Numbered from the stretch's first letter, positions 1-64,000 are shown. The stretch is DNA of 64,000 nucleotides from a virus (IMGVR_UViG_3300025018_000091); one strand, 5' to 3'. The notes: a model not told the origin generated them from the letters alone. Numbers and translations are program-made.

Positions 1-219
1 CTGCCAGTCATACGAGTCAATCTTATTCCAGTTACCCGTAGCCACAAGTCCAGAATCGCCAGCATCATAACCAGGCTCAGCATATCTCTCATAGTGAAGC
101 TGAATCTCTTCGATTCGATTCTCCACATTAGTGCTAATGTTTGAAGCCATGCTTGCAGCAATCTCTAAGATTCGCTCAGCACGCCTTGCTATATTATGTT
201 GTCTTTCGTCGCTATTCAT
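1..219 (-). CDS. hypothetical phage protein (partial, runs off left edge)
   Basis: Hand translation from ATG at 219: MNSDERQHNIARRAERILE...YAEPGYDAGDSGLVATGNWNKID, open to position 1; hairpin repeat 13 nt upstream. Confidence 0.7.
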   Translation of the reverse strand, partial: MNSDERQHNIARRAERILEIAASMASNISTNVENRIEEIQLHYERYAEPGYDAGDSGLVATGNWNKIDSYDWQ

Positions 220-231
220 GCTAACACCCTT

Positions 232-252
232 GCCCCGGTTACTCGATGGGGC
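232..252. repeat. GCCCC-N11-GGGGC hairpin repeat, copy 1 of 15
   Basis: GCCCC GGTTACTCGAT GGGGC preceded by TT. Confidence 0.9.
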
Positions 253-560
253 GACGACTCCATGAATTAATTAACAGTAATGTAACCCCATTTTCGCATA
301 GTTTGCTTTCGTCTCTTCAACCGTGCTTTTATGCAATTGTTCGATTGCTTCAGGAACCTTAGTCAAAAGGAAAAAAACCTTTCTAGTTCATGCGGCTCAA
401 AACAATCTCCCAATTGCACCGATGCACGTTCAATGTAATGAGCAATTTCTGCCTCATCTGTGCAAAGACCACAAGTATGTCCCTCTATGGTATAGTTCTT
501 ATCACATTCACAATCAACACAGATAGGTGCATTCATGATTTTTCTCCTTTAAAAGATTGA

Positions 561-696
561 GAGAGTGTAGCTAGACCTTGCTCACAGCCAAACATAGGAA
601 TATTAAATTCCTTTGGAATAGCCATTTCCAATCAAACCGCTAAGGAGGAACACACATTATTCGCGGCTATATAGGTATATAGCGTCAAACACTCTC
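561..696 (-). ncRNA. putative structured ncRNA directly 3' of a tRNA-like element
   Basis: Closing inverted repeat GAGAGTGT (561-568)/ACACTCTC (689-696) encloses hairpins GCTATAT-AGGT-ATATAGC, TTGGAAT..TTCCAA and AGGAAT..ATTCCT; no credible ORF. Confidence 0.35.
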
Positions 697-697
697 G

Positions 698-779
698 GAC
701 GATAAAACAGGAATCGAACCTGTTTTCTATTCCGTTCAGCTTATGCCTCGGAATCGTCATACCAATAGACTATTATCGT
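698..779 (-). ncRNA. tRNA-like element with enlarged anticodon loop
   Basis: ACGATAA/TTATCGT acceptor, TA-GTC-TATTGGTAT-GAC D-arm, ATTCC/GGAAT stem with 16-nt loop, AACAGG-TTCGATT-CCTGTT T-arm. Confidence 0.6.
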
Positions 780-793
780 ACAGTACATTTACT

Positions 794-884
794 TGGTGCA
801 TACTGAGGAGTTGAACCTCAACCTGCATAATTCCAATAGCCATGGCTATTTTTGTAGAACCAGGCGCCGCCCACGACGAATGCA
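794..884 (-). ncRNA. tRNA-like element with extended anticodon arm
   Basis: TGCATTC/GTATGCA acceptor followed by CCA, TGAGG-TTCAACT-CCTCA T-arm, internal AATAGC-CATG-GCTATT hairpin. Confidence 0.45.
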
Positions 885-1222
885 TATCCACGTTTTTATT
901 AAGCAAGAAACGTGGAAAACTCCGAGGCAGATCTTTTTGCCCAAAAGATTGGCTCACACAAGAAAAAGGGCTTTCTTGATGTACCTCAAGAAATCGCTAG
1001 AAAGGGCTATAGACTTACACCAAATCTCATTTACTACCCTTTGATTATCCATATGGTGCATCACTGCCGAATAGTAAACCGCTTGGCGCACGCGCCTAGA
1101 TAAAAAAAGTATCTAAGCAAGTTAGTGAATCTATGGATCAATACCTGCTTACACAGTAAACATTTCTTAGATTCCCCATAGACATCTCGTAACTGCGATT
1201 TTCACTAACTTACTAGTCTCTA

Positions 1223-1546
1223 CTAGAAATGCCCACAATATCCAAATCCATCGGACTTGTAGGTTTTTTCCTCAATCTTAGGGAAACCATCCTCATACAT
1301 CTCTGTAGCAGATTCCCCAAACACATGCTTCCATATCTCTCCATCCTTCACCCCAAGATAGAAAACATGCGATGCGTTATGCCCAACAACATAGAAGTCA
1401 ATGCCTTGCTGCTGACATGATCGAGGCTCCAAACTCTGAATATACTCCAGATGAAGCTCAATCACAGATGCCAATAGCTCATCACCCTTGGCAAACTTCA
1501 TAGCAAGCTTTTGTCGCTTCTGATAAATATCTTTCGGCTTCGACAT
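1223..1546 (-). CDS. hypothetical protein
   Basis: 107-aa ORF, co-directional and packed with neighbours. Confidence 0.6.
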   Translation of the reverse strand: MSKPKDIYQKRQKLAMKFAKGDELLASVIELHLEYIQSLEPRSCQQQGIDFYVVGHNASHVFYLGVKDGEIWKHVFGESATEMYEDGFPKIEEKTYKSDGFGYCGHF

Positions 1547-1883
1547 GTGTTCGTGCTTTCTTGATTGGTCGCCGGTTTGGAACCGGTTTGTTACACCAAC
1601 GCTTGAAATCCTTACCCATATGCTTCTTTTTCGCTCGGATAAGAATCATTGCTTCAACCAATGGGAGATCCCCTCGTACTTGATTGCAAGCAAAGTGAGA
1701 AGGAGCTAGATTAGAACTTCCACACCCACCCTTGGAACGTAGAATCAAATGCTCCCTCGTGATCGATTCCATGTTGTCGAATGGTTCCCCGCACAATATA
1801 CACAAGCCATCCCATTTGTATAGTATTGTGCGGTATCCTTCATAAGGATCAAACTCTTTCTGTTGTTTCTCTGCACTACGCAT
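1482..1883 (-). CDS. HNH endonuclease
   Basis: CILCGEPF...TREHLILRSKGG..SNLAPSHFACNQVRGD matches the CxxC...H...N..H..CN HNH pattern; start moved to MRSAEK. Confidence 0.8.
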   Translation of the reverse strand: MRSAEKQQKEFDPYEGYRTILYKWDGLCILCGEPFDNMESITREHLILRSKGGCGSSNLAPSHFACNQVRGDLPLVEAMILIRAKKKHMGKDFKRWCNKPVPNRRPIKKARTHVEAERYLSEATKACYEVCQG

Positions 1884-2160
1884 GAGCACGTCGATCCTTG
1901 ATCGGATTCTCCGAATCATAAGGATATCCAATCGACTCCAAGTATTCCAAATACTCAGGAGCAGGCTCACCAAGGAAATATGTCGAACCACTCAATGTTT
2001 TGATGATTCGACCATTCACTTCCACAATCGGGCTTGTGATTACTGGACGAGGATCGTCATCACGATACCCCACCAAACAAACCGGATTGATCTCAGGTGC
2101 CAAGAATAGATCGTCTGACCTATATGACACTCCCCACTTCTCCAGCTGATATTCACCCAT
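1876..2160 (-). CDS. hypothetical phage protein
   Basis: 94-aa ORF with ITSPIVEVNGRIIKTLSGSTYFLGEP segment; abuts neighbours. Confidence 0.7.
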   Translation of the reverse strand: MGEYQLEKWGVSYRSDDLFLAPEINPVCLVGYRDDDPRPVITSPIVEVNGRIIKTLSGSTYFLGEPAPEYLEYLESIGYPYDSENPIKDRRAHA

Positions 2161-2350
2161 GTTCGCACCTCATTGCAATTGCTTCCGCAACGGAAGGCTC
2201 GGGTTCTGTGTGAATTGTTTCGTCGCTCCAAAGGTACATTCCAGTAGTCAACATCAATTGACCCCTTTCATCTACCTCAATTTCGTACTCATTGTAATGA
2301 ATACGAACAAGAAGCTCCCGATCAAAATCGGATATGTTCTCGATCTTCAT
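2153..2350 (-). CDS. hypothetical protein
   Basis: Fills gap between coupled ORFs; start MKIENISD. Confidence 0.5.
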   Translation of the reverse strand: MKIENISDFDRELLVRIHYNEYEIEVDERGQLMLTTGMYLWSDETIHTEPEPSVAEAIAMRCEHG

Positions 2351-2534
2351 CTTGTTCCTCGGGATGCATGTAGAAGTAATCATCCGTGGCATCTACCCTC
2401 GAACGAAACTCCTCATAAATCCCCGCTTGAATCAGTTGAACACGCAAAAGTTCCCATGCCTTACCAGATATCCCATATCCTTCAGGATCCATTAGCAAGG
2501 CTTCTGTCAACTCCCTCAACTCATTCTTGTTCAT
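2322..2534 (-). CDS. hypothetical protein
   Basis: 70-aa acidic ORF, 4-nt overlap with upstream ORF. Confidence 0.65.
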   Translation of the reverse strand: MNKNELRELTEALLMDPEGYGISGKAWELLRVQLIQAGIYEEFRSRVDATDDYFYMHPEEQDEDREHIRF

Positions 2535-2785
2535 TTGCGAACGTACCTTTCCAGATGACCAATCAAAACATCATCCTCCATGTAAAAAAGGTCATCCTCT
2601 ACCGGAAGTGCATTCTCCAATAATTGACCAAGACGAAGATTCGGCTTGCTCAACCACGCTACCATTATCCGCTGAATAATGGCTTTCTTATCTTCAGCCG
2701 TTTCCGCGCGTCCCTTCATTTCAATCCTCCCGCGATTAACGCGCTGCGTAATTACTTCTTGGAGAATAGAGCTAGATATGTCCAA
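2531..2785 (-). CDS. hypothetical protein
   Basis: 84-aa ORF with WLSKPNLRLGQLLENAL segment. Confidence 0.65.
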   Translation of the reverse strand: MDISSSILQEVITQRVNRGRIEMKGRAETAEDKKAIIQRIMVAWLSKPNLRLGQLLENALPVEDDLFYMEDDVLIGHLERYVRK

Positions 2786-2951
2786 CCAACCGAACCTCCA
2801 AAATTCAGGAAGAACGTAACCGCTCCAAACATTACTCGGTCAGGATCATACAACATCATGTATATGCTGCTAAATACAGCCAAATAACATATTGCCGCAA
2901 ATATGCTATATAATATCCTCATTCATTCCTCCAATCATTTTAGATTGTACT

Positions 2952-3026
2952 TGGGCGCACCGATACGATTCGAACGTATCAACTTCCCCAAAACAATTAG
3001 GGGCTTTACCATTAAGCTAGGCGCGC
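2952..3026 (-). tRNA. non-canonical or degenerate tRNA (anticodon ambiguous, possibly UGU)
   Basis: GCGCGCC/GGTGCGC acceptor plus encoded CCA, GCTT-AATGGTA-AAGC D-arm, GATACG-TTCGAAT-CGTATC T-arm; anticodon loop ATTGTTT lacks purine 37. Confidence 0.6.
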
Positions 3027-3088
3027 TTGGTCCTGAAAGTAACAGGTCCCTTATCTAACTTTCTTGTTCGTCCAGATATGCTTTTGAA

Positions 3089-3496
3089 TCAGGCGAATCG
3101 ACCGTGAGAATCACGCGTCTGACGAGACGCACGTAGACTCAATGCCTGCTTCGTATTGCCAGAAGTCTTCTGTGCCTTCTTGGTCGAAACCTTTCGCGCC
3201 ACCTTCTTGGTCGAAACCTTCCGAGTCACCTTCTTGGGCGCCTGTACCTTGACGTACTTGGGCAGAAGGATCATTTCGACAATCTGCTTGCCGAAATTCA
3301 CCACCTTAGCTTTGGACTTCCCACTCGCATACAACCTGACACTGATACTCGGAGAATCATCTGTGTCAAAGTTGACATCGACTTCCCCTGCATACCGAGA
3401 CCAAACCTTTGCCGACACAACCTTGGAATCCAAGACATGCTGCGTATGCTTGTATCCACAGTCGGATTCTGCCACAACCGTATTCCACTTTGTCAT
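3089..3496 (-). CDS. hypothetical protein with Lys-rich repetitive tail; tandem paralog of 3544-3792
   Basis: Shares SDCGYK..QHVL....SAKVWS.Y.GEV...FDTDDSPSIS..LYASGK; tail KKVTRKVSTKKVARKVSTKK. Confidence 0.8.
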   Translation of the reverse strand: MTKWNTVVAESDCGYKHTQHVLDSKVVSAKVWSRYAGEVDVNFDTDDSPSISVRLYASGKSKAKVVNFGKQIVEMILLPKYVKVQAPKKVTRKVSTKKVARKVSTKKAQKTSGNTKQALSLRASRQTRDSHGRFA

Positions 3497-3543
3497 GTTT
3501 TCTCTCCTGCTAAAACCTTAGTTATTGGACCTTCAGACCCGAT

Positions 3544-3792
3544 TCACAGATACTTGGGCGCGAAATGTCGCTCGACAATCTCCTTGCCCATTTCCACCAT
3601 CTCTTCCTTGGTCTTCCCACTCGCATACAGCTTTCCACTGATGCTCGGAGAATCATCCGTGTCGAAAGAGAAGTGAACCTCTCCACTGTAATCAGACCAA
3701 ACCTTGGCGGAAACCTTGTCTCCTTCCAAGACATGCTGATCAACCTTGTATCCACAATCACTTCTACCTTCAACCAAATTCCAGCTTGCCAT
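3544..3792 (-). CDS. hypothetical protein; tandem paralog of 3089-3496
   Basis: Near-colinear similarity with 3089-3496 over about 80 aa. Confidence 0.8.
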   Translation of the reverse strand: MASWNLVEGRSDCGYKVDQHVLEGDKVSAKVWSDYSGEVHFSFDTDDSPSISGKLYASGKTKEEMVEMGKEIVERHFAPKYL

Positions 3793-3850
3793 GTGTGTAC
3801 CTCCTAGTTATGAATTCTCAAGTTTACACATTACACTCATCCATCATGGA

Positions 3851-4387
3851 TTATTCGTAATGCGGTCGCGGCGTTCGTTCGCCCGGATGTTCCTCAACTA
3901 CAATCATGATATCTATACCACCAAGCACAGAATAGATGTTTCCTTCTCGTCGCTCACCATAGATCGATTCCAAATGAGCCTTGAACGTTTCCACCTGTGA
4001 TTGATCAACCGCTTCCAAGTGGTATCCCCACTTGCACAACTCGTACTTCTCTCCAGTCTCATGGTAAACTACACCCTCACGAGCACAAGAACAATTATGA
4101 CAATAGTCCTTATGCCCCTCAACCGAAATTGCCTTGACCGGAATGGATGCAATCGGCTCGTGATGATTGAACCACCAACCACCCTCCTCCGGTCCACCAT
4201 AATGACGAGTCACCTCATAAGCATTCACATACAACAATGCCTCAGAACCAGGCTTCACGTAATCATCTGGTGGACATTCACATTCACCATCCTCATCAGG
4301 AATTGCTCCACAACAAGAACAACCATGATAGTATGATGCCAATCCTTGATCCAAATCGCCCTGTTCGTCGTAACATTGATTACACAT
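3851..4387 (-). CDS. Cys-rich hypothetical phage protein
   Basis: CNQC, CSCC, CHNC clusters and YGGPEEGGWW motif; GGAG RBS and hairpin repeat upstream. Confidence 0.75.
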   Translation of the reverse strand: MCNQCYDEQGDLDQGLASYYHGCSCCGAIPDEDGECECPPDDYVKPGSEALLYVNAYEVTRHYGGPEEGGWWFNHHEPIASIPVKAISVEGHKDYCHNCSCAREGVVYHETGEKYELCKWGYHLEAVDQSQVETFKAHLESIYGERREGNIYSVLGGIDIMIVVEEHPGERTPRPHYE

Positions 4388-4430
4388 GATTGACTCTCCA
4401 ATCCGTTATCGTTGCTGTACCTACTACCTT

Positions 4431-4451
4431 GCCCCCCTCACTCGATGGGGC
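4431..4451. repeat. GCCCC-N11-GGGGC hairpin repeat
   Basis: GCCCC CCTCACTCGAT GGGGC, 44 nt upstream of ATG 4387. Confidence 0.9.
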
Positions 4452-4456
4452 ACGGC

Positions 4457-4762
4457 TCAGTAGCCCTGACTCCATGACTTTCCAGCTTCCAGCCATACAC
4501 TCATAACCGCTTCCTTTGCTTCCTTCAGTGCAAGACCAGTAAGCTCACGCACAGCCTTAATCTGCGCAATCTTATCATTAGGATTGTTCAAACATACAAC
4601 CATTAAAGCCCTGACTTCAGGCAATGCAATCAGCTTTGACACATTGGCTTTGACTTCAAGAGCTTCCTCAGCTACGTTCAACTCCGAACGCAAACGCCCT
4701 TTGTCCATCGACAACGCTTCAATTCTATCAAGCAGTTTCTCAACAACGTCTTCTTCGTACAT
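4457..4762 (-). CDS. coiled-coil plus ribosomal protein bL12 (L7/L12) C-terminal-domain-like protein
   Basis: NDKIAQIKAVRELTGLALKEAKEAV matches the bL12 CTD signature K(I/V)..IK.VR..TGLGLKEAK..V; start MYEEDVV. Confidence 0.75.
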   Translation of the reverse strand: MYEEDVVEKLLDRIEALSMDKGRLRSELNVAEEALEVKANVSKLIALPEVRALMVVCLNNPNDKIAQIKAVRELTGLALKEAKEAVMSVWLEAGKSWSQGY

Positions 4763-4766
4763 GTGT

Positions 4767-5147
4767 TTATCCCTCGAAAAGTTTGATTTCTCGTACTTCG
4801 AACTTGTAAGTCCTATCGTGGTTTGACCATTCGCTTGCGGCTTGTTTGGCTTGATGTACCGAATCGTATACAGCCAGACCATTACCTTGGTATTTTGACG
4901 CAACTCGAATAACTAAACCATCCTTTGGATCAATCACAAGTACACCATACACCGGATCCTTTCCCATATGGAAGATTTGCTTATTGGTACTTGTCTGAAT
5001 AGGTGCATCTTCATCTCTCAGATTCTGACGAATCGACTTACGATACGATTCATCATCCTCCGGCAAACCAAGACCTTGATACCGAGAAATACCTTGCGAT
5101 TCCCCATACTTATCAAGTTCCTTACCTGTCAATGAATTGAGATCCAT
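4767..5147 (-). CDS. hypothetical protein
   Basis: 126-aa ORF in tight operon. Confidence 0.65.
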   Translation of the reverse strand: MDLNSLTGKELDKYGESQGISRYQGLGLPEDDESYRKSIRQNLRDEDAPIQTSTNKQIFHMGKDPVYGVLVIDPKDGLVIRVASKYQGNGLAVYDSVHQAKQAASEWSNHDRTYKFEVREIKLFEG

Positions 5148-5158
5148 GTGTTTGTCCT

Positions 5159-5524
5159 TTAGCCAGTATACATGATTGAAGCATCACTCATCGCTTGCGC
5201 AAATGAGTATGGTTTCCATGCAGATGATTCTGACCACATTCGTCGATAGGACCATTCTCCATCAGATGTGACTCGATAGATCGTATCGAAGAACTTTTCG
5301 AAATTGTCCGAAATGGTAACGGAACCATCATCCTGCTCTTCAATGAAAAGCAAGTCATCCACGAATGACTTATCATCAGGTTCATTCCAAACTTGACGCG
5401 CATTCTTTTTGACCGCTTCCGAAAACTCTTGTACTTGCTTGTTCATTGGTTTTTCTCCCAATTTCAGAAACTTGCTCACGAGCACGCCGCTGCAATGCTT
5501 CATGAACTTCTTGCCATGAACCAT
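5159..5524 (-). CDS. hypothetical protein
   Basis: 121-aa ORF in tight operon (alternative start 5446). Confidence 0.6.
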   Translation of the reverse strand: MVHGKKFMKHCSGVLVSKFLKLGEKPMNKQVQEFSEAVKKNARQVWNEPDDKSFVDDLLFIEEQDDGSVTISDNFEKFFDTIYRVTSDGEWSYRRMWSESSAWKPYSFAQAMSDASIMYTG

Positions 5525-5560
5525 GTTTTAAGACATACTCATATTCCATGCCGCCTCCTA

Positions 5561-5944
5561 TTAGATGGGTTGAATCTCTTCTCGGGCTTCCAGCTTACGC
5601 ACGTACTCCTTCTGCTCTTCAAAGGTGAGCTTTGATAGCTCATCCATGAATGTTCCAATACGTTCGTAAACCATGCCTTGCTCCAATTCCCATGGAGTTG
5701 TCATGTTCTCAGCAGCACAGAAGGCAAAACCCTCTCCATCAGGATCATCATTCATGTTCTTGATGGTCTGCTGAACGGACTTGTACGCCATCTCAGACGC
5801 AACTTCATGCAATCGATCATTGAAGTCCGTTTCCTCATCCACTTGACCAGTGTTACCACAATGATAACAGGCGTCTTGAACCATACGCCCATCCTCTTCA
5901 TAGTATTCCCAACCAGTCCCACCACACCTTAAACACTCACACAT
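5561..5944 (-). CDS. DnaJ-type CxxCxGxG zinc-finger protein
   Basis: CLRCGGTG...CYHCGNTGQV. Confidence 0.7.
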   Translation of the reverse strand: MCECLRCGGTGWEYYEEDGRMVQDACYHCGNTGQVDEETDFNDRLHEVASEMAYKSVQQTIKNMNDDPDGEGFAFCAAENMTTPWELEQGMVYERIGTFMDELSKLTFEEQKEYVRKLEAREEIQPI

Positions 5945-5975
5945 GATAATTTTCCCTTTTAGAGAAAAGTGAATG

Positions 5976-6173
5976 TTACTTTCTCTCTTCTCGCTCTTGA
6001 ACAAGAAGCGAAATTAGCTTTTGACGCGCAGCGTCAGATAAAGCCACTTGAAAGCCACCATTGAATGTCAATAGAACGCCCTTGTCCTTGTCATTCGACT
6101 CATTCAAAAGAACCCACATCTGTGAGCCTCCATAACATTCAATGAGATTCTCTCTACTTGGCTTTTTCCACAT
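5976..6173 (-). CDS. hypothetical protein
   Basis: 65-aa ORF, co-directional. Confidence 0.5.
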   Translation of the reverse strand: MWKKPSRENLIECYGGSQMWVLLNESNDKDKGVLLTFNGGFQVALSDAARQKLISLLVQEREERK

Positions 6174-6244
6174 GTCTCTTACCCTTTTAGAAGCGTTGCA
6201 AACTGGGAATGTTAAGACCGAATTGATCTAATCCTGTGAAGCAG

Positions 6245-6316
6245 TGGGTCCAGAGGGACTTGAACCCTCAACTCTCGGGTTAAAAGCCCGTTACTCTACC
6301 ATTGAGTTATGAACCC
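6245..6316 (-). tRNA. tRNA-Lys(UUU)
   Basis: GGGTTCA-TA-ACTC-AATGGTA-GAGT-A-ACGGG-CT-TTT-AA-CCCGA-GAGTT-GAGGG-TTCAAGT-CCCTC-TGGACCC-A canonical cloverleaf; CCA not encoded. Confidence 0.95.
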
Positions 6317-6507
6317 ATGCGGCTAAACCGCAACCGATCAAGCATATCAACCAATTCATATGGTCGAAAGTCTTTCAAGTCTATCCAACCACGTCTCTCT
6401 GATTCTTCTGGTATTGGACCAGAAAGAAGTTCATCTAACTCCTCATCAGTTGGATAGATAAAATTATCCTCAAGAATATTGCGTAATTGTCCCTTTCTAG
6501 TATTCAT
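6307..6507 (-). CDS. hypothetical protein
   Basis: Start MNTRKG; coupled to upstream ORF; 10-nt overlap with the tRNA 5' end. Confidence 0.5.
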   Translation of the reverse strand: MNTRKGQLRNILEDNFIYPTDEELDELLSGPIPEESERRGWIDLKDFRPYELVDMLDRLRFSRMGS

Positions 6508-6952
6508 TGTCGTAACGAGTTTCCATGTATTCCATGTAACGCTCGTCTTCATTCCAATGCTCGTAAGGGCGCATCATTCTTGTACCCAAATCCGAAAGCA
6601 ATTCCTCAATCACTTCAATTCTATCGTGATCGATTCGAGCTTTCTTATTCACCTCTTCGTAGAAGTCATCAATCGCCTTCTGACGAATGGCAGATAGTTC
6701 TTCCTTGGTGATATTCGGATTCTTCTCCTCAGCTTCACACTCAGCGTCATATGCCAAGTCTTGTGCTTGCTCAGCAAGATAATCCGCTTCGTCATGCCTC
6801 TCATCATCAGAGACCCATGACTTCTGCTCAATCTTCTGATGATATTCATTCCACTCAGAAGCGAGCTTGGACACCATCTCACGACGAATCGTACTTTTGA
6901 GAGTTTCCTCCCCAGTCTCGTCATACTCACCATCCATTACGAATCCACGCAT
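6497..6952 (-). CDS. acidic helical hypothetical protein
   Basis: Start moved to MRGFVM because the longer ORF overlaps the tRNA-like element at 6979-7068. Confidence 0.7.
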   Translation of the reverse strand: MRGFVMDGEYDETGEETLKSTIRREMVSKLASEWNEYHQKIEQKSWVSDDERHDEADYLAEQAQDLAYDAECEAEEKNPNITKEELSAIRQKAIDDFYEEVNKKARIDHDRIEVIEELLSDLGTRMMRPYEHWNEDERYMEYMETRYDNEY

Positions 6953-6978
6953 GACTTTTCTCTTGTTAGAGAATAGAT

Positions 6979-7068
6979 TGGTAGCAGAGGTTGGATTCGA
7001 ACCAACATAATAATACGTCCTCGGATCCAAGGATATGTGCCACCAGATCCAACCTGGTTAACTCTGCT
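6979..7068 (-). ncRNA. tRNA-like element with enlarged anticodon arm and encoded CCA
   Basis: Perfect AGCAGAG/CTCTGCT acceptor, A discriminator, CCA, GTTGG-TTCGAAT-CCAAC T-arm, ACCAG-GTTGGAT-CTGGT D-arm, TCCT-TGGATCCG-AGGA apex; 90 nt. Confidence 0.7.
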
Positions 7069-7079
7069 AAATAAGGACA

Positions 7080-7134
7080 GTTTTAGAACTTACCCCAGGT
7101 TCAAAGGTAGTTTTGGAACTTACCCTCAAGGTTC
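7080..7134. repeat. GTTTTAGAACTTACCCCAGGTTC repeat, two tandem copies (third at 10949-10971)
   Basis: 7080-7102 identical to 10949-10971; 7110-7134 is a variant. Confidence 0.8.
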
Positions 7135-7294
7135 AAGATTAAGTCCATGACATATAGATACAAATATGACCAAAAAATTAGGACGCTATTACTAAACGTA
7201 TCCATACAACCGTCCTACATGTATGGCGTTATGACGAATCTGTTTGAAGGGCTAAGGGCAGAGTCGATTCACTTCTGCCCCATAACCCTATGAT

Positions 7295-7678
7295 TCAGCT
7301 TGCGGGCTTGGGCTCGGGCTGGTCTGCCCAACGGCAAACTCCACCACCCTTTCCCTTCCCGATATGGAAGGGAGCACCCGAATCGCGCTCGCCAGCACGA
7401 TCCCGAATGTAAGCCTGGACCTTTTCGGTCAAGGTCTTGAAGTTCTCGGGCTGAACATTCATGCGCTGAACCGCCATGCTGGTGATGGCAGGCATATTCA
7501 GCTTTGCCCCAGGGTATTGGTCGAAGACTGCATTGACAGCTTCTCCCACAGCTTCAGCTTCCAATTCCCTTTCGGTCTGGAAACGAAGCAGATCCCCGGA
7601 GAACTTTCGCTCGGTTCCTTCGAGATCGATGGAACCATCGGGATTCCGAACACAGTAGCTTTGCAGATTGATGGTCGT
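7295..7678 (-). CDS. putative winged-helix-like nucleic-acid-binding protein; paralog of 10997-11356
   Basis: Shared CVRN.DGSI...EAV.AVFD...GA.L.MP.I.S.A and F..(G/S)KGKGGGV; fold is inferred. Confidence 0.6.
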   Translation of the reverse strand, partial: TTINLQSYCVRNPDGSIDLEGTERKFSGDLLRFQTERELEAEAVGEAVNAVFDQYPGAKLNMPAITSMAVQRMNVQPENFKTLTEKVQAYIRDRAGERDSGAPFHIGKGKGGGVCRWADQPEPKPAS

Positions 7679-7780
7679 CATGATGACACCTCCCACGGAA
7701 TGAATCCTTGGCGCTTATCATGCTGAGAATCGACACAATTCGATTGCCATTGACTCGCGCCGTGTTGTACTACTTGGCTT

Positions 7781-8109
7781 GCCCCCGTCACCTGATGGGG
7801 TACCGCTTTCCGTTCCCAGCGAAACAACATCGTTTCGCATCGAATCGCGGCAACCAACATCGCCTCCCTTGCCCCGGTCACCTGATGGGGTAGGTCAGTT
7901 CCGCTCACAGCGGAAAACAACAGGGTTACGTTCGCAGCGGAATCCGTCATTCCGTTCCCGCTGCAACGCGCCGTCCTACAAGGGCATAATTGCCCCCGTC
8001 ACCTGATGGGACAGGCATTCCGTTCCCAGCGGAACGTTGCCTCCCCGTCGCCGTTCGTTGCTGCGTCGCATCGAACACAACCTACCTTGCCCCGGTCACC
8101 TGATGGGGC
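7781..8109. repeat. tandem array of four hairpin repeats (7781, 7871, 7992, 8089) with associated TTCCG-N7-CGGAA hairpins
   Basis: Loops CGTCACCTGAT or GGTCACCTGAT; unit spacing 90, 121 and 97 nt. Confidence 0.9.
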
Positions 8110-8117
8110 AGGCATCC

Positions 8118-8324
8118 TGGCACGATCCTTGCTACGCACGTCGCGCGCGCGCAGATCATGAGGTATCCCGATCTTGGCACGCTTGCATATTGCGAGAATC
8201 ATGCCATAACCTTTTGACCCTACGTATAGCGGCACATAATGTCACGCCACATATGGTCAATCCCCGGCTTGCGGCTCGTCGTCGCATGGTGGCACGATTG
8301 TCGCACCTTGCAATCGGCGTGCCA
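8118..8324. promoter_or_regulatory. cluster of sigma54-type -24/-12 motifs
   Basis: + TGGCAC-GATCC-TTGCT (8118); - TGGCAT-GATTC-TCGCA (from 8206); opposed pair 8290-8324 (+ TGGCAC-GATTG-TCGCA, - TGGCAC-GCCGA-TTGCA). Confidence 0.65.
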
Positions 8325-8427
8325 GCGCTCGCCGAAAGCCAAAAAACCCATATCCCCAAAAGTCCAGAATTAGAGAGAATCTGGAACCCCTGGAAGGATA
8401 GAGGGGATGGGTAAATGCGGGCGGGGT

Positions 8428-8459
8428 AAAATTCCGCTCCCACTGGACGTGGGAGCGGA
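8428..8459 (-). terminator. probable intrinsic terminator
   Basis: 11-bp stem TCCGCTCCCAC/GTGGGAGCGGA then ATTTT on the minus strand. Confidence 0.55.
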
Positions 8460-8508
8460 TGCACAGAACGTGCTCTGAAAGCAGACATGGGGAATGAATG
8501 CTAAAAAC

Positions 8509-8703
8509 TTAGCTGATATGCAGCGTGTGAATCATTCGGCGCAATTGAATTCGTTCCATTCGCGCACGTCGAGCTTCACCGATTCCCCTTTCCTCGCACA
8601 AGGCTAGGAATTGGAACCCTCGTTCAGCTTCAATGCGCTCCCGACGTGCAGATTCACTCATTGATGAGAATGCAGAACCCCTTTCAGAAGTTTTCGAATC
8701 CAT
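8509..8703 (-). CDS. hypothetical protein
   Basis: 64-aa ORF with GGAG upstream. Confidence 0.5.
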   Translation of the reverse strand: MDSKTSERGSAFSSMSESARRERIEAERGFQFLALCEERGIGEARRARMERIQLRRMIHTLHIS

Positions 8704-8716
8704 CTGAATGGCTCCT

Positions 8717-9055
8717 TCAGATCATGGTCTTGAGTCGGAAAGCGTCAGCCCACAAGGCTTGCGTATCAGGATATGCACGATACCGCGAGCGACCGATTCT
8801 TTCGATGATTCCCTCATCTACCAACTTCTTGAGAGCGCCTCGAATGTCGCCCACTGAATAGAGCGAACCCAAACGCTTGTTCAAGTGTTCGGTCAAGTCA
8901 GAATCTTCCACGCCTTCATCGAATCGGCAAACTCCCCGAACGACCAAGGCACAACGATGCGCCATTCCATGGACAATTGTCGTTCGATCCGGTTCTGCGT
9001 AGACTTTGGTATCGTGTGTGTTGTAGGTTGTTTTCCTGCGAAACCTCATGTGCAT
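8717..9055 (-). CDS. winged helix-turn-helix DNA-binding protein
   Basis: SVGDIRGALKKLVDEGIIERIGRSRYRA fits a wHTH recognition helix plus wing. Confidence 0.7.
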   Translation of the reverse strand: MHMRFRRKTTYNTHDTKVYAEPDRTTIVHGMAHRCALVVRGVCRFDEGVEDSDLTEHLNKRLGSLYSVGDIRGALKKLVDEGIIERIGRSRYRAYPDTQALWADAFRLKTMI

Positions 9056-9086
9056 TCTCCTTGTTTCGAGTCAAGCTCTTTGGATG

Positions 9087-9503
9087 TTACAGTCTTGGCG
9101 TATACAAGAGCACGTTACTGCCCTCGTAAAACTCCTTCGCCTCTTTCAAACTACTACCCGTCAATTCGCGAACCTTCTTGATTGCGTTGATTCGATTGTC
9201 TGGAAACTCCTCTTTCAGAATCTGACGAATCTGATGATAAGAGGAATATCGCCTTTCGGAATAATCCCTCCCCATTACGAATAGACGCATGATCTCATTC
9301 TCCACTTGAGGCGAAAGATCCGGGGGAGAAAACGAATTCTTTTGCACAGGAGGAATCTTCGCGGTTTTCTTGAAGATCTCCAATTCCTGTTCAAGCTTCT
9401 TCAGATCATCCGTGGCAATAATCAGAGCACAATTCAAGGATGTATTCTCACGAATGAGATCATCCAAGTAAGACAATGGTACAGAAACTTTCACATCTTT
9501 CAT
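9087..9503 (-). CDS. coiled-coil plus bL12 CTD-like protein (second copy)
   Basis: DNRINAIKKVRELTGSSLKEAKEFYE. Confidence 0.75.
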   Translation of the reverse strand: MKDVKVSVPLSYLDDLIRENTSLNCALIIATDDLKKLEQELEIFKKTAKIPPVQKNSFSPPDLSPQVENEIMRLFVMGRDYSERRYSSYHQIRQILKEEFPDNRINAIKKVRELTGSSLKEAKEFYEGSNVLLYTPRL

Positions 9504-9644
9504 TCAATCCTCCCATCCATGACTTTTGTACTTCAATCTCGTAGGTGGAACCCGTCCATAGATCCATTCGTAGACTATTGCTAGACATACCAATGGACCT
9601 ATGACGAATATTGTGAGGAGAAGGTCAATTCTCTTGATCGTCAT
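9504..9644 (-). CDS. small membrane protein
   Basis: MTIKRIDLLLTIFVIGPLVCLAIVYEWIY single hydrophobic segment. Confidence 0.45.
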   Translation of the reverse strand: MTIKRIDLLLTIFVIGPLVCLAIVYEWIYGRVPPTRLKYKSHGWED

Positions 9645-9819
9645 GCTCTCCCCAATCTTCCTCCATCCATTCGTTCTTGTTCCTGGGCGCCTTGTACTTC
9701 TTGGAATTGATCCTTGCCCCTCTGAGAGCTTCCCCCTTCGCTTGAAGGATTGCAAGCGTATTGCGTTCACGCTTGCGGGGGATCGTCAGGGTGAAGTGGA
9801 TTCCCTTTTTGCTTCCCAT
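9625..9819 (-). CDS. small basic protein
   Basis: MGSKKGIHFTLTIPRKRERN..., fills gap in operon. Confidence 0.45.
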   Translation of the reverse strand: MGSKKGIHFTLTIPRKRERNTLAILQAKGEALRGARINSKKYKAPRNKNEWMEEDWGEHDDQEN

Positions 9820-9958
9820 TGTCTTCCTCATAGTGGGTCAGATTCTTATTGATCTTATTCCCACAATCTGAACAGGTGTATCCGTAATCTGTTTTGACCA
9901 TACGCCTCATGCTATCACACACAAGGCAATATGGTCGCCAATCAGGTGAATGTGTCAC
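9767..9958 (-). CDS. zinc-ribbon protein
   Basis: CLVC...CSDCGNKI. Confidence 0.6.
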   Translation of the reverse strand: MTHSPDWRPYCLVCDSMRRMVKTDYGYTCSDCGNKINKNLTHYEEDNGKQKGNPLHPDDPPQA

Positions 9959-9963
9959 GGGGT

Positions 9964-10149
9964 TTAGTTCAAGGTTGTGTTCGGATTCGTAGCTAGTTGC
10001 TTCTGAAGATTCGACATCTTCTCAAGAACCAACTCGTAACACTTCTTGAGCAAGTATGCTGCATCCTCATCCGTGGGAGGAGGAGTAATCGCACCAGTCT
10101 TGACCAGAATGCCAGCAACGATAACAGCAGCAGCCATGAGAGGATCCAT
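9964..10149 (-). CDS. hypothetical protein
   Basis: AACAACGGAG RBS and hairpin repeat 41 nt upstream. Confidence 0.65.
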   Translation of the reverse strand: MDPLMAAAVIVAGILVKTGAITPPPTDEDAAYLLKKCYELVLEKMSNLQKQLATNPNTTLN

Positions 10150-10189
10150 CGTTTTCTCCGTTGTTTGTTTGCGTTACACACATTGGTTT

Positions 10190-10210
10190 GCCCCGCTCAC
10201 TCGATGGGGC
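10190..10210. repeat. GCCCC-N11-GGGGC hairpin repeat
   Basis: GCCCC GCTCACTCGAT GGGGC. Confidence 0.9.
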
Positions 10211-10282
10211 ATCGTTATACAGTCTCAGCGGAACTCGTATGATGGCACACGGAATGCAACGTGCAAACGGTGTACCACTCAG

Positions 10283-10357
10283 AGGAATGGTCAGGAATCG
10301 AACCTGCGTTGCCACTTACTCCCCCAATCCTATCACAGATCGAGGAATATCCATTCC
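10283..10357 (-). ncRNA. tRNA-like element lacking a recognisable D-arm
   Basis: GGAATGG/CCATTCC acceptor, GCAGG-TTCGATT-CCTGA T-arm, one long internal stem TTCCTC..GGGGGA. Confidence 0.4.
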
Positions 10358-10375
10358 CGCCCTAGGGCTTAAGCT

Positions 10376-10579
10376 TCACTTCACAGATACAACCACACCG
10401 TCCTTAACTGTGACTGTGGCATACCACTTGTGTGGTTCGGGATAATGTGGACCTTCCACATATTCCGTCCCATTGTCCTTGGGCGTCCCAATACCGGGAG
10501 AATACAACCGCACTTGTTCTCCATTCTTGACCGCTTCCTTGAGAGCCCTTTTGGACTTGAAGTTTTTGGTGGTATACAT
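10376..10579 (-). CDS. small conserved-looking hypothetical phage protein
   Basis: NFKSKRALKEAV...VEGPHYPEPHKWYATVTVKDG. Confidence 0.75.
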   Translation of the reverse strand: MYTTKNFKSKRALKEAVKNGEQVRLYSPGIGTPKDNGTEYVEGPHYPEPHKWYATVTVKDGVVVSVK

Positions 10580-10583
10580 ATGG

Positions 10584-10790
10584 TCATTCTTCTCCGCAGC
10601 CGTAGTTGTAGCTTACTCCGTTGGGGCGAGAGATCAATCCCTCTTGCTCCAATGCCTTTTCGAGACGTGCCTTCTTGGAATTGAGAGCGCGCAATTGTCG
10701 CTTGGCATTGCGGATTGCATTCAACTCCCGTCGAATGGCACGAATCTCTTTTTTGGTATCGCTAATCTGTCCGTAAACTTCGCTCCACAT
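10584..10790 (-). CDS. coiled-coil hypothetical protein
   Basis: GGAGG RBS before MWSEV; heptad-like KKEIRAIRRELNAIR. Confidence 0.6.
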   Translation of the reverse strand: MWSEVYGQISDTKKEIRAIRRELNAIRNAKRQLRALNSKKARLEKALEQEGLISRPNGVSYNYGCGEE

Positions 10791-10840
10791 GTTCCGTTCC
10801 TCCATGTTTTGGGTGCATTCAAGGTTGCACCTAACCCGGC

Positions 10841-10905
10841 AGCCATGTGCAGGAGTCGAACCTACCTTACGCAACTTCCGTATAGCCGATCCTTGCTATA
10901 TGGAG
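10841..10905 (-). ncRNA. degenerate minimal tRNA-like element
   Basis: GTAGG-TTCGACT-CCTGC T-arm, TAGC-AAGGATCG-GCTA and TACG-GAAGTTG-CGTA hairpins, weak acceptor. Confidence 0.3.
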
Positions 10906-10996
10906 TTAACGTACGCTTGTCACCATCGACACAAGGCATAATAGGGCAGTTTTAGAACTTACCCCAGGTTCCATCCCACTCACCACCCAGAAAGTC

Positions 10997-11356
10997 TTAC
11001 TTCTTCTCGGGCACGTCCCGCAGACGCACCACACCGCCACCCTTTCCCTTCGAAACCTTGAATTCGTTGTTGGTTCGAATCCACAGACCCACCGCCTTCT
11101 GGGTCTCGACGAATTCGGAGGGACCGATTCCCATCAGACCACACGCTGCGGAACAGATGTGGGGCATGGGAAGGGTTGCGCCAAGGTGCGCATCGAACAC
11201 GGCGTGAACCGCTTCCGAGATTGCACCCAAGGATTCGGCTTCCTTCTGAGCCAATTCCAGCAATTGGTCCTCGACCTCGAAAAGCGTCGCTTGGACATTG
11301 ATGGAGCCATCGTCGTTGCGGACACAAGTGCTGCTGAGATTGCTGATCTTTTCCAT
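10997..11356 (-). CDS. paralog of 7295-7678
   Basis: CVRNDDGSI...EAVHAVFD...FKVSKGKGGGVVRL. Confidence 0.7.
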   Translation of the reverse strand: MEKISNLSSTCVRNDDGSINVQATLFEVEDQLLELAQKEAESLGAISEAVHAVFDAHLGATLPMPHICSAACGLMGIGPSEFVETQKAVGLWIRTNNEFKVSKGKGGGVVRLRDVPEKK

Positions 11357-11443
11357 GGCTTTTCTCCTTACACGTACAGTGGGGCAGTTTATTGACATTG
11401 TACCCCAGGTCGTTATTGTTTCGCTCGTTACATTGACTGGCTT

Positions 11444-11464
11444 GCCCCGGTCACCTGATGGGGC
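11444..11464. repeat. GCCCC-N11-GGGGC hairpin repeat
   Basis: GCCCC GGTCACCTGAT GGGGC. Confidence 0.9.
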
Positions 11465-11470
11465 AAGCTC

Positions 11471-12070
11471 TCATCCGTGAGAGAACGTTGACTTGCTTTG
11501 CTTCGCCTTGACACCGAATCCCAACTTCGATTGTCCAGGCTTGTTGGTCTTGTGAATCGCCATACGAGCAGGCTTCAGAATACGAGCAAGGGAATCGTCG
11601 CGATTCACGAATTCGTAATGAACCCCACGGTGAAACACTTCCCCGAAACAATCCGAGGATTGCTCGAACAAGCGCCGATCACACCACTCGCTCGCACGTT
11701 GGGGAAGGTCGAAGTTTTGCTTGACTTCCTTGCCCTTTTCGTCCAGAAGGATGTTTCCAGACCCGTCGCGAATGACGGCGGAAAAAGGCTTCTTGGACTG
11801 TGAAGGCTTCGATGCATTCTCGATTGACTCTTTCGCCTTCAAGAGATCCACGAGCATGATATGCCCCATGACCGCTTGTTTCAATTCAGTCAATGCGGGA
11901 GTCGGCATGACTTCCCCGGCGTCCACCTTTTGAAGGATTGGAGCCGTGACGTAGGAGACTTCACTGGTCAGAAGATACTCCCGATAAGCTTCGAAGAAAG
12001 CGATGGCGGAAACCTTCGCGCTATTCGCCTTCTGCAACAGACCTTTCGGTCCCATCTTGCGCTCAGCCAT
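11471..12070 (-). CDS. hypothetical protein
   Basis: 199-aa ORF, AACAACGGAG RBS, flanked on both sides by hairpin repeats. Confidence 0.8.
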   Translation of the reverse strand: MAERKMGPKGLLQKANSAKVSAIAFFEAYREYLLTSEVSYVTAPILQKVDAGEVMPTPALTELKQAVMGHIMLVDLLKAKESIENASKPSQSKKPFSAVIRDGSGNILLDEKGKEVKQNFDLPQRASEWCDRRLFEQSSDCFGEVFHRGVHYEFVNRDDSLARILKPARMAIHKTNKPGQSKLGFGVKAKQSKSTFSHG

Positions 12071-12109
12071 TGTTCTACTCCGTTGTTCGTTCGTTGTACC
12101 GCTTGGGTT

Positions 12110-12130
12110 GCCCCGGTCACCTGATGGGGC
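12110..12130. repeat. GCCCC-N11-GGGGC hairpin repeat
   Basis: GCCCC GGTCACCTGAT GGGGC, 40 nt upstream of ATG 12070. Confidence 0.9.
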
Positions 12131-12135
12131 AGGTC

Positions 12136-12318
12136 CTACTTGCTGCCGAACAGCATTCCGGTGATCATCACCATGGCGCTAGCGCCAACCGATCCCCAGA
12201 ATGAGATTCCGTTATGCAAGTATTGTGCCACTTGAGGAAACTGTGGCACAAGAAAGAAGTTTACCGCACAGAAGATGCAAGCCGCCAACATAACCCACAT
12301 GACAAGTAGCTTCCACAT
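12136..12318 (-). CDS. small two-TM membrane protein
   Basis: MWKLLVMWVMLAACIFCAVNFFLV...FWGSVGASAMVMITGMLF; AACAACGGAG RBS. Confidence 0.7.
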   Translation of the reverse strand: MWKLLVMWVMLAACIFCAVNFFLVPQFPQVAQYLHNGISFWGSVGASAMVMITGMLFGSK

Positions 12319-12357
12319 TGTGTTGTCTCCGTTGTTGTTCGCTACACCCATTGTCTT

Positions 12358-12494
12358 GCCCCGGTCACCTGATGGGGCAGCCCGTTCCGTTGACGGTGGA
12401 ATCGCTGTCGTTCCGTTCGCAGCAGAATCGCTGTTGTTCGCTGCGTGCTGTCCGTCGTAACGTTGCCTACCTTGCCCCGGTCACCTGATGGGGC
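12358..12494. repeat. two hairpin repeats (12358, 12474)
   Basis: Both GCCCC GGTCACCTGAT GGGGC. Confidence 0.9.
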
Positions 12495-12524
12495 TCGTGA
12501 CGAACGCGCGTCGCGCGTAGGGGA

Positions 12525-12794
12525 TTGGCACGCTTGCATATTGCGAGAATCATGCCAAACCCGTTTGACTATATGTTGCCTTATATATAATGTATGGTCA
12601 TTGAAAGTTGGCACGCTTGCAGATTGCAACGGGCATGCCAAGTCATATATTCCATATTTTATGGTTTTCCTTGGTTTTAGAGGTATGGCAAGTTCGGGCG
12701 GTATAAACTTTATTCCATGTTTTATGCAAACTTGGAATCGTCAAGGGAAGCGGTCATGTTGGCATGTTCGTCGCACCTTGCAAACCGCATGCCA
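12525..12794. promoter_or_regulatory. cluster of sigma54-type motifs (duplicate of the 8174-8324 module)
   Basis: 12525-12557 identical to 8174-8206; - TGGCAT-GCCCG-TTGCA (from 12640); opposed pair 12760-12794. Confidence 0.65.
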
Positions 12795-13136
12795 TATCCG
12801 GTAAAAAGACACGCGAAAACCCGGCACTCCTCCCCGAAGGGATAGAGCGCCAGGCTTCGCAACTTCAGTTCACATCGTTCACATCGTTCACTTACTTTTT
12901 TTATCGACTTATACATTTAATTCTACGCGGGCTCAACCCGTTCGCACAGTTTTCGCCACATTGACTCATAATCTGCTCTTTTCTCAGGGTTAGAGAACCT
13001 GCGGTATGGTCGTGTGATGCGCCAACGCACGAGCTTAGCGACTTGCCGATGGCTCATACCATCGGTGCGATGAGAGAATTGGCAAGCCTCAGAAGGTTCT
13101 TAGGCGTTGCCCCCTTCAGCTTGCCAACAGTCAGAT

Positions 13137-13490
13137 TCACAGGAACCAACCTTCCAACTTGCGCTCCAACGCAAGATTGTTCAATGCCTCGGTTGTGCGG
13201 AGAAGAGACTTCTTCTCCGCTGTGTACTCTTCTCCCACCGTGAAGTTGAGACCCTTCATCAGTGCAATATCGACTTCGCGCTGAGTTACCTCTTCGTGGA
13301 CCTGGCGCTCCTCGATCTTGCGCAACAGATCCTTGGCTTCAGTCGCACGTAGCTTTGCACCCAAGAGAACGTCTTGGGCTTTCTCGAATGCCTTGCGGGC
13401 GTTATCCGCAGACACACGAGCCAACTTCTCATCTTCGACGGCTTCGACACAAGCCGCCTTCAACCCTTCAAGTGTCGCCTTGAGTTGCAT
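13137..13490 (-). CDS. coiled-coil hypothetical protein
   Basis: GGAG RBS; helical A/E/K-rich sequence. Confidence 0.7.
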   Translation of the reverse strand: MQLKATLEGLKAACVEAVEDEKLARVSADNARKAFEKAQDVLLGAKLRATEAKDLLRKIEERQVHEEVTQREVDIALMKGLNFTVGEEYTAEKKSLLRTTEALNNLALERKLEGWFL

Positions 13491-13776
13491 ATCGTTTCTC
13501 CGTTTCATGCACACTGGTTTGCCCGGTCTTGAGAACCAAGGCAGAGAGAAACTCCCTGCCCGTAATCAAGCCTTCGAGGTATTGATCAACCTCAAAGTGT
13601 CCCGCATAATGCAGGACAGCCCGTTCGACATGAGGCTTGAGAATCTCAGCCTCAGTCTTATAATAGAGGGAGTGCGGGTCGCACTTATCCCAGGAAGGAG
13701 TTTCCCTAATCAGAGTCAAAGCGGCTTCCGACGCCTTGATCCGAGCCTCCTCCAGAATACCAGCCAATGAACCCAT
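13468..13776 (-). CDS. hypothetical protein
   Basis: AACAACGGAGG RBS before MGSLAG; hairpin repeat 31 nt upstream. Confidence 0.6.
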   Translation of the reverse strand: MGSLAGILEEARIKASEAALTLIRETPSWDKCDPHSLYYKTEAEILKPHVERAVLHYAGHFEVDQYLEGLITGREFLSALVLKTGQTSVHETEKRYATQGDT

Positions 13777-13806
13777 TGTCTTTCCTCCGTTGTTGACCAC
13801 TATCTT

Positions 13807-14073
13807 GCCCCAGTTACTCGATGGGGCGATTTTACAGTCAGAACAGAAACCCAACAATTGCGTGGGCAGTCAGCCAGCAAAAGGCTAGCGTGACTCCCAC
13901 GCCTAAAACAACACCCAAAGGCGATTCAGACTCAGACATCATTGCACCTTTCACATACCGGCTTGCCCCAGTTACTCGATGGGGCAAACTCATTCCGTCC
14001 GCAGCGTAACCATCATCGTCTCCGCTGCGTCGCATCGAACACAACCTACCTTGCCCCGCTTACTTGATGGGGC
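13807..14073. repeat. three hairpin repeats (13807, 13965, 14053)
   Basis: Loops AGTTACTCGAT (twice) and GCTTACTTGAT. Confidence 0.9.
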
Positions 14074-14183
14074 GCGACACGCTTTTATGGGCGGTCTGTT
14101 GTTGGCTTAACTCTTGCTCCTTGCAATTAGCATGCCATGATGGGTGCGGGCGATTTGGGGCATCGCCGCGCGCCCATCTTGGC

Positions 14184-14305
14184 ACGGCACGTTTGCACAT
14201 TGCGACGACCATGCCACATGCACAGGACAGCACAATTATTGTGTGAGCGTATTATTGTGTGAGTGGAATGACTTGGCACGCTTGCTTATTGCAAGACACG
14301 CGCCA
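14184..14305 (-). promoter_or_regulatory. two sigma54-type motifs
   Basis: - TGGCAT-GGTCG-TCGCA (from 14216) and TGGCGC-GTGTC-TTGCA (from 14305), each within a 33-bp quasi-palindrome. Confidence 0.6.
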
Positions 14306-14321
14306 ACAGGACGACAGACGC

Positions 14322-14352
14322 AAAAAAAATCCGCTTCCCGGTGGGAAGCGGA
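14322..14352 (-). terminator. intrinsic terminator
   Basis: TCCGCTTCCC/GGGAAGCGGA stem then a T run, 30 nt after the stop of 14382-15296. Confidence 0.85.
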
Positions 14353-14381
14353 CGAAGGGGCGGAACCCGCCCCTGCTGTTG

Positions 14382-15296
14382 TTATTCCAGGTATTCCAGG
14401 ATTTCCGTCGTGTCGTCGGCGGCAGATTCCGCCAAGAGGCGAGCAAGCTCAGCCTCCCGATCCGCCTCAGACACATTCGCCAACGGAGCGGATTCAACCG
14501 GGGCGGAATTCTTCTCGGCTTCGTTCGCCAGCGCCTTGCGGCACCGCGCACGCCGCTCGTCCATCGTGGACGGATCCAGTGTGAGCGGGCGAAACGTTTC
14601 GCCCGGCTCGTTGACTGGCACACCGCTTGCATTGACTTCCGCGCCACCGAACGTTCCGTTATGGAACGCAATGACCGTTTCCGTCGTAAGCTCGCTGTTT
14701 CCAGCGTCACGGTAACGACGCGCAAGCGCGCCGACATCGCAGGATTCCACCTCGGACAGAATCTGCTCTGCGAGGTACAGCTTGACCGACGCCATCGCCC
14801 GCTCCGTGATCGCCATCTCTGCCAGCAATTCCTTTTCTTCCATGTTTCCCGCCAAGTGAGACTTGCGTTCCAGTGTCGCTGCAAGTTTTCCGTGCTCGTC
14901 GGATTCCTCCACCATGGCACTGGCTCGTGCAATTCCCGAGCCAATCATCTTGCGAATCTCATGATCCGCACCAGCCGCACCTGGCACGAATCCTGCAACG
15001 CCAGCGTAGCGCTCACCGCGCCACACCACGAATCCGCTGGCATCGGATCCGGTGTTGCCCTTGATAGGGGCGGTTCCGCTGGGGGCGGAAACGGTCGCCG
15101 TGGGCGTTGCAGTGGGGGCGGACTTCGCGGACTTCGCGGCTTTCGCAGATTCCTTGGCTGCCCGCTTGGCAGCCTTTTCCGCCGCTTTCGCGGCTTTCGC
15201 GGCTTCCGCGGCTTCCAGGTTCTCATCGTGTTGCGCCATATGCTTGGCTTGCGCAGCGAGCATTGCGTTCAGGGCGGAAAGGGCGACGTTCGACAT
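14382..15296 (-). CDS. hypothetical protein with Ala/Lys-rich histone-H1-like N-terminal segment
   Basis: AAEAAKAAKAAEKAAKRAAKESAKAAKSAKSAP; hairpin repeat upstream and terminator downstream. Confidence 0.75.
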   Translation of the reverse strand: MSNVALSALNAMLAAQAKHMAQHDENLEAAEAAKAAKAAEKAAKRAAKESAKAAKSAKSAPTATPTATVSAPSGTAPIKGNTGSDASGFVVWRGERYAGVAGFVPGAAGADHEIRKMIGSGIARASAMVEESDEHGKLAATLERKSHLAGNMEEKELLAEMAITERAMASVKLYLAEQILSEVESCDVGALARRYRDAGNSELTTETVIAFHNGTFGGAEVNASGVPVNEPGETFRPLTLDPSTMDERRARCRKALANEAEKNSAPVESAPLANVSEADREAELARLLAESAADDTTEILEYLE

Positions 15297-15346
15297 GTTT
15301 TTTTCTTTCGGCTGGGAGAAAAAATTTTTGGTGTACTAGCTGGCTT

Positions 15347-15367
15347 ACCCCCCTTACTTGATGGGGC
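15347..15367. repeat. hairpin repeat, copy 15 (variant)
   Basis: ACCCC CCTTACTTGAT GGGGC, 51 nt upstream of ATG 15296. Confidence 0.8.
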
Positions 15368-15502
15368 AGGGCTGTTCCGTTCGGGACAAAATCCGCTGGG
15401 GACGGATCGCCCAGCTGGGACGGGGGTTGTGGTACGTGCTGTGTAATAGTGCGAGAAGTATGCCAAGGTGGTAGAAGGTGGCAGGATGTAGGACAAACCG
15501 GC

Positions 15503-15860
15503 TTGGCATGCTTGCTATTAGCGAGAATCATGCCACAATAATCCTACTATTCTAGGTTTTACCTGGCATGAAGTATCATTCTACTACTCCAGACTTTACT
15601 GATTAGGATGATACTCCAGACTTTTCCTGCAATGTAGTATCGTGCAATGATTCCGTTTTTTCTTTCTTTGTCGCGGAAAGAATAAAAAGAATAAAAAGAA
15701 GATAATTGGTAATAAGAAAAGAAAAAGAAAAGTTTGGAAGATGTAGTTGGCATAGCTCGTTTTGCTATATTGCAATTGGCATACCAACTACAGTATCCTA
15801 CCTTGGGGCTGATGTAGGATAAAAAGGTGGAGCGGGTGTCGCGTTGGCACGCTTTTTGCC
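15503..15860. promoter_or_regulatory. sigma54-type motifs at the block boundary
   Basis: - TGGCAT-GATTC-TCGCT (from 15535); - TGGTAT-GCCAA-TTGCA (about 15786); + TGGCAC-GCTTT-TTGCC (15845). Confidence 0.55.
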
Positions 15861-16186
15861 ACCCAAATAGGGGTCAAATTACTAAATCCATACTCTCCTT
15901 CCCCCTTCAACCCTAAATCCACATATCATAACATACTCTAATGTATTCTATAGTCATTCATAATACCTAATTTGAACTTCTGAAAGAGCCCCTAATAGGG
16001 TTATAGCAATATTATAAACACCCATAACCACTCTTTACCACTATTTGACACTCCAAACCACCCAATTTGAATTTCTAATTTCTTTCTATCTTCTTATCGC
16101 ATTATATTGGCTGTTTTTTGAGGCGATATATGTATGGTCAAAAAATAGGATATATAATAAGGCGGTATATATGGGAGGAGAGGCAA

Positions 16187-16834
16187 ATGAGAAAAGTGAT
16201 ATCTATATTAATGATGGTGATTGTAGTTTTATTTGTATCAGTGATGAGGGGATGCAAGTGTGAGGATAGTAATGAGGTTACGTATCATTATTTGACACAG
16301 GAGAGGGTAGATGTAGAGACAAAGGTAATGAAGGTATATACAGATTTATTCTTTACGGATATGGAGAGGCATATAATATGGAGGGCGATGGACAGGTGGA
16401 ATTTAGTAATGAATGGATATGTAAGAATGGAGGATGCAGGTGGATTTACGATGGAGATAGAGAAGATAAAGGAAGCTGAGGCAGGGGGAGCATATATAGT
16501 GATGAGATTAGGAGTAATGAGTCCATTAATAAAGAATGAGCCAGGGACAATGACATTAGGATTTACGGATGAGATAGGAGGGAAGTATTTATATTTGGTA
16601 CCTGACTATATAGGGGAGGAGAATTTATATGGGGTAGTATTACATGAGTTTGGACATTTAATGGGTGCTAGGCATACGAAGAATGGATTAATGAGGTTGG
16701 GATATAGTATAGGTAAGGAAGTATGTATAGATAAGGAGACAGTGGAGCAGATAGAGGGATATGATTGGAGGAGGATGAATTATTGTGTAAGGGATAATGC
16801 GGACAAGTTATTTGAGATAGAATTTAGTCCATAA
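16187..16834 (+). CDS. matrixin-like (metzincin) zinc metalloprotease, exported or lipoprotein
   Basis: HEFGHLMGARH matches HExxHxxGxxH, followed by GLM Met-turn; hydrophobic N-terminus ending MRGC; GGAGG RBS. Confidence 0.85.
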   Translation: MRKVISILMMVIVVLFVSVMRGCKCEDSNEVTYHYLTQERVDVETKVMKVYTDLFFTDMERHIIWRAMDRWNLVMNGYVRMEDAGGFTMEIEKIKEAEAGGAYIVMRLGVMSPLIKNEPGTMTLGFTDEIGGKYLYLVPDYIGEENLYGVVLHEFGHLMGARHTKNGLMRLGYSIGKEVCIDKETVEQIEGYDWRRMNYCVRDNADKLFEIEFSP

Positions 16835-16871
16835 GAAGCGGTGGGTTGGGATAGAGTATGTTGATTTTAAA

Positions 16872-17768
16872 TTAACCTTGGAATGGCCAAGGGAGGCAGA
16901 TATAATTATTTAGTCCCCATACGATATAGGATCTGGTAGCGGTAGTGATAGTGCTTTTAGCGGCTCTGGAGGTACCCATCCATTGAGCGACAGTACTGAA
17001 ACCTTTCCAACCATTAGCGGTTGGTTGGGTATTATTTCTGGCATGTGGTACAGGTGATATAGAATCTTTACTAGAGTAGGGATTAACGGACAGACCTATA
17101 GGAAAAGCGTCGCCACCGGAGGATGAAGCGATAATAGAACCTGGTATAGAACCCCAGAAGGATCCTGTCCAACCTTTTGAGGTTTCATTAGTTGCTAAGT
17201 CACCTTCTTCTGCCAATCTATATACATTATAAGCAAATACGGTAGCGCAGATATAAGGGTCTGGATCATCTGGATGATAGGTACCTTCAGCCATTGGATC
17301 ATATATGATTAGACCTCCGGCATCAGTATTTTGCCAACCGAACAGGACCCAACCATAAGGGGCGGCGTCATCTACGCAAGAGTGCCAGACGGAGCTACCG
17401 CTAATAAAGAGGTCGGAGGCGTCGGTACATAGGTATTTTTCATCTGTAGCGGTAGCTCTAGCGGAGGAAGTACCTCCTGTGAACAGGGCGCCTTTAGAAT
17501 ACAATACATCCCATCTATCAGTAGTTGATGTACCACCCATGGAGAAGCACCATTCAGCGCCATCGTCGGGTCGTCTGAGTACCATCCAAGAGTTAGCATT
17601 AGTGAGACTAGCAACAGAGGAGATATTATCGCCATCACCACCTGTAGTTCCGTTACCGGATCTTGGTACAGACCAGCCACAGGATACGAGTAGGACTTTA
17701 TGACCATAGAGCCATTCAGCGCCGCTGTTACTACTTATAGAGTTATTTACATCAAATTGCCAAGTCAT
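16872..17768 (-). CDS. putative virion structural protein; paralog of 61233-62189
   Basis: Shared TWQ(F/Y)DVN start, W.V..S...DG.D...(S/R)W.VL segment and C-terminal ..PW. Confidence 0.65.
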   Translation of the reverse strand: MTWQFDVNNSISSNSGAEWLYGHKVLLVSCGWSVPRSGNGTTGGDGDNISSVASLTNANSWMVLRRPDDGAEWCFSMGGTSTTDRWDVLYSKGALFTGGTSSARATATDEKYLCTDASDLFISGSSVWHSCVDDAAPYGWVLFGWQNTDAGGLIIYDPMAEGTYHPDDPDPYICATVFAYNVYRLAEEGDLATNETSKGWTGSFWGSIPGSIIASSSGGDAFPIGLSVNPYSSKDSISPVPHARNNTQPTANGWKGFSTVAQWMGTSRAAKSTITTATRSYIVWGLNNYICLPWPFQG

Positions 17769-17801
17769 GAAGATATACCTTTTTATGATATATAACTTAG
17801 T

Positions 17802-18161
17802 TTATAGGAAGGTTAATATAGTTTTAAGTTTATCTGGAGCGGAAGAGGGGGTAATATTGATGGCGGAATTGAGTTTAGTAATGATATTGATTACATATTT
17901 TTCATTATTTTTAAATTTACTGATAGTGGTAGAATTTTCTAGGTGGTCTACGAGAATTTCGTAGCGGGAGTTATCCAAGTGGACTTTAAAGGAGATGAAG
18001 TTTTGAGGGATTTCTGTATCTTTTGGGTCATCGTTATCGAATTTTATTAATTTAGAATTAACTAAGATATAATCGCAGTGAGTACATTCCAGGGGATTTT
18101 CATAGAATTGGTTTAAGAATTCGAATTTAGTCAGGGTATTATTACAATAAAGGCAAATCAT
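17802..18161 (-). CDS. CxxC / FS-tail family protein
   Basis: MICLYC...KLKTILTFL*. Confidence 0.85.
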   Translation of the reverse strand: MICLYCNNTLTKFEFLNQFYENPLECTHCDYILVNSKLIKFDNDDPKDTEIPQNFISFKVHLDNSRYEILVDHLENSTTISKFKNNEKYVINIITKLNSAINITPSSAPDKLKTILTFL

Positions 18162-18505
18162 GAGAATGTGAGTATAGTTTTGAATTTACTATGAAAGTTA
18201 GATGGATTGAGATTGAATGTGGGGATTTCCATAATGGGGTAATGGTTATTATTGTAGAAAACGATTAATTTTGATTCTATAAAGATAATTGAGTAATAGT
18301 CATTTTTATTTGGGGTTAGGCAGATCCAGTTTAATTTATTATCATTATCTGGGAAGCAATAAGTGATTATGAAATTATTATTACAGGGATCGCATGTTCT
18401 GAGGTATGAAGATATTGATTTTGTTGGTTTATTGCAGAATTTACAATTTAGTGGTGGTGGGATACTTTGATTATTAATATCTTCAATTAATTGTTTTTTT
18501 GCCAA
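18158..18505 (-). CDS. CxxC / FS-tail family protein
   Basis: CKFC...KFKTILTFS*. Confidence 0.85.
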   Translation of the reverse strand: MAKKQLIEDINNQSIPPPLNCKFCNKPTKSISSYLRTCDPCNNNFIITYCFPDNDNKLNWICLTPNKNDYYSIIFIESKLIVFYNNNHYPIMEIPTFNLNPSNFHSKFKTILTFS

Positions 18506-18519
18506 TGTACTATAATCCT

Positions 18520-18891
18520 TTATGAGAAAATCACATAAGTTTTTAGTTTGCGGAAGAAGTTATTTGGAGTAATATCTAATATTCCTTTAACTTTAAAAAT
18601 AGATTCATAAATGGGTAGTGGTTTAGTGAAGCAGAGTAGTTCAGTATAATCGAGGTCATAGTTTATCATAAAGAAGTAGAATTTTTCAGCATTATCATTA
18701 AATCTATTGGGGTCGCAGATAGAGATAGAGATATATTGGATATCATCATTTTCTGGATATTGCCATTCATAGTAGACAGGTATTGGGCATTTGTGGCACC
18801 AGCCGATACTCATATTTAGATCTGGATGATTATTTTCATAAGTTGGATCTAAATCTGTGTTTACTTTATTGTGACAAAATTTACAATTCAT
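18520..18891 (-). CDS. CxxC / FS-tail family protein
   Basis: CKFC...KLKTYVIFS*. Confidence 0.85.
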   Translation of the reverse strand: MNCKFCHNKVNTDLDPTYENNHPDLNMSIGWCHKCPIPVYYEWQYPENDDIQYISISICDPNRFNDNAEKFYFFMINYDLDYTELLCFTKPLPIYESIFKVKGILDITPNNFFRKLKTYVIFS

Positions 18892-19232
18892 GAGAATAAT
18901 ATATATAATTTAACTGAATCAAAATTAGTGGGAGTTACTGGTAATCTTTTAGGGATTACGATTTGGGTTGCTGGGACATCGCTCATTGTAATAAATGTTT
19001 GAGTATTTGTTAGATGTACGATAACGATAGCTGATTTTCTTTTAAAGGTTAATTGTGTACTTTCTAGGGACCAACCGTTAGGTTTATCATTATCATCCAG
19101 ATGTCTAATAAATCTAAATATTGCATTACATTTAAAGCATTGGGATATTTGGAGATTTATTAAGTCTCCGGAGAACAAATAATTAATTGATTTTAGATCT
19201 GAATCACAATAGAGGCATTTTTTACAATTCAT
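18888..19232 (-). CDS. CxxC / FS-tail family protein
   Basis: CLYC...SVKLYILFS*. Confidence 0.85.
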   Translation of the reverse strand: MNCKKCLYCDSDLKSINYLFSGDLINLQISQCFKCNAIFRFIRHLDDNDKPNGWSLESTQLTFKRKSAIVIVHLTNTQTFITMSDVPATQIVIPKRLPVTPTNFDSVKLYILFS

Positions 19233-19693
19233 GAGAATACGATTAATTTTCTTAATTTATGAAATATATAGGTAGCTTGTTCATGCATATCGTTATTAGT
19301 TGATAAGGGAATGAATGGTACTTGTATTAAGGGGGGGTCAATAAAGTTTGATAGTAATTGTGTAAACTTTTCTTTTTTAGAATACTGTAAGCTAAACTTA
19401 CCCATATCATTTTGAAATAGCATAGGAGTTGATGGGGTAGCTTTAAGGATATATAGTTTATCTTTATGGATGAATTTTAGATTATAGTGGTCACAGATCC
19501 ATTCTTGATTAGAGTATGATGGAGGGACAATGACGCCGAAGTGACATCCACCAGTTGGGCATCTATCGCGACCATGCATATAGTCATAATTGACGCAATA
19601 AAGGTTCATACGATAGGAATCTGGGTTAACGTGGTTAACGTGATGGCGTTCATCGCGATTTTCCATTGTTGATAAGCAAGCTGGACATTTCAT
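19229..19693 (-). CDS. CxxC / FS-tail family protein
   Basis: CPAC...KLRKLIVFS*. Confidence 0.85.
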   Translation of the reverse strand: MKCPACLSTMENRDERHHVNHVNPDSYRMNLYCVNYDYMHGRDRCPTGGCHFGVIVPPSYSNQEWICDHYNLKFIHKDKLYILKATPSTPMLFQNDMGKFSLQYSKKEKFTQLLSNFIDPPLIQVPFIPLSTNNDMHEQATYIFHKLRKLIVFS

Positions 19694-20055
19694 GAGAATA
19701 ACAATATAGTTTTGATTTTATTTGTTAAGTTCTGGGGAGTTACATAAATTATGTATGGAAAACTATTTACATTACTAGAGTTTCGCATAAATTGCATAAA
19801 CTTTTTATTTGAATAAGTTATTGTACTAATTGTACTTTTTCTAATTTCTGATTTATTATTTCTTAAATCTAATCTAAAATGATATGGACTATAGTTATGT
19901 AATGTTATATCGTTGATAGTTCCTCTATAAGCCCAATATCTAACATTACATATATTACATGTATAAACTTTGTGATTATAATCATAAGTATAATTAGTAA
20001 TATTACCATAAGTATATGGTTTAAGAGTTTTTCTGTTGCAATATTTACAAATCAT
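19690..20055 (-). CDS. CxxC / FS-tail family protein
   Basis: CKYC...KIKTILLFS*. Confidence 0.85.
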   Translation of the reverse strand: MICKYCNRKTLKPYTYGNITNYTYDYNHKVYTCNICNVRYWAYRGTINDITLHNYSPYHFRLDLRNNKSEIRKSTISTITYSNKKFMQFMRNSSNVNSFPYIIYVTPQNLTNKIKTILLFS

Positions 20056-20399
20056 GAGAATAACATATATAGTTTTACTTTTTGCGTTGCATTTTGTGGA
20101 GTGATATTTATTATTGAATTAAATGTTTTTTCAAATTTCTTTGTACCGATTCGATTCGAATCGATTTTATTGTAATTTACTTTTCCATAGTGAGTGCCTG
20201 TAATTTTTGTAGCATTGATAGCATGATATAAACTAATACCAAAATAATATTCATTTAAATAGAACCCAAAAGAAGTTTCTATTAAGTTATTATTTTTAAA
20301 ATAGAAACCACAATTACAATTTGGGCAAAACTTTTCATTGTTTTCAATATAAGATTGTAGTTCTATTAGATATGAGTCACAATATTTGCATTTAATCAT
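20052..20399 (-). CDS. CxxC / FS-tail family protein
   Basis: CKYC...KVKLYMLFS*. Confidence 0.85.
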   Translation of the reverse strand: MIKCKYCDSYLIELQSYIENNEKFCPNCNCGFYFKNNNLIETSFGFYLNEYYFGISLYHAINATKITGTHYGKVNYNKIDSNRIGTKKFEKTFNSIINITPQNATQKVKLYMLFS

Positions 20400-20740
20400 G
20401 AGAATAACAATATTGTTTTTAATTTAGATTTTGAGTTATTAATATCCATCTTAACAATATGATTAAGTGTTAGTATTCTTTTCCAAACGGTTGTATGATT
20501 TTTATTCTTCATTTTTCTTTCAAAATCAGGGAAACTGGGACCGCTTATATATGTTTTATCGTTCTTATAGTCTATAGTTAGAAAATATAATAATTTATTT
20601 AATTCTACATTGATATCGATTTCCAAGATATTATTATTACAATATAAGATGCTGGTCGAGCAAATTTCACATGAAATCATTCCAATATTATCATCATTAA
20701 CCAGATCGGCAATCAAGTTAGTACAATAAGGACAAATCAT
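20396..20740 (-). CDS. CxxC / FS-tail family protein
   Basis: CPYC...KLKTILLFS*. Confidence 0.85.
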   Translation of the reverse strand: MICPYCTNLIADLVNDDNIGMISCEICSTSILYCNNNILEIDINVELNKLLYFLTIDYKNDKTYISGPSFPDFERKMKNKNHTTVWKRILTLNHIVKMDINNSKSKLKTILLFS

Positions 20741-21105
20741 AAGAATACTACCAAAGTTTTAATTTTATTCAAAAGCTTTTCTTCTTCCATAGGTTGGATT
20801 GGTGGGCAAGTGAATATTGTTTTAAATAGCCACCGACCAGTTTTATATGCTTTACTGGCATGAGGGTGGTCTGGTGGTATATGTATGGCAACTTTTGTTT
20901 CTTTTTTATTTGTTCTAACTCTATAAGGAGGGACAATCATATCGACATGTTCTTCAACAATGGAGAAATGAAATTTTCTTTTACTGGCTTGGAATTTTAT
21001 ATATTTAGGACACCAATAGTAACCATCATATCCTTTGAGGGTTTTGCCGCACAAAGGACATGTCATTGTAATCTTTTCTTTAGTTTTATATCTTTTACGT
21101 TTCAA
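20737..21105 (-). CDS. CxxC / FS-tail family protein
   Basis: CPLC...KIKTLVVFL*. Confidence 0.85.
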   Translation of the reverse strand: MKRKRYKTKEKITMTCPLCGKTLKGYDGYYWCPKYIKFQASKRKFHFSIVEEHVDMIVPPYRVRTNKKETKVAIHIPPDHPHASKAYKTGRWLFKTIFTCPPIQPMEEEKLLNKIKTLVVFL

Positions 21106-21452
21106 GAGAACACCGTGTACAATTTTAATTTATTTTTTATTAAATATTCAGCTTCATATGGAGAAAAGAACTTTAAATGATTAAGTGTTAGTATTATCTT
21201 CCATTTAGATTTAGGAAATACGGGATGACGCAGTTTGCTAACAATAGTTTTATTTTCTTCTATACGCTGAGTTATTCTATAACGATAATCACCAACTACT
21301 ATACTTAATCTAGATTCTGTAAGAATTGCCTCTTTTGTTCCTGGTTTAATTAAACAATACCAAGTATTACAATGCGGGCAATGCATTGATCTAGTTGTGT
21401 GTGAAATATCAAAATCTTTATTGCAGTTTCTGCAATGAAATAGAATATCCAT
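21102..21452 (-). CDS. CxxC / FS-tail family protein
   Basis: CRNC...KLKLYTVFS*. Confidence 0.85.
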   Translation of the reverse strand: MDILFHCRNCNKDFDISHTTRSMHCPHCNTWYCLIKPGTKEAILTESRLSIVVGDYRYRITQRIEENKTIVSKLRHPVFPKSKWKIILTLNHLKFFSPYEAEYLIKNKLKLYTVFS

Positions 21453-21453
21453 A

Positions 21454-21867
21454 TTAACTGAATGTTATTAGTAATTTAACGTTATTAAAAATTGTATCAA
21501 ATTGAGGTGCCAATGGTTCTTTAAGTTTTAGATTATAGAATTTAGGAATTTCCGTTGTACTGCCAGAATCACATTCATCATATCTAATTTTATATAGAGT
21601 TGTTTTCATTTCTTCTCTATTAGATTGCAAGTAATATGTTTTGCCATTTCGTCTAATGGTGGCAAAATAACTATGCACAATACCTTTTTGTTTAGGTATT
21701 GTGATTATATATAGATCTTCACTTTCATCATTTGAATCAAAAGAATCGTCCTCATCTCGATAGAAACAAGCCCATCTTGTATGATCCTTACGAAAAGAAG
21801 ATGTTTTTATCAGTGGATTGCCGCTCAAATGACACAATATAGGATCCATTCCTGATAATATAATCAT
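21454..21867 (-). CDS. FS-tail family protein (CxxC degenerate)
   Basis: CHLS...NVKLLITFS*. Confidence 0.8.
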   Translation of the reverse strand: MIILSGMDPILCHLSGNPLIKTSSFRKDHTRWACFYRDEDDSFDSNDESEDLYIITIPKQKGIVHSYFATIRRNGKTYYLQSNREEMKTTLYKIRYDECDSGSTTEIPKFYNLKLKEPLAPQFDTIFNNVKLLITFS

Positions 21868-21885
21868 TTAACAGCGCGTGTCAAA

Positions 21886-22263
21886 TTATAAAAATAGCAA
21901 ATATGTTTTTAATTTGTGTTCGATATTATCTGGAGTAATCTTAGGAGTATTATCAACACTTATTAAAGTGTGTTCTAATTCAAACAATGATTCTTCTAGA
22001 TATTCATAAGTTAATTCATCTTCTGCGGCGTTTATATATCTTATTGTACTTCTATTACTTAAATCATTAAATGACCAATTATAAATTTTACCATTAATCT
22101 GTTTATATATAGAATAAAAAGCAAGTTTACCACTTTTGAAGTAAATATATTTTATCATACATTTTTTACAACTTAGGATATCCAATCCTTCACGCTCATA
22201 AAATATGATTTTATGTTCGTTCAAATTAGATTCGCAAAATAAACATTTTTTAGTCTCATTCAT
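21886..22263 (-). CDS. CxxC / FS-tail family protein
   Basis: Start MNETKKCLFC...KLKTYLLFL*. Confidence 0.85.
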   Translation of the reverse strand: MNETKKCLFCESNLNEHKIIFYEREGLDILSCKKCMIKYIYFKSGKLAFYSIYKQINGKIYNWSFNDLSNRSTIRYINAAEDELTYEYLEESLFELEHTLISVDNTPKITPDNIEHKLKTYLLFL

Positions 22264-22294
22264 AATTTTGTATACTACTATCAGGAGAATTACT

Positions 22295-23122
22295 ATGTCA
22301 TTATTTCCAAATATCAACTCACCAGCAAAGTTTTTAACTACTAAATCTTGGATTATAAATAGATTTTTTACCAACTATGGTTACATTGAAGATGGTTCTG
22401 GCAATGATCTATTATATTCATCCAGTCCAATGGTTACTACTCCAATTAGAAATACATCTTCATTAAAGAATTGGTTTAAGCCAATTAGTAATCAATATCA
22501 TATTGGTTCTTGTGTAGCTAATGCGGCAGCTGATTCATTTGAAGCGATGTTAGCTAGAAGAAAAAACTGTGATCCATCATTAATTGAAGATCTATCTAGA
22601 TTGTTTATTTATTGGAATGCTAGAAATTTAGCTAATCCACCTATTTATAATGTAGATAAGGGTTCGAGTATAAGATTAGCATTTGATAGTATAGCAAGAT
22701 ATGGTGTTCCTAGTGAGAAAACATATCCTTACATTTTTAGTAAGGTAAACGATAGACCAACTATATTATCTTATCGTGAAGCTATTAAAAATAGGATAAG
22801 TAAATTCTATAGAATAGATGGTAAGGGTGATGTAAGGATATTACAGATAATGCAAGCATTATCGGCGGGATATCCTGTTGTATTTGGAACTAAAGTTACT
22901 GAAAGTTTTAAACAAGTAAAGAGTGATGCTATTGTTTTTTATCCAAATGGAGGATGGATAGGTGGTCATGCTATGGTTATAGTAGGATGGTCAGAATCTA
23001 AACAAGCATTTGAAGTAAGAAACTCTTGGGGCGAAGATTGGGGAGTTAAAGGATATTGCTGGATGGATAAAGGCTATATTACGGCAAGTGTAACTGCAGA
23101 CATTTGGGTTCCAACAGTTTAA
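22295..23122 (+). CDS. papain-like cysteine protease (peptidase C1)
   Basis: QYHIGSCVANA (Gln/Cys), GGHAMVIVGW (His), NSWGEDWGVKGY (Asn); AGGAG RBS. Confidence 0.92.
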   Translation: MSLFPNINSPAKFLTTKSWIINRFFTNYGYIEDGSGNDLLYSSSPMVTTPIRNTSSLKNWFKPISNQYHIGSCVANAAADSFEAMLARRKNCDPSLIEDLSRLFIYWNARNLANPPIYNVDKGSSIRLAFDSIARYGVPSEKTYPYIFSKVNDRPTILSYREAIKNRISKFYRIDGKGDVRILQIMQALSAGYPVVFGTKVTESFKQVKSDAIVFYPNGGWIGGHAMVIVGWSESKQAFEVRNSWGEDWGVKGYCWMDKGYITASVTADIWVPTV

Positions 23123-23131
23123 GGAGAAGTT

Positions 23132-23485
23132 ATGAAGCTACTAAATATTATGGTTATTCTTTTGAGTTTGGTTGGATGCGCTCATTGTGGACCAAAAGAT
23201 GAGCCCAATATTCGTACACAACCTGGTATTGAATATTGTGGAGCTATGTGTCAAATCTTTACAGACAAACAATGTACTGGATACTATGAAGATATTGAGA
23301 TTAATTGTTTTTCAGACCCAGCATATATGGATATGAAACAATGTGAAGCTACAGAAGATGGTATGGCTGTTTTAACTTGTACAGAATTTTGTGAATATCA
23401 AATGAAGAATTCAGTTCAACTTAATCCTCAATGCTTATCTGAAAACTTATTAGTATGTTCAGAGATAGAAGAGATATGTCAATAA
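23132..23485 (+). CDS. Cys-rich putative lipoprotein
   Basis: Signal peptide with LVGC lipobox, many Cys; AGGAG RBS. Confidence 0.7.
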   Translation: MKLLNIMVILLSLVGCAHCGPKDEPNIRTQPGIEYCGAMCQIFTDKQCTGYYEDIEINCFSDPAYMDMKQCEATEDGMAVLTCTEFCEYQMKNSVQLNPQCLSENLLVCSEIEEICQ

Positions 23486-23914
23486 TCAAGAGAATAGAAG
23501 TAACAACTTAATCTTATTTTTTATTTTATCTGGCAATTGGTGATGGTTATCCCAAGGGATATTTACTACGCCATCAATTGCCAATATTCTATTGTAGATA
23601 AAAGAATTTGCTTTATCTTTAGTTTTAATCATTCTACCTTGAGGAGATGGTTTATAACTATAAATAGCTGGTCTTTTTTCAATTTTATATACTTGTGTTT
23701 TCTTTTGAAGATAGTTGATATGTATTTTATATGGCAAAGAAATAACTGTTGCGTCCTGAAGTTTACCTAAATTATAAACAATATACGTAGCATGAGTCAT
23801 TGGAATCATTGAATTATATTCTGGAACTGGTTCTCTTTTATCGGGGCATGACCATATAGTATTACTATATGATGGTCGCATTTCCTTATTACATATGGGG
23901 CATTGAAAATTCAT
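23486..23914 (-). CDS. CxxC / FS-tail family protein
   Basis: CPIC...KIKLLLLFS*. Confidence 0.85.
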   Translation of the reverse strand: MNFQCPICNKEMRPSYSNTIWSCPDKREPVPEYNSMIPMTHATYIVYNLGKLQDATVISLPYKIHINYLQKKTQVYKIEKRPAIYSYKPSPQGRMIKTKDKANSFIYNRILAIDGVVNIPWDNHHQLPDKIKNKIKLLLLFS

Positions 23915-23924
23915 TTCATTTAAC

Positions 23925-24266
23925 TCAGGAGAATAATATTATTGTTTTGATTTTATTGTCAATATATTCATCAGTGACATTTACCAGATTTATTGCTTTA
24001 TATATATTGCATATTTCTATTCCAGTAAGATTTTCAGATATAATAGTTTTATTATAACAGTAACTTATATTTACTATATATTCTTTTGTTTCTATACATA
24101 TTCCTTCTATTTCTTCATCATCTCCTGATGGGGTACATTTATAGCTAAAAGAAAATTTATGACAGTCATTGCAGAACTTATTGAAGTAGAATCTTTTATT
24201 TTCTTCATTACCAGTTTGGAGTTTGCTCCAATTATTGGAATGGCATCTTGGGCATTCGTTATACAT
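23925..24266 (-). CDS. CxxC / FS-tail family protein
   Basis: CPRC...KIKTIILFS*. Confidence 0.85.
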   Translation of the reverse strand: MYNECPRCHSNNWSKLQTGNEENKRFYFNKFCNDCHKFSFSYKCTPSGDDEEIEGICIETKEYIVNISYCYNKTIISENLTGIEICNIYKAINLVNVTDEYIDNKIKTIILFS

Positions 24267-24273
24267 AATAAAC

Positions 24274-24651
24274 TCAAATGAATAGTGAATAAATTTTAAT
24301 CTTTTTCTTTATATCTTCCACATTATCTTCAACTAAAAATAGTGGATTAGTAATTTGGGCTATTTGTCTAGAGTAATAAGTTGCGGAATTACTATATTTT
24401 TCATTTAGATAAACTTCTGTTTGTTCTTTTGTTGACCAAATCATTATTGGAGGAATAAAATAGTGAAATAGGACTTCTCCACTCTTATATCTTATAAACT
24501 CATAGTGAGAGTATCCAACATTATCTACTCTATAATAATTATCTTTTTCTCTGCAAAAATAGATTTTACAAACTGAGTTATTAGTTTCATTCATATATGA
24601 ATTGCATATTGGGCATTTCATATAATCTACTGTTTCGTCTGGATATTTCAT
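24274..24651 (-). CDS. CxxC / FS-tail family protein
   Basis: CPIC...KIKIYSLFI*. Confidence 0.85.
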   Translation of the reverse strand: MKYPDETVDYMKCPICNSYMNETNNSVCKIYFCREKDNYYRVDNVGYSHYEFIRYKSGEVLFHYFIPPIMIWSTKEQTEVYLNEKYSNSATYYSRQIAQITNPLFLVEDNVEDIKKKIKIYSLFI

Positions 24652-25043
24652 AGGAATAAAGCTAAAGTCTTTATTTTGTTATGTGCTTTTGTTAGATCTG
24701 GAAAGTCCCAAATGATTAATCTATTCTTAAGAAGAATCTTTTCTGTAGATTTTTCTAAAGAGTAATATTCTAAAGAGGTTGAGTGAGATACATAGTTAAC
24801 AATTATAGAATAACTTTTACCTGAGAAATCTACTTTTTCGTATAGTAAATCTCCATATAGTGATGCTACTTGAAAATATAAATGAGTTGGTAGATTTTTG
24901 CCAATATCAGCAATATCAGAATGATTACATATCGATTCTACAAATGAGAAATTCTTTTCATTTAAGACCACACATGGTTTTCTAATATATGTAGAATATA
25001 TTAAATCTTTTTTGCAAACTGGACAAACTTCATATGTTTTCAT
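24648..25043 (-). CDS. CxxC / FS-tail family protein
   Basis: CPVC...KIKTLALFL*. Confidence 0.85.
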   Translation of the reverse strand: MKTYEVCPVCKKDLIYSTYIRKPCVVLNEKNFSFVESICNHSDIADIGKNLPTHLYFQVASLYGDLLYEKVDFSGKSYSIIVNYVSHSTSLEYYSLEKSTEKILLKNRLIIWDFPDLTKAHNKIKTLALFL

Positions 25044-25409
25044 TTAACTAAACGTTATAAATAACGATACTTTCTCTTTTAGTTTCTTAAGTTCTGGAAA
25101 ATCTGGTTCAATTAATTTGGGAACTTGGATATTCATATTACATTTACTATTTACTAACAACACAATCCTTGACTTCTTATTATAGAAGTCGAGGAATATA
25201 AATCGGCTATAATCTGGCACTAAAGATATTTTAAGTAAATCTACTTCATTGGTAGATTCATCTACATATATTTGTAATGAATGATTTGTGCCATTACATG
25301 TTCGTTCACTATAGCTAGATGATTTGCCGACAAATAATAGAAATTTATTGTATCTCCTAATTCCTGTCATTAAATCACCGCAAATAGGGCAATGCCAAGT
25401 CTCCTGCAT
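25044..25409 (-). CDS. CxxC / FS-tail family protein
   Basis: CPIC...KVSLFITFS*. Confidence 0.85.
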   Translation of the reverse strand: MQETWHCPICGDLMTGIRRYNKFLLFVGKSSSYSERTCNGTNHSLQIYVDESTNEVDLLKISLVPDYSRFIFLDFYNKKSRIVLLVNSKCNMNIQVPKLIEPDFPELKKLKEKVSLFITFS

Positions 25410-25450
25410 ACACTAATATATAACCACCTATAATACAAAAAATTAGGTGA

Positions 25451-25858
25451 TCAAGAAAAAGCTTTTATATTCAGGAGTCTGGTAATTACATTATATGCCG
25501 ATAAAACATCATACCATTCTATAATAGAATTAATTACGCAAATATCATTTGTTACATAATCGGGATCCTTATCTAAGTCTATAAATGGTACTATTTTAGA
25601 TAGATAGGTTAGATTCTTTTTTGTATTATATCCGAGAATGTAATTTTCTTCATCTATTTTCAAAATAATCTGTTCTGATATACATTTTCCTTCTTCATAT
25701 GTGCAGACATACCTTGTGTATGGTCGTAAATCACAACAAGATTCACAAGTATACACATTAGTTGTGCCGACAGATAAATCTAAAAATGTTCTATGAGCCA
25801 TAAATCCGCCACATATCAAACATGCTTTTGATTCTAAGATTTTAGGAGAAGATAACAT
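25451..25858 (-). CDS. CxxC / FS-tail family protein (variant tail)
   Basis: CLIC...RLLNIKAFS*. Confidence 0.8.
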   Translation of the reverse strand: MLSSPKILESKACLICGGFMAHRTFLDLSVGTTNVYTCESCCDLRPYTRYVCTYEEGKCISEQIILKIDEENYILGYNTKKNLTYLSKIVPFIDLDKDPDYVTNDICVINSIIEWYDVLSAYNVITRLLNIKAFS

Positions 25859-26168
25859 ATGTATTTAATTTCTGTGCTAGTTTCTCGTATAGATAAAAAT
25901 CTGGTTCAAACCAAGGTAATTCATATGATGATTTTCCATCCAATCTTTCTACAATCAATTTTTTAATTTTAAATAACCATGTAAAATTATTTCCATGTAA
26001 ATCTTTTGCTCTTAAAGATATCGAAAGTAAATCATCCCAATCATTAAAAGTGAATACAATTATATGATGTTTATTAGAACATATTTTTTCCTGTTTATAA
26101 TAATTAGATTGAGACGTTCTTAAGGTTTTATCGCAGATTGGACAGGTTAATAAATTAGCTTTAATCAT
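25842..26168 (-). CDS. CxxC / FS-tail family protein
   Basis: CPIC...LPWFEPD...KLNTYVIFS*. Confidence 0.85.
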   Translation of the reverse strand: MIKANLLTCPICDKTLRTSQSNYYKQEKICSNKHHIIVFTFNDWDDLLSISLRAKDLHGNNFTWLFKIKKLIVERLDGKSSYELPWFEPDFYLYEKLAQKLNTYVIFS

Positions 26169-26554
26169 TAGCTAAAACACATATAAGTTTTGATTTTGTT
26201 TAATAATTTAGGAAAATCAGATAAATCTGGTTCAAACCAGGGCAATTTTGTTGTACTTTGATATTCCCAACCTGGAGTCATAGTGGTAGGACCAACTGTT
26301 CTGCCTTTTATTAAAATAGATGGTCCTATAAATATACGTCGTTCAACAAAATTCCAACTTACACTAAACTTAGATTTTTTACTATTTTTTAAATCTGTAT
26401 AGCTCATAACTAATAAATTGTAATTTTCGTCTATTACCAATTTAAATATATGATTTAATCTTTTGTCACAAGCTTTAGTAGATTTAGCTATAGCAGGGAA
26501 GAAATCATTAACTAAGATATCTCCACATATAGGACATTTACTAGGAATTATCAT
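26168..26554 (-). CDS. CxxC / FS-tail family protein
   Basis: CPIC...LPWFEPD...KIKTYMCFS*. Confidence 0.85.
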   Translation of the reverse strand: MIIPSKCPICGDILVNDFFPAIAKSTKACDKRLNHIFKLVIDENYNLLVMSYTDLKNSKKSKFSVSWNFVERRIFIGPSILIKGRTVGPTTMTPGWEYQSTTKLPWFEPDLSDFPKLLNKIKTYMCFS

Positions 26555-26895
26555 GAGAATAACACGTATGTTTTTAATTTGTTCAAAAAAGATTTCTTAC
26601 TTTTTATATCTGGTTCAAACCAAGGTAGAATTGTAGTTGTGTCAAATTTACCAACTGGTACTTTAGATGGTGCAAACCATGTCTGTCTGTTAGTAAAATT
26701 CCAATAAAATATAGCGAAATCTAAAACTATTTCAACTAAATGAACTTCTTCTTTAGAATCAAGACAACAATAATATTTATGATCTAATCTTTTATTACAC
26801 GTTTTAGTTAAAGCACCAGATTTACTCATTAAGTTATTTTTATATTCATTCAAAAGAATATCATTACATAGTGGGCAACGAATTGGTATTATCAT
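26551..26895 (-). CDS. CxxC / FS-tail family protein
   Basis: CPLC...LPWFEPD...KLKTYVLFS*. Confidence 0.85.
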   Translation of the reverse strand: MIIPIRCPLCNDILLNEYKNNLMSKSGALTKTCNKRLDHKYYCCLDSKEEVHLVEIVLDFAIFYWNFTNRQTWFAPSKVPVGKFDTTTILPWFEPDIKSKKSFLNKLKTYVLFS

Positions 26896-27281
26896 GCAAA
26901 TAAAATGAATGTTTTGATTTTACGAATAATTGATTCCCTATCATCATAATTAGGAATAATTGTTTTATTAATAACATGACGATGAGTCTTACTATTTTTA
27001 GTCCATACTTGAGAATTTCCCTCATCATAATTAATTTTAAGGTACAATTTTTCTCCGTTATGGTCTCGAAGACTTAATTTAACTTTGGATAGTTCTTTTA
27101 CACATTTACCATTTTCATCCATAATGAAATTACCATTTTCATCTTTTACATCAGACAATCTTTCTGAGAAGAAGTGGTCATATTTTTTACAGAAGTAATC
27201 GGTATAAAGTACAGTACGTTCTGCCTCTAAATTACTACTACAAAAGGGGCACAGCCGCGTTTCCATGATATATAACTCCAT
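26892..27281 (-). CDS. CxxC / FS-tail family protein
   Basis: CPFC...KIKTFILFA*. Confidence 0.85.
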   Translation of the reverse strand: MELYIMETRLCPFCSSNLEAERTVLYTDYFCKKYDHFFSERLSDVKDENGNFIMDENGKCVKELSKVKLSLRDHNGEKLYLKINYDEGNSQVWTKNSKTHRHVINKTIIPNYDDRESIIRKIKTFILFA

Positions 27282-27524
27282 ATGAAAGCAATAGTTTTGC
27301 GAGATAAAAAAAATAAAGAGATATACTTTCTAATACACCCTAAATCTGAGTTTGAATTTTACTCTGAAAATGGTCTAGATCTTTATATTACAATAGGAAA
27401 GAATAATATAAATAAATCTGCATTATGTGTAGGTGGTGCAGTTTATGGTTACTATAATGATGATATGTTAGCCGAAACTGTAATTAAGATTATAGAAGAC
27501 CAAGATGAGTGCAAGCCGAGTTGA
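27282..27524 (+). CDS. hypothetical protein
   Basis: 80-aa ORF, divergent from the array. Confidence 0.55.
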   Translation: MKAIVLRDKKNKEIYFLIHPKSEFEFYSENGLDLYITIGKNNINKSALCVGGAVYGYYNDDMLAETVIKIIEDQDECKPS

Positions 27525-27957
27525 GCATAAGTTCGAACAAACATTAGATTTTAGTAAGCCCAAACTTTCTAAAAGATATGTCTCCAGAGTTCTAAAGACA
27601 ACGAATTTTAACAACGTCGTTATCGATGCCAGTACGGGAAACATAACCCGCATCGAACACGAAGTCAAGGTGGGCATGTACGTAATTCACGTTATTTTAC
27701 CGTCAGAGCGGATCGGCAAATCTTTTAAATGCTTACATGATTATAAAAAAATGCACACAGAAATATCCAAGGTTAATACTACTAAAGAACAAAAGAAAAT
27801 AAATTTATTAAGAGATAATCTATTTGTTAATCAAAGATGGGTTCATAAAAATCATCGTCCTATAAATCATACTTGTGGCGGTTGGATTAAAATTAATGAC
27901 CTTGTAAATGCTATACTATATTGCAATAGAATAAGTAGACTAAAAGCATTCTTATGA
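27505..27957 (+). CDS. hypothetical protein with variant F-tail; paralog of 33354-33875
   Basis: KINLLRDNLFVNQRW resembles KLNIAKDNRFDDRQW; ends RISRLKAFL*. Confidence 0.75.
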   Translation: MSASRVEHKFEQTLDFSKPKLSKRYVSRVLKTTNFNNVVIDASTGNITRIEHEVKVGMYVIHVILPSERIGKSFKCLHDYKKMHTEISKVNTTKEQKKINLLRDNLFVNQRWVHKNHRPINHTCGGWIKINDLVNAILYCNRISRLKAFL

Positions 27958-28515
27958 AAATAAGATATATGTTCTCATCTTATTAACTAGCTTTTCTTTT
28001 GTCTTAAATCTATAAAGTGGAAGAAGTGGTATATTCATCTTCATCATCTTATTTGTGTTTTTATCTAAAACATTTATTTTAGTTTCATTTTCAGAATACT
28101 CTGACATTAAGCTATAAAATACATTTTTTGATGTTGTAGATAATACTTCTCGTAATATAGTAATTGGTCTAATAAACATCTTTCTATCAAATTGAAGCGG
28201 ATTACTATATATAAAGTTCTGACAAAACTTACAGTTGCTAGAGATATATAGCTCTCTACACCCTAAATAAGAAATAAATTCTTCCATATTAGATACTTTA
28301 AACTTATTATCACTTATAGATATCTGAAGATTTAGGCTATGAGAATACTTTATTCTAAGTGTGACATCAATTATATTATTTTTTAAAAACTGAGGTAGCT
28401 TTTGAAATTGGTTAGATTCAGGGTTGTTACTTAATACATTAATGGTCACTTTCTTTCCACAAGAAAAACAAGGACCATTATAAAGAATGAAATCTTTTAC
28501 CGTAAAATTCTTCAT
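27952..28515 (-). CDS. long-type CxxC / FS-tail family protein
   Basis: CFSC...CKFC...KMRTYILFS*. Confidence 0.85.
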   Translation of the reverse strand: MKNFTVKDFILYNGPCFSCGKKVTINVLSNNPESNQFQKLPQFLKNNIIDVTLRIKYSHSLNLQISISDNKFKVSNMEEFISYLGCRELYISSNCKFCQNFIYSNPLQFDRKMFIRPITILREVLSTTSKNVFYSLMSEYSENETKINVLDKNTNKMMKMNIPLLPLYRFKTKEKLVNKMRTYILFS

Positions 28516-29603
28516 TTTGCAGCACGTAAATAAGCCTCTATAAATGGCTGTAAGTCACCATCCATTACTATATCAGTATTTCTATTTTCATAATCTGTTC
28601 TATGGTCTTTTACTAATTGATATGGATTGAAATAATACGTTCTAATTTGGCTTCCAAAAGCAATATCTTGTTGAGCAGATAGTTGTGCTTCTTTTTCAGA
28701 ATTCTTTTTCTTCATTTCTATATCATATAGTTTACTTTTTAGCATTTTTAAAGCTGTTTTCTTATTAGACAACTGATCTCTTTCAGTTCTAACAAGAATA
28801 TTGATGCCAGATGGAATATGTTTTAATCTAATGGCGCTTGCCACTTTGTTTACATTTTGACCACCAGGACCACCAGCAGTTTGAGCAGTAATCTCGATAT
28901 CTTTATCCTCAATCTTGATATTGATTGTATCCTCAACATCTGGTAATACTGATACTGCCGCAAAAGAAGTATGTCTGGCATCTCCTGCATTAAATGGAGA
29001 ATTTCTTATTAATCTATGTACGCCAGATTCTCCTTTTAGAAAACCATAAGCATAGGGACCTTCAATTCTATATGATACTGAGTCGGTACAAATGGAACTA
29101 TGTTCGTCACATGGTTTATTATCTAAACATTCCACATTTAAATTATAACTATCCGCCCATCTCAGGTACATACGAGATAGCATCGTTACCCAGTTAGCGG
29201 CTTCTAGACCCCCTGCACCCGCGTTAATCGTTAATATAGCGGGACTGTTAGCCATAGGATCGGTCATCATATGAAGAAATTCCATATCAGAAAGTTCTTT
29301 ATAGAGATGTGAGATTTCATCATGTTGTTCTGGTAATTCTTCTGGAAGAATATCTACCAGTTCTTCATAAAAATGCGTCAAATTTAAGAACGTCTCAAAT
29401 TTATCTACAAAATCTGATAATCTTTGTCGTTCTTTCATCATTGCTCCAGCTTGTTTAGGATCATTCCAGATATTTGGAGCTAACATTTTATTGTCTATTT
29501 CGTCTATTTTTGTAACATATTTTTCATAATCAAACATGTTACGTATTGAATTTATCTTATCGCGACATAACGATACTAATTGTTGTGTTTCCATGGTTTT
29601 CAC
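28512..29603 (-). CDS. prfB: peptide chain release factor 2
   Basis: AGAGGLEA..W..ML.RMY, GESGVHRLIRNSPF (RF2-specific SPF), RHTSFA, GGPGGQNVNK (GGQ), FGSQIRTY; continuous ORF. Confidence 0.93.
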   Translation of the reverse strand: MKTMETQQLVSLCRDKINSIRNMFDYEKYVTKIDEIDNKMLAPNIWNDPKQAGAMMKERQRLSDFVDKFETFLNLTHFYEELVDILPEELPEQHDEISHLYKELSDMEFLHMMTDPMANSPAILTINAGAGGLEAANWVTMLSRMYLRWADSYNLNVECLDNKPCDEHSSICTDSVSYRIEGPYAYGFLKGESGVHRLIRNSPFNAGDARHTSFAAVSVLPDVEDTINIKIEDKDIEITAQTAGGPGGQNVNKVASAIRLKHIPSGINILVRTERDQLSNKKTALKMLKSKLYDIEMKKKNSEKEAQLSAQQDIAFGSQIRTYYFNPYQLVKDHRTDYENRNTDIVMDGDLQPFIEAYLRAAK

Positions 29604-30013
29604 GCAAAGGTAAGGGATAATTTAACTTTTTTCTTCAGTCTTGTTAGTTTAGGATAATCTGGCTCTATTATAAATGGTAATCCTAGAGATCTAGATTCAG
29701 TATTAGCTTCTCTTGTCCATATTAGAGATCTATTCTCCAAGTATACGTTAGAGAACATAACGTATTTGTTTCCGATATTAATTGAGAATTCGTCAAATAA
29801 AACTACATCAGGGTTAAGTTTGTCAGAAAAATACCCATAATAATGAAGCGGATCTTTTGAAGAGGGATGAAAATGTGTTGCACTTATTAAAATTAATTTA
29901 TTTCCGGGAAAATATCTTTTAAGAAAACCGACACCATCTCTAGCCTCCTCTATAAATAACTTATTATTACATACCGGACACGTATTGTTTTTTATATTAG
30001 TTAATGGAATCAT
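29600..30013 (-). CDS. CxxC / FS-tail family protein
   Basis: CPVC...KVKLSLTFA*. Confidence 0.85.
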   Translation of the reverse strand: MIPLTNIKNNTCPVCNNKLFIEEARDGVGFLKRYFPGNKLILISATHFHPSSKDPLHYYGYFSDKLNPDVVLFDEFSINIGNKYVMFSNVYLENRSLIWTREANTESRSLGLPFIIEPDYPKLTRLKKKVKLSLTFA

Positions 30014-30681
30014 GAGAATAGTACATATGTTTTAATCTTTTTGATTAAATAATCTTTGTCTAACATTTTATATAAATCAAGTTTAGGTAATGTTGCAATA
30101 GTATTTTTACTATCTAATAAATAAGTATTTGGTGAATCTATTGAAGATATTAAGCTAAATTTTTTACTATCTATAATGACAGTAACTGCTTCGGCACTAA
30201 TGACCAATGGATAAATTCTTCTTGTTAATGTTCCTAATACTAAATTAGAACTTTGATATCTGTATTTGAATCCACTACGCAAACAATCTCTGTTATCACA
30301 TTTTTTCAATAAAAACATATCATATTCCAATATGATTTTTTGAATATTTTTAGTTAAACCATATGTTGTAAGTTGATTATTATATATATTTACAGAGAAA
30401 ACTTTAACTTTATGTTCTTCAGGATCATAACATGACCAACATGATAATTCGTCTTCTTTTAATCTAGAAAAATAACCAACATGATACAACTCATGCTCAA
30501 AACTATATCGTGATGGTTCCTCTGGATATGTAATACAATATAGTTTGGTAAGAGGATCTTGATTTATAATATTTCTACTATTTAAACTTAGTTCTAATTT
30601 ATTATTACAAAATGGACATTTATCCATTAATGATATAAAATCATGAATATTTTCGAAACGCATTATGACATTAAAATCCAA
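30010..30681 (-). CDS. long-type CxxC / FS-tail family protein
   Basis: CPFC...CDNRDC...KIKTYVLFS*. Confidence 0.85.
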   Translation of the reverse strand: MDFNVIMRFENIHDFISLMDKCPFCNNKLELSLNSRNIINQDPLTKLYCITYPEEPSRYSFEHELYHVGYFSRLKEDELSCWSCYDPEEHKVKVFSVNIYNNQLTTYGLTKNIQKIILEYDMFLLKKCDNRDCLRSGFKYRYQSSNLVLGTLTRRIYPLVISAEAVTVIIDSKKFSLISSIDSPNTYLLDSKNTIATLPKLDLYKMLDKDYLIKKIKTYVLFS

Positions 30682-31359
30682 TTATCCAACCTAGAAAATA
30701 GTTTATCTCTATCCTTTAGGTTAAAATTAGGTCTGCTTTTTAGCAAAGGTAATTGCTTTTCAAAAATGTTTGGAGAATAGTCTTTATCTTCAAGTTGCTC
30801 TTTTGAGCATGTATAATACCACAACATAGTATTATTATTTTCATAATCTATATTAACCATATAAACTTTTTCTAGATCATCGACCTTTCTGGTTAATGAA
30901 AAAGATTCGTCAGAATTTACTATTTTGTTTGCACTTTTTGATGTAGGTCTTATAACAATCTTTCCTGATTTAGTTTTTACACAATCTAATAATGTTGTCG
31001 TTCTATAGTAACATCCATAATATAAATAAATTTCATAATACAAGCCTTGCTTTTTCTTTAAAACCGTTATCATTGCACAAGAAAAATAGATACATTTGGT
31101 TTTCTAATACTTTATTTTTTAGTTTATCTGAACTAAAAATAATTTCCGTTCCCGTTTCGGTAAAATCCATATCTATATATTCATCATTGAATTCTGAATT
31201 AATACACTTAAACTGTTCAAATCTATATGAACGACTAGACGATCCTAAAATCGGAATACCTCTAAAACACATTGAATCTAGCAATTGTAAATATAATGTT
31301 AAAGATTCTCCACATATTGGACAGCTCTTATTAAAATCTAAAAATTTATTAAATCTCAT
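30663..31359 (-). pseudogene. long-type CxxC / FS-tail member split by a frameshift near 31035-31070
   Basis: 5' ORF 31033-31359 has MRFNKFLDFNKSCPIC; 3' ORF 30663-31073 has CYYR...RLDNWILMS*; combined length matches neighbours. Confidence 0.6.
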
Positions 31360-31369
31360 TTTTTTTCTC

Positions 31370-31993
31370 TTACGTAAATGTTACGACCGTTAATATTCTG
31401 TTTTTTATTTTATCTTTATTAAACAGTTCGAAATTTATAAAAGGTGTTTCTATTGGATCACCATCTGGATTTTTATTTGATACGATTCTTGTTGTATTAT
31501 AAATATAATCGCTTTGGACCCAATACTTACCAATATTAATAGAATCAAAATACATAAAAAATGGTCTAATTGTGGTATACTCTATAAAATCTGTTCCAAC
31601 ATACTTATTAGATAGTCTATCACAAGTAATAAAGTTTGAATTAACAGTATAATTTAAACCACATTTTTTATTATCACAACTTAAAGAGATATGTGGCTTA
31701 TGCATTTCAAAAAGTTCAATAGTATTATTTCCACTAGAAGTGTGAGCTGGCTGTTTTTCTATAAATAACTCGTTCGATAATATATTTAACTTACACTTTA
31801 CGTCTACAATTGAGTGTCTATTAACATTTTTAAGACTAAATAGAAAATAATTATCTACTAATCTCGATTTAAATGTTGGTATCTCTCTACGTATTACAAA
31901 ACTAGTAAAAACAGGAGAAAGTTTTGAACCACAAAACACACATTTATCTCTAAAATCTATAAATTTCCATATATTTGAAAACACATTTTTCAT
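31370..31993 (-). CDS. long-type CxxC / FS-tail family protein
   Basis: CVFC...CDNKKC...RILTVVTFT*. Confidence 0.85.
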   Translation of the reverse strand: MKNVFSNIWKFIDFRDKCVFCGSKLSPVFTSFVIRREIPTFKSRLVDNYFLFSLKNVNRHSIVDVKCKLNILSNELFIEKQPAHTSSGNNTIELFEMHKPHISLSCDNKKCGLNYTVNSNFITCDRLSNKYVGTDFIEYTTIRPFFMYFDSINIGKYWVQSDYIYNTTRIVSNKNPDGDPIETPFINFELFNKDKIKNRILTVVTFT

Positions 31994-32649
31994 GAAAATA
32001 TTAATAGTTTCTTTATTCTATTGAGAACATCTTCTGGTTTAGCCATACTCTCCGATACTAAAGGTAATTGCAATGTATCATGTCGTTTTTTTCTATTGAT
32101 ATGAGAATACTCAGTCTTATTCATTGTATAAACATTTCGTATTTCATAAACATCTTCACCTTCTTCTACAGATATAAATTCTGAATTAAGAATAGCACAT
32201 TCAACTATCATCTCATATATGTCAAATCGTAATTGTAAGGTATAAGCATATTGCATACAATTTTTACAATCAACCCTATGTCCTTGCATAAGAATGCCGT
32301 CTCTTATATCATAATCAACATTTATAGGAGACTTTACAATATGTGCTGGACTCAGAGATCCTATAGAATATATAGGTAGATAGTTAACTGACTGAGATAT
32401 CGCTAACTCAATTAGTTGCTCACTATCAATGTCAAATACTATCTTATTATCTTTATCTGAGCCTGATTTAATAGTTATACGGCGGAGCACAACATCATTG
32501 ATTGATTTAAATGATTTTAATGAATATGCAAAATCGTAGTTATTTAACTGAATATTATCAATTAATGATAAATTCATATTAGTGCCGCACATTGGGCAAT
32601 TCTCATGATATGGATATGCATCCCTTAACTTCTCGAATATTTTTATCAC
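31990..32649 (-). CDS. long-type CxxC / FS-tail family protein
   Basis: CPMC...CKNC...RIKKLLIFS*. Confidence 0.85.
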   Translation of the reverse strand: MIKIFEKLRDAYPYHENCPMCGTNMNLSLIDNIQLNNYDFAYSLKSFKSINDVVLRRITIKSGSDKDNKIVFDIDSEQLIELAISQSVNYLPIYSIGSLSPAHIVKSPINVDYDIRDGILMQGHRVDCKNCMQYAYTLQLRFDIYEMIVECAILNSEFISVEEGEDVYEIRNVYTMNKTEYSHINRKKRHDTLQLPLVSESMAKPEDVLNRIKKLLIFS

Positions 32650-32655
32650 AGATTC

Positions 32656-33306
32656 TTACTCGTAGTATTCTTCAAATACATCTTTAGTCAATCCTGCATC
32701 AATTAATACTGGCAATCCGTCTTTAGTTCCCCATGAAGAAATTCTAGCAATATCACCAGGCATTAGTTTGAATTTTTTGCCTACCGCAACTAAATCCTTA
32801 TATATACTGGATTTTGAAACTTCATCGAAATTATCTGGTTCCTTCATATCTTTACTTCCAGATACTGATTTAAGTCCATAATTAATTGCTTCTCCAAAAT
32901 CATCAAAATCTAAGTCTGTCATTTTTTCAAACTGCTTTACCGTAATCTTTTTTAGAAAAGATACTTCGATCCAGGCATGGTTAGAAGCTTTACGAAGAAC
33001 TTTGTTAAGATACTTTGACTTCATTTTGGAATTGGATTCCACTTTATTTTGCGCAATTCCTCGGTCGTTCTTTGCTAATTTAAGGATGGTTTTCTCGGGC
33101 GTCAAGTATACAATTCGGCTGGAGCCCGACGACAAATGTTTTAAATTTTTCTCGGCGTACTTCTTTCGCGCGTTATACGTCTCTAATTTTTGAATATTTT
33201 TCAACACCACATCTAAATCCTTAGAGTCTTCAGGCAGTTCTTCCTTCTCTGATGCTGCTAGCGACTCAAATATACTGGCAAATCTAAGGATTTTATTGAC
33301 GTTCAT
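32656..33306 (-). CDS. protein-kinase-like fold protein with putative virion propeptide
   Basis: LSSGSSRIVY (Gly loop), ILKLAK (Lys), QNKVE (alphaC Glu), GDIARISSWG, VLIDAG (DFG-like). Confidence 0.65.
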   Translation of the reverse strand: MNVNKILRFASIFESLAASEKEELPEDSKDLDVVLKNIQKLETYNARKKYAEKNLKHLSSGSSRIVYLTPEKTILKLAKNDRGIAQNKVESNSKMKSKYLNKVLRKASNHAWIEVSFLKKITVKQFEKMTDLDFDDFGEAINYGLKSVSGSKDMKEPDNFDEVSKSSIYKDLVAVGKKFKLMPGDIARISSWGTKDGLPVLIDAGLTKDVFEEYYE

Positions 33307-33353
33307 GTTATAAATACGTTCTTAGTAATATTCTCAAAGATATATAATACATT

Positions 33354-33875
33354 ATGATAACTAAAGAAGAATATCTTAAATTAATACAAAAGGCTTATCA
33401 TCAAGATGATGAATTAGATGATGGGGAAGAGCTTTTTTGGATTCCAGCTAAGCCAGAAATTAAAAAGAAACTACAAAACCTTATAAAACCAAATGGTGAT
33501 ATAAATGCTACTAAAATGAAGAAGGCAGAGTTTTCTAAACTTATCAACAAACACAACCGAATAACTATAGGAAACTTTATGGTACATATCAAATCTATAG
33601 TTAATCCAACAGGTATAGATAATGTTGTAGAAGATGCCGTAGAGATTACAGAAGAAACTAAATATAATATTGTTCTCTATGAAGTTAAAAAGACTACACC
33701 TTCTGGTATGCCGTGTAATATCCAAGTTAAGTTAAATATAGCTAAGGATAATAGATTTGATGATAGACAATGGGCTAAGGGATTTACTCAGCTTGGTGGA
33801 AGCGTATCAGATAAAACATTAATTGAATTACTTAAATGGATGCAAGCAATAACAAAATTACCAGCTTTTCTTTAA
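33354..33875 (+). CDS. hypothetical protein with variant F-tail; paralog of 27505-27957
   Basis: Ends AITKLPAFL*. Confidence 0.75.
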   Translation: MITKEEYLKLIQKAYHQDDELDDGEELFWIPAKPEIKKKLQNLIKPNGDINATKMKKAEFSKLINKHNRITIGNFMVHIKSIVNPTGIDNVVEDAVEITEETKYNIVLYEVKKTTPSGMPCNIQVKLNIAKDNRFDDRQWAKGFTQLGGSVSDKTLIELLKWMQAITKLPAFL

Positions 33876-34492
33876 GAAAAAAGCAATAATTTGTTTAGTC
33901 TGTTTAATGTTTCTTCTTTCGATACAAAATTTATTAATGCTGTTTCAATAACATATTCGTGATTTGAAAAGTTCCAAGTCTCTAAATCTATTCCTCTTTT
34001 GCCTACAGTTAGAATACTTTTTTCTCTATTATAGTTATTAACTAACCCAAATACTTTATCATCTTTATTCATTACAAAACATTCTACATTAATAAATAAA
34101 TCTCCAAAATTCTGTTTTTGCAAATCTACCAGAAACTTATTAGATTCATAAGTATATTCTTTACAAGAATTACAATGCTTGTATAACCTATAAGAACTGA
34201 GATTTTGATTAAATTCTTTAAACATATCTATTAATGATAGAGGTATAGTTTCAAACCTTTTACCATTTCTTGAATAGAACTCCATAAAAAATGAATTATC
34301 ATTAGGATTAATCGAATATCCCACTTCATATGAAGCACTATTACTTCTAAGAGAAGTCATTTGAAATGTAATAAGTAGTCTATCATCTATTATCCTGACT
34401 TTTTGTCGTTTCCTAGAGTGAAGAGCTAATGATAAGCTTGATGAACATAATGGGCAAACATTTCGATGTGATAAAAAATCTCGTAAATTCAT
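33872..34492 (-). CDS. long-type CxxC / FS-tail family protein
   Basis: MNLRDFLSHRNVCPLC...CNSC...RLNKLLLFS*. Confidence 0.85.
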   Translation of the reverse strand: MNLRDFLSHRNVCPLCSSSLSLALHSRKRQKVRIIDDRLLITFQMTSLRSNSASYEVGYSINPNDNSFFMEFYSRNGKRFETIPLSLIDMFKEFNQNLSSYRLYKHCNSCKEYTYESNKFLVDLQKQNFGDLFINVECFVMNKDDKVFGLVNNYNREKSILTVGKRGIDLETWNFSNHEYVIETALINFVSKEETLNRLNKLLLFS

Positions 34493-34642
34493 ACTTCTCC
34501 AATATCTCGTAACATACTTAATATAACCACTCTGGACATATAAGCAACCCTTCATAAATACAACATAATTGTCGCTGCCCGTATATACTTACTCCCCCTA
34601 TAAGATCCCCCATGTGTTTGTCGAGAGATTGCTCAGAAATTT

Positions 34643-34680
34643 AAAAGAAAAACGGCGACATATTTAATAAATATTGCCGT
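34643..34680 (-). terminator. intrinsic terminator
   Basis: ACGGCAATATTT-ATT-AAATATGTCGCCGT followed by TTTTCTTTT. Confidence 0.75.
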
Positions 34681-34710
34681 TACAATTATTGGTTATAGTT
34701 AGAAGTAATA

Positions 34711-35457
34711 TTATTTAGCAGTAGCTTGATTCTTATACTTCAATAAATTATCATAATAACTATTATATCTATCTAACAATGTTTTTATTTGATTGAATAC
34801 ACTTCCAGTATTTCCTGCTTCTTGCATAGAATTTATCATATTAGTTAATTCTTGTCTTTTAGCATTATATCTAGGAAATAGCGTATAAGCTTGCCAATTA
34901 TTTTGATCTTGTATTGCCTTATGAACAGCAGTTAATAGAGTTCTACCAGAAGTTAACAAATCGGTTGTATTAGTATTTCCACCAGCAAGTAATGTTTCAA
35001 TTCTATTTTTTATTGATTGAACATTGCCATAATTTTTCATCCACATATCATATGGTACCGATGATTCAATTGTTCTTTTATAAAAATCTATTGTTCTTTT
35101 TTCTTTTTGAACTCTATCAGGATTTGCTTCTAATGAAGTAACAAATTTTTCTGCACCAGCAATTAAATTCTTTGCATTCTGAATATTTTCTGGCGTAGAT
35201 GGAACCCTAGGTTTTTCTGGCGCTGTTGCTGCTGAAGGTGTTGTTGAAGGTGCTACTGGAGGTACTGCCAGAGGTGCTACTGGAGGTGCTGCCGGATAAC
35301 CTGAATCGCCTTCACCTGAGTCTTCTGGAGCGCCAGCAGGAACACCTGCATCTTCTTGTGCTAATACTCTTCTCATTTCTGCTTTTGTTTCGCAGAGAGC
35401 TAGTTTTTCAAAGATATTCGCAGTTTTAAGAAGTTTATCAACTTTTTTCATCATCAA
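34711..35457 (-). CDS. putative virion (head-internal) protein with propeptide
   Basis: KVDKLLKTANIFEKL...RRVLAQ then Pro/Ala-rich linker. Confidence 0.65.
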   Translation of the reverse strand: MMMKKVDKLLKTANIFEKLALCETKAEMRRVLAQEDAGVPAGAPEDSGEGDSGYPAAPPVAPLAVPPVAPSTTPSAATAPEKPRVPSTPENIQNAKNLIAGAEKFVTSLEANPDRVQKEKRTIDFYKRTIESSVPYDMWMKNYGNVQSIKNRIETLLAGGNTNTTDLLTSGRTLLTAVHKAIQDQNNWQAYTLFPRYNAKRQELTNMINSMQEAGNTGSVFNQIKTLLDRYNSYYDNLLKYKNQATAK

Positions 35458-35508
35458 ATTCCCTTTACCATAGTTACTTATATTTTATACTTCATTATGC
35501 CAATAAAC

Positions 35509-35538
35509 AATATGGCGATAACCAATTATCGCCATATT
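35509..35538. terminator. 13-bp perfect hairpin, probable terminator for 35612-36349
   Basis: AATATGGCGATAA-CCAA-TTATCGCCATATT; GTTTATT follows on the minus strand. Confidence 0.6.
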
Positions 35539-35611
35539 CTAAGTTAAGATGTTGCTAAAAACTATCGAACTTACAGACCTGATAGCGGGACTTACTTAAC
35601 GCCCTAGCTTA

Positions 35612-36349
35612 TTACCAAGTTTCTAAAACATTAAATTCTTTATCTTGTTCAGGCATTATTGTTTGAGTGCCGCCCATTCCTAATCTCTGACGAGCCTGCA
35701 TTAATATTGCTCTACCTTCTTGTATCAATTGTCTAATTTTTTGGTTACCAGGAGCACGAGCAGCAGCATCTGTCATTTGCTGTAATAAAGCTTCTACTTT
35801 CGGAATATATGCAAATGCTTGTTTCAAATTATCAGTTTCAGTTGCATTTTTTAATGCGTCAAATGTTTGTCTAATTGTTTCTTCACTACGTCTGGTAGTA
35901 GGTACACTTGGTTTAGTTACTGAAGCACCAGCAGGCATTTGTGCTGTTTCTGGAGAGGTTTCGGGTAAATTTGTTACTGAAGTTCTATATTGTTCAACTT
36001 CTTTTACTATATTACCAAGCTCATTTATTAATGTTCTAACCTTCAAGTATTTAGCTTTATCTAATTGTCCATTTTTATATCTATTATATGCGAACATAGG
36101 CAATATGCCTGCCATATATTTAGTATTAGCATAATCTGCACTTGGTAAAGCATGAGCATCTGCTGGTAATAGATCGCCTAATAATTGTTTAATTTCATCA
36201 AATTTTTGAGCAGCTCTACCAATAGTTGGTTTTATATCTCTTGGATCTAATTGTGCTACAGCATTAAGAAAATTTCTTTTTTTACCATATAATGATAATC
36301 TTTCAAATAATGCAGCTTTTTTAAGGATTATGTCAGCTTTTTTTACCAT
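35612..36349 (-). CDS. putative virion protein with propeptide
   Basis: KADIILKKAALFERL...NAVAQ. Confidence 0.65.
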   Translation of the reverse strand: MVKKADIILKKAALFERLSLYGKKRNFLNAVAQLDPRDIKPTIGRAAQKFDEIKQLLGDLLPADAHALPSADYANTKYMAGILPMFAYNRYKNGQLDKAKYLKVRTLINELGNIVKEVEQYRTSVTNLPETSPETAQMPAGASVTKPSVPTTRRSEETIRQTFDALKNATETDNLKQAFAYIPKVEALLQQMTDAAARAPGNQKIRQLIQEGRAILMQARQRLGMGGTQTIMPEQDKEFNVLETW

Positions 36350-36408
36350 TGTGTACCTTATATCGATAGACACTACTTTTTATACTTCATTATGCCATAA
36401 TAATGTTA

Positions 36409-36933
36409 TTATTTTCGATTAATGAAATCTTCATTGTTATATTCATTATCTATATTTGGCTCATGAACACCACTAGTGTCTGCGCTTTGCAATGCAAATA
36501 TACCACCTAAAGGTCTAGGGAATGGATATACACTAGGTGCTGGCAAATTTACAACGTATTCAGATCTATTATATCTGAGTAATTGATGGATTTCAAGTCG
36601 TTGTAGTGGAAGCGATAAACCTGGTGGTCCAAAATTATTTTTTTCTATGGTGGCAAGCCCCTGCTTGACAAAAATAACAACGTCCGCAAGTTCTCTGTTA
36701 GTGTAGTCACGGAAGTCCGGTCTAATTACCAAAATTCTTTGTTTCCATAAATGAACTATAGTTGGATAATTTGGATCAACTATAACTCTAGCATCGAATT
36801 CTTCACCAGTCATGGTTTCATCGATATATAGTTGAGACTCCAATGTGGCTTTTCCAACACTATCTAAATCACCATAAGTGTGACCATAGCCATCAGTGTT
36901 GCCATTAACAAATATAATTGCGGGCGGGAACAT
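36409..36933 (-). CDS. hypothetical protein
   Basis: Start MFPPAIIFVN; about 174 aa. Confidence 0.7.
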   Translation of the reverse strand: MFPPAIIFVNGNTDGYGHTYGDLDSVGKATLESQLYIDETMTGEEFDARVIVDPNYPTIVHLWKQRILVIRPDFRDYTNRELADVVIFVKQGLATIEKNNFGPPGLSLPLQRLEIHQLLRYNRSEYVVNLPAPSVYPFPRPLGGIFALQSADTSGVHEPNIDNEYNNEDFINRK

Positions 36934-37003
36934 AAATATATGATATTTTATCCCCTTGACTCGCAATTCATCATAATTAACTTATCGCAATGAGGAAAAT
37001 ATA

Positions 37004-37519
37004 ATGTTCGAACCAATTTTTAAATTTGCTATTCGAAAAGATTTGCAAGACAGTGAAATCTCCTTTCTTCCTACGCGTGCCACGCCACGTTCCGCTGGCT
37101 GGGATGTTCGTGCCGCACAACAAGATAGAAACCCAATAATTATAAGAGCTGGGATGATGGAAAAAATCCCATTGGGATTTAGAACTTTTTGTCCAGAAGG
37201 ATGGTGGTTTGAACTAAAACCAAGATCATCTACTTTTGCAAAGAAAAATCTCCATTGTTTATATGGAACGATTGATGAAGATTACGAAGGTCAATTAATA
37301 TTAGCAGTACAATATATTCCAAATTTACCTACAACTTCATATGCAAATTTTACGCCTGATTCTATACATATTGAATTTGGGGAAGCATTAGGACAAATCA
37401 TTCCTGTTAAAAGACAAGAGATGATTATTGAAAAAATACCAAATGAAGAATATGACTATTTATGTAAAAAACGCAATGCAGAAAGGGGAGCCGGAGGTTT
37501 CGGCTCTAGTGATAAATAA
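37004..37519 (+). CDS. dut: dUTPase (trimeric)
   Basis: SAGWDV, PRSST, GTIDEDYEG, QII, RGAGGFGSS motifs I-V. Confidence 0.93.
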   Translation: MFEPIFKFAIRKDLQDSEISFLPTRATPRSAGWDVRAAQQDRNPIIIRAGMMEKIPLGFRTFCPEGWWFELKPRSSTFAKKNLHCLYGTIDEDYEGQLILAVQYIPNLPTTSYANFTPDSIHIEFGEALGQIIPVKRQEMIIEKIPNEEYDYLCKKRNAERGAGGFGSSDK

Positions 37520-37520
37520 A

Positions 37521-38273
37521 ATGTCAAAAAAATCAATAGTAAAAGTAATTAAAGATATTGATTTATCAAAATTTCCTCCTACGGCAACTCCTGAACAAGA
37601 AGAAGCTATAAAGGAATTCTACGATAAACATAAAGAATTAAAAACTATTCCACAAGAGTTTGTTGGAACTGGAGATAGAAAATATAGAGTTAATGAACCG
37701 TGGATCCAGACATATACTGGAAGACGTTTTTCTCCAACAAATCCCGTTGTTGACGCAATTGTTATAGAAGACATAGCCCATCCCTTATCTATGCAATGTA
37801 GATTTAGTGGACATGTTAAAGAATTCTATTCAGTAGCGCAGCACTCAGTATTAGTTAGTTATATTTGCGATACTAAAGATGCTCTATGGGGATTACTTCA
37901 TGATGCATCAGAGGCTTATCTAGTAGATATTCCTAGACCAATAAAACAATCCGGTAAGTTTGATAATTATATGGAATTTGAGAAAGTTATGCAGGCAGCT
38001 GTATGTGAGAAATTTGGTCTTCCAAAAGATATGCCAAAGTCTGTAAAAATGGCAGATGATATGCTATTAATGACAGAAGCTAGAGATTTTATGTCTCCTT
38101 TACATACCGGGTGGACAAAGCCATGTGAGCCAATTCCATTTAAAATTGTGCCAATAACACATGAAAAAGCAAAAGTAGCCTTCTTAAGGAGATATTGTGA
38201 GCTTACAGGTGAAGCATTTACTTTATTTGATCCATCTTCAGGTGATTTAGAAGCAATAATATCTAAAAGTTAG
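37521..38273 (+). CDS. HD-domain 5'-deoxynucleotidase-like protein (YfbR/YfdR-like)
   Basis: IQTYTG..F.P, IEDIAH.LS..CRF.GH...FYSVAQHS, LLHDASEAY. Confidence 0.88.
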   Translation: MSKKSIVKVIKDIDLSKFPPTATPEQEEAIKEFYDKHKELKTIPQEFVGTGDRKYRVNEPWIQTYTGRRFSPTNPVVDAIVIEDIAHPLSMQCRFSGHVKEFYSVAQHSVLVSYICDTKDALWGLLHDASEAYLVDIPRPIKQSGKFDNYMEFEKVMQAAVCEKFGLPKDMPKSVKMADDMLLMTEARDFMSPLHTGWTKPCEPIPFKIVPITHEKAKVAFLRRYCELTGEAFTLFDPSSGDLEAIISKS

Positions 38274-38286
38274 ATATAAATAAAGT

Positions 38287-38622
38287 ATGACTGATATTAA
38301 TGAAAATCAAAAGTGCAAGATCTGTAAAAAGATAGCTGGTAAAAATCCCAAACTTCAATGGGTAACAAAAGATTTATGTTTTGATTGCTATAATAAGCCA
38401 AAACCTAAGTTTTATTATGACGTAAAAGTTGATGTAATGTTACCAGCAATTCTTAATTACAGGGTTTTAGCAGAAGATGCTGAACAAGCGGCTAATATGA
38501 TTAAAAATATTCAGCCGAATGCTGTCAATTATAAGTTAATAGGCAAAAGAGAATTAAAATTGACTGTCTATGATGCTGGCTGTACTGTTATTAAGTTCAT
38601 GAAGAATTTAATGGGGAGATGA
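38287..38622 (+). CDS. hypothetical protein with CxxC motifs
   Basis: CKIC...CFDC. Confidence 0.7.
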   Translation: MTDINENQKCKICKKIAGKNPKLQWVTKDLCFDCYNKPKPKFYYDVKVDVMLPAILNYRVLAEDAEQAANMIKNIQPNAVNYKLIGKRELKLTVYDAGCTVIKFMKNLMGR

Positions 38623-38623
38623 T

Positions 38624-39118
38624 ATGTTTGACAGCTTTTTAAAAAGAGTGCCTATCGGTAATAGGAGAGGGGTAATTACTACCACGACTATACCAGCCAA
38701 TGTTCCTATATGTGAAATTAAGGGAAATACAATAACTTTTGATAAACTAAAAACATTAAAAGAAAATGAGAATGATGCGCTTCAAATTGGTCCAAATGTT
38801 TATTTGGCTCCATCAGGAAACATCACCGATCATATAAGACATAGCTGTAATCCTAATTGTATGCTACATGTTGCTGGAAGTAGATCTATTCTATATTCTA
38901 GATATGTGATTGCTGCTAATTCTGAGATTACATTTGATTATTCATCTACTTCTACTGAAGACCCTGATACTTGGGAGATGAAATGTACCTGTAAATCATT
39001 TAATTGTAGAAAAACAATTAGTGGTTTTCAACATTTAGATAGCAAAATTCAAGAAGAATATAAACAAAAAGGTATTGCTGCTTTGTTTATTAGAGCACCA
39101 ATATTTCTAAAAAAGTAA
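38624..39118 (+). CDS. SET-domain (lysine methyltransferase-like) protein with post-SET motif
   Basis: G..GV.TT..IP, RHSCNPNC, I.A.SEITFDY, post-SET CTCKSFNCRK. Confidence 0.88.
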   Translation: MFDSFLKRVPIGNRRGVITTTTIPANVPICEIKGNTITFDKLKTLKENENDALQIGPNVYLAPSGNITDHIRHSCNPNCMLHVAGSRSILYSRYVIAANSEITFDYSSTSTEDPDTWEMKCTCKSFNCRKTISGFQHLDSKIQEEYKQKGIAALFIRAPIFLKK

Positions 39119-39131
39119 GAAAGATAAAACT

Positions 39132-39773
39132 ATGGGTTTACATTTTTATGTAGTAGATACTGAAACTACAGGTTTAAAAGCAAATCATCATGAAGTTACT
39201 GAAATAGGTATAATTCGTTATAATGATAGAGTACAGTTACATAGGTGCGTGAAATGCGAATATCCTGAAAGAGCAAGTTTTGATGCTCTAAAGATAACCA
39301 AGAAGACAATGGCAGATCTTGAAAAAGGTCATAATAAAGCTGCTGTAATTGCTGAATGTAATAAGTTTTTTGCAGAAGACGGAGCCACGCCATCTGCAAG
39401 AGTAATTATTGGACACAATATAATATCATTTGATAAAAGATTTTTACATGCAATGTGGGAAAGCGAAGGTCAAGAATTTCCAGCTCATTTATGGTTAGAT
39501 ACTATCGCATTAACAAAAGAATTCCTAAAAAAAGAAGGAATAAAAACCAGAATTGTTAATTTACATGCTTCATGTGATTATGTAGGAATTAAGAAATTGT
39601 CAGAAGCCCACAATGCTAAAGTGGATAGTAGAAATAATTATCTACTATATAGAGGATTGATTGAAGATAAAAAGATAGATTATCTACCATTTATTAAATC
39701 TTTCCCTCATATATTATCACCAGTAATGGCATCAGATGACGATGGGTTAGATCCTGATTTATTAGATATATGA
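39132..39773 (+). CDS. DEDDh 3'-5' exonuclease (DnaQ-like)
   Basis: VDTETTG, GHNIISFD, AHNAKVDS. Confidence 0.88.
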   Translation: MGLHFYVVDTETTGLKANHHEVTEIGIIRYNDRVQLHRCVKCEYPERASFDALKITKKTMADLEKGHNKAAVIAECNKFFAEDGATPSARVIIGHNIISFDKRFLHAMWESEGQEFPAHLWLDTIALTKEFLKKEGIKTRIVNLHASCDYVGIKKLSEAHNAKVDSRNNYLLYRGLIEDKKIDYLPFIKSFPHILSPVMASDDDGLDPDLLDI

Positions 39774-40423
39774 AGAGTCCCAGTTTAGAATCTCTGTATT
39801 CAACATTACATAAACATATGCTTATGGTAGAATCCTATACAGAGATTCCTAACATTACATTTATATTTAAAGCTTGTAGACTAAAGCCATATACTTATTT
39901 CTTTGAGAAAAAGAACAATAAGATTGTATTATATACGTGGTGGTTTGATGAGTTTGGAAACTCATTCAAACTACTTAAAAATAGAAAGTTACAAATAATT
40001 TATGGTGACTTATCTATAGACAGGAATAAATTAGTATGTACTGATTTATATTACGGTCTAGATCTTAAAAAAATAGCTAAGATTAGCAAGTTTGCTTACA
40101 TAAGTTATGGAATAGATGAGGATATGTACCAAGATTGTATATTAATATCAATGTTGGGAATAGATAACTATTTTAGAACATATTTATATCTATATGGATA
40201 TTGGCAGCAAGTGTCTACACTTCTTTTAGGGACAAAAAATTTGAAAATAATTTCTAAAAATTTGGACTTAAATTATCATAAAGCGCTGTCAAATACAGAA
40301 AATTTGCGACTGCCTTGCAGCGAGGCGCAAACGTGGTTAACTTCTTTACCGATTAAAGAGGATTTTTTTCAAACCTTGGAGAAACAATGTGGTATTGTTT
40401 CATCTATAATCAAACAATACTGA
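39770..40423 (+). CDS. hypothetical protein
   Basis: 217-aa ORF with ATGA overlap. Confidence 0.7.
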   Translation: MKSPSLESLYSTLHKHMLMVESYTEIPNITFIFKACRLKPYTYFFEKKNNKIVLYTWWFDEFGNSFKLLKNRKLQIIYGDLSIDRNKLVCTDLYYGLDLKKIAKISKFAYISYGIDEDMYQDCILISMLGIDNYFRTYLYLYGYWQQVSTLLLGTKNLKIISKNLDLNYHKALSNTENLRLPCSEAQTWLTSLPIKEDFFQTLEKQCGIVSSIIKQY

Positions 40424-40442
40424 GAGGAATAGAGTATAACAT

Positions 40443-40673
40443 ATGGCAAATCGTGATAGGGTAGAATTTGAAGGAGACGTAATTGATTCAAACAAAGGTA
40501 AATTCAAAGTAAAAGTTAGCGAAACATACGTTGTTATGTGTACGTTAAGCGGAAAGATTAGACAAAATTCTGTAAAAATCCTTCTCGGTGATCGAGTGAA
40601 AATCGAGGTATCAGAATATGATACCTCAATGGGAAGAATTACTTATAGAATGAAACAAGCTCAACAATATTAA
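40443..40673 (+). CDS. infA: translation initiation factor IF-1
   Basis: EFEGDV...F.V...SGKIRQNSVKILLGDRVKIEVSEYD...GRITYR. Confidence 0.93.
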   Translation: MANRDRVEFEGDVIDSNKGKFKVKVSETYVVMCTLSGKIRQNSVKILLGDRVKIEVSEYDTSMGRITYRMKQAQQY

Positions 40674-41929
40674 GTTAAACCTTGACTTAAGTTTTTTATA
40701 AAATCTGTAATCTTAGTCATTATAGTTTTTCTCTCTGGAGAAATAGGGGTGGTTTGTGTTAATTCACTTCCGCTTGCTGGGCTTGAAACTGGTTTTGGTT
40801 TAGCGGGGGTTGGGTTTTTAGGCTCATATATGCTAATACCTGTTGGTTTATTGCTATGCTTTTCTTTTCTAGCAATATAAGTAATACCATTACTTAATGT
40901 AATAGTTATTTCAGAACCTAATGGTCTATTAAGTAAAGATTTAGCACGCGATTCAGCTTCACCAACAATAGATGGTGGTAATTGAGCAGACTTAAATCCA
41001 GGTGGCGGTCCTTTTTTATTGCTATTTATAATATAACTACGAGAACCGCTACCAGGAGAAAATGTAAGAGCTGATGATAGATCTTTATCTTCTAACGCCT
41101 TATCTAAAGTAGTATATTCTACTGTGCCATCTTTAGATGTTACAGTTACATTACCATTATCTATACCCCTTAAAAAAGTAATATACTCCTGTTGACTTAA
41201 ATCATGGGGAGTTGTTCCAATTCCACCTTGTGTTGGTTTACCTCCAGGCGTAGCCCAAATTCCATAATAAGCGGCTCTATTTTCTTTACCAGGTTCCGGC
41301 TGAACGATAGATTTAGCAAAACCATCAACTGGTTTTGATTGATCGATTTTATCTCTATTGGCAAGCTGTGAGTTAACTATATCATTATAAGCTATGGTAG
41401 CTCTAGGATCACTAATTAAGTTATCTACCACATCTTGTGGAGTATATTTTTTACCATCTATTTCAACACCAGACCCACTTAAAGGTTTAGCTGGCACTTG
41501 TTCAGAATTTCTATAAACTTCATCTGCCATTTTAGCAGTAGGTAATGACATTCCAAAATGTTGAGCAATTCTTTGTGCAATTGGTGGAGAAGGTGATACA
41601 CGAACACCATCAATAGTAAAGAAGTCTTGCATAGCCATAAAGGTTATCTTTCTTCCATCTTTAGTAGTAACTGTTACTGGAACCATTTTTGGTGGCGGCT
41701 GTTGAATTGCATACTGATAGATTAAACGATCTCTATCTTGTGGAGTTTTAGCTTTAGCGTACAATTCTTTAAAAGAAGGCTGTTTTTCGGACTCTTTTGA
41801 AGGATCAATTTTAGCAAATTTAGATATAGTGTCTTTGTTTTTAATGGTACGCAAAGCATATTTATATACTAAAGCACGACGTTCTGATTCTGTATCTAAT
41901 TTAGCTAATTTTTCTTTTAAAGTTACCAT
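40670..41929 (-). CDS. hypothetical protein containing a diverged copy of the domain in 41991-42740
   Basis: PPIAQRIAQHFGMSLPTAKMADEVY resembles PLTAQKIADQYDCSLPTRKMVIDIW. Confidence 0.7.
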   Translation of the reverse strand: MVTLKEKLAKLDTESERRALVYKYALRTIKNKDTISKFAKIDPSKESEKQPSFKELYAKAKTPQDRDRLIYQYAIQQPPPKMVPVTVTTKDGRKITFMAMQDFFTIDGVRVSPSPPIAQRIAQHFGMSLPTAKMADEVYRNSEQVPAKPLSGSGVEIDGKKYTPQDVVDNLISDPRATIAYNDIVNSQLANRDKIDQSKPVDGFAKSIVQPEPGKENRAAYYGIWATPGGKPTQGGIGTTPHDLSQQEYITFLRGIDNGNVTVTSKDGTVEYTTLDKALEDKDLSSALTFSPGSGSRSYIINSNKKGPPPGFKSAQLPPSIVGEAESRAKSLLNRPLGSEITITLSNGITYIARKEKHSNKPTGISIYEPKNPTPAKPKPVSSPASGSELTQTTPISPERKTIMTKITDFIKNLSQGLT

Positions 41930-41990
41930 GATATCTCTTTAGTATTTTTGAAAGGTTAGAATTATTGAACTGGATTATGCTTCCATATTA

Positions 41991-42740
41991 TTAGTATTTA
42001 ACAAATGTTAAAATACCTTCATCACTAATAAGATAAGATAATGTAGCATCATTATATATATCTTGTATTCTAACTGGAGAATGATTAAGCATAGCATCAT
42101 TAGCAACTAATCTAATTCCATGACTATAATCTTCATAAGTATCTTCATGACTCCAGTAATTCAATCCTTGAATTGGTTTTCCGTTTGATTGAATCCACCC
42201 AAATATAACTACCTTTTTATTTGGATTGTTTGGGGCAATCTTGTTGCTTAATACAACATCTTTTTTGTGCCCAGATATAAGTTTAGATATGTCTTTGCCT
42301 ACAAGCTGATTTTGAATTCTTTGATTATGTATCTGTATTCTGTTAGTGCTCATCATACTAGCATCATATGGAGGTCCCCAAGGCAAAGGAGCTAATTGAT
42401 AAGTTGATTGCTTCCAAATATCAATCACCATTTTTCTAGTTGGTAAAGAGCAATCATATTGATCTGCTATTTTTTGAGCCGTCAAAGGATTCATGGGCAT
42501 TCTAACATAATCAGAATCAGACCCTATGGATATATAATCAGAACTAACCAAATAAGTTAAAGTATTATTATCATCAGTAACAGTAATTTGAGTAAATTTT
42601 CTAAGAAAATCTGGTATATTTCCATCAAGAAATTCTTTAAGAATATTAGTTTCTCTCACAGATCGATTTACATTCATATTGTTATTAATGAATTCTGTAC
42701 CAAAAACTGCATTAGGTTGTCTTAGGGCTATCAAAGTCAT
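41991..42740 (-). CDS. uncharacterised putative enzyme
   Basis: SGHKKDVV, IFGW...G.PIQ, HEDTYEDYSHGIRLV conserved-looking His/Asp motifs. Confidence 0.7.
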   Translation of the reverse strand: MTLIALRQPNAVFGTEFINNNMNVNRSVRETNILKEFLDGNIPDFLRKFTQITVTDDNNTLTYLVSSDYISIGSDSDYVRMPMNPLTAQKIADQYDCSLPTRKMVIDIWKQSTYQLAPLPWGPPYDASMMSTNRIQIHNQRIQNQLVGKDISKLISGHKKDVVLSNKIAPNNPNKKVVIFGWIQSNGKPIQGLNYWSHEDTYEDYSHGIRLVANDAMLNHSPVRIQDIYNDATLSYLISDEGILTFVKY

Positions 42741-42766
42741 AATAACATGCAGTTATAATAGAAGGG

Positions 42767-43078
42767 TTAAGTTTTGAATATATCTTTTAGTATAATATGA
42801 ACGCCTAAAATATTATTAAGCTTTTCAACAAACCTTTCTACTGTATTGATTAAATTAGGTTTTTCTTGATAAGCTTTTTGGTCTATATATGGAGATTTTA
42901 AGTCCGGAAATGTTACCTCTAAATTACATATAGGCTCATCAACACTTGCATGAAATTTTAGATCTTGAATACATCCAACAGTTTCATCACCAATAGTAAA
43001 GATTACATTACTAGGTTTAATTTGATTATTATCATCCAATGTAATAATTATTTTTAATTCTTTGGTACTATTTGTCAT
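42767..43078 (-). CDS. hypothetical protein
   Basis: 103-aa ORF, GGAG RBS. Confidence 0.65.
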   Translation of the reverse strand: MTNSTKELKIIITLDDNNQIKPSNVIFTIGDETVGCIQDLKFHASVDEPICNLEVTFPDLKSPYIDQKAYQEKPNLINTVERFVEKLNNILGVHIILKDIFKT

Positions 43079-43264
43079 AATTGTCTCCCTTGACAGTTAT
43101 TTAGAAATGATTATATAGTTATATATAACAAACTCAATGTTTTTAGATAACCATTCGATTAGAGACTTAGCAGATTTTTTATTGGTTACACATTTTACAT
43201 GAAAATCTTAAGCTTTACAAACAATGATATATGATGTATTATTGATGCCACAAAGGAATTATTT

Positions 43265-44275
43265 ATGTCTTATAGTATTAGGGATGGACTTACTTTTGAT
43301 GATGTCCTGCTTGTTCCGCAACATTCTGAGGGAGACAGTAGATCTAATGTTGATATTTCTGTTACAATTAAAGATATAATATACTCCCATCCTATTATTC
43401 CTGCCAATATGCAGACAATAACTGGTCATGAAATGGCTCAGTCTGTATCAAGAAGTGGAGGATTAGCACTTATTCACAGATTTATGCCAATAGAAGATCA
43501 GTTAAAAATAGCAAAAGCTGAAGGTGATAGATCTAAATCTATTGGGTTTTCTATTGGTGTTAAAGAAGAACATAAAGAAAATATTAAAATGTTTTATGAT
43601 CTGGGTGCCAGGATATTTTGTATAGACATAGCGCATGGAGATTCTGATAGTGCAATTAAAATGACGCAATGGATAAGTGATAAATATCTTGATGCTATTA
43701 TTATTGCAGGAAATGTAGCAACTGGTCATGGAGCTAAAAGGCTATGGCGGGCTGGTGCTGATATAGTAAAAGTCGGTGTTGGACCGGGAAGTTTATGCAC
43801 TACAAGAATAGAAACTGGAAATGGTGTTCCTCAATTAACAGCATTAATGGATGTTGCTGAAGCTAAAAAAGATTTACCATATCCAGAGTCCGTTTTTATT
43901 ATAGCTGATGGTGGGATTAAAAATGCTGGCGATATCGTTAAAGCGTTATGCTTTGCTGATATGGTAATGGCAGGAAATATATTCGCTGGCTGTAATGAAA
44001 CTCCGGGTACAATTTTATCTATTATGGGTAAAACCTATAAAGAATATAAAGGTAGTTCTACACATAAAACTAATCATGTTGAAGGTGTGGCAGCTATTGT
44101 GCCAACTAAAGGATCATATATAAATGTCCTTAATAAATTATTAGAAGGTTTACGTTCTGGTTGTTCGTATCAAGGCGCACATAATCTACAAGAATTAAAA
44201 GAAAATCCAGAGTTTGTCAAAATAACAAATGCTGGATTAGTTGAAAGTCACCCCCATAATATCATTATGGGATAA
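43265..44275 (+). CDS. GMP reductase / IMP dehydrogenase family protein (no CBS subdomain)
   Basis: [32 protein letters not shown] (catalytic Cys), IIADGGI. Confidence 0.9.
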
Positions 44276-44286
44276 GGAAAATAAAT

Positions 44287-44478
44287 ATGGATACTATGAA
44301 AATAGTTAGAGCTATAGTAGCGATTTTTACACTGTTAGTATTTCTTGGATGTTGGTTCTTAGCAATTATGACATTCATATCAGGTAGCTATATGGTAGGT
44401 TTTGCAATATCTGTTGTTGCATCAATGCTAGGGTATTTTATAGTTAATGATTATATGAAGTATTTTAAGGGGCAATGA
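44287..44478 (+). CDS. small two-TM membrane protein
   Basis: Two hydrophobic segments. Confidence 0.7.
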   Translation: MDTMKIVRAIVAIFTLLVFLGCWFLAIMTFISGSYMVGFAISVVASMLGYFIVNDYMKYFKGQ

Positions 44479-44479
44479 T

Positions 44480-45346
44480 ATGAATAATCAGACAAATGAT
44501 GAAAAGAATTATTTAAAACTACTTAACAAAATATTAACTTCTGGTGAAGAGTCTTTAGACAGAACAGGTGTTGGGACTTTTAGATTATTTGGAGAAAAAT
44601 TATCATTTTCTCTAGAAAATGATGCAATCCCGCTCATAACAACTAAACGAATGTTTATAAGAGGCATTGTTGAAGAGTTACTGTTTTTCTTAAGAGGAGA
44701 ATCTGATACTAAAAAACTAGAAGCTAAAGGGGTGAAAATCTGGAAGGGTAATACAACCAGAGAGTTTCTTGATAAAAGAGGATTACATTATCTCCCCGAA
44801 GGAAATATGGGTAAAATGTATGGAAAACAATGGAGAGATTGGGGAGGAACAAAAGATAAAAAGGGTATAGATCAAATTTCTGAAACGATTAATCTCTTAA
44901 AAAAAGATCCATATAGTCGTAGAATTACTGTTAGTGCTTTAAATGTAGCAGAACTCCCAGAAATGTCTTTACATCCATGTCATCCATTATTTCAGTTTTA
45001 TGTTAATGATGATAAATTATCATGTTTATTTTTTATGAGATCTGTAGATATGTTTTTAGGTTTTCCATTTAACATTACAAGTTATGCTATACTTACACAT
45101 ATTATAGCAAAAATTACTAATTTAAAATCACATAGACTGATTTTTATGAGTGGGGATACACATATTTACAAAAATCATATAGAACAGGTAAAAGAACAGA
45201 TTTCGCGAGAACCGTACGATTTTCCAACCTTAAGAATCACAAAAGAACTAAACTCAATAGAGGACATTGAATCTCTAGAATTTAAAGATTTTGTAATTGA
45301 AGGATATAAAAGTCATCCCTCTATTAAGGCAGAAATGGCTGTATAA
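44480..45346 (+). CDS. thyA: thymidylate synthase
   Basis: DRTGVGT, ELLFFLRG, LHPCH (catalytic Cys), RSVDMFLGFPFNI, GDTHIY, HPSIKAEMAV. Confidence 0.96.
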   Translation: MNNQTNDEKNYLKLLNKILTSGEESLDRTGVGTFRLFGEKLSFSLENDAIPLITTKRMFIRGIVEELLFFLRGESDTKKLEAKGVKIWKGNTTREFLDKRGLHYLPEGNMGKMYGKQWRDWGGTKDKKGIDQISETINLLKKDPYSRRITVSALNVAELPEMSLHPCHPLFQFYVNDDKLSCLFFMRSVDMFLGFPFNITSYAILTHIIAKITNLKSHRLIFMSGDTHIYKNHIEQVKEQISREPYDFPTLRITKELNSIEDIESLEFKDFVIEGYKSHPSIKAEMAV

Positions 45347-45738
45347 TGGCTAATATACCCGGACTATTCTATACTTTACCTGGAGTTACATACGCTACTG
45401 TGGCTGAAGAACCTCCAAAAGATTATGTGTTTACACATAATAATACTACACTAACTATAACTATAGATGGATCTATAATCATTGATGGAAATTATAGAGA
45501 TGCAGCAAAGGCATTATTTAATCACGTATTAGAGCGACTAGATTACTTAGATAGCGATAGAACTATATTGCCAAATAAAAAACTGACCTTCATGAAATTG
45601 AATAAGGTCAGCTTAAGTCTTGATAAAAAGATAATATTATCTTATCCTTGGGCAAAAGGCGATGACCCTGTGCCAGAGGAATTTTTTCGTTTACGAATAG
45701 AATTTGATAAACTAACAAAACTAATGGTATTCATATGA
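45346..45738 (+). CDS. hypothetical protein with F-tail, between thyA and folA
   Basis: Ends FDKLTKLMVFI*. Confidence 0.7.
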   Translation: MANIPGLFYTLPGVTYATVAEEPPKDYVFTHNNTTLTITIDGSIIIDGNYRDAAKALFNHVLERLDYLDSDRTILPNKKLTFMKLNKVSLSLDKKIILSYPWAKGDDPVPEEFFRLRIEFDKLTKLMVFI

Positions 45739-46286
45739 TAGGAATGATAGCAGCAGCTTCAATTAATGGAGTAATTGGTGTAAATAACAAACTACCATTT
45801 CATTATCCAGATGATATGCGACATTTTAGAGAAACAACTGCAGATTCAGTTATTATTATGGGTCGCAAAACCTTTGAAAGTATTGGTAAAGCTTTGCCAA
45901 AACGAGAAAATATCGTTATCACGTCTCAAAACTTAGAAATTCCTCGCGTGACGTGTTGCTCGTCGGTAGCCCAGGCGCTTCTTAACGAAAGTATAAAAAT
46001 ACGTGAACAGTCTATAAACATATGGTTCATCGGAGGCGCTAGCATATATCAAGAAGGAATGTTATATGCAGATGAAATTCATTTAACATTAACTCCCGAT
46101 TATATCGAGGAGAAAAACGTTGTAAAATTTCCATTCATTAATCCATTAATGTTTGAATTGTGTGGATATACACAATTGTCTGACCCACCAAGCGAAAAAC
46201 TTGTGTGTGCTGTATACAAACGTAAAAAACAAAATCATTATTATGAAAAAGTCATTAGCGAAACTAAGATTAACAAAGATATCTAG
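45735..46286 (+). CDS. folA: dihydrofolate reductase
   Basis: IAA....VIG.NNKLP, D..HFRETT, IMGRKTFESIG..LP.RENIVIT, IGGASIY. Confidence 0.95.
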   Translation: MIGMIAAASINGVIGVNNKLPFHYPDDMRHFRETTADSVIIMGRKTFESIGKALPKRENIVITSQNLEIPRVTCCSSVAQALLNESIKIREQSINIWFIGGASIYQEGMLYADEIHLTLTPDYIEEKNVVKFPFINPLMFELCGYTQLSDPPSEKLVCAVYKRKKQNHYYEKVISETKINKDI

Positions 46287-46536
46287 ACGACCTAGACCTG
46301 TAAAAGGAACTGAATGGAGAACGCCTACCATTGAACAGTATAATGGTAGCGTTTGGACAGTTAGATGCGTCTTTTTAGAAAAATTAACAGATGAGAATAC
46401 AGCAATGGTAGAAGTTCAATGCTTCGAGGAGGCAGAACCATTCATACATGTTCCCAGCAAAATTATAAAGTTGTTTACTGGGACTTATGACAAACCATAT
46501 GACTGCTCGTGTGAGATAATCAAAGAGATTTCGTAA
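46243..46536 (+). CDS. hypothetical protein
   Basis: Start MKKSLAK. Confidence 0.55.
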   Translation: MKKSLAKLRLTKISRRPRPVKGTEWRTPTIEQYNGSVWTVRCVFLEKLTDENTAMVEVQCFEEAEPFIHVPSKIIKLFTGTYDKPYDCSCEIIKEIS

Positions 46537-47251
46537 TATTATAATACATATCAGCAAATTTTTCTAAACTATTTATTTTATGAGACAGAGTTTTTCTATT
46601 CTGATTTGCAAGATGCCTGCTTACATCAAATGAGCGGGTTTTTTTTTCGTCTTCATCTGATAACCACATCTTATCATCTTTTTTTGGAAGAGAATATGGT
46701 GGTACCATGATATAATCAGCTGGGTTTTTAGGAACCCCATTAATTCTAATCTCAAAGTGAATATGAGGGTAGGTTCCTTTTGCATTACCACTATCACCTA
46801 CCGTTCCTAAAACGGTACTTTTATCAACATGTTGACCAGGGTATACAGAAATAGTGCCCATGTGCATATAAGATGTTGTAAATCCTTCTGAAACGGATGG
46901 GTGTTTTATTTTCAGAATATTTCCACCTTTTGGAGCCGCCCCAACATTGGTAACAATTCCATCAGTGATAGGATATACTGGAGAACCACCAGCAATTCTT
47001 AAATCCACTCCATCATGTTTCCCTTTATGTCTTTCATCACCAACTCCAAATACTCCAGTACAATAATATGTGCCACGTATAGGATTTTGGAAATTGGTAA
47101 CTTCTGAGGTTAATTTCTTAGATTCAGGCTTCATGGATGATGGAGTTCCTCGCATATATTGTAACCAATCTTGCCATCCACTTGTTGGTGCCTTCTTATC
47201 TTTTGAAACAAGAGAAATTACTTGGCTCAATAGTTCATCTGGAGTAATCAT
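46520..47251 (-). CDS. M23 family metallopeptidase (peptidoglycan hydrolase candidate)
   Basis: HDGVDL (HxxxD), G.PVYP...G.V, YMHM, GDSGNA..PHIHFEI (HxH). Confidence 0.9.
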   Translation of the reverse strand: MITPDELLSQVISLVSKDKKAPTSGWQDWLQYMRGTPSSMKPESKKLTSEVTNFQNPIRGTYYCTGVFGVGDERHKGKHDGVDLRIAGGSPVYPITDGIVTNVGAAPKGGNILKIKHPSVSEGFTTSYMHMGTISVYPGQHVDKSTVLGTVGDSGNAKGTYPHIHFEIRINGVPKNPADYIMVPPYSLPKKDDKMWLSDEDEKKTRSFDVSRHLANQNRKTLSHKINSLEKFADMYYNITKSL

Positions 47252-47281
47252 AGAAATATGCTTTATTATGGGCATAGAAAC

Positions 47282-47316
47282 AAAAAAAAAAAAAAAGGCA
47301 GCCGGTTAGAGCTGCC
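47282..47316 (-). terminator. intrinsic terminator
   Basis: GGCAGC-N8-GCTGCC followed by a 15-T run on the minus strand. Confidence 0.85.
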
Positions 47317-47337
47317 ATTTACAAAAACGTTTAATTA

Positions 47338-47814
47338 TTAGACTTCTTCGTAATAATATACGCTGGTTCCAGTTTTAATCATTTGTTTATCTAATAGTTG
47401 AGGTAATTCTGGTATCAAATCTACTAATAACATAGAGACGTGTACAGATGCTTTTTCATATTTTGCCATATCATTTACCTTTTTTAGGCAAACTTCTAAA
47501 GCTTCTAGGTCTGTTTGAAGCTCTTCTGTCTGGCAAAGCATATGAAGTACCCAGGTATCACTTTGTACTGCGGTTGTATTAATAGCGCCTAATTTATAAG
47601 CTCCTGTCTTTGTAGCAAACCAACCACGACTTTCTTGCTTTACCTGTCTCCATTTCTTTTCAAAAATTGGGAACAATGGATTTTCAGGTTTTCCTGCCAT
47701 ATTGTTTACAGATAGCACAAATCTAAGACCTGCATTTTCTGGAGCTAGAATTGTGCCTTTAATAGTCTTAGTCTTACCTTGGGTTTGAAATCTGTTCATA
47801 TCTACGTTTGTCAT
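47338..47814 (-). CDS. macro-domain-like protein
   Basis: Pattern I.G.I...LG......V....WV..ML.Q....LEALE.CL.KV...A.....SVH resembles Poa1-like macro domains; catalytic motifs diverged. Confidence 0.55.
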   Translation of the reverse strand: MTNVDMNRFQTQGKTKTIKGTILAPENAGLRFVLSVNNMAGKPENPLFPIFEKKWRQVKQESRGWFATKTGAYKLGAINTTAVQSDTWVLHMLCQTEELQTDLEALEVCLKKVNDMAKYEKASVHVSMLLVDLIPELPQLLDKQMIKTGTSVYYYEEV

Positions 47815-47847
47815 ATTTTGTCCTTTATCTCCACAGATACGAATATA

Positions 47848-48528
47848 TCAATGCCTACGAGAATTTTCTTCGTCTTTTGGTTCTAAAATTATATCTCTTA
47901 TTTGTTGTAACATAGCTAAGCATTCTTTTTTAGAATTAATTTTATCTAAATCAAATTGAACTGCTCTAAATCCAAATTCTTTAGATACAAGTAAATTTTG
48001 TGATAAATCGTCTAGATATACACATCCAGTAAACTTGGGGTATCTTTGAAGGAAACTTTGATAATATAGGGATTGTGGCTTTCTGACGCCAATATCACAA
48101 CTAAAATGTCTAATTGCATGTTTGAAGATACCATGATGATGCATGTTAGTATATTCTGTATTAAAAAATCTATTTATCATTTGGGCATGATCTGTACCAA
48201 CATTTGATAATAAGGCAATATTAATCTGATTATCATCATCGTACATTTTTTCAAAGAAATCTAAAACACTCCAATCAAAAACTACAACTTCTTTATCCCA
48301 AATAGTTAAAATCTTGTCCATAATTACAGAAGATTTAATTTGAAATTCAGAAGCTAATACATCTTTCATATCTAACAAACCAACATCCCGCATCTTTTGT
48401 GAACGATTGACTCTTTGACCAACCTCCCATGTAGATATATTTGTTGCCTCTGATATTGCAAAAGTAAATTTTCTAAAATCTATTCTGCACAATACATTTC
48501 CCATATCTAAAGCTAAATATCTTTTCAT
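47848..48528 (-). CDS. HAD-superfamily hydrolase
   Basis: LALDMGNV motif I, LLSN motif II, RKP motif III, YLDD motif IV. Confidence 0.85.
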   Translation of the reverse strand: MKRYLALDMGNVLCRIDFRKFTFAISEATNISTWEVGQRVNRSQKMRDVGLLDMKDVLASEFQIKSSVIMDKILTIWDKEVVVFDWSVLDFFEKMYDDDNQINIALLSNVGTDHAQMINRFFNTEYTNMHHHGIFKHAIRHFSCDIGVRKPQSLYYQSFLQRYPKFTGCVYLDDLSQNLLVSKEFGFRAVQFDLDKINSKKECLAMLQQIRDIILEPKDEENSRRH

Positions 48529-49511
48529 ATATCTTCTATTCTTTCATGTAAAAATTTAATGTTTTCATCATATCTTGTATTAACTGATTTTGAAAAATTT
48601 AAATCACTATCTAAATCATAAATAATATCACTTAATCCAAAATGTTCTGATGCCAGACTGTTAATAATGCATTCTGTATCATTATAATCTATTGTAATTA
48701 AACTATATTTACCATTGTAGTATGCATCAGCCAATAAACTTGTTTGACCACTGCAAACAAATAAGTTTGCATTATATAGATTACATGTATATTCATCAAT
48801 ATTTGACATGTCTTTCAATATAATGTTAGGATAATCTTCATTACAATCTTCAGAAAAAATAATAGAGTCTGTGTATCTTTTTAGAAGACCAATGATATTT
48901 TTATTGGGTTGAATCATTCCTGCCACAATATTATGTTTACATATCACAGATGGTTTACCAATAGTATGATAAGGTCTTATCCATTCAAATTCTTCTTTTA
49001 ATTTCAAATCACTATTTGCATCTCCTAAATGAGAATATACAAAATTATAATTGGAATTATCAATCATATTCATAATCCTTTGATTATTTAGAGGAACTTT
49101 ATGAAATAGATAATAGAATCTTTTGAAGAGACCTAAGTTATATTTCTGTTCTTGTGGCAATGCAAAATTTAATAATGAAGAGCTGCATTGCCATAATGTA
49201 GTATTCAATACCATAGCAATATGAGATGTGAAATATTCACAGTCACTTATTATCAAATCAGGATTAAAACTTTTTACTTGATGAAAATATGTTTCAAAAT
49301 TTTCATTGTCTAATGATATATGCTCTGGTTTGAACATATTATAAAGACAATCTAAGGTCCAATCTATATTGATATTATTAGGACTGGATTTTTTATATGT
49401 GGCTATTTTTAATTGATGTGGCTGATTTTTTATTGCATCAACAAATCTCTCCAATTGGATTTTAGAATTAGTATGATTAGAACATGCATACAATATTTTT
49501 AATCTATCCAT
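48525..49511 (-). CDS. GT-B glycosyltransferase-like protein
   Basis: FNPDLIISDCEY and FVCSGQTSLLADA segments typical of GT-B/MJ1255-like proteins. Confidence 0.55.
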   Translation of the reverse strand: MDRLKILYACSNHTNSKIQLERFVDAIKNQPHQLKIATYKKSSPNNINIDWTLDCLYNMFKPEHISLDNENFETYFHQVKSFNPDLIISDCEYFTSHIAMVLNTTLWQCSSSLLNFALPQEQKYNLGLFKRFYYLFHKVPLNNQRIMNMIDNSNYNFVYSHLGDANSDLKLKEEFEWIRPYHTIGKPSVICKHNIVAGMIQPNKNIIGLLKRYTDSIIFSEDCNEDYPNIILKDMSNIDEYTCNLYNANLFVCSGQTSLLADAYYNGKYSLITIDYNDTECIINSLASEHFGLSDIIYDLDSDLNFSKSVNTRYDENIKFLHERIEDI

Positions 49512-50215
49512 GATTTATTGTTTTTTATTCTAGATATAGTATCTCTATGTACACCAAATAATACCGCAATTTTTTTATTAGAAACACCCCGCGTAATAAG
49601 ATATCTAATAATATTTACTTGTTCTTCAGTTAATTTAGCTGTAGCTAAACGATGTTCCTTACTTTTAGGAATACCTCTTTTAGATTGTGATATTTTATTG
49701 CAAAAATCTTGAGATCTTTTTCTGCCTTTTAATGGTGAGTTTTTATTTTGATTTGGATGTTTTCCTGGTTCATATTTATTGGTGAGAGATTTGGATATTT
49801 TTTCTTTTATATCTTCAGGTGTTGATTTACCTTTATTCCAAGGATCTTTTCCCAAATGCGCTTCAGATATTTTACGTCTAGCCTCTTTAGACATTTTATG
49901 TCCAGAAGTTCCGTCACCACCATCAGTTAAATTGTATAGGCAGTATCCATCATTCTTTAATTTTAGAATCCATTCTTGTTCAAGAGCAAATGCAATATTT
50001 TCTTCTACAATATCATCTACTATAGATGTTAATAAAAAATTATCATACCCATATTTATTTAAGGCAGCATGTAAATAATAATATGAATTTGGATATTTTG
50101 TTTTTCCACCTCTAGCGATTTTTAAGTGATCTCTAAATCTATCATGTAAATTTTTAGTTTTACCAACATAAATTTTACCATTTATTGTATTTATTAAAAA
50201 ATATATGCAATACAT
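49499..50215 (-). mobile_element. free-standing GIY-YIG homing endonuclease with NUMOD3 repeats and C-terminal HTH
   Basis: CIYFLINTINGKIYVGKT..R...H, YNLTDGGDG, HKMSKEARRKIS, PWNKGK, IAVLFGVHRDTISRIK. Confidence 0.9.
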
Positions 50216-50288
50216 ATTATATTACAATAATATTGATAGAAGCAGCAAGCGCCATAATTATTTGATGCCGCATATAATATCTTTAATT

Positions 50289-50897
50289 TCATCCAGTTAC
50301 AGTAGTTTTCATAAAATCTAAAATATCTTTAAAGTATTTTACTTGTTTCATAAAGAGTTCTTTAGTGGCTTTAGTATCTGATGCGGCTGTATGAGCTTTA
50401 TCATTTTTGATACCATACTTTTTGATAATAGTATTTAGATTATAGTAATTTTCAAAATCACCTTTACAATAATCTAAAAATAGCTCAATAACCATTGTAT
50501 CCATATAGCGTCTACCAAATGGATAAGTATCTTTTGAATTACATTTAATCCAAAGTTGTTCTAATCGTTCTAAGTCGAATGAAACATTATGACCGACACA
50601 TAGCCTTTGTCCAGATGGAACGCCATCTTCCATCAACCAATTTTCTATATCAACGATAGCATTATTAGCATTTTTATAAAGCTCCCTGCCTTCCTTAGTC
50701 TCATGTCTTAAATCTTCTAATTTATGACCATTGATTCTAAGAGCTGCGGGTTCGTAGTTTTCGGGATTCGTCGGTTGAATAAGCCATGTTTTTTGAGCGT
50801 CATCGTTTAATCTGTATAAAGATAATTCAATGACGTCATATTTATGAGAATCTAATCCTGTCGTTTCTGTGTCTAATACGTAAATGGTATAATCCAT
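50289..50897 (-). CDS. DEDDh 3'-5' exonuclease (DnaQ-like), second copy
   Basis: LDTETTG, GHNVSFD, AHTAASD. Confidence 0.9.
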   Translation of the reverse strand: MDYTIYVLDTETTGLDSHKYDVIELSLYRLNDDAQKTWLIQPTNPENYEPAALRINGHKLEDLRHETKEGRELYKNANNAIVDIENWLMEDGVPSGQRLCVGHNVSFDLERLEQLWIKCNSKDTYPFGRRYMDTMVIELFLDYCKGDFENYYNLNTIIKKYGIKNDKAHTAASDTKATKELFMKQVKYFKDILDFMKTTVTG

Positions 50898-50950
50898 AAA
50901 AATCTCCTAAGCGTGTGCTCAGGTATAAACTAATACTTAAAAATAACACG

Positions 50951-51364
50951 TCAAGTGTCGGAATTTATTTTATTTCGTATTTCTGTTTTCAAGTGATTAA
51001 ATGAATTGATGCCACTTTTATATTGAGAAATTAAGAAACTAACACCATCAACTGTTCTAAGAAATGCTTTTTCTTTTTTAGTTAACTTTGTTCCTTCTAC
51101 AACAAACATTACCTTACTATTTTCAAAAATCTTCCATCTTTCTCCATCATTTGGTAATGAATATCTTTTTACTCTAATAATCTTTTCAGCAACATCATCT
51201 TCTTCATGAAAAAGATCATATTCAAATTTACTAAGATTATACTTTAAGTTTTGATCTTTGAATTCATTTTCCACGGTTGGATCTACAGGTTTATTTGTCA
51301 TTATTCTCTCTAAAGTTTTAAAATCAAGTTTAATAGGATTTTGTAGAAAATTACCACACATCAT
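50951..51364 (-). CDS. hypothetical protein
   Basis: 137-aa ORF, ATGA overlap. Confidence 0.7.
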   Translation of the reverse strand: MMCGNFLQNPIKLDFKTLERIMTNKPVDPTVENEFKDQNLKYNLSKFEYDLFHEEDDVAEKIIRVKRYSLPNDGERWKIFENSKVMFVVEGTKLTKKEKAFLRTVDGVSFLISQYKSGINSFNHLKTEIRNKINSDT

Positions 51365-52572
51365 TTACACACCATATCGGCGGCGATTATGCCAGTAGTC
51401 GCTGCGGATAATATACCATGTATTCCAGCACTTTCACCAACAACATACAATCCGTCCACTTCGGTTTCTAGATTTGTTCCAATATTAATTTTAGGAGCCA
51501 TAGGTGTTATGGTTGGAACATGAAAATAAGCCTTTGTAGAAATATCTGGGATAATATTAGAAATTTCTAAAATTGTTTCTTTAAGCCATTCATATTCAGG
51601 TATAATAGAAATTTTACTTTTACCAGCAAGTATCGTAGATATTCTTTCTTTTATTATACGATCATTAGCTAATACAAAAGTTAATTTTCCAAGTCTATCT
51701 GTTTGTTCAAACCCATAATTAGGATATGTCCTATTGCCTATGATTGTAAAAGAAACCTTATCAGTTTTCCATCGATTTTCATTAGAACGAAATGCTGATA
51801 TTGCCATATCTAAATGATCTTCTGGAATTACAGTTCCATTCCAATTAAATGGTCCAATAGTTAATTTATCATCTTTAGTAATTGTGCATGTAGATTTGTT
51901 AAGCTCTTTCAATATACCAGAACTCATTTCTGCTCTAATTCCAAATCTGGCGATATCATTGCTATCTATTATACCAAAATTAGTATATAGCTCTTTAGCC
52001 CATCTCCAACCACTACGCCCAACTGCAAATATTATCTTTTTACACTTAAACTCTGCCTCTTCTGTAGAAACTATAAACATAGATTTATTCTTATATATAT
52101 TCTCTACTTCCATATCAAATGCATATGTAATATTATTGTTCTGTTCAATTATTTCTGACATATATTTAGATAAAGCATGAATATCTTTAGGATATACTTG
52201 ATAATGATCATTAAGAGATATAGAATATCCATTCTTCTTTAATCTCTTATTAAAAGCTACTGAAGGAGACTTATCCTTAATTAGCTTAAAATTATCAATA
52301 TTTGATATTGTCTTATTAAAATAATTATAAGCAGACTTAGATTTTCGGACACCAACTAATTCAGATACTTTGGATAAATCATTAAGATATAATTTACCAT
52401 CACTATTTGGTAAACAGCCTAACCAGCCCTCAAGTTGACGACGACGTTTCATTGGAGGGCGACCCAAATCAAATAGAATCGCTTTAACATTCTTATGTTC
52501 CTGTGCTAATCGCAATGCAGCAAAGGAACCTGCAACGCCTGCGCCAATAATACCAACATCATAGTTATTCAT
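51361..52572 (-). CDS. FAD-dependent oxidoreductase
   Basis: YDVGIIGAGVAG Rossmann motif, IFAVGRSG, TEVDGLYVVGESAG. Confidence 0.85.
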   Translation of the reverse strand: MNNYDVGIIGAGVAGSFAALRLAQEHKNVKAILFDLGRPPMKRRRQLEGWLGCLPNSDGKLYLNDLSKVSELVGVRKSKSAYNYFNKTISNIDNFKLIKDKSPSVAFNKRLKKNGYSISLNDHYQVYPKDIHALSKYMSEIIEQNNNITYAFDMEVENIYKNKSMFIVSTEEAEFKCKKIIFAVGRSGWRWAKELYTNFGIIDSNDIARFGIRAEMSSGILKELNKSTCTITKDDKLTIGPFNWNGTVIPEDHLDMAISAFRSNENRWKTDKVSFTIIGNRTYPNYGFEQTDRLGKLTFVLANDRIIKERISTILAGKSKISIIPEYEWLKETILEISNIIPDISTKAYFHVPTITPMAPKINIGTNLETEVDGLYVVGESAGIHGILSAATTGIIAADMVCK

Positions 52573-52611
52573 ATATAATACCCACTACAGACCACTGTAA
52601 CGAATATTATA

Positions 52612-53277
52612 TCATGACTGTTCTGTTATTTCAATACGATTAATTAAATCATCTATTATCTTGAATATAGGATCCTCATATGGATGCTTATTCGCTTTAA
52701 TATTTGCTACAGCTTCATTAAATTGTTTGTTTATATCGGGAAAAATCCACATAAAATAGTATGATGAACTTTTGAATTCAGACACAAAAGAATCCTTTGC
52801 TTTATCTAAATAAGGAATAAAATTCATCTTTTCAGAAAGTTTTTGAATAGCATATAATGAAACCATATATGCTCTTCTTTCAAAATACATTCTAAAATAA
52901 GCTGGTAATGGACATAAACTTAATATAGATAATATAAGGGCAATCTTCCAACTAATAAAAAATAAAGGCACAGCAACTAATAATAATGTAATTGGAAATA
53001 AATACAGCAAACTATATACAATCTTATTGTATTTTTCTGCATCATATATATGGACCAACTCGTGTAAAAATATTGTTATGGCAGAGTCAGGTCTTGTTTT
53101 AACAAACTTTTCATTGGGAAAATATATTGTATTCCCAATGGTAGTTGTATAGCTTGTCATAAATCTTTTATTGAAAAACAATATATAACCTAATAGTTTT
53201 ATAAAGGTAGAGCTATCCTTATATTTGATTTTCAAATCAGGAAAGTATTGTTTTGCGTTTCGTATTAATGAATCCAT
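52612..53277 (-). CDS. HExxH putative zinc metallopeptidase with membrane segment
   Basis: FLHELVHIYD, hydrophobic stretch, FERRAY. Confidence 0.6.
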   Translation of the reverse strand: MDSLIRNAKQYFPDLKIKYKDSSTFIKLLGYILFFNKRFMTSYTTTIGNTIYFPNEKFVKTRPDSAITIFLHELVHIYDAEKYNKIVYSLLYLFPITLLLVAVPLFFISWKIALILSILSLCPLPAYFRMYFERRAYMVSLYAIQKLSEKMNFIPYLDKAKDSFVSEFKSSSYYFMWIFPDINKQFNEAVANIKANKHPYEDPIFKIIDDLINRIEITEQS

Positions 53278-53281
53278 GATA

Positions 53282-53809
53282 TCACACTTCCATTGTTTGA
53301 ATTGGTAGGGTGTATGGTTTTATTCCTTGATATGATTGGTTATTTGCTTTTAATTGGTTATTAATGGTGTCAACTCTTTGCTGCATTGTTACACCTATTA
53401 TTGATTTATAAAGAGAATCTAATGCAGTACTTATTGCAGGCTTTAAAGATTCAGGCTCAACATCTAATGTAAAATAAACATTTTTATTTGCAAGATCAGC
53501 AGTTCCAGTTAAATTCATAGATACTGGCTCTCCTTGAGAATCATTTGCAGCTTTTGCAATTAAAATGCCTATTGGTCCTTCTCCCATAGTCTTAACATAT
53601 GTTATTTTATCTTCAGGATTGTTACTTTGTTTATCTTGTTCTGTTACCTCCGCGCCTTTCCAAACCCTACCCATACTTTTAATAAATTGTTCTTGTTTGC
53701 CTGCGATATTGGTAAAAAATATAGTAGATGCTGATAGTTCTTGTGCATATTTTCTTAATTTTACTTCAAATTTACTAGCTAATTTAACTATTTTCCCCGA
53801 ATATTTCAT
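53282..53809 (-). CDS. putative virion protein with propeptide
   Basis: KIVKLASKFEVKLRKYAQ. Confidence 0.65.
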   Translation of the reverse strand: MKYSGKIVKLASKFEVKLRKYAQELSASTIFFTNIAGKQEQFIKSMGRVWKGAEVTEQDKQSNNPEDKITYVKTMGEGPIGILIAKAANDSQGEPVSMNLTGTADLANKNVYFTLDVEPESLKPAISTALDSLYKSIIGVTMQQRVDTINNQLKANNQSYQGIKPYTLPIQTMEV

Positions 53810-54561
53810 TATGTTCCTCGTCTATTTTGCAAATCAGCAATTAATTTATTTCTTATTGTATCAGTAACACTAGAATTATAAATATGCATTTCTGCTAATC
53901 TTAATTCACATGCATCACCAGTAGTTCCCCATCCACCAATTACAAATTTATCAAAATTACAATAATAATAAGTTGAGCTGTAATCAGTGAAATCATAGCT
54001 CATTTCAACACCATCAACCCACATACGATGCGTACTTCCAGAAAATTCTACAACCAAATTATGTCTATTTCCATCAGCAATAAGTGGAGTGCCATAACGC
54101 CTAACATAACGAGAACTCGTACTAAAACTATATTCACAACGAAATATATCAGTTTGTACAGTATATATTTTTCTAGGCGCTAAATGTACTGGATAATTAT
54201 TTCCTGTTCCAGCTGTAAATCCCCATGGCGTATCAGCTACTCCTGTGCTTAATATTTGAACTTTAGCAGTTATTAAAAAACTTTTTTTGTTTCCTGAAAC
54301 GCGAGGACCCCAGCCATTAGCTTGTAAACTATGACCATTTATATGAATAGATGGTCCACTATCACCACCCCATCCAGTAGGCTCATATGTAGCATTAGTG
54401 CTAAATTGAATTAAATCTTCAGTACCCTGTTCATCTGATACGCTAACAACAGTTGATCCACTAACAGTAGCATTTTCAGCAAACCAATGCGATTGAATAA
54501 ATCCAGGCACAACATATGCAGGAGGCGGTGGTGCCGATGACTTTACAAAATTAATTATCAT
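53809..54561 (-). CDS. LamG / concanavalin-like beta-sandwich virion protein
   Basis: W.A.......V....D...., RHNLVVEF....MWVDGVE, FVIGG, LAEMHIYN. Confidence 0.65.
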   Translation of the reverse strand: MIINFVKSSAPPPPAYVVPGFIQSHWFAENATVSGSTVVSVSDEQGTEDLIQFSTNATYEPTGWGGDSGPSIHINGHSLQANGWGPRVSGNKKSFLITAKVQILSTGVADTPWGFTAGTGNNYPVHLAPRKIYTVQTDIFRCEYSFSTSSRYVRRYGTPLIADGNRHNLVVEFSGSTHRMWVDGVEMSYDFTDYSSTYYYCNFDKFVIGGWGTTGDACELRLAEMHIYNSSVTDTIRNKLIADLQNRRGT

Positions 54562-54562
54562 T

Positions 54563-55786
54563 TTACTCCAATACAAATATTAAGTTAACAGTTAAATCGT
54601 AATTCAATGATGTATAAGAATATCCCGTATTTGATATATCAATACGATCGCCTGGAAGAATTTCCGTTCTTAATGGATTTACATTATTATTTAATGATTC
54701 ATTATAATGACTTGTATTAAGTTCCATAGTTGATAGCAAAAAATCATTTCCATTTATTTGGATATTAATTCTTGGATAATAAGAACTATTAGCATATACA
54801 TTTTGAGATCTGATCTCACAATAAATTAATCTAGCTGTAGGACTTCCCCATCTTATTCCACTATACATTCCTAAAAAGGCTGATAAAATGCCAGCATCAG
54901 CGCCTGTGTGTCCTGATTCTGCATAAGCACCAGCTATAAAAATTGGCAAGAAGACTGTTCTAGTTGCTTGAGCATAATACACTTCAATTATATCACCAGC
55001 AACAGTACTTAAACTTGGTCCAGATACTTTAATACCCATGTCTCCAGGTGTATCATAATAATTCACAACAATATACCATTTAAAAAATTCTACAGTAAAT
55101 GTTTCAGTACCAAGTGGAGCGCTATTTACTCTTAATGTCCCAGTAATACCACTACCATTATCCCCAAGTATAGTTATATCCATGCCACCAGTATAACTAA
55201 ATTCTTCTGCATATAAAATTCTATTCGTTAATGCCGAATCATTATAACCGTCTAACATATATGTTGATCCAAGATTAACATATTTGAAATATATTTTTCC
55301 AGATTGGTCTAATAAACTGCCCGCTAATCCAACCAATGTATTATAACTATAAGAAATTCCAAAAGAAGTAGATGATGTAACGCCTTGTTTATCTAATACT
55401 CTTACAGCTATATTTTCTCTTAAATTGCGGCTTTGATTAGTTAATATAGTTAAATAATCAATATCTATAGCAGTAGTTTCAAAATCAGTATTGGCAATTA
55501 AAGGATTCCATTCAGGAGCACCAGTTGGACCAGCAGGACCAACAACCCCTGAATCTCCAGTAGCCCCAGTAGCCCCAGTAGCCCCAGTCGGACCTGTATC
55601 TCCATCAACACCATTAGTTCCTGCCGCCCCTGTAGCACCTGTTGGTCCTGTATCACCAGATAAACCTCTTTCACCTCTTGGTCCTTGGGTTCCAGTCGAA
55701 CCAGTAGCTCCAGTCGCTCCCCCTGCACTTGGAGTTACAGATGGAATACTTGTATTGTCATCAAAATCATATGGGTATTTTGTCAT
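54563..55786 (-). CDS. collagen-like tail fibre or virion protein
   Basis: G-X-Y repeats [28 protein letters not shown]... Confidence 0.8.
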
Positions 55787-55854
55787 GTTAGTTACCTAAG
55801 ATGCATTCTCTATTAGAGTATACTAAACTTTTAGTATATTTACGAGGTTCTTAT

Positions 55855-56829
55855 ATGACAACCACCTATCCAGCAGCATTAGACACTAATACAACTTTAC
55901 CTAAAGTTACCGATAATTTAACTCCAGTTTCTGGATCTGTATATAATCGTTTACAAGAGGCAGTTATTAGAGTAGAATATGAATTAGGCGTTAAACCTAG
56001 CGGAACTTATTCAACCGTTCGAGCAAGATTAGATGCACTTGAAGGTATTCTTGCAAAACTAAATCTAAACCTTCAATTTGGTGGAGATATCGAAGCTCAA
56101 ACAGATCCTACTATTCAACATGTCATCGGTATTAGAGGCGAGACAATTTTAAATAATTTGTCAAAATCAGTTGGAGGATCATTAAGATGGGATGGTAGTT
56201 ATTGGAATCAGGTACAATTATATATGGACGATATATTACCTCCATTTTATGTAGAAATGAATGGACCTCCAATGCAAGAAGTAAATCAATGGCTATCATA
56301 TCCTACATTTTATGGCACATATAATTTTGAACCTCCCACTTCTATTACATTAACCGATACTGAAGGACACTCACAAATAATACCAATAGTTGATAGGGCT
56401 TTATTTTATAGTGATTATGAATTTCAAAAAACAGCATTTGATGGATACGTAACTTTTACATTAACAGCAGAACATCATCAAATAGAAAAAAGCTTTGACT
56501 ATACAGTATACTGGGGACAAAAACTTTTTTGGGGTGTTGGTCCTGCTGGTTATACTACAGCATCTGATATTACAACCAATTTAGATGGTTACGTTACAAA
56601 TAGTATTGCTTATAATTTTACTGCAACTGCAGGAGCATCTGAAAAAATCTATTTTGCATGTAGAACAGCATATGGCGCAGCAACTTTTTATGTTGGGGGA
56701 TTTGAAGGTGGGTTTACTTTAGTTAGCGATACAATCTCCATAACAAATGATTATGGATTTACTGAAAATTATGCGCTTTATGAAAGTGATAATCTTGGAT
56801 TAGGTACTACTACCGTTACAGTGAGCTAA
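55855..56829 (+). CDS. virion structural protein
   Basis: N-terminal YP..LD...LP similar to the 54563 N-terminus; C-terminal [10 protein letters not shown]...N.YG...Y..YES.NLGLG. Confidence 0.7.
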
Positions 56830-56837
56830 AGGACAAT

Positions 56838-58043
56838 ATGACATCTAGATATTTAACTTGGACGGGATCAGACTGGGGCTTAGCTGAAAGCGGTGGCGGC
56901 GGTGGCGGAACTGGTACAATTGGACCTATTGGTCCTGCTGGTCCTACTGGAGCTACTGGTGCTACTGGAGCTACTGGAGCCGCTGGAGATACAGGCGCAA
57001 CTGGAGCCACTGGTGCTACTGGCGCTACTGGAGCTGCTGGTAGTATAGGATCAACAGGCGCTAGAGGTCCTACCGGAAATACTGGACCAACCGGACCAAC
57101 CGGACCAATTGTAGAACATAATTTATTAACATCAATACAAGGCGGTTCTGTAGCAGATGGATATTATCATTTAACTAATAGTGAACATGGCTGGTTAACA
57201 GATGGATATGTAGATGGATATTGGAATGTAGATAAAGGAGCAATTGGAATAACTGTTTATAATCCTGGAGATATAATTTATGCTAGTGCAGAAGATATAT
57301 TAAGTAAAATATCTATTGGCAATGAAGGCGAAACATTAATATCATCAGCAGGATTTCCAGTATGGGGATTTCCTACTCATAGTTTATTATCATCATTAGA
57401 GGGCGGTTCTGGAATTGATGGTTATTATCATTTAACCAACAATGAACACACTTGGTTAACAGCAGGTTATACTGCTGGTAAATGGGCTGAAAATAAAGGT
57501 GGAACAAACCAAACCACATATACTATTGGTGATTTATTATATGCCAGTGCATCTAATACATTAAGTAAATTATCAGCATCAATAGATGGTTATATTCTTA
57601 AACTAGCATCTGGAATTCCTTCATGGGATATCCATACAAATACATTAACTCAAGTAACTGTTGGAAAAGATGGTTATATTACACCTGCTTCTGATGGATA
57701 TCTAACATCTAAGTTTACAGAAGTTAATACAGAAGGATTCCCAGCATATGTGGCTAATACAACCTGCTACATTAAAAATTTTACAATTACAATGAGTGAT
57801 GTAATGTTAGCAGGACAAACAGTAGTTATTACAATAAGAAAAAACAATGTGGATACTATACTTACATTAACATTAGATAATGCAACTCCTTTGAATTCTG
57901 CGGTAACATTGCGAATAGAACAGGATATTACAAATTCTGTATCATTAGTTAATGGTGATAAAGTAACGGTTAAATATGTAGCATCTGGCACGGCTGATGC
58001 TCAAGATATTTTTGTTACTTTTGATATATTGAAGACAGTATAA
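56838..58043 (+). CDS. collagen-like tail fibre protein
   Basis: GATGATG repeats plus two GD(I/L)(I/L)YAS...LSK(I/L) fibre repeats. Confidence 0.8.
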
Positions 58044-58056
58044 GGCTAATAATAAA

Positions 58057-58617
58057 ATGCCAATCAATCTAATCTCTAAAATAAAGTCAAAAAATGATGG
58101 GTCATTTCCTACTATTGAAGATGTAGATATATATGGCGGTTATCAAGTACGTAGTGATATTGCTGATCGTAATAGTATTCCTTCTTTAAATAGAAAAGAA
58201 GGAATGATGGTTTTTGTACAAGATGATAGCAAATATTATACTTTAAGTGGAGGCTTAACTGATGGATATTGGACAGAAATATCTTTTGGTGGCGGAAGCT
58301 CTATGGCATATGTATTAATAGAAGATGAAGATAGATTAGTTGAATCTGGAGTAAGTGAATTAATCGTATCGGCTAATACTGATTCTGTAACAAGGACTAT
58401 TACATTACCAGCTACGCCTACTGATGGTCAAGAAATAATAATAATACGTCAGGCAGAATATGCTAATGGCACGCTTATTATTGATCTAAATGATTCGTTA
58501 ATAGATTATATAATATCAAGTTGGGGATTTAATTCTTTTACTGATTCAGAATTACATTTGATATATTATGGAGATGTATGGTTACATATCTATAGCAGAA
58601 CTGAGTCTTATGGCTAA
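58057..58617 (+). CDS. tail/baseplate module, paralog 1 of 3
   Basis: MPINLISKIK.KNDG.FP..ED.D..GGYQVRS; ITLPATPTDGQEI. Confidence 0.8.
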   Translation: MPINLISKIKSKNDGSFPTIEDVDIYGGYQVRSDIADRNSIPSLNRKEGMMVFVQDDSKYYTLSGGLTDGYWTEISFGGGSSMAYVLIEDEDRLVESGVSELIVSANTDSVTRTITLPATPTDGQEIIIIRQAEYANGTLIIDLNDSLIDYIISSWGFNSFTDSELHLIYYGDVWLHIYSRTESYG

Positions 58618-58632
58618 TATGTGGAGATTTAA

Positions 58633-59250
58633 ATGCCTATAAATATAATTTCATTATTGAAACCTAAAAATGATGGCGAATTTCCCATTGCTGAGGATGT
58701 TGATGGATATGGTGGATATCAGGTAAGATCAGATATTACAGATAGAAATCTTATACCAGAGTTAAACAGAATAGAGGGTATGTTAGTATATGTTCAATCA
58801 GATGCTAAATACTATACTTTATCTGGAGGAATAACTAATTCTGATTGGATAGAAGTAACTTTAGGGGGCGGTTCTACAACCACAAGAGAGATTGTTGTTT
58901 TAACTGAACCAACTACATATAATGTTCCCTCTGGAGTAAATCAATTTATTATTAATACATATGTACCAACTCTGGATGATCCTAGTGGAGTAGTAACTAC
59001 AGTTGCACTACCTAGTGATCCAACAGATTTGCAAGAAATTATAGTTAAAACTACAAATGCTTCTGGAAAAAATTATTGGGTTATTGATGTTAATGGTGGA
59101 ATCAATAATATTGACAATGGTAATGCTGATTTTGGAAGCCCATCTAATTCTTATCCATGGATTATATATAGTAATTATTGTTTAAAAATAAGGTGGACGG
59201 GATCAATATGGAGTGTTATCACATTTACATCTCTCACTATTCCAAAGTAA
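58633..59250 (+). CDS. tail/baseplate module, paralog 2 of 3
   Basis: Same N-terminal domain; VALPSDPTDLQEIIVK. Confidence 0.8.
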   Translation: MPINIISLLKPKNDGEFPIAEDVDGYGGYQVRSDITDRNLIPELNRIEGMLVYVQSDAKYYTLSGGITNSDWIEVTLGGGSTTTREIVVLTEPTTYNVPSGVNQFIINTYVPTLDDPSGVVTTVALPSDPTDLQEIIVKTTNASGKNYWVIDVNGGINNIDNGNADFGSPSNSYPWIIYSNYCLKIRWTGSIWSVITFTSLTIPK

Positions 59251-59263
59251 AATAGGACATTAA

Positions 59264-59845
59264 ATGCCAATCAATATAATATCTAAAATAAAGCCCAAAA
59301 ATGATGGTTTGTTTCCTACATTTGAAGATCGAGATATATTTGGTGGTTATCAAGTACGTAGTAATTCTACTGATCGCAATAATATACCAGCTTTAAATAG
59401 AAAAGAAGGCATGTTAGTTTACACACAAGATGATGATAAATATTATACTTTAAATGGTGGGCTAACTGATGGATATTGGACAGAAGTAGTATTTGGTGGC
59501 GGTGGTGGATCAGATTTTACATTAGTTCATACAGGTATAAGTTATCAAATAGTTGATACAACAAATCAGTTTATATCTGTAGAATCATTTTTAGGATTTG
59601 CTTTAACAATAACATTACCTTTAAATCCTGCTAATGGTCAAGAAGTCATTGTAAAAGATACTGATGGTGTTTGTAGTTCATTTTCTGAAATATCAATTGA
59701 AATATATGGTAATGGACATGATATAATTATTCCTTTTGAATATCGTTATTTGTGGAATGCATATGAATGCATTCATATTAAATATAATAGTACATTAGAT
59801 TTGTGGGGATTAGTAAGTGATTGGTATCCTATTATACAATCATAA
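59264..59845 (+). CDS. tail/baseplate module, paralog 3 of 3
   Basis: Same N-terminal domain; ITLPLNPANGQEVIVKDTDG. Confidence 0.8.
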   Translation: MPINIISKIKPKNDGLFPTFEDRDIFGGYQVRSNSTDRNNIPALNRKEGMLVYTQDDDKYYTLNGGLTDGYWTEVVFGGGGGSDFTLVHTGISYQIVDTTNQFISVESFLGFALTITLPLNPANGQEVIVKDTDGVCSSFSEISIEIYGNGHDIIIPFEYRYLWNAYECIHIKYNSTLDLWGLVSDWYPIIQS

Positions 59846-60910
59846 TTCACAAAATTGTAGATTGTCTAATATTCTACTTTTTTCATTATCTGGCAACATA
59901 CCACTCTTTAATAATGCATTATTTAAAGTAGCTGCTTCTTGTTTTTTACCAATCCAATAAGCAGCAACAGCTAATTCATCTATAATCTTCCAATCATAAC
60001 AAGCCGTTTCTAAAAACAAAGCGTCCTTAGGTTTAGCTATATTACATCCAATCTTAGCATAAAAATATGACTTATGAAGTCTATCAAATCTTCTACAATA
60101 TGAACACAAATAAGACAACGCCTCAACTCTATTTGGTTGATAATTAAAAGCTTCTAGATAAGCGGATTCAATTCTTAATGCATCATGAGTATATAATGAT
60201 TCATGTAGCTTGGCTGCCTCTAATAATGATACATATATCTCTTCTATCCAGCCACCCATTTTACTGCGCTGTAGATACAATTTTAAAGATTCTTCCTTCT
60301 TTCCGGCGTCCCTGTAGCTCTGCGCCGCGTAGAAGACATAGCGGGAGTTATTTGGCTCGACAATCAATGCTTTATCGAACGTCATGGCATCCTTAAGATA
60401 CTTTTGAGGATCATTAGATCGAGACCCGTTAGCTCCAAATATAATCTTACATCCAACCAATGGTTTTGATACAATATTTATTGGCAATTCTAAATATTCA
60501 TGTAGAACACCAACATATTTAGATTTTAATTTACTACTAAATAATTGAGTTCTACTATATACAATTGGACCGTGATTAAACTCGATAGTATAAGCTGATT
60601 TTGTGAGGTTTTTAAATACATTGATATTATTTACAGCCAAATAGTCATCAGCATCCATAACTAATATATAATCTGCTTTTGGCTTTGCTAATTGTAATGC
60701 TTTATTTCTATTGGTAGAGAAGTCTTCCCATTCATGTTTATGAAGTTCACCGGGGATGTCTTTTAAACATTTTTGGATTACTTCTTCTGTGTTGTCTGTA
60801 GAGCCTGTGTCGCATATAATCCAATAGTCAATAAAAGGCTTAACAGAATTGAGGCACCTTTCAATACAGTGTGCCTCATTCTTAACAATCATAGATAAAC
60901 ATACCGTCAT
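59840..60910 (-). CDS. family 2 glycosyltransferase with TPR repeats
   Basis: CLSMIVKNEAHCIERCLNSV..IDYWIICDTGSTD, DADD, VLHE; C-terminal TPR-like YAAQSYRDAG. Confidence 0.9.
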   Translation of the reverse strand: MTVCLSMIVKNEAHCIERCLNSVKPFIDYWIICDTGSTDNTEEVIQKCLKDIPGELHKHEWEDFSTNRNKALQLAKPKADYILVMDADDYLAVNNINVFKNLTKSAYTIEFNHGPIVYSRTQLFSSKLKSKYVGVLHEYLELPINIVSKPLVGCKIIFGANGSRSNDPQKYLKDAMTFDKALIVEPNNSRYVFYAAQSYRDAGKKEESLKLYLQRSKMGGWIEEIYVSLLEAAKLHESLYTHDALRIESAYLEAFNYQPNRVEALSYLCSYCRRFDRLHKSYFYAKIGCNIAKPKDALFLETACYDWKIIDELAVAAYWIGKKQEAATLNNALLKSGMLPDNEKSRILDNLQFCEL

Positions 60911-60930
60911 GTACACTTATATATCAGACG

Positions 60931-61233
60931 TTATTCTTCCCACACACCAATAATAGTAATTCCTTCTACTGGATCTCCGCTAGGCGGTATTGGGCTTGGA
61001 GATCCAGTAGACGTCCATATTTCATAACTTAAAGTTACTGTATTCCAAGCTCTCATACGATAATGATATTGTGTTCCAATTGGTACAGCATAGAATTTCC
61101 AATTACCTTTTGCTCCAACATATTTAGTTCCGCTTGCAAATGGATCAGTAGGTATTGCCAATCCACCTCTAACTAAAGAGTAGTTTTCGCTATAAAAAGG
61201 TAACGAAAAATAATATCCATCTTCAGAAACCAT
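60931..61233 (-). CDS. small virion-associated hypothetical protein
   Basis: Start MVSEDGY coupled (TAATG) to the upstream stop. Confidence 0.6.
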   Translation of the reverse strand: MVSEDGYYFSLPFYSENYSLVRGGLAIPTDPFASGTKYVGAKGNWKFYAVPIGTQYHYRMRAWNTVTLSYEIWTSTGSPSPIPPSGDPVEGITIIGVWEE

Positions 61234-62189
61234 TATGCAGTCTCCGGTGCAGTTCCATTCCAAGGAAATATTATATGTCCAAATTGAACAAATTGATATG
61301 ATAAATCAGCAGGAAATGCAGTACCAACAGCTACTGCTGTACTTCCCCACCATAAATCATATATAGAACCTTTTCTTCCTCTATGAGTTCCCACTGTATT
61401 AAGAAGACCCATTGGCATAATTGGCCATTCTCCAGTATCATCATCTTGAGAAATTAAATATTCTCCAACCATTGATGTTAAAGCACCTTCACAAGTAACA
61501 TACATTCCTATTAAATCTCCAGAGACCTCTCCATATATAGTTGCTGTATCATTCCACCAAGCATATTGTGTCGCATTTGCATCGCCGGCGCGTGCGCCCC
61601 AAATACCAGTGGTAAAACCAGTAGTTGGACTACTCGGCATATCAAATAACCAAAATAATTGGCATACATTTGCTACTGTTGTTAATATGCGAGTACATTC
61701 ACCATCACTAGAGTGCATCACATGAAGTTTACCGGTATATACTGACGAATGAACAAAAGCTGCTGAATATACTTGGTGTTGGTCTCCTGCTGTTGGGGGT
61801 GATGCAGCAACACCATCTGTACCTGTACCACCAGAACCTATGGCTCCAAACTCACCATTTGGAGATACTATAATACGAACATAATTTGTTTGTGTATTAT
61901 TGTACATATAAAAACAAACTTGCATACTGGTAACTAAATTTTCTAATACAATCCATCGATTACCAGTACCTATTGCTGTAGTATCTGTCCAACGGTCAAC
62001 ACCATCATTATTTCCAACAAAATTTCCAGTAGCACTACTACCCCATACTACCCATGGATTAAGTACGAAATTTTTCATACTATTTTTAATGGCAAGTATT
62101 ATATTTCGTCCGGTATCGGTAGCTGCTGATCCACTAAATAATTGATTAACATCATATTGCCAAGTTTTTACTTTTGGAGGTAAAGCCAT
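61233..62189 (-). CDS. putative virion structural protein; paralog of 16872-17768
   Basis: KTWQYDVN..., DGVDRW...RWIVL, C-terminal IIFPWNG. Confidence 0.7.
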   Translation of the reverse strand: MALPPKVKTWQYDVNQLFSGSAATDTGRNIILAIKNSMKNFVLNPWVVWGSSATGNFVGNNDGVDRWTDTTAIGTGNRWIVLENLVTSMQVCFYMYNNTQTNYVRIIVSPNGEFGAIGSGGTGTDGVAASPPTAGDQHQVYSAAFVHSSVYTGKLHVMHSSDGECTRILTTVANVCQLFWLFDMPSSPTTGFTTGIWGARAGDANATQYAWWNDTATIYGEVSGDLIGMYVTCEGALTSMVGEYLISQDDDTGEWPIMPMGLLNTVGTHRGRKGSIYDLWWGSTAVAVGTAFPADLSYQFVQFGHIIFPWNGTAPETA

Positions 62190-62193
62190 TTTA

Positions 62194-64000
62194 TTATCCT
62201 TCTATTATTATTTGTGCTGACTTACATGTTACAATATTCCCACCACCAGAATTTGCAATCCATAAACGAACTTCAAAAACTCCAACCACAGTTCCGGCAA
62301 AAGCAGCAGTAATATCTGTTTCAATCATACTTGGTATTAATTGACTGGATGCACCAGTATTATCAATTTGTGACCCAGATACTTGAGCAGTTCCACTAAT
62401 ATCATATAAATCTGCTGTTGCTGCATAAGTTGCAGTAGCATTTGTTGATTCTAATATACAACGAAATTTTACCGTTCTAGTTGTTGGCCATTGCGATGTA
62501 TCAACATAACAAGCGCCAATTGCAGTAGCAATTCCTGTAGAATCTGTAGCCAATCCCTTCAATAAATCCATTTCAATTGGGAAATTGCTACCGCTTGCAA
62601 CATTTGGAATCCAAGCGGGGACTCCAGATGCTAAAGCTAATACATAGCCATCATCTGATGCTGGTAATGCTGCTAAAATATTAGTATTGGAAGCATATAA
62701 TATATCTCCAACATTATAAGATGTTAATCCCGTTCCACCTTGAGCTGTGTGCCAATAACCATCTAAATAATTATCACTAAGGGCATTTAACATAGCTGCT
62801 GTAACATAGCCATCAACATGTGAGCCATCAATAGCGAAATTATTTGCGGAAGTAACAGAACCGCCAGGTAAATCTATATATGCACCATTCTCAGCCTTTA
62901 AGTAAGGCTCGGCACCCATTAGATTAACATATAGTTTCTGAAGACCATCAAAATAAATATGTTCAGCTTGGTTATTATTATCAAATACTATATTATCATA
63001 ACCATCAGTTCCAATCAGATGAATATCATTACTATTAGCTGCATTTCTAGCACTTAATGCAGTTAAATTATTTGGAACTCTTAATACACCAGATTGTGCG
63101 GGTGCAAGTCCAATATCAAAATAAGCGCCATTAATATCTACATTAAAATTTCCATATGATACTAATCCATATTGAAATACTATCGCTCCGCTTTGATTAC
63201 TTGGAATTCCAGCACCAGATGATAGATATAAATTTCCACCATAACCAGAAGATAATGAACTTCCAGCAATTATTGATAATACGCCACCATAGCCAACACT
63301 AGCATTACCAGCATATATTGATAACGCTCCACCGTTACCAATATTTACAGAATCTCCTGCGGCTATATTAAAAGAACCACCATCAGCCCCAATACCATTA
63401 GCATCTTGTGCATTAATTGTTAATAGTTGCCCTGAACCAGATGTTTGTAATACTTGTGAAATAACGGGGGTTACAGTATCTTTATCAAAAGTTAGATTAG
63501 ATGTATAAAATAATGTGCTAGTATCAAGTATGTGTATCTTAGGGTTAATGCCATTTTTAATTTGAACATAACCATCAGCAGTAGTTCCGCTTCCAGATCC
63601 AAGAATTAATGCTCCGCCAGTAGATCCACCAAAAGATGAAGTTTGCGCCAGTATTGTTAATGTTTGACCATTTCCAGTAGCCTGTGTTGTTTGGAAAATA
63701 CTTGGATTATTTACATCTTCATGAAATCTAACAAAACTTAGTCCAACTTCTAATTGTGGAATATCATTTACTTCGAAGGAATGAATATATCCATCTCCGA
63801 CATTGTGAGTAATACCTTCATTGGATAAATCACCAATAAGAATAAGATCTCCAAGAGTTTCTATTAGATTAAGGTTTCCAGAATCAAGATCATTTCTTAC
63901 ATGAATTCCTTCTGTATTTTGTAATCTAATAAATCCAGTAGTTGACGCGCCTGTTAATCCATGAGATATACTATCTTCAACTAACAAATCATTAGCAATA
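62194..64000 (-). CDS. large tail-fibre-like protein (partial, frame open to right edge)
   Basis: Gly-rich GG.L.I.AG repeats, GGTGLTSYNVGDILYAS fibre repeat. Confidence 0.75.
   Translation of the reverse strand, partial: IANDLLVEDSISHGLTGASTTGFIRLQNTEGIHVRNDLDSGNLNLIETLGDLILIGDLSNEGITHNVGDGYIHSFEVNDIPQLEVGLSFVRFHEDVNNPSIFQTTQATGNGQTLTILAQTSSFGGSTGGALILGSGSGTTADGYVQIKNGINPKIHILDTSTLFYTSNLTFDKDTVTPVISQVLQTSGSGQLLTINAQDANGIGADGGSFNIAAGDSVNIGNGGALSIYAGNASVGYGGVLSIIAGSSLSSGYGGNLYLSSGAGIPSNQSGAIVFQYGLVSYGNFNVDINGAYFDIGLAPAQSGVLRVPNNLTALSARNAANSNDIHLIGTDGYDNIVFDNNNQAEHIYFDGLQKLYVNLMGAEPYLKAENGAYIDLPGGSVTSANNFAIDGSHVDGYVTAAMLNALSDNYLDGYWHTAQGGTGLTSYNVGDILYASNTNILAALPASDDGYVLALASGVPAWIPNVASGSNFPIEMDLLKGLATDSTGIATAIGACYVDTSQWPTTRTVKFRCILESTNATATYAATADLYDISGTAQVSGSQIDNTGASSQLIPSMIETDITAAFAGTVVGVFEVRLWIANSGGGNIVTCKSAQIIIEG

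What the first reader, a model, noticed from the sequence alone, without database searches (positions are those of the whole stretch)
17802..34492. Library of about 30 divergent zinc-knuckle proteins sharing one C-terminal tag (K-[LIV]-K-x4-F-S-COOH)
Seen: 29 minus-strand ORFs; 28 start with CxxC. Their middles are highly divergent, yet all end in an amphipathic basic helix with Phe as the penultimate residue (Met in one). Examples: KLKTYVIFS, KIKTILLFS, KVKLYMLFS, RLNKLLLFS. Selection looks protein-level: the terminal Ser uses TCA, TCT, TCC, AGT and AGC codons. The pre-tail linkers define spatially clustered subfamilies: ITPxN (17.8-22.3 kb), LPWFEPD/PD (24.6-27.3 kb) and 190-230-aa double-Cys-pair forms (28-34.5 kb). 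This points to serial tandem duplication followed by rapid diversification. Inference: a variable-body plus constant-tail design resembles an adaptor or effector library. The tail could dock on one common machine, such as a protease or unfoldase (compare the HbYX tails of proteasome activators or poxviral C-terminal F-box/PRANC adaptors). It could instead be an export or encapsidation signal, or a C-terminal degron. I do not recognise this family as characterised.
Basis: partly seen in the sequence, partly recalled or inferred. Interest (0 to 1): 0.92.

Follow-up and report, generated by a model that had tools for sequence, protein, structure and literature searches.

The report
Huge-phage zinc-ribbon small-protein gene array
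About thirty neighbouring genes of an uncultured 444-kb groundwater phage encode very diverged copies of one undescribed small zinc-binding protein; their shared ending is predicted to be the helix that the fold wraps around, not a loose tag, but the same ending also closes dozens of other small proteins in a related phage, and the function is untested.

Summary
Window 17802-34555 carries 29 minus-strand ORFs ending K-[LIV]-K-T-x-[LIV]-x-F-S or a close variant: 28 have Phe at -2 and one has Met, and 27 have an N-terminal CxxC.

They are full-length homologues, not unrelated bodies with a shared tag. A profile of them finds 1173 protein clusters in metagenomes, with no Pfam or PHROG match. AlphaFold2 (pLDDT 94) gives a zinc ribbon, a seven-stranded sheet and a C-terminal helix that is the "tail". 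An independent coevolution analysis couples that helix to the sheet and the zinc knuckle. No known fold matches.

The 187-227-aa forms are two tandem domains. The array, with a phage RF2 always embedded, is syntenic in 16 loci fetched from related huge-phage contigs.

So the free docking-tag reading is not supported for these proteins. This agrees with three earlier follow-ups of this scan on other genomes.

New here: in a complete 448-kb relative, the same register-fixed ending also closes 41 further small ORFs. Thirty-six of them have no detectable similarity to the family, and many sit beside family members. Either one hyperdiverged superfamily makes up about 10% of that phage's genes (my preference), or the ending is a portable signal. 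Function is unknown; I favour a repertoire of host-directed binders.

The parts
17802..22374 (-). Twelve single-domain family members: 17802-18161, 18158-18505, 18520-18891, 18888-19232, 19229-19693, 19690-20055, 20052-20399, 20396-20740, 20737-21105, 21102-21452, 21454-21867, 21886-22374. This is the mostly 'ITPxN' linker group. 21454-21867 has lost the CxxC.
   Evidence: ORFs and tails. Full-length profile matches at E 1e-10 to 1e-19, except 19229-19693 (E 0.0014, in two pieces). Most junctions are 4-nt ATGA overlaps.
22205..23485 (+). Insert on the opposite strand: a papain-family C1 peptidase (22205-23122) and a small Cys-rich protein with a lipoprotein-type signal (23132-23485). Neither is a family member.
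   Evidence: Pfam PF00112, E 1.5e-17. The same insert is present in loci L007 and L011.
23486..27281 (-). Ten single-domain members: 23486-23914, 23925-24266, 24274-24651, 24648-25043, 25044-25409, 25451-25858, 25842-26168, 26168-26554, 26551-26895, 26892-27281. Includes the 'EPDFP/LPWFEPD' linker group, the widely conserved 121-aa orthologue 25044-25409, and the 'RLLNIKAFS' tail variant 25451-25858.
   Evidence: AlphaFold2 model of 26892-27281: pLDDT 94.4.
27505..27957 (+). 150-aa Cys-less protein ending RLKAFL ('KAFL150'), on the opposite strand. Conserved at this position in relatives. Not a family member by profile.
   Evidence: Related to 33354-33875 over the last ~50 residues (hhalign 92.6%).
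27952..28515 (-). Two-domain (tandem) member of 187 aa, always immediately downstream of RF2 in relatives.
   Evidence: two profile stretches. (11 orthologues). AlphaFold2 pLDDT 94.0, pTM 0.85. Synteny.
28512..29603 (-). Phage release factor 2 (PCRF + RF-1 domains, SPF and GGQ motifs), translationally coupled on both sides to family members.
   Evidence: Pfam E 3.5e-44 and 1.8e-34. Alignment. Embedded in the array in 15 of the 16 fetched loci.
29600..30013 (-). Single-domain member of 137 aa (EPDYP linker, tail ...LTFA).
   Evidence: E 4.6e-16.
30010..30681 (-). Two-domain member of 223 aa.
30663..31359 (-). One two-domain member split into two overlapping ORFs in different frames. 31033-31359 is the N-terminal half with the CxxC. 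30663-31073 is the C-terminal half with the tail ...ILMS.
   Evidence: Both halves match one intact 228-aa ORF of the closest relative G001 at 54-56% identity.
31370..32649 (-). Two two-domain members (31370-31993, 207 aa; 31990-32649, 219 aa).
32656..33306 (-). 216-aa protein of unknown family, a conserved neighbour of the array in relatives. Not a family member.
33354..33875 (+). 173-aa Cys-less protein ending KLPAFL ('KAFL173'), on the opposite strand. Conserved at this position in relatives.
33872..34555 (-). Two-domain member (227 aa from the first ATG; the likely start is the Met at 34492).
45346..45738 (+). 130-aa ORF outside the array ending KLTKLMVFI. No CxxC and no profile match. Whether it belongs with the array is uncertain.

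Best explanation
The array is an old, much-diverged tandem expansion of one undescribed small protein domain of about 110-130 aa.

The domain has three parts: an N-terminal zinc ribbon (CxxC plus a second C-x(2-5)-C/H pair), a curved antiparallel sheet, and a C-terminal amphipathic helix. The conserved 'tail' is that helix. It packs between the sheet and the zinc knuckle, so it and the metal ligands are the invariant keel of the fold, while the outer sheet face and loops are free to change. The 187-227-aa forms are two such domains fused.

The genes are co-directional and mostly translationally coupled, and are probably co-expressed with a phage RF2 that always sits among them.

Inferred, not shown: the copies act as a repertoire of binding proteins aimed at different host or rival targets (take-over or counter-defence). 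The many Cys-less small ORFs with the same ending in relatives would be further members that lost the zinc ribbon.
For: Shown here:
- One profile covers the 22 short members end to end at E 1e-9 to 1e-29. The long forms match as two domains.
- The family is large: 1173 clusters at 50% identity, nearly all matched end to end.
- AlphaFold2 gives pLDDT 94.4 / pTM 0.84 for 26892-27281 and 94.0 / 0.85 for 27952-28515. The tail is a terminal helix, with block pLDDT 95-97 in the short form and 87-92 in the long form.
- Mean-field DCA on 357 sequences recovers the zinc site and the hairpin ladders. It also couples helix positions 115-127 to sheet positions 66, 75 and 78 and to Cys 18/21/41.
- Orthologue groups are conserved along their whole length, for example the C-C-C-H ligands and several motifs in the 121-aa group.
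- Synteny holds in 16 loci on 8.2- to 481-kb contigs.

Supporting the binder-repertoire inference:
- Members are 32-60% identical to their orthologues in the closest relative, while the embedded RF2 is 79% identical.
- The pI of the 29 tail-bearing members ranges from 4.9 to 9.9, and body net charge from -8 to +14.
- Profile-recognised members range from 5 in a 17-kb locus cut by the contig end to 30 in a whole genome.
- Nothing is conserved beyond the structural residues.

Supporting the superfamily reading of the Cys-less ORFs in relative G003:
- 20 of 41 lie within 100 bp of another tail or family ORF (random expectation 5.8). They are interleaved with profile-recognised members, often with 4-nt overlaps.
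- Their tail logo equals that of G003's own family members.
- With tails removed, four reach 96-98% hhalign probability to the family through the zinc ribbon and a fifth reaches 75%.
Against: - No model coordinates were available, so burial of the helix rests on pLDDT/pTM and on coevolution at Meff 340, which is modest.
- 36 of the 41 Cys-less tail-bearing ORFs of G003 show no body similarity to the family. Most lack homologues in my small database, so the test had little power. The two Cys-less families in this window also show none.
- Conserved lysines at -9, -7/-6 and -4 persist in proteins without a zinc site. A purely structural role does not obviously explain this.
- The internal helix of the first domain in two-domain forms keeps only a Y-L core of the motif, so the full motif is tied to the free C-terminus.
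- 424 of 426 proteins end exactly one residue after the Phe.
- There is no evidence on expression time, partners or phenotype. The binder-repertoire function is inference only.
Confidence: 0.5

Rival explanations
1. Portable C-terminal address. The ending K-hydrophobic-x-x-hydrophobic-x-x-F-x-COOH would be a module with its own function, read by one common machine (protease or unfoldase, hub protein, packaging or export device), and attached to many different small proteins.
For: - The register is fixed at the free C-terminus in 424 of 426 proteins.
- The same ending closes two Cys-less families inside the array that are conserved across the clade.
- It also closes 41 further small ORFs of relative G003, which fall into 34 BLAST-unlinked clusters. 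The strict pattern is seen 32 times against 0.07 expected by chance.
- Lysines flanking the hydrophobic face are conserved with or without a zinc site.
- The internal helix of two-domain forms lost the motif.
- Unchecked notes report the ending on other small proteins of this same genome.
Against: - In the zinc-ribbon members the helix is predicted with high confidence as part of a compact domain, and it coevolves with the sheet and the zinc knuckle.
- No tail-bearing protein has a recognisable independent domain to which a tag could have been added.
- Tail-bearing ORFs cluster in tandem with family members, as duplication predicts.
- The closest relative G001 has only 4 non-family ORFs with the ending, two of them probably spurious.
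- No reader protein is known.
Confidence: 0.2
2. Family of sequence-specific nucleic-acid-binding proteins (transcription factors or structural DNA/RNA binders). This is what was suggested for the zinc-ribbon expansion of Bacillus phage G.
For: - The N-terminal zinc ribbon weakly resembles the ribbons of Elf1, TFIIB and eL43.
- The tail is basic, with net charge from 0 to +5, usually +2 to +3.
- Iyer et al. 2021 (PMC7824862) proposed such roles for the roughly 35 zinc-ribbon copies of phage G.
- Whirly/PUR-type (beta4-alpha)x2 proteins appear among low-ranking fold hits for the two-domain form.
Against: - Body charge varies from -8 to +14, and nine of the 29 tail-bearing members are acidic (pI 4.9-6.3).
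- The fold hits are insignificant (TM about 0.2).
- No DNA-binding motif is conserved.
- Zinc ribbons bind proteins as often as nucleic acids (established knowledge).
Confidence: 0.12
3. Membrane- or compartment-targeting switch. The terminal amphipathic helix would resemble the C-terminal membrane-targeting helices of MinD and FtsA, being sequestered on the sheet in a closed state and released to bind a membrane.
For: The helix is short, sits at the extreme C-terminus, and has a narrow hydrophobic face (positions -8, -5, -2, -1) flanked by lysines. The likeness to the MinD/FtsA endings rests on my own knowledge, not on a test here.
Against: - Prediction confidence for the packed helix is high, and it coevolves with the core.
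- The hydrophobic face is short (about four residues).
- There is no experimental or contextual hint of membrane association.
Confidence: 0.07
4. Translation-related factors working with the phage RF2 or the ribosome. The array would belong to a translation take-over module.
For: - RF2 is embedded in the array in 15 of the 16 fetched loci. A two-domain member follows it directly in 11 of those 15, and in this window it is coupled to its neighbours by 4-nt overlaps.
- The best, weak sequence matches of the zinc ribbon in the PDB are ribosomal protein eL43.
Against: - Conserved neighbourhood shows co-expression at most.
- The eL43 matches (E 0.006-0.1) cover only the generic zinc ribbon.
- Thirty paralogues with very different surfaces are hard to fit to one translation factor.
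Confidence: 0.05

Closest known systems
Lineage-specific expansion of about 35 zinc-ribbon proteins in Bacillus phage G (Iyer, Anantharaman, Krishnan, Burroughs and Aravind 2021, Viruses 13:63, PMC7824862)
   Same: - A jumbo phage with tens of tandem, diverged small proteins.
- Each has an N-terminal CPxC...C..C zinc ribbon, then a beta-rich body, then a C-terminal helix.
- Some copies are fused to extra N-terminal domains.
- Function is unknown.
   Different: - The profile of this family matches phage G only weakly and only over the zinc-ribbon half: best E 4.4e-4, positions 5-82 of 119.
- Phage G copies end in a different helix (YWKEEDRYL-x-K-x-L), followed by endings of variable length. There is no Phe at -2 and no fixed register.
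- tblastn of a member against 50,697 phage records finds nothing.
Classic zinc ribbons of eL43 (L37Ae), Elf1, TFIIB/TFIIS type
   Same: Two CxxC-type knuckles about 15-25 residues apart at the start of a small beta structure. There are weak profile matches: PDB eL43 E 0.006, Elf1 E 0.03, Pfam Zn_ribbon_Elf1 best E 3e-4.
   Different: The matches cover only about 40 residues. The rest of the domain (seven-stranded sheet plus terminal helix) has no counterpart, and no fold search reaches significance.
C-terminal docking or targeting peptides: HbYX tails of proteasome activators, MinD/FtsA membrane-targeting helices, clamp-binding QL[SD]LF tails
   Same: A short motif at the extreme C-terminus with an aromatic residue next to the end. 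It is shared by otherwise different proteins and is register-fixed.
   Different: - Those tails are flexible or detachable. This one is predicted as a packed helix of the domain.
- Phe, not Tyr, is penultimate.
- There is no Gln as in clamp motifs.
- No partner was identified.
Uncharacterised proteins A0A6J5R... of an 'uncultured Caudovirales phage' in UniProt/BFVD
   Same: Same family and fold. The best BFVD hit has E 1.8e-9 and TM 0.80/0.85, and many further hits come from the same accession block.
   Different: They are unannotated and carry no functional information.

Membership tests
   The 22 short window members match end to end at E 1e-9 to 1e-29. Long forms match as two domains. The profile finds 1173 clusters in 1.84 billion representatives.
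   27 of 29 window ORFs have the CxxC. C11, C14 and C31 are invariant in 150 sequences. C-C-C-H is invariant in the 121-aa orthologue group. DCA couples the ligand columns.
   Phe at -2 in 170 of 178 proteins. 424 of 426 end at the profile's end. The helix spans residues 115-128 of 129 in the model.
Bacillus phage G zinc-ribbon expansion (Iyer et al. 2021) | Profile-level homology over the whole protein | tested here: not met
   Search of the whole phage G record with profile A1 gave 3 matches. The best had E 4.4e-4 and covered profile positions 5-82 only.
Bacillus phage G zinc-ribbon expansion (Iyer et al. 2021) | Same C-terminal motif | tested here: not met
   Phage G copies end ...YWKE(E/N)DRYL-x-K-x-L plus 1-14 variable residues.
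zf-UBP (PF02148), a lead from the protein-language-model search | Match to the Pfam model | tested here: not met
   The Atlas feature score was 0.88 with 172 shared features. None of 150 members matches PF02148 even at E 10.
zf-UBP (PF02148), a lead from the protein-language-model search | Same fold as solved ZnF-UBP domains | tested here: inconclusive
   No ZnF-UBP chain is listed by Foldseek or VIA-align for either model. Absence from these lists does not exclude it.
HbYX-type proteasome-activator tail | Hydrophobic-Tyr-X at the free C-terminus | tested here: not met
   The penultimate residue is Phe in 170 of 178 proteins and Tyr in 1.
HbYX-type proteasome-activator tail | Flexible tail that inserts into a partner's pocket | tested here: inconclusive
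   The tail is predicted as a packed helix with pLDDT above 85 and coevolves with the core. No coordinates or experiment were available, and no partner is known.
MinD/FtsA-type C-terminal membrane-targeting helix | Short basic amphipathic helix at the extreme C-terminus | tested here: met
   Hydrophobic residues at -8, -5, -2 and -1 are flanked by Lys at -9, -7/-6 and -4. This is a sequence pattern only.
MinD/FtsA-type C-terminal membrane-targeting helix | Binds membrane; transplantable | not testable with these tools
   Needs localisation or liposome assays.
Bacterial sliding-clamp-binding motif (QL[SD]LF) | Gln at the first motif position | tested here: not met
   In the tail logo, Gln is not among the commonest residues at -4 and reaches only 6 of 178 at -7. 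The motif is K-x-K-T-Y-x-x-F-S.
Classic zinc ribbon (eL43/Elf1/TFIIB type) | Two metal-binding knuckles flanking a beta hairpin, with a profile match | tested here: inconclusive
   Matches are weak and below Pfam cut-offs: PDB E 0.006-0.1, Pfam best E 3e-4 to 3e-3 in 4-12 of 150 members. The layout is consistent with a zinc ribbon.

The most novel reading that the evidence does not exclude
The ending K-hydrophobic-x-x-hydrophobic-x-x-F-x-COOH is a portable address label carried by about 70 otherwise unrelated small proteins (roughly a tenth of the genes) of some huge phages. One so far unknown reader would dock, degrade, localise or package them. The zinc-ribbon array would be only its largest client family, with the helix switching between a packed and a released state.
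Probability: 0.15. Interest if true: 0.85.

Novelty: new variant of a known kind. Interest (0 to 1): 0.55.

Why it matters
Huge phages devote a large share of their genomes to small genes of unknown function. This family alone supplies about 30 genes per genome. With the Cys-less tail-bearing ORFs it may account for about a tenth of the genes of one complete 448-kb phage. It forms more than a thousand sequence clusters in metagenomes, yet it has no Pfam or PHROG model and no fold match.

Defining it as one domain with a recognisable signature lets annotators collapse hundreds of "hypothetical proteins" into one family. It also offers a compact, confidently predicted scaffold for structural and interaction studies, and it poses a clear either/or question: core helix of a superfamily, or portable address. 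A few structure predictions and tail-fusion experiments could settle that. The invariable embedding of a phage RF2 in the array is an additional, unexplained clue.

Tried and rejected
**No hits or no useful hits**
- Pfam and PHROG scans of members returned only sub-threshold generic zinc-ribbon hits.
- No whole genome is held for this window.
- megablast and tblastn against 50,697 phage records found no match.
- Fold searches of both models against PDB (Foldseek, VIA-align wide), AlphaFold DB clusters, Swiss-Prot models and the ESM Atlas found nothing significant. The best VIA Z was 6.0 (LolB, a phage spike fragment), and TM scores were about 0.2-0.4 for p32/gC1qR, lipocalins, LptA, Whirly and kelch.
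- The zf-UBP lead from the language-model search is not backed by Pfam, PDB profile or fold searches.
- Atlas searches of the two Cys-less KAFL proteins returned poor models and no usable lead.
- Pfam on longer tail-bearing ORFs of relatives and on 45346-45738 found no informative domain.
- Literature searches found no paper describing this family.

**Negative or underpowered comparisons**
- hhalign of the two Cys-less KAFL families against the family profile showed no relation.
- Body-only profile scores of Cys-less tail-bearing ORFs against 290 control ORFs were significant but tiny (median 1.8 vs 0.3 bits, p 1e-5). The result is possibly confounded by spurious control ORFs, so I do not rely on it.
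- A Chou-Fasman composition contrast between the two sets showed no difference.

**Technical dead ends**
I repeated it with the 121-aa orthologue group.
- Trying to reach other parts of this genome through the look-up of encoding contigs returned only an 8.8-kb contig.
- Stop-codon reassignment as an explanation for the ORF-poor region 1-17000: no single reassignment opens long frames.

**Complex prediction**
- Co-folding phage RF2 with the adjacent two-domain member gave no verdict (score 0.00; the mark is 0.32). I do not use it either way.

Full report
**1. What is in the sequence**

Between 17802 and 34555 the minus strand carries 29 ORFs of 108-227 aa that end in K-[LIV]-K-T-x-[LIV]-x-F-S or a close variant. 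The counts:
- Phe is penultimate in 28 and Met in one.
- The last residue is S 21, L 4, A 2, T 1, I 1.
- 27 have a CxxC within the first 60 residues.

One exception, 21454-21867, has lost the CxxC. The other, 30663-31073, is the C-terminal half of a gene split into two frames. Its N-terminal half, 31033-31359, carries the CxxC, and the closest relative has one intact 228-aa ORF there.

Fifteen junctions in the array are 4-nt ATGA overlaps. Stops are TGA 18, TAA 11 and TAG 0.

Every conserved tail position uses several codons: Ser has five, Phe two. A relative with higher GC keeps the same peptide. Selection is therefore on the protein.

**2. The bodies are homologous, not unrelated**

BLASTP links only eight pairs. 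A profile built from family members and metagenomic relatives matches the 22 short members end to end at E 1e-9 to 1e-29; 19229-19693 matches only weakly, in two pieces.

The 187-227-aa proteins match as two tandem domains, and only the second carries the tail.

A profile of 23 window members finds 1173 clusters (50% identity) among 1.84 billion representatives at E 0.001 or better. Nearly all are matched from first to last residue. Over 178 retrieved proteins the tail logo is K/N-L-K-N/E-K(90%)-I/L/V-K-T-Y-L/I/V-x-F(96%)-S(71%). Of 426 family proteins whose match reaches the profile's end, 424 stop exactly there.

Individual paralogues have orthologues in other phages that are conserved along their whole length. 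In the 121-aa group, for example, the C-C-C-H ligands and several motifs are invariant.

There is no Pfam or PHROG family. The only sequence resemblance is a weak one between the first ~40 residues and generic zinc ribbons such as eL43, Elf1 and TFIIB.

**3. Structure**

AlphaFold2 on 26892-27281 with 150 family sequences gives pLDDT 94.4 and pTM 0.84. The model has a zinc ribbon, seven strands and a helix at residues 115-128 of 129. That helix is the tail.

The two-domain member 27952-28515 gives pLDDT 94.0 and pTM 0.85. It has an N-terminal helix, a first Cys pair and sheet, an internal helix (77-86), a second Cys pair and sheet, and the terminal helix at 173-185.

I could not obtain coordinates, so I ran an independent mean-field DCA on 357 non-identical family sequences (Meff 340).
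- The top couplings recover the metal ligands and the antiparallel ladders, which validates the signal.
- Among the top 45 pairs there are also couplings of helix positions to the sheet (66-124, 78-120, 75-122), to the pre-helix Pro (108-126), and to the zinc knuckle (18, 21 and 41 with 126; 21-119; 23-115).
- Alternating helix positions couple to different partners, which suggests that the helix is enclosed by the curved sheet.

Fold searches of both models found nothing significant: best VIA Z was 6.0 and Foldseek E was above 0.01. The only confident structural neighbours are unannotated proteins of an uncultured phage in BFVD, which are family members.

A language-model lead to zf-UBP was not confirmed by any sequence or fold test.

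**4. Context and relatives**

Earlier follow-up notes of this scan describe the source as a phage genome of about 444 kb from groundwater. The protein collection lists a 444,127-bp contig carrying these proteins.

The 121-aa orthologue led to 14 IMG/VR loci on contigs of 8.2 to 481 kb, and to two further loci on overlapping contigs (169 and 99 kb) of one phage. In all 16 loci the order is the same:
1. A Cys-less 173-aa protein on the opposite strand.
2. A 216-aa protein.
3. Two-domain members.
4. RF2.
5. A two-domain member.
6. A Cys-less 150-aa protein on the opposite strand.
7. A long run of single-domain members.

All family members in a locus share one strand.

RF2 (PCRF and RF-1 domains, SPF and GGQ motifs) sits inside the array in every locus that covers that region, 15 of 16. 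A papain-like peptidase plus a Cys-rich lipoprotein is inserted on the opposite strand here and in two relatives.

Profile-recognised members number 25 in this window. In relatives they range from 5 in a 17-kb locus cut by the contig end to 30 in a whole genome.

Against the closest relative, family orthologues are 32-60% identical while RF2 is 79% identical. Among the 29 tail-bearing members, pI ranges from 4.9 to 9.9 and body charge from -8 to +14. The tail's net charge is 0 to +5, usually +2 to +3.

**5. Is the tail portable?**

Two plus-strand ORFs in the array, 27505-27957 and 33354-33875, have no CxxC and end RLKAFL and KLPAFL. They are conserved in relatives with the ending nearly invariant. 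They are related to each other over their last 50 residues (hhalign 92.6%). They have no detectable relation to the family. A 'RLLNLKAF[LS]' flavour of the tail also exists inside the zinc-ribbon family, here in 25451-25858.

I then fetched a complete 447,763-bp relative, G003.
- Besides 30 family ORFs found by an iterated profile, 41 further ORFs of 65-212 aa end K-[YLIF]-x-K-L-K-A-F-[ILT]. They are scattered from 21 to 432 kb.
- A strict pattern is seen 32 times against 0.07 expected.
- The 41 fall into 34 BLAST-unlinked clusters and mostly lack Cys pairs. None has a Pfam or PHROG match.
- Their tail logo is the same as that of G003's own family members.
- With tails removed, four reach 96-98% hhalign probability to the family through the zinc ribbon and a fifth reaches 75%. 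Thirty-six show nothing, though most have no homologues in my small database, so the test had little power.
- Twenty of the 41 lie within 100 bp of another tail or family ORF, against 5.8 expected. They are interleaved with profile-recognised members, often with 4-nt overlaps. Tandem duplication predicts this pattern.

The closest relative, G001 (354 kb, 79% complete), has 14 family ORFs and only four non-family ORFs with the ending. The genome-wide spread is therefore lineage-specific. Unchecked first-reader notes report further small proteins with this ending elsewhere in this genome. I could not reach those regions.

**6. Interpretation**

For the zinc-ribbon proteins, the tail is best read as the core helix of a compact, previously undescribed domain. 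It and the metal ligands form the invariant keel, and the rest of the surface diverges. It also agrees with three earlier follow-ups of this scan on other genomes.

I favour a repertoire of binding proteins directed at host or competitor targets. The grounds are faster evolution than the embedded RF2, widely varying surface charge, variable copy number, and the absence of any conserved catalytic-looking residues. This is inference only.

Several facts keep a function of the ending itself alive:
- The exact C-terminal register.
- The conserved lysines, even where there is no zinc site.
- The loss of the motif in the internal helix of two-domain forms.
- The many Cys-less carriers.

I put a portable address at about 0.2. 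The other rivals are nucleic-acid binding as proposed for phage G (0.12), a membrane-targeting helix (0.07) and a translation-linked role suggested by the RF2 synteny (0.05).

**7. Comparison with what is known**

The nearest described case is the expansion of about 35 zinc-ribbon proteins in Bacillus phage G (PMC7824862). Those proteins share the layout of zinc ribbon, beta body and terminal helix. However, the profile of this family matches them only weakly and only over the ribbon. Their terminal helix has a different sequence and no fixed register.

I therefore class this as a new variant of a known kind of thing, namely a jumbo-phage lineage-specific expansion of a small zinc protein. It comes with an undescribed domain and an unresolved question about its ending.

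Noticed in passing
window 30663-31359 (-): One two-domain family member is split into two overlapping ORFs in different frames (31033-31359 and 30663-31073, 41 nt of overlap). The closest relative G001 has a single intact 228-aa ORF. This could be a frameshift, a pseudogene or a sequencing error.
   Followed up: partly
window 28512-29603 (-) and loci L001-L019: A phage RF2 with SPF and GGQ motifs is embedded in the array in 15 of the 16 fetched loci and is coupled by 4-nt overlaps to family members here. No array gene uses TAG as its stop (TGA 18, TAA 11).
   Followed up: partly
window 1-17000: This stretch has GC of 42-54%, against about 30% in the rest of the window. It has no long ORFs under code 11 or under any single stop-codon reassignment. 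ARAGORN finds two tRNA genes (Thr at 2952-3025, Lys at 6244-6316). Other first-reader notes describe hairpin cassettes and tRNA-like elements there.
   Followed up: partly
relative G003 (L021-L043), 21-432 kb: 41 small ORFs end K-[YLIF]-x-K-L-K-A-F-[ILT]. Thirty-six of them have no detectable similarity to the zinc-ribbon family; the other five link to it through an N-terminal zinc ribbon once the tails are removed. Together with 30 family ORFs they are about a tenth of that phage's genes.
   Followed up: partly
window 22205-23485 (+): A papain-family C1 peptidase and a Cys-rich protein with a lipoprotein-type signal (..LVGC) are inserted on the opposite strand in the middle of the array. The same pair is inserted in loci L007 and L011.
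   Followed up: no
window 32656-33306 (-) and 34711-35457 (-): Two proteins with similar N-termini (..ILRFASIFESLA.. and ..LLKTANIFEKLA..). The first is a conserved neighbour of the array in 14 of the 16 loci. Neither has a Pfam match.
   Followed up: no
protein P0181 (homologue of window 27505-27957): An NCBI record assigns this homologue, on a 7.3-kb contig, to a 'Candidatus Paceibacterota' metagenome bin. This is probably a phage fragment binned with a low-GC genome.
   Followed up: no
relative G001 (L048), about 83.8-87.6 kb: The array of the closest relative is smaller (14 members) and contains short fragments with internal stops. This suggests decay of some copies.
   Followed up: no
window 54563-55786 (-) and 56838-58043 (+): Two proteins of about 400 aa with collagen triple-helix repeats (Pfam PF01391), near a family-2 glycosyltransferase (59840-60916).
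   Followed up: no
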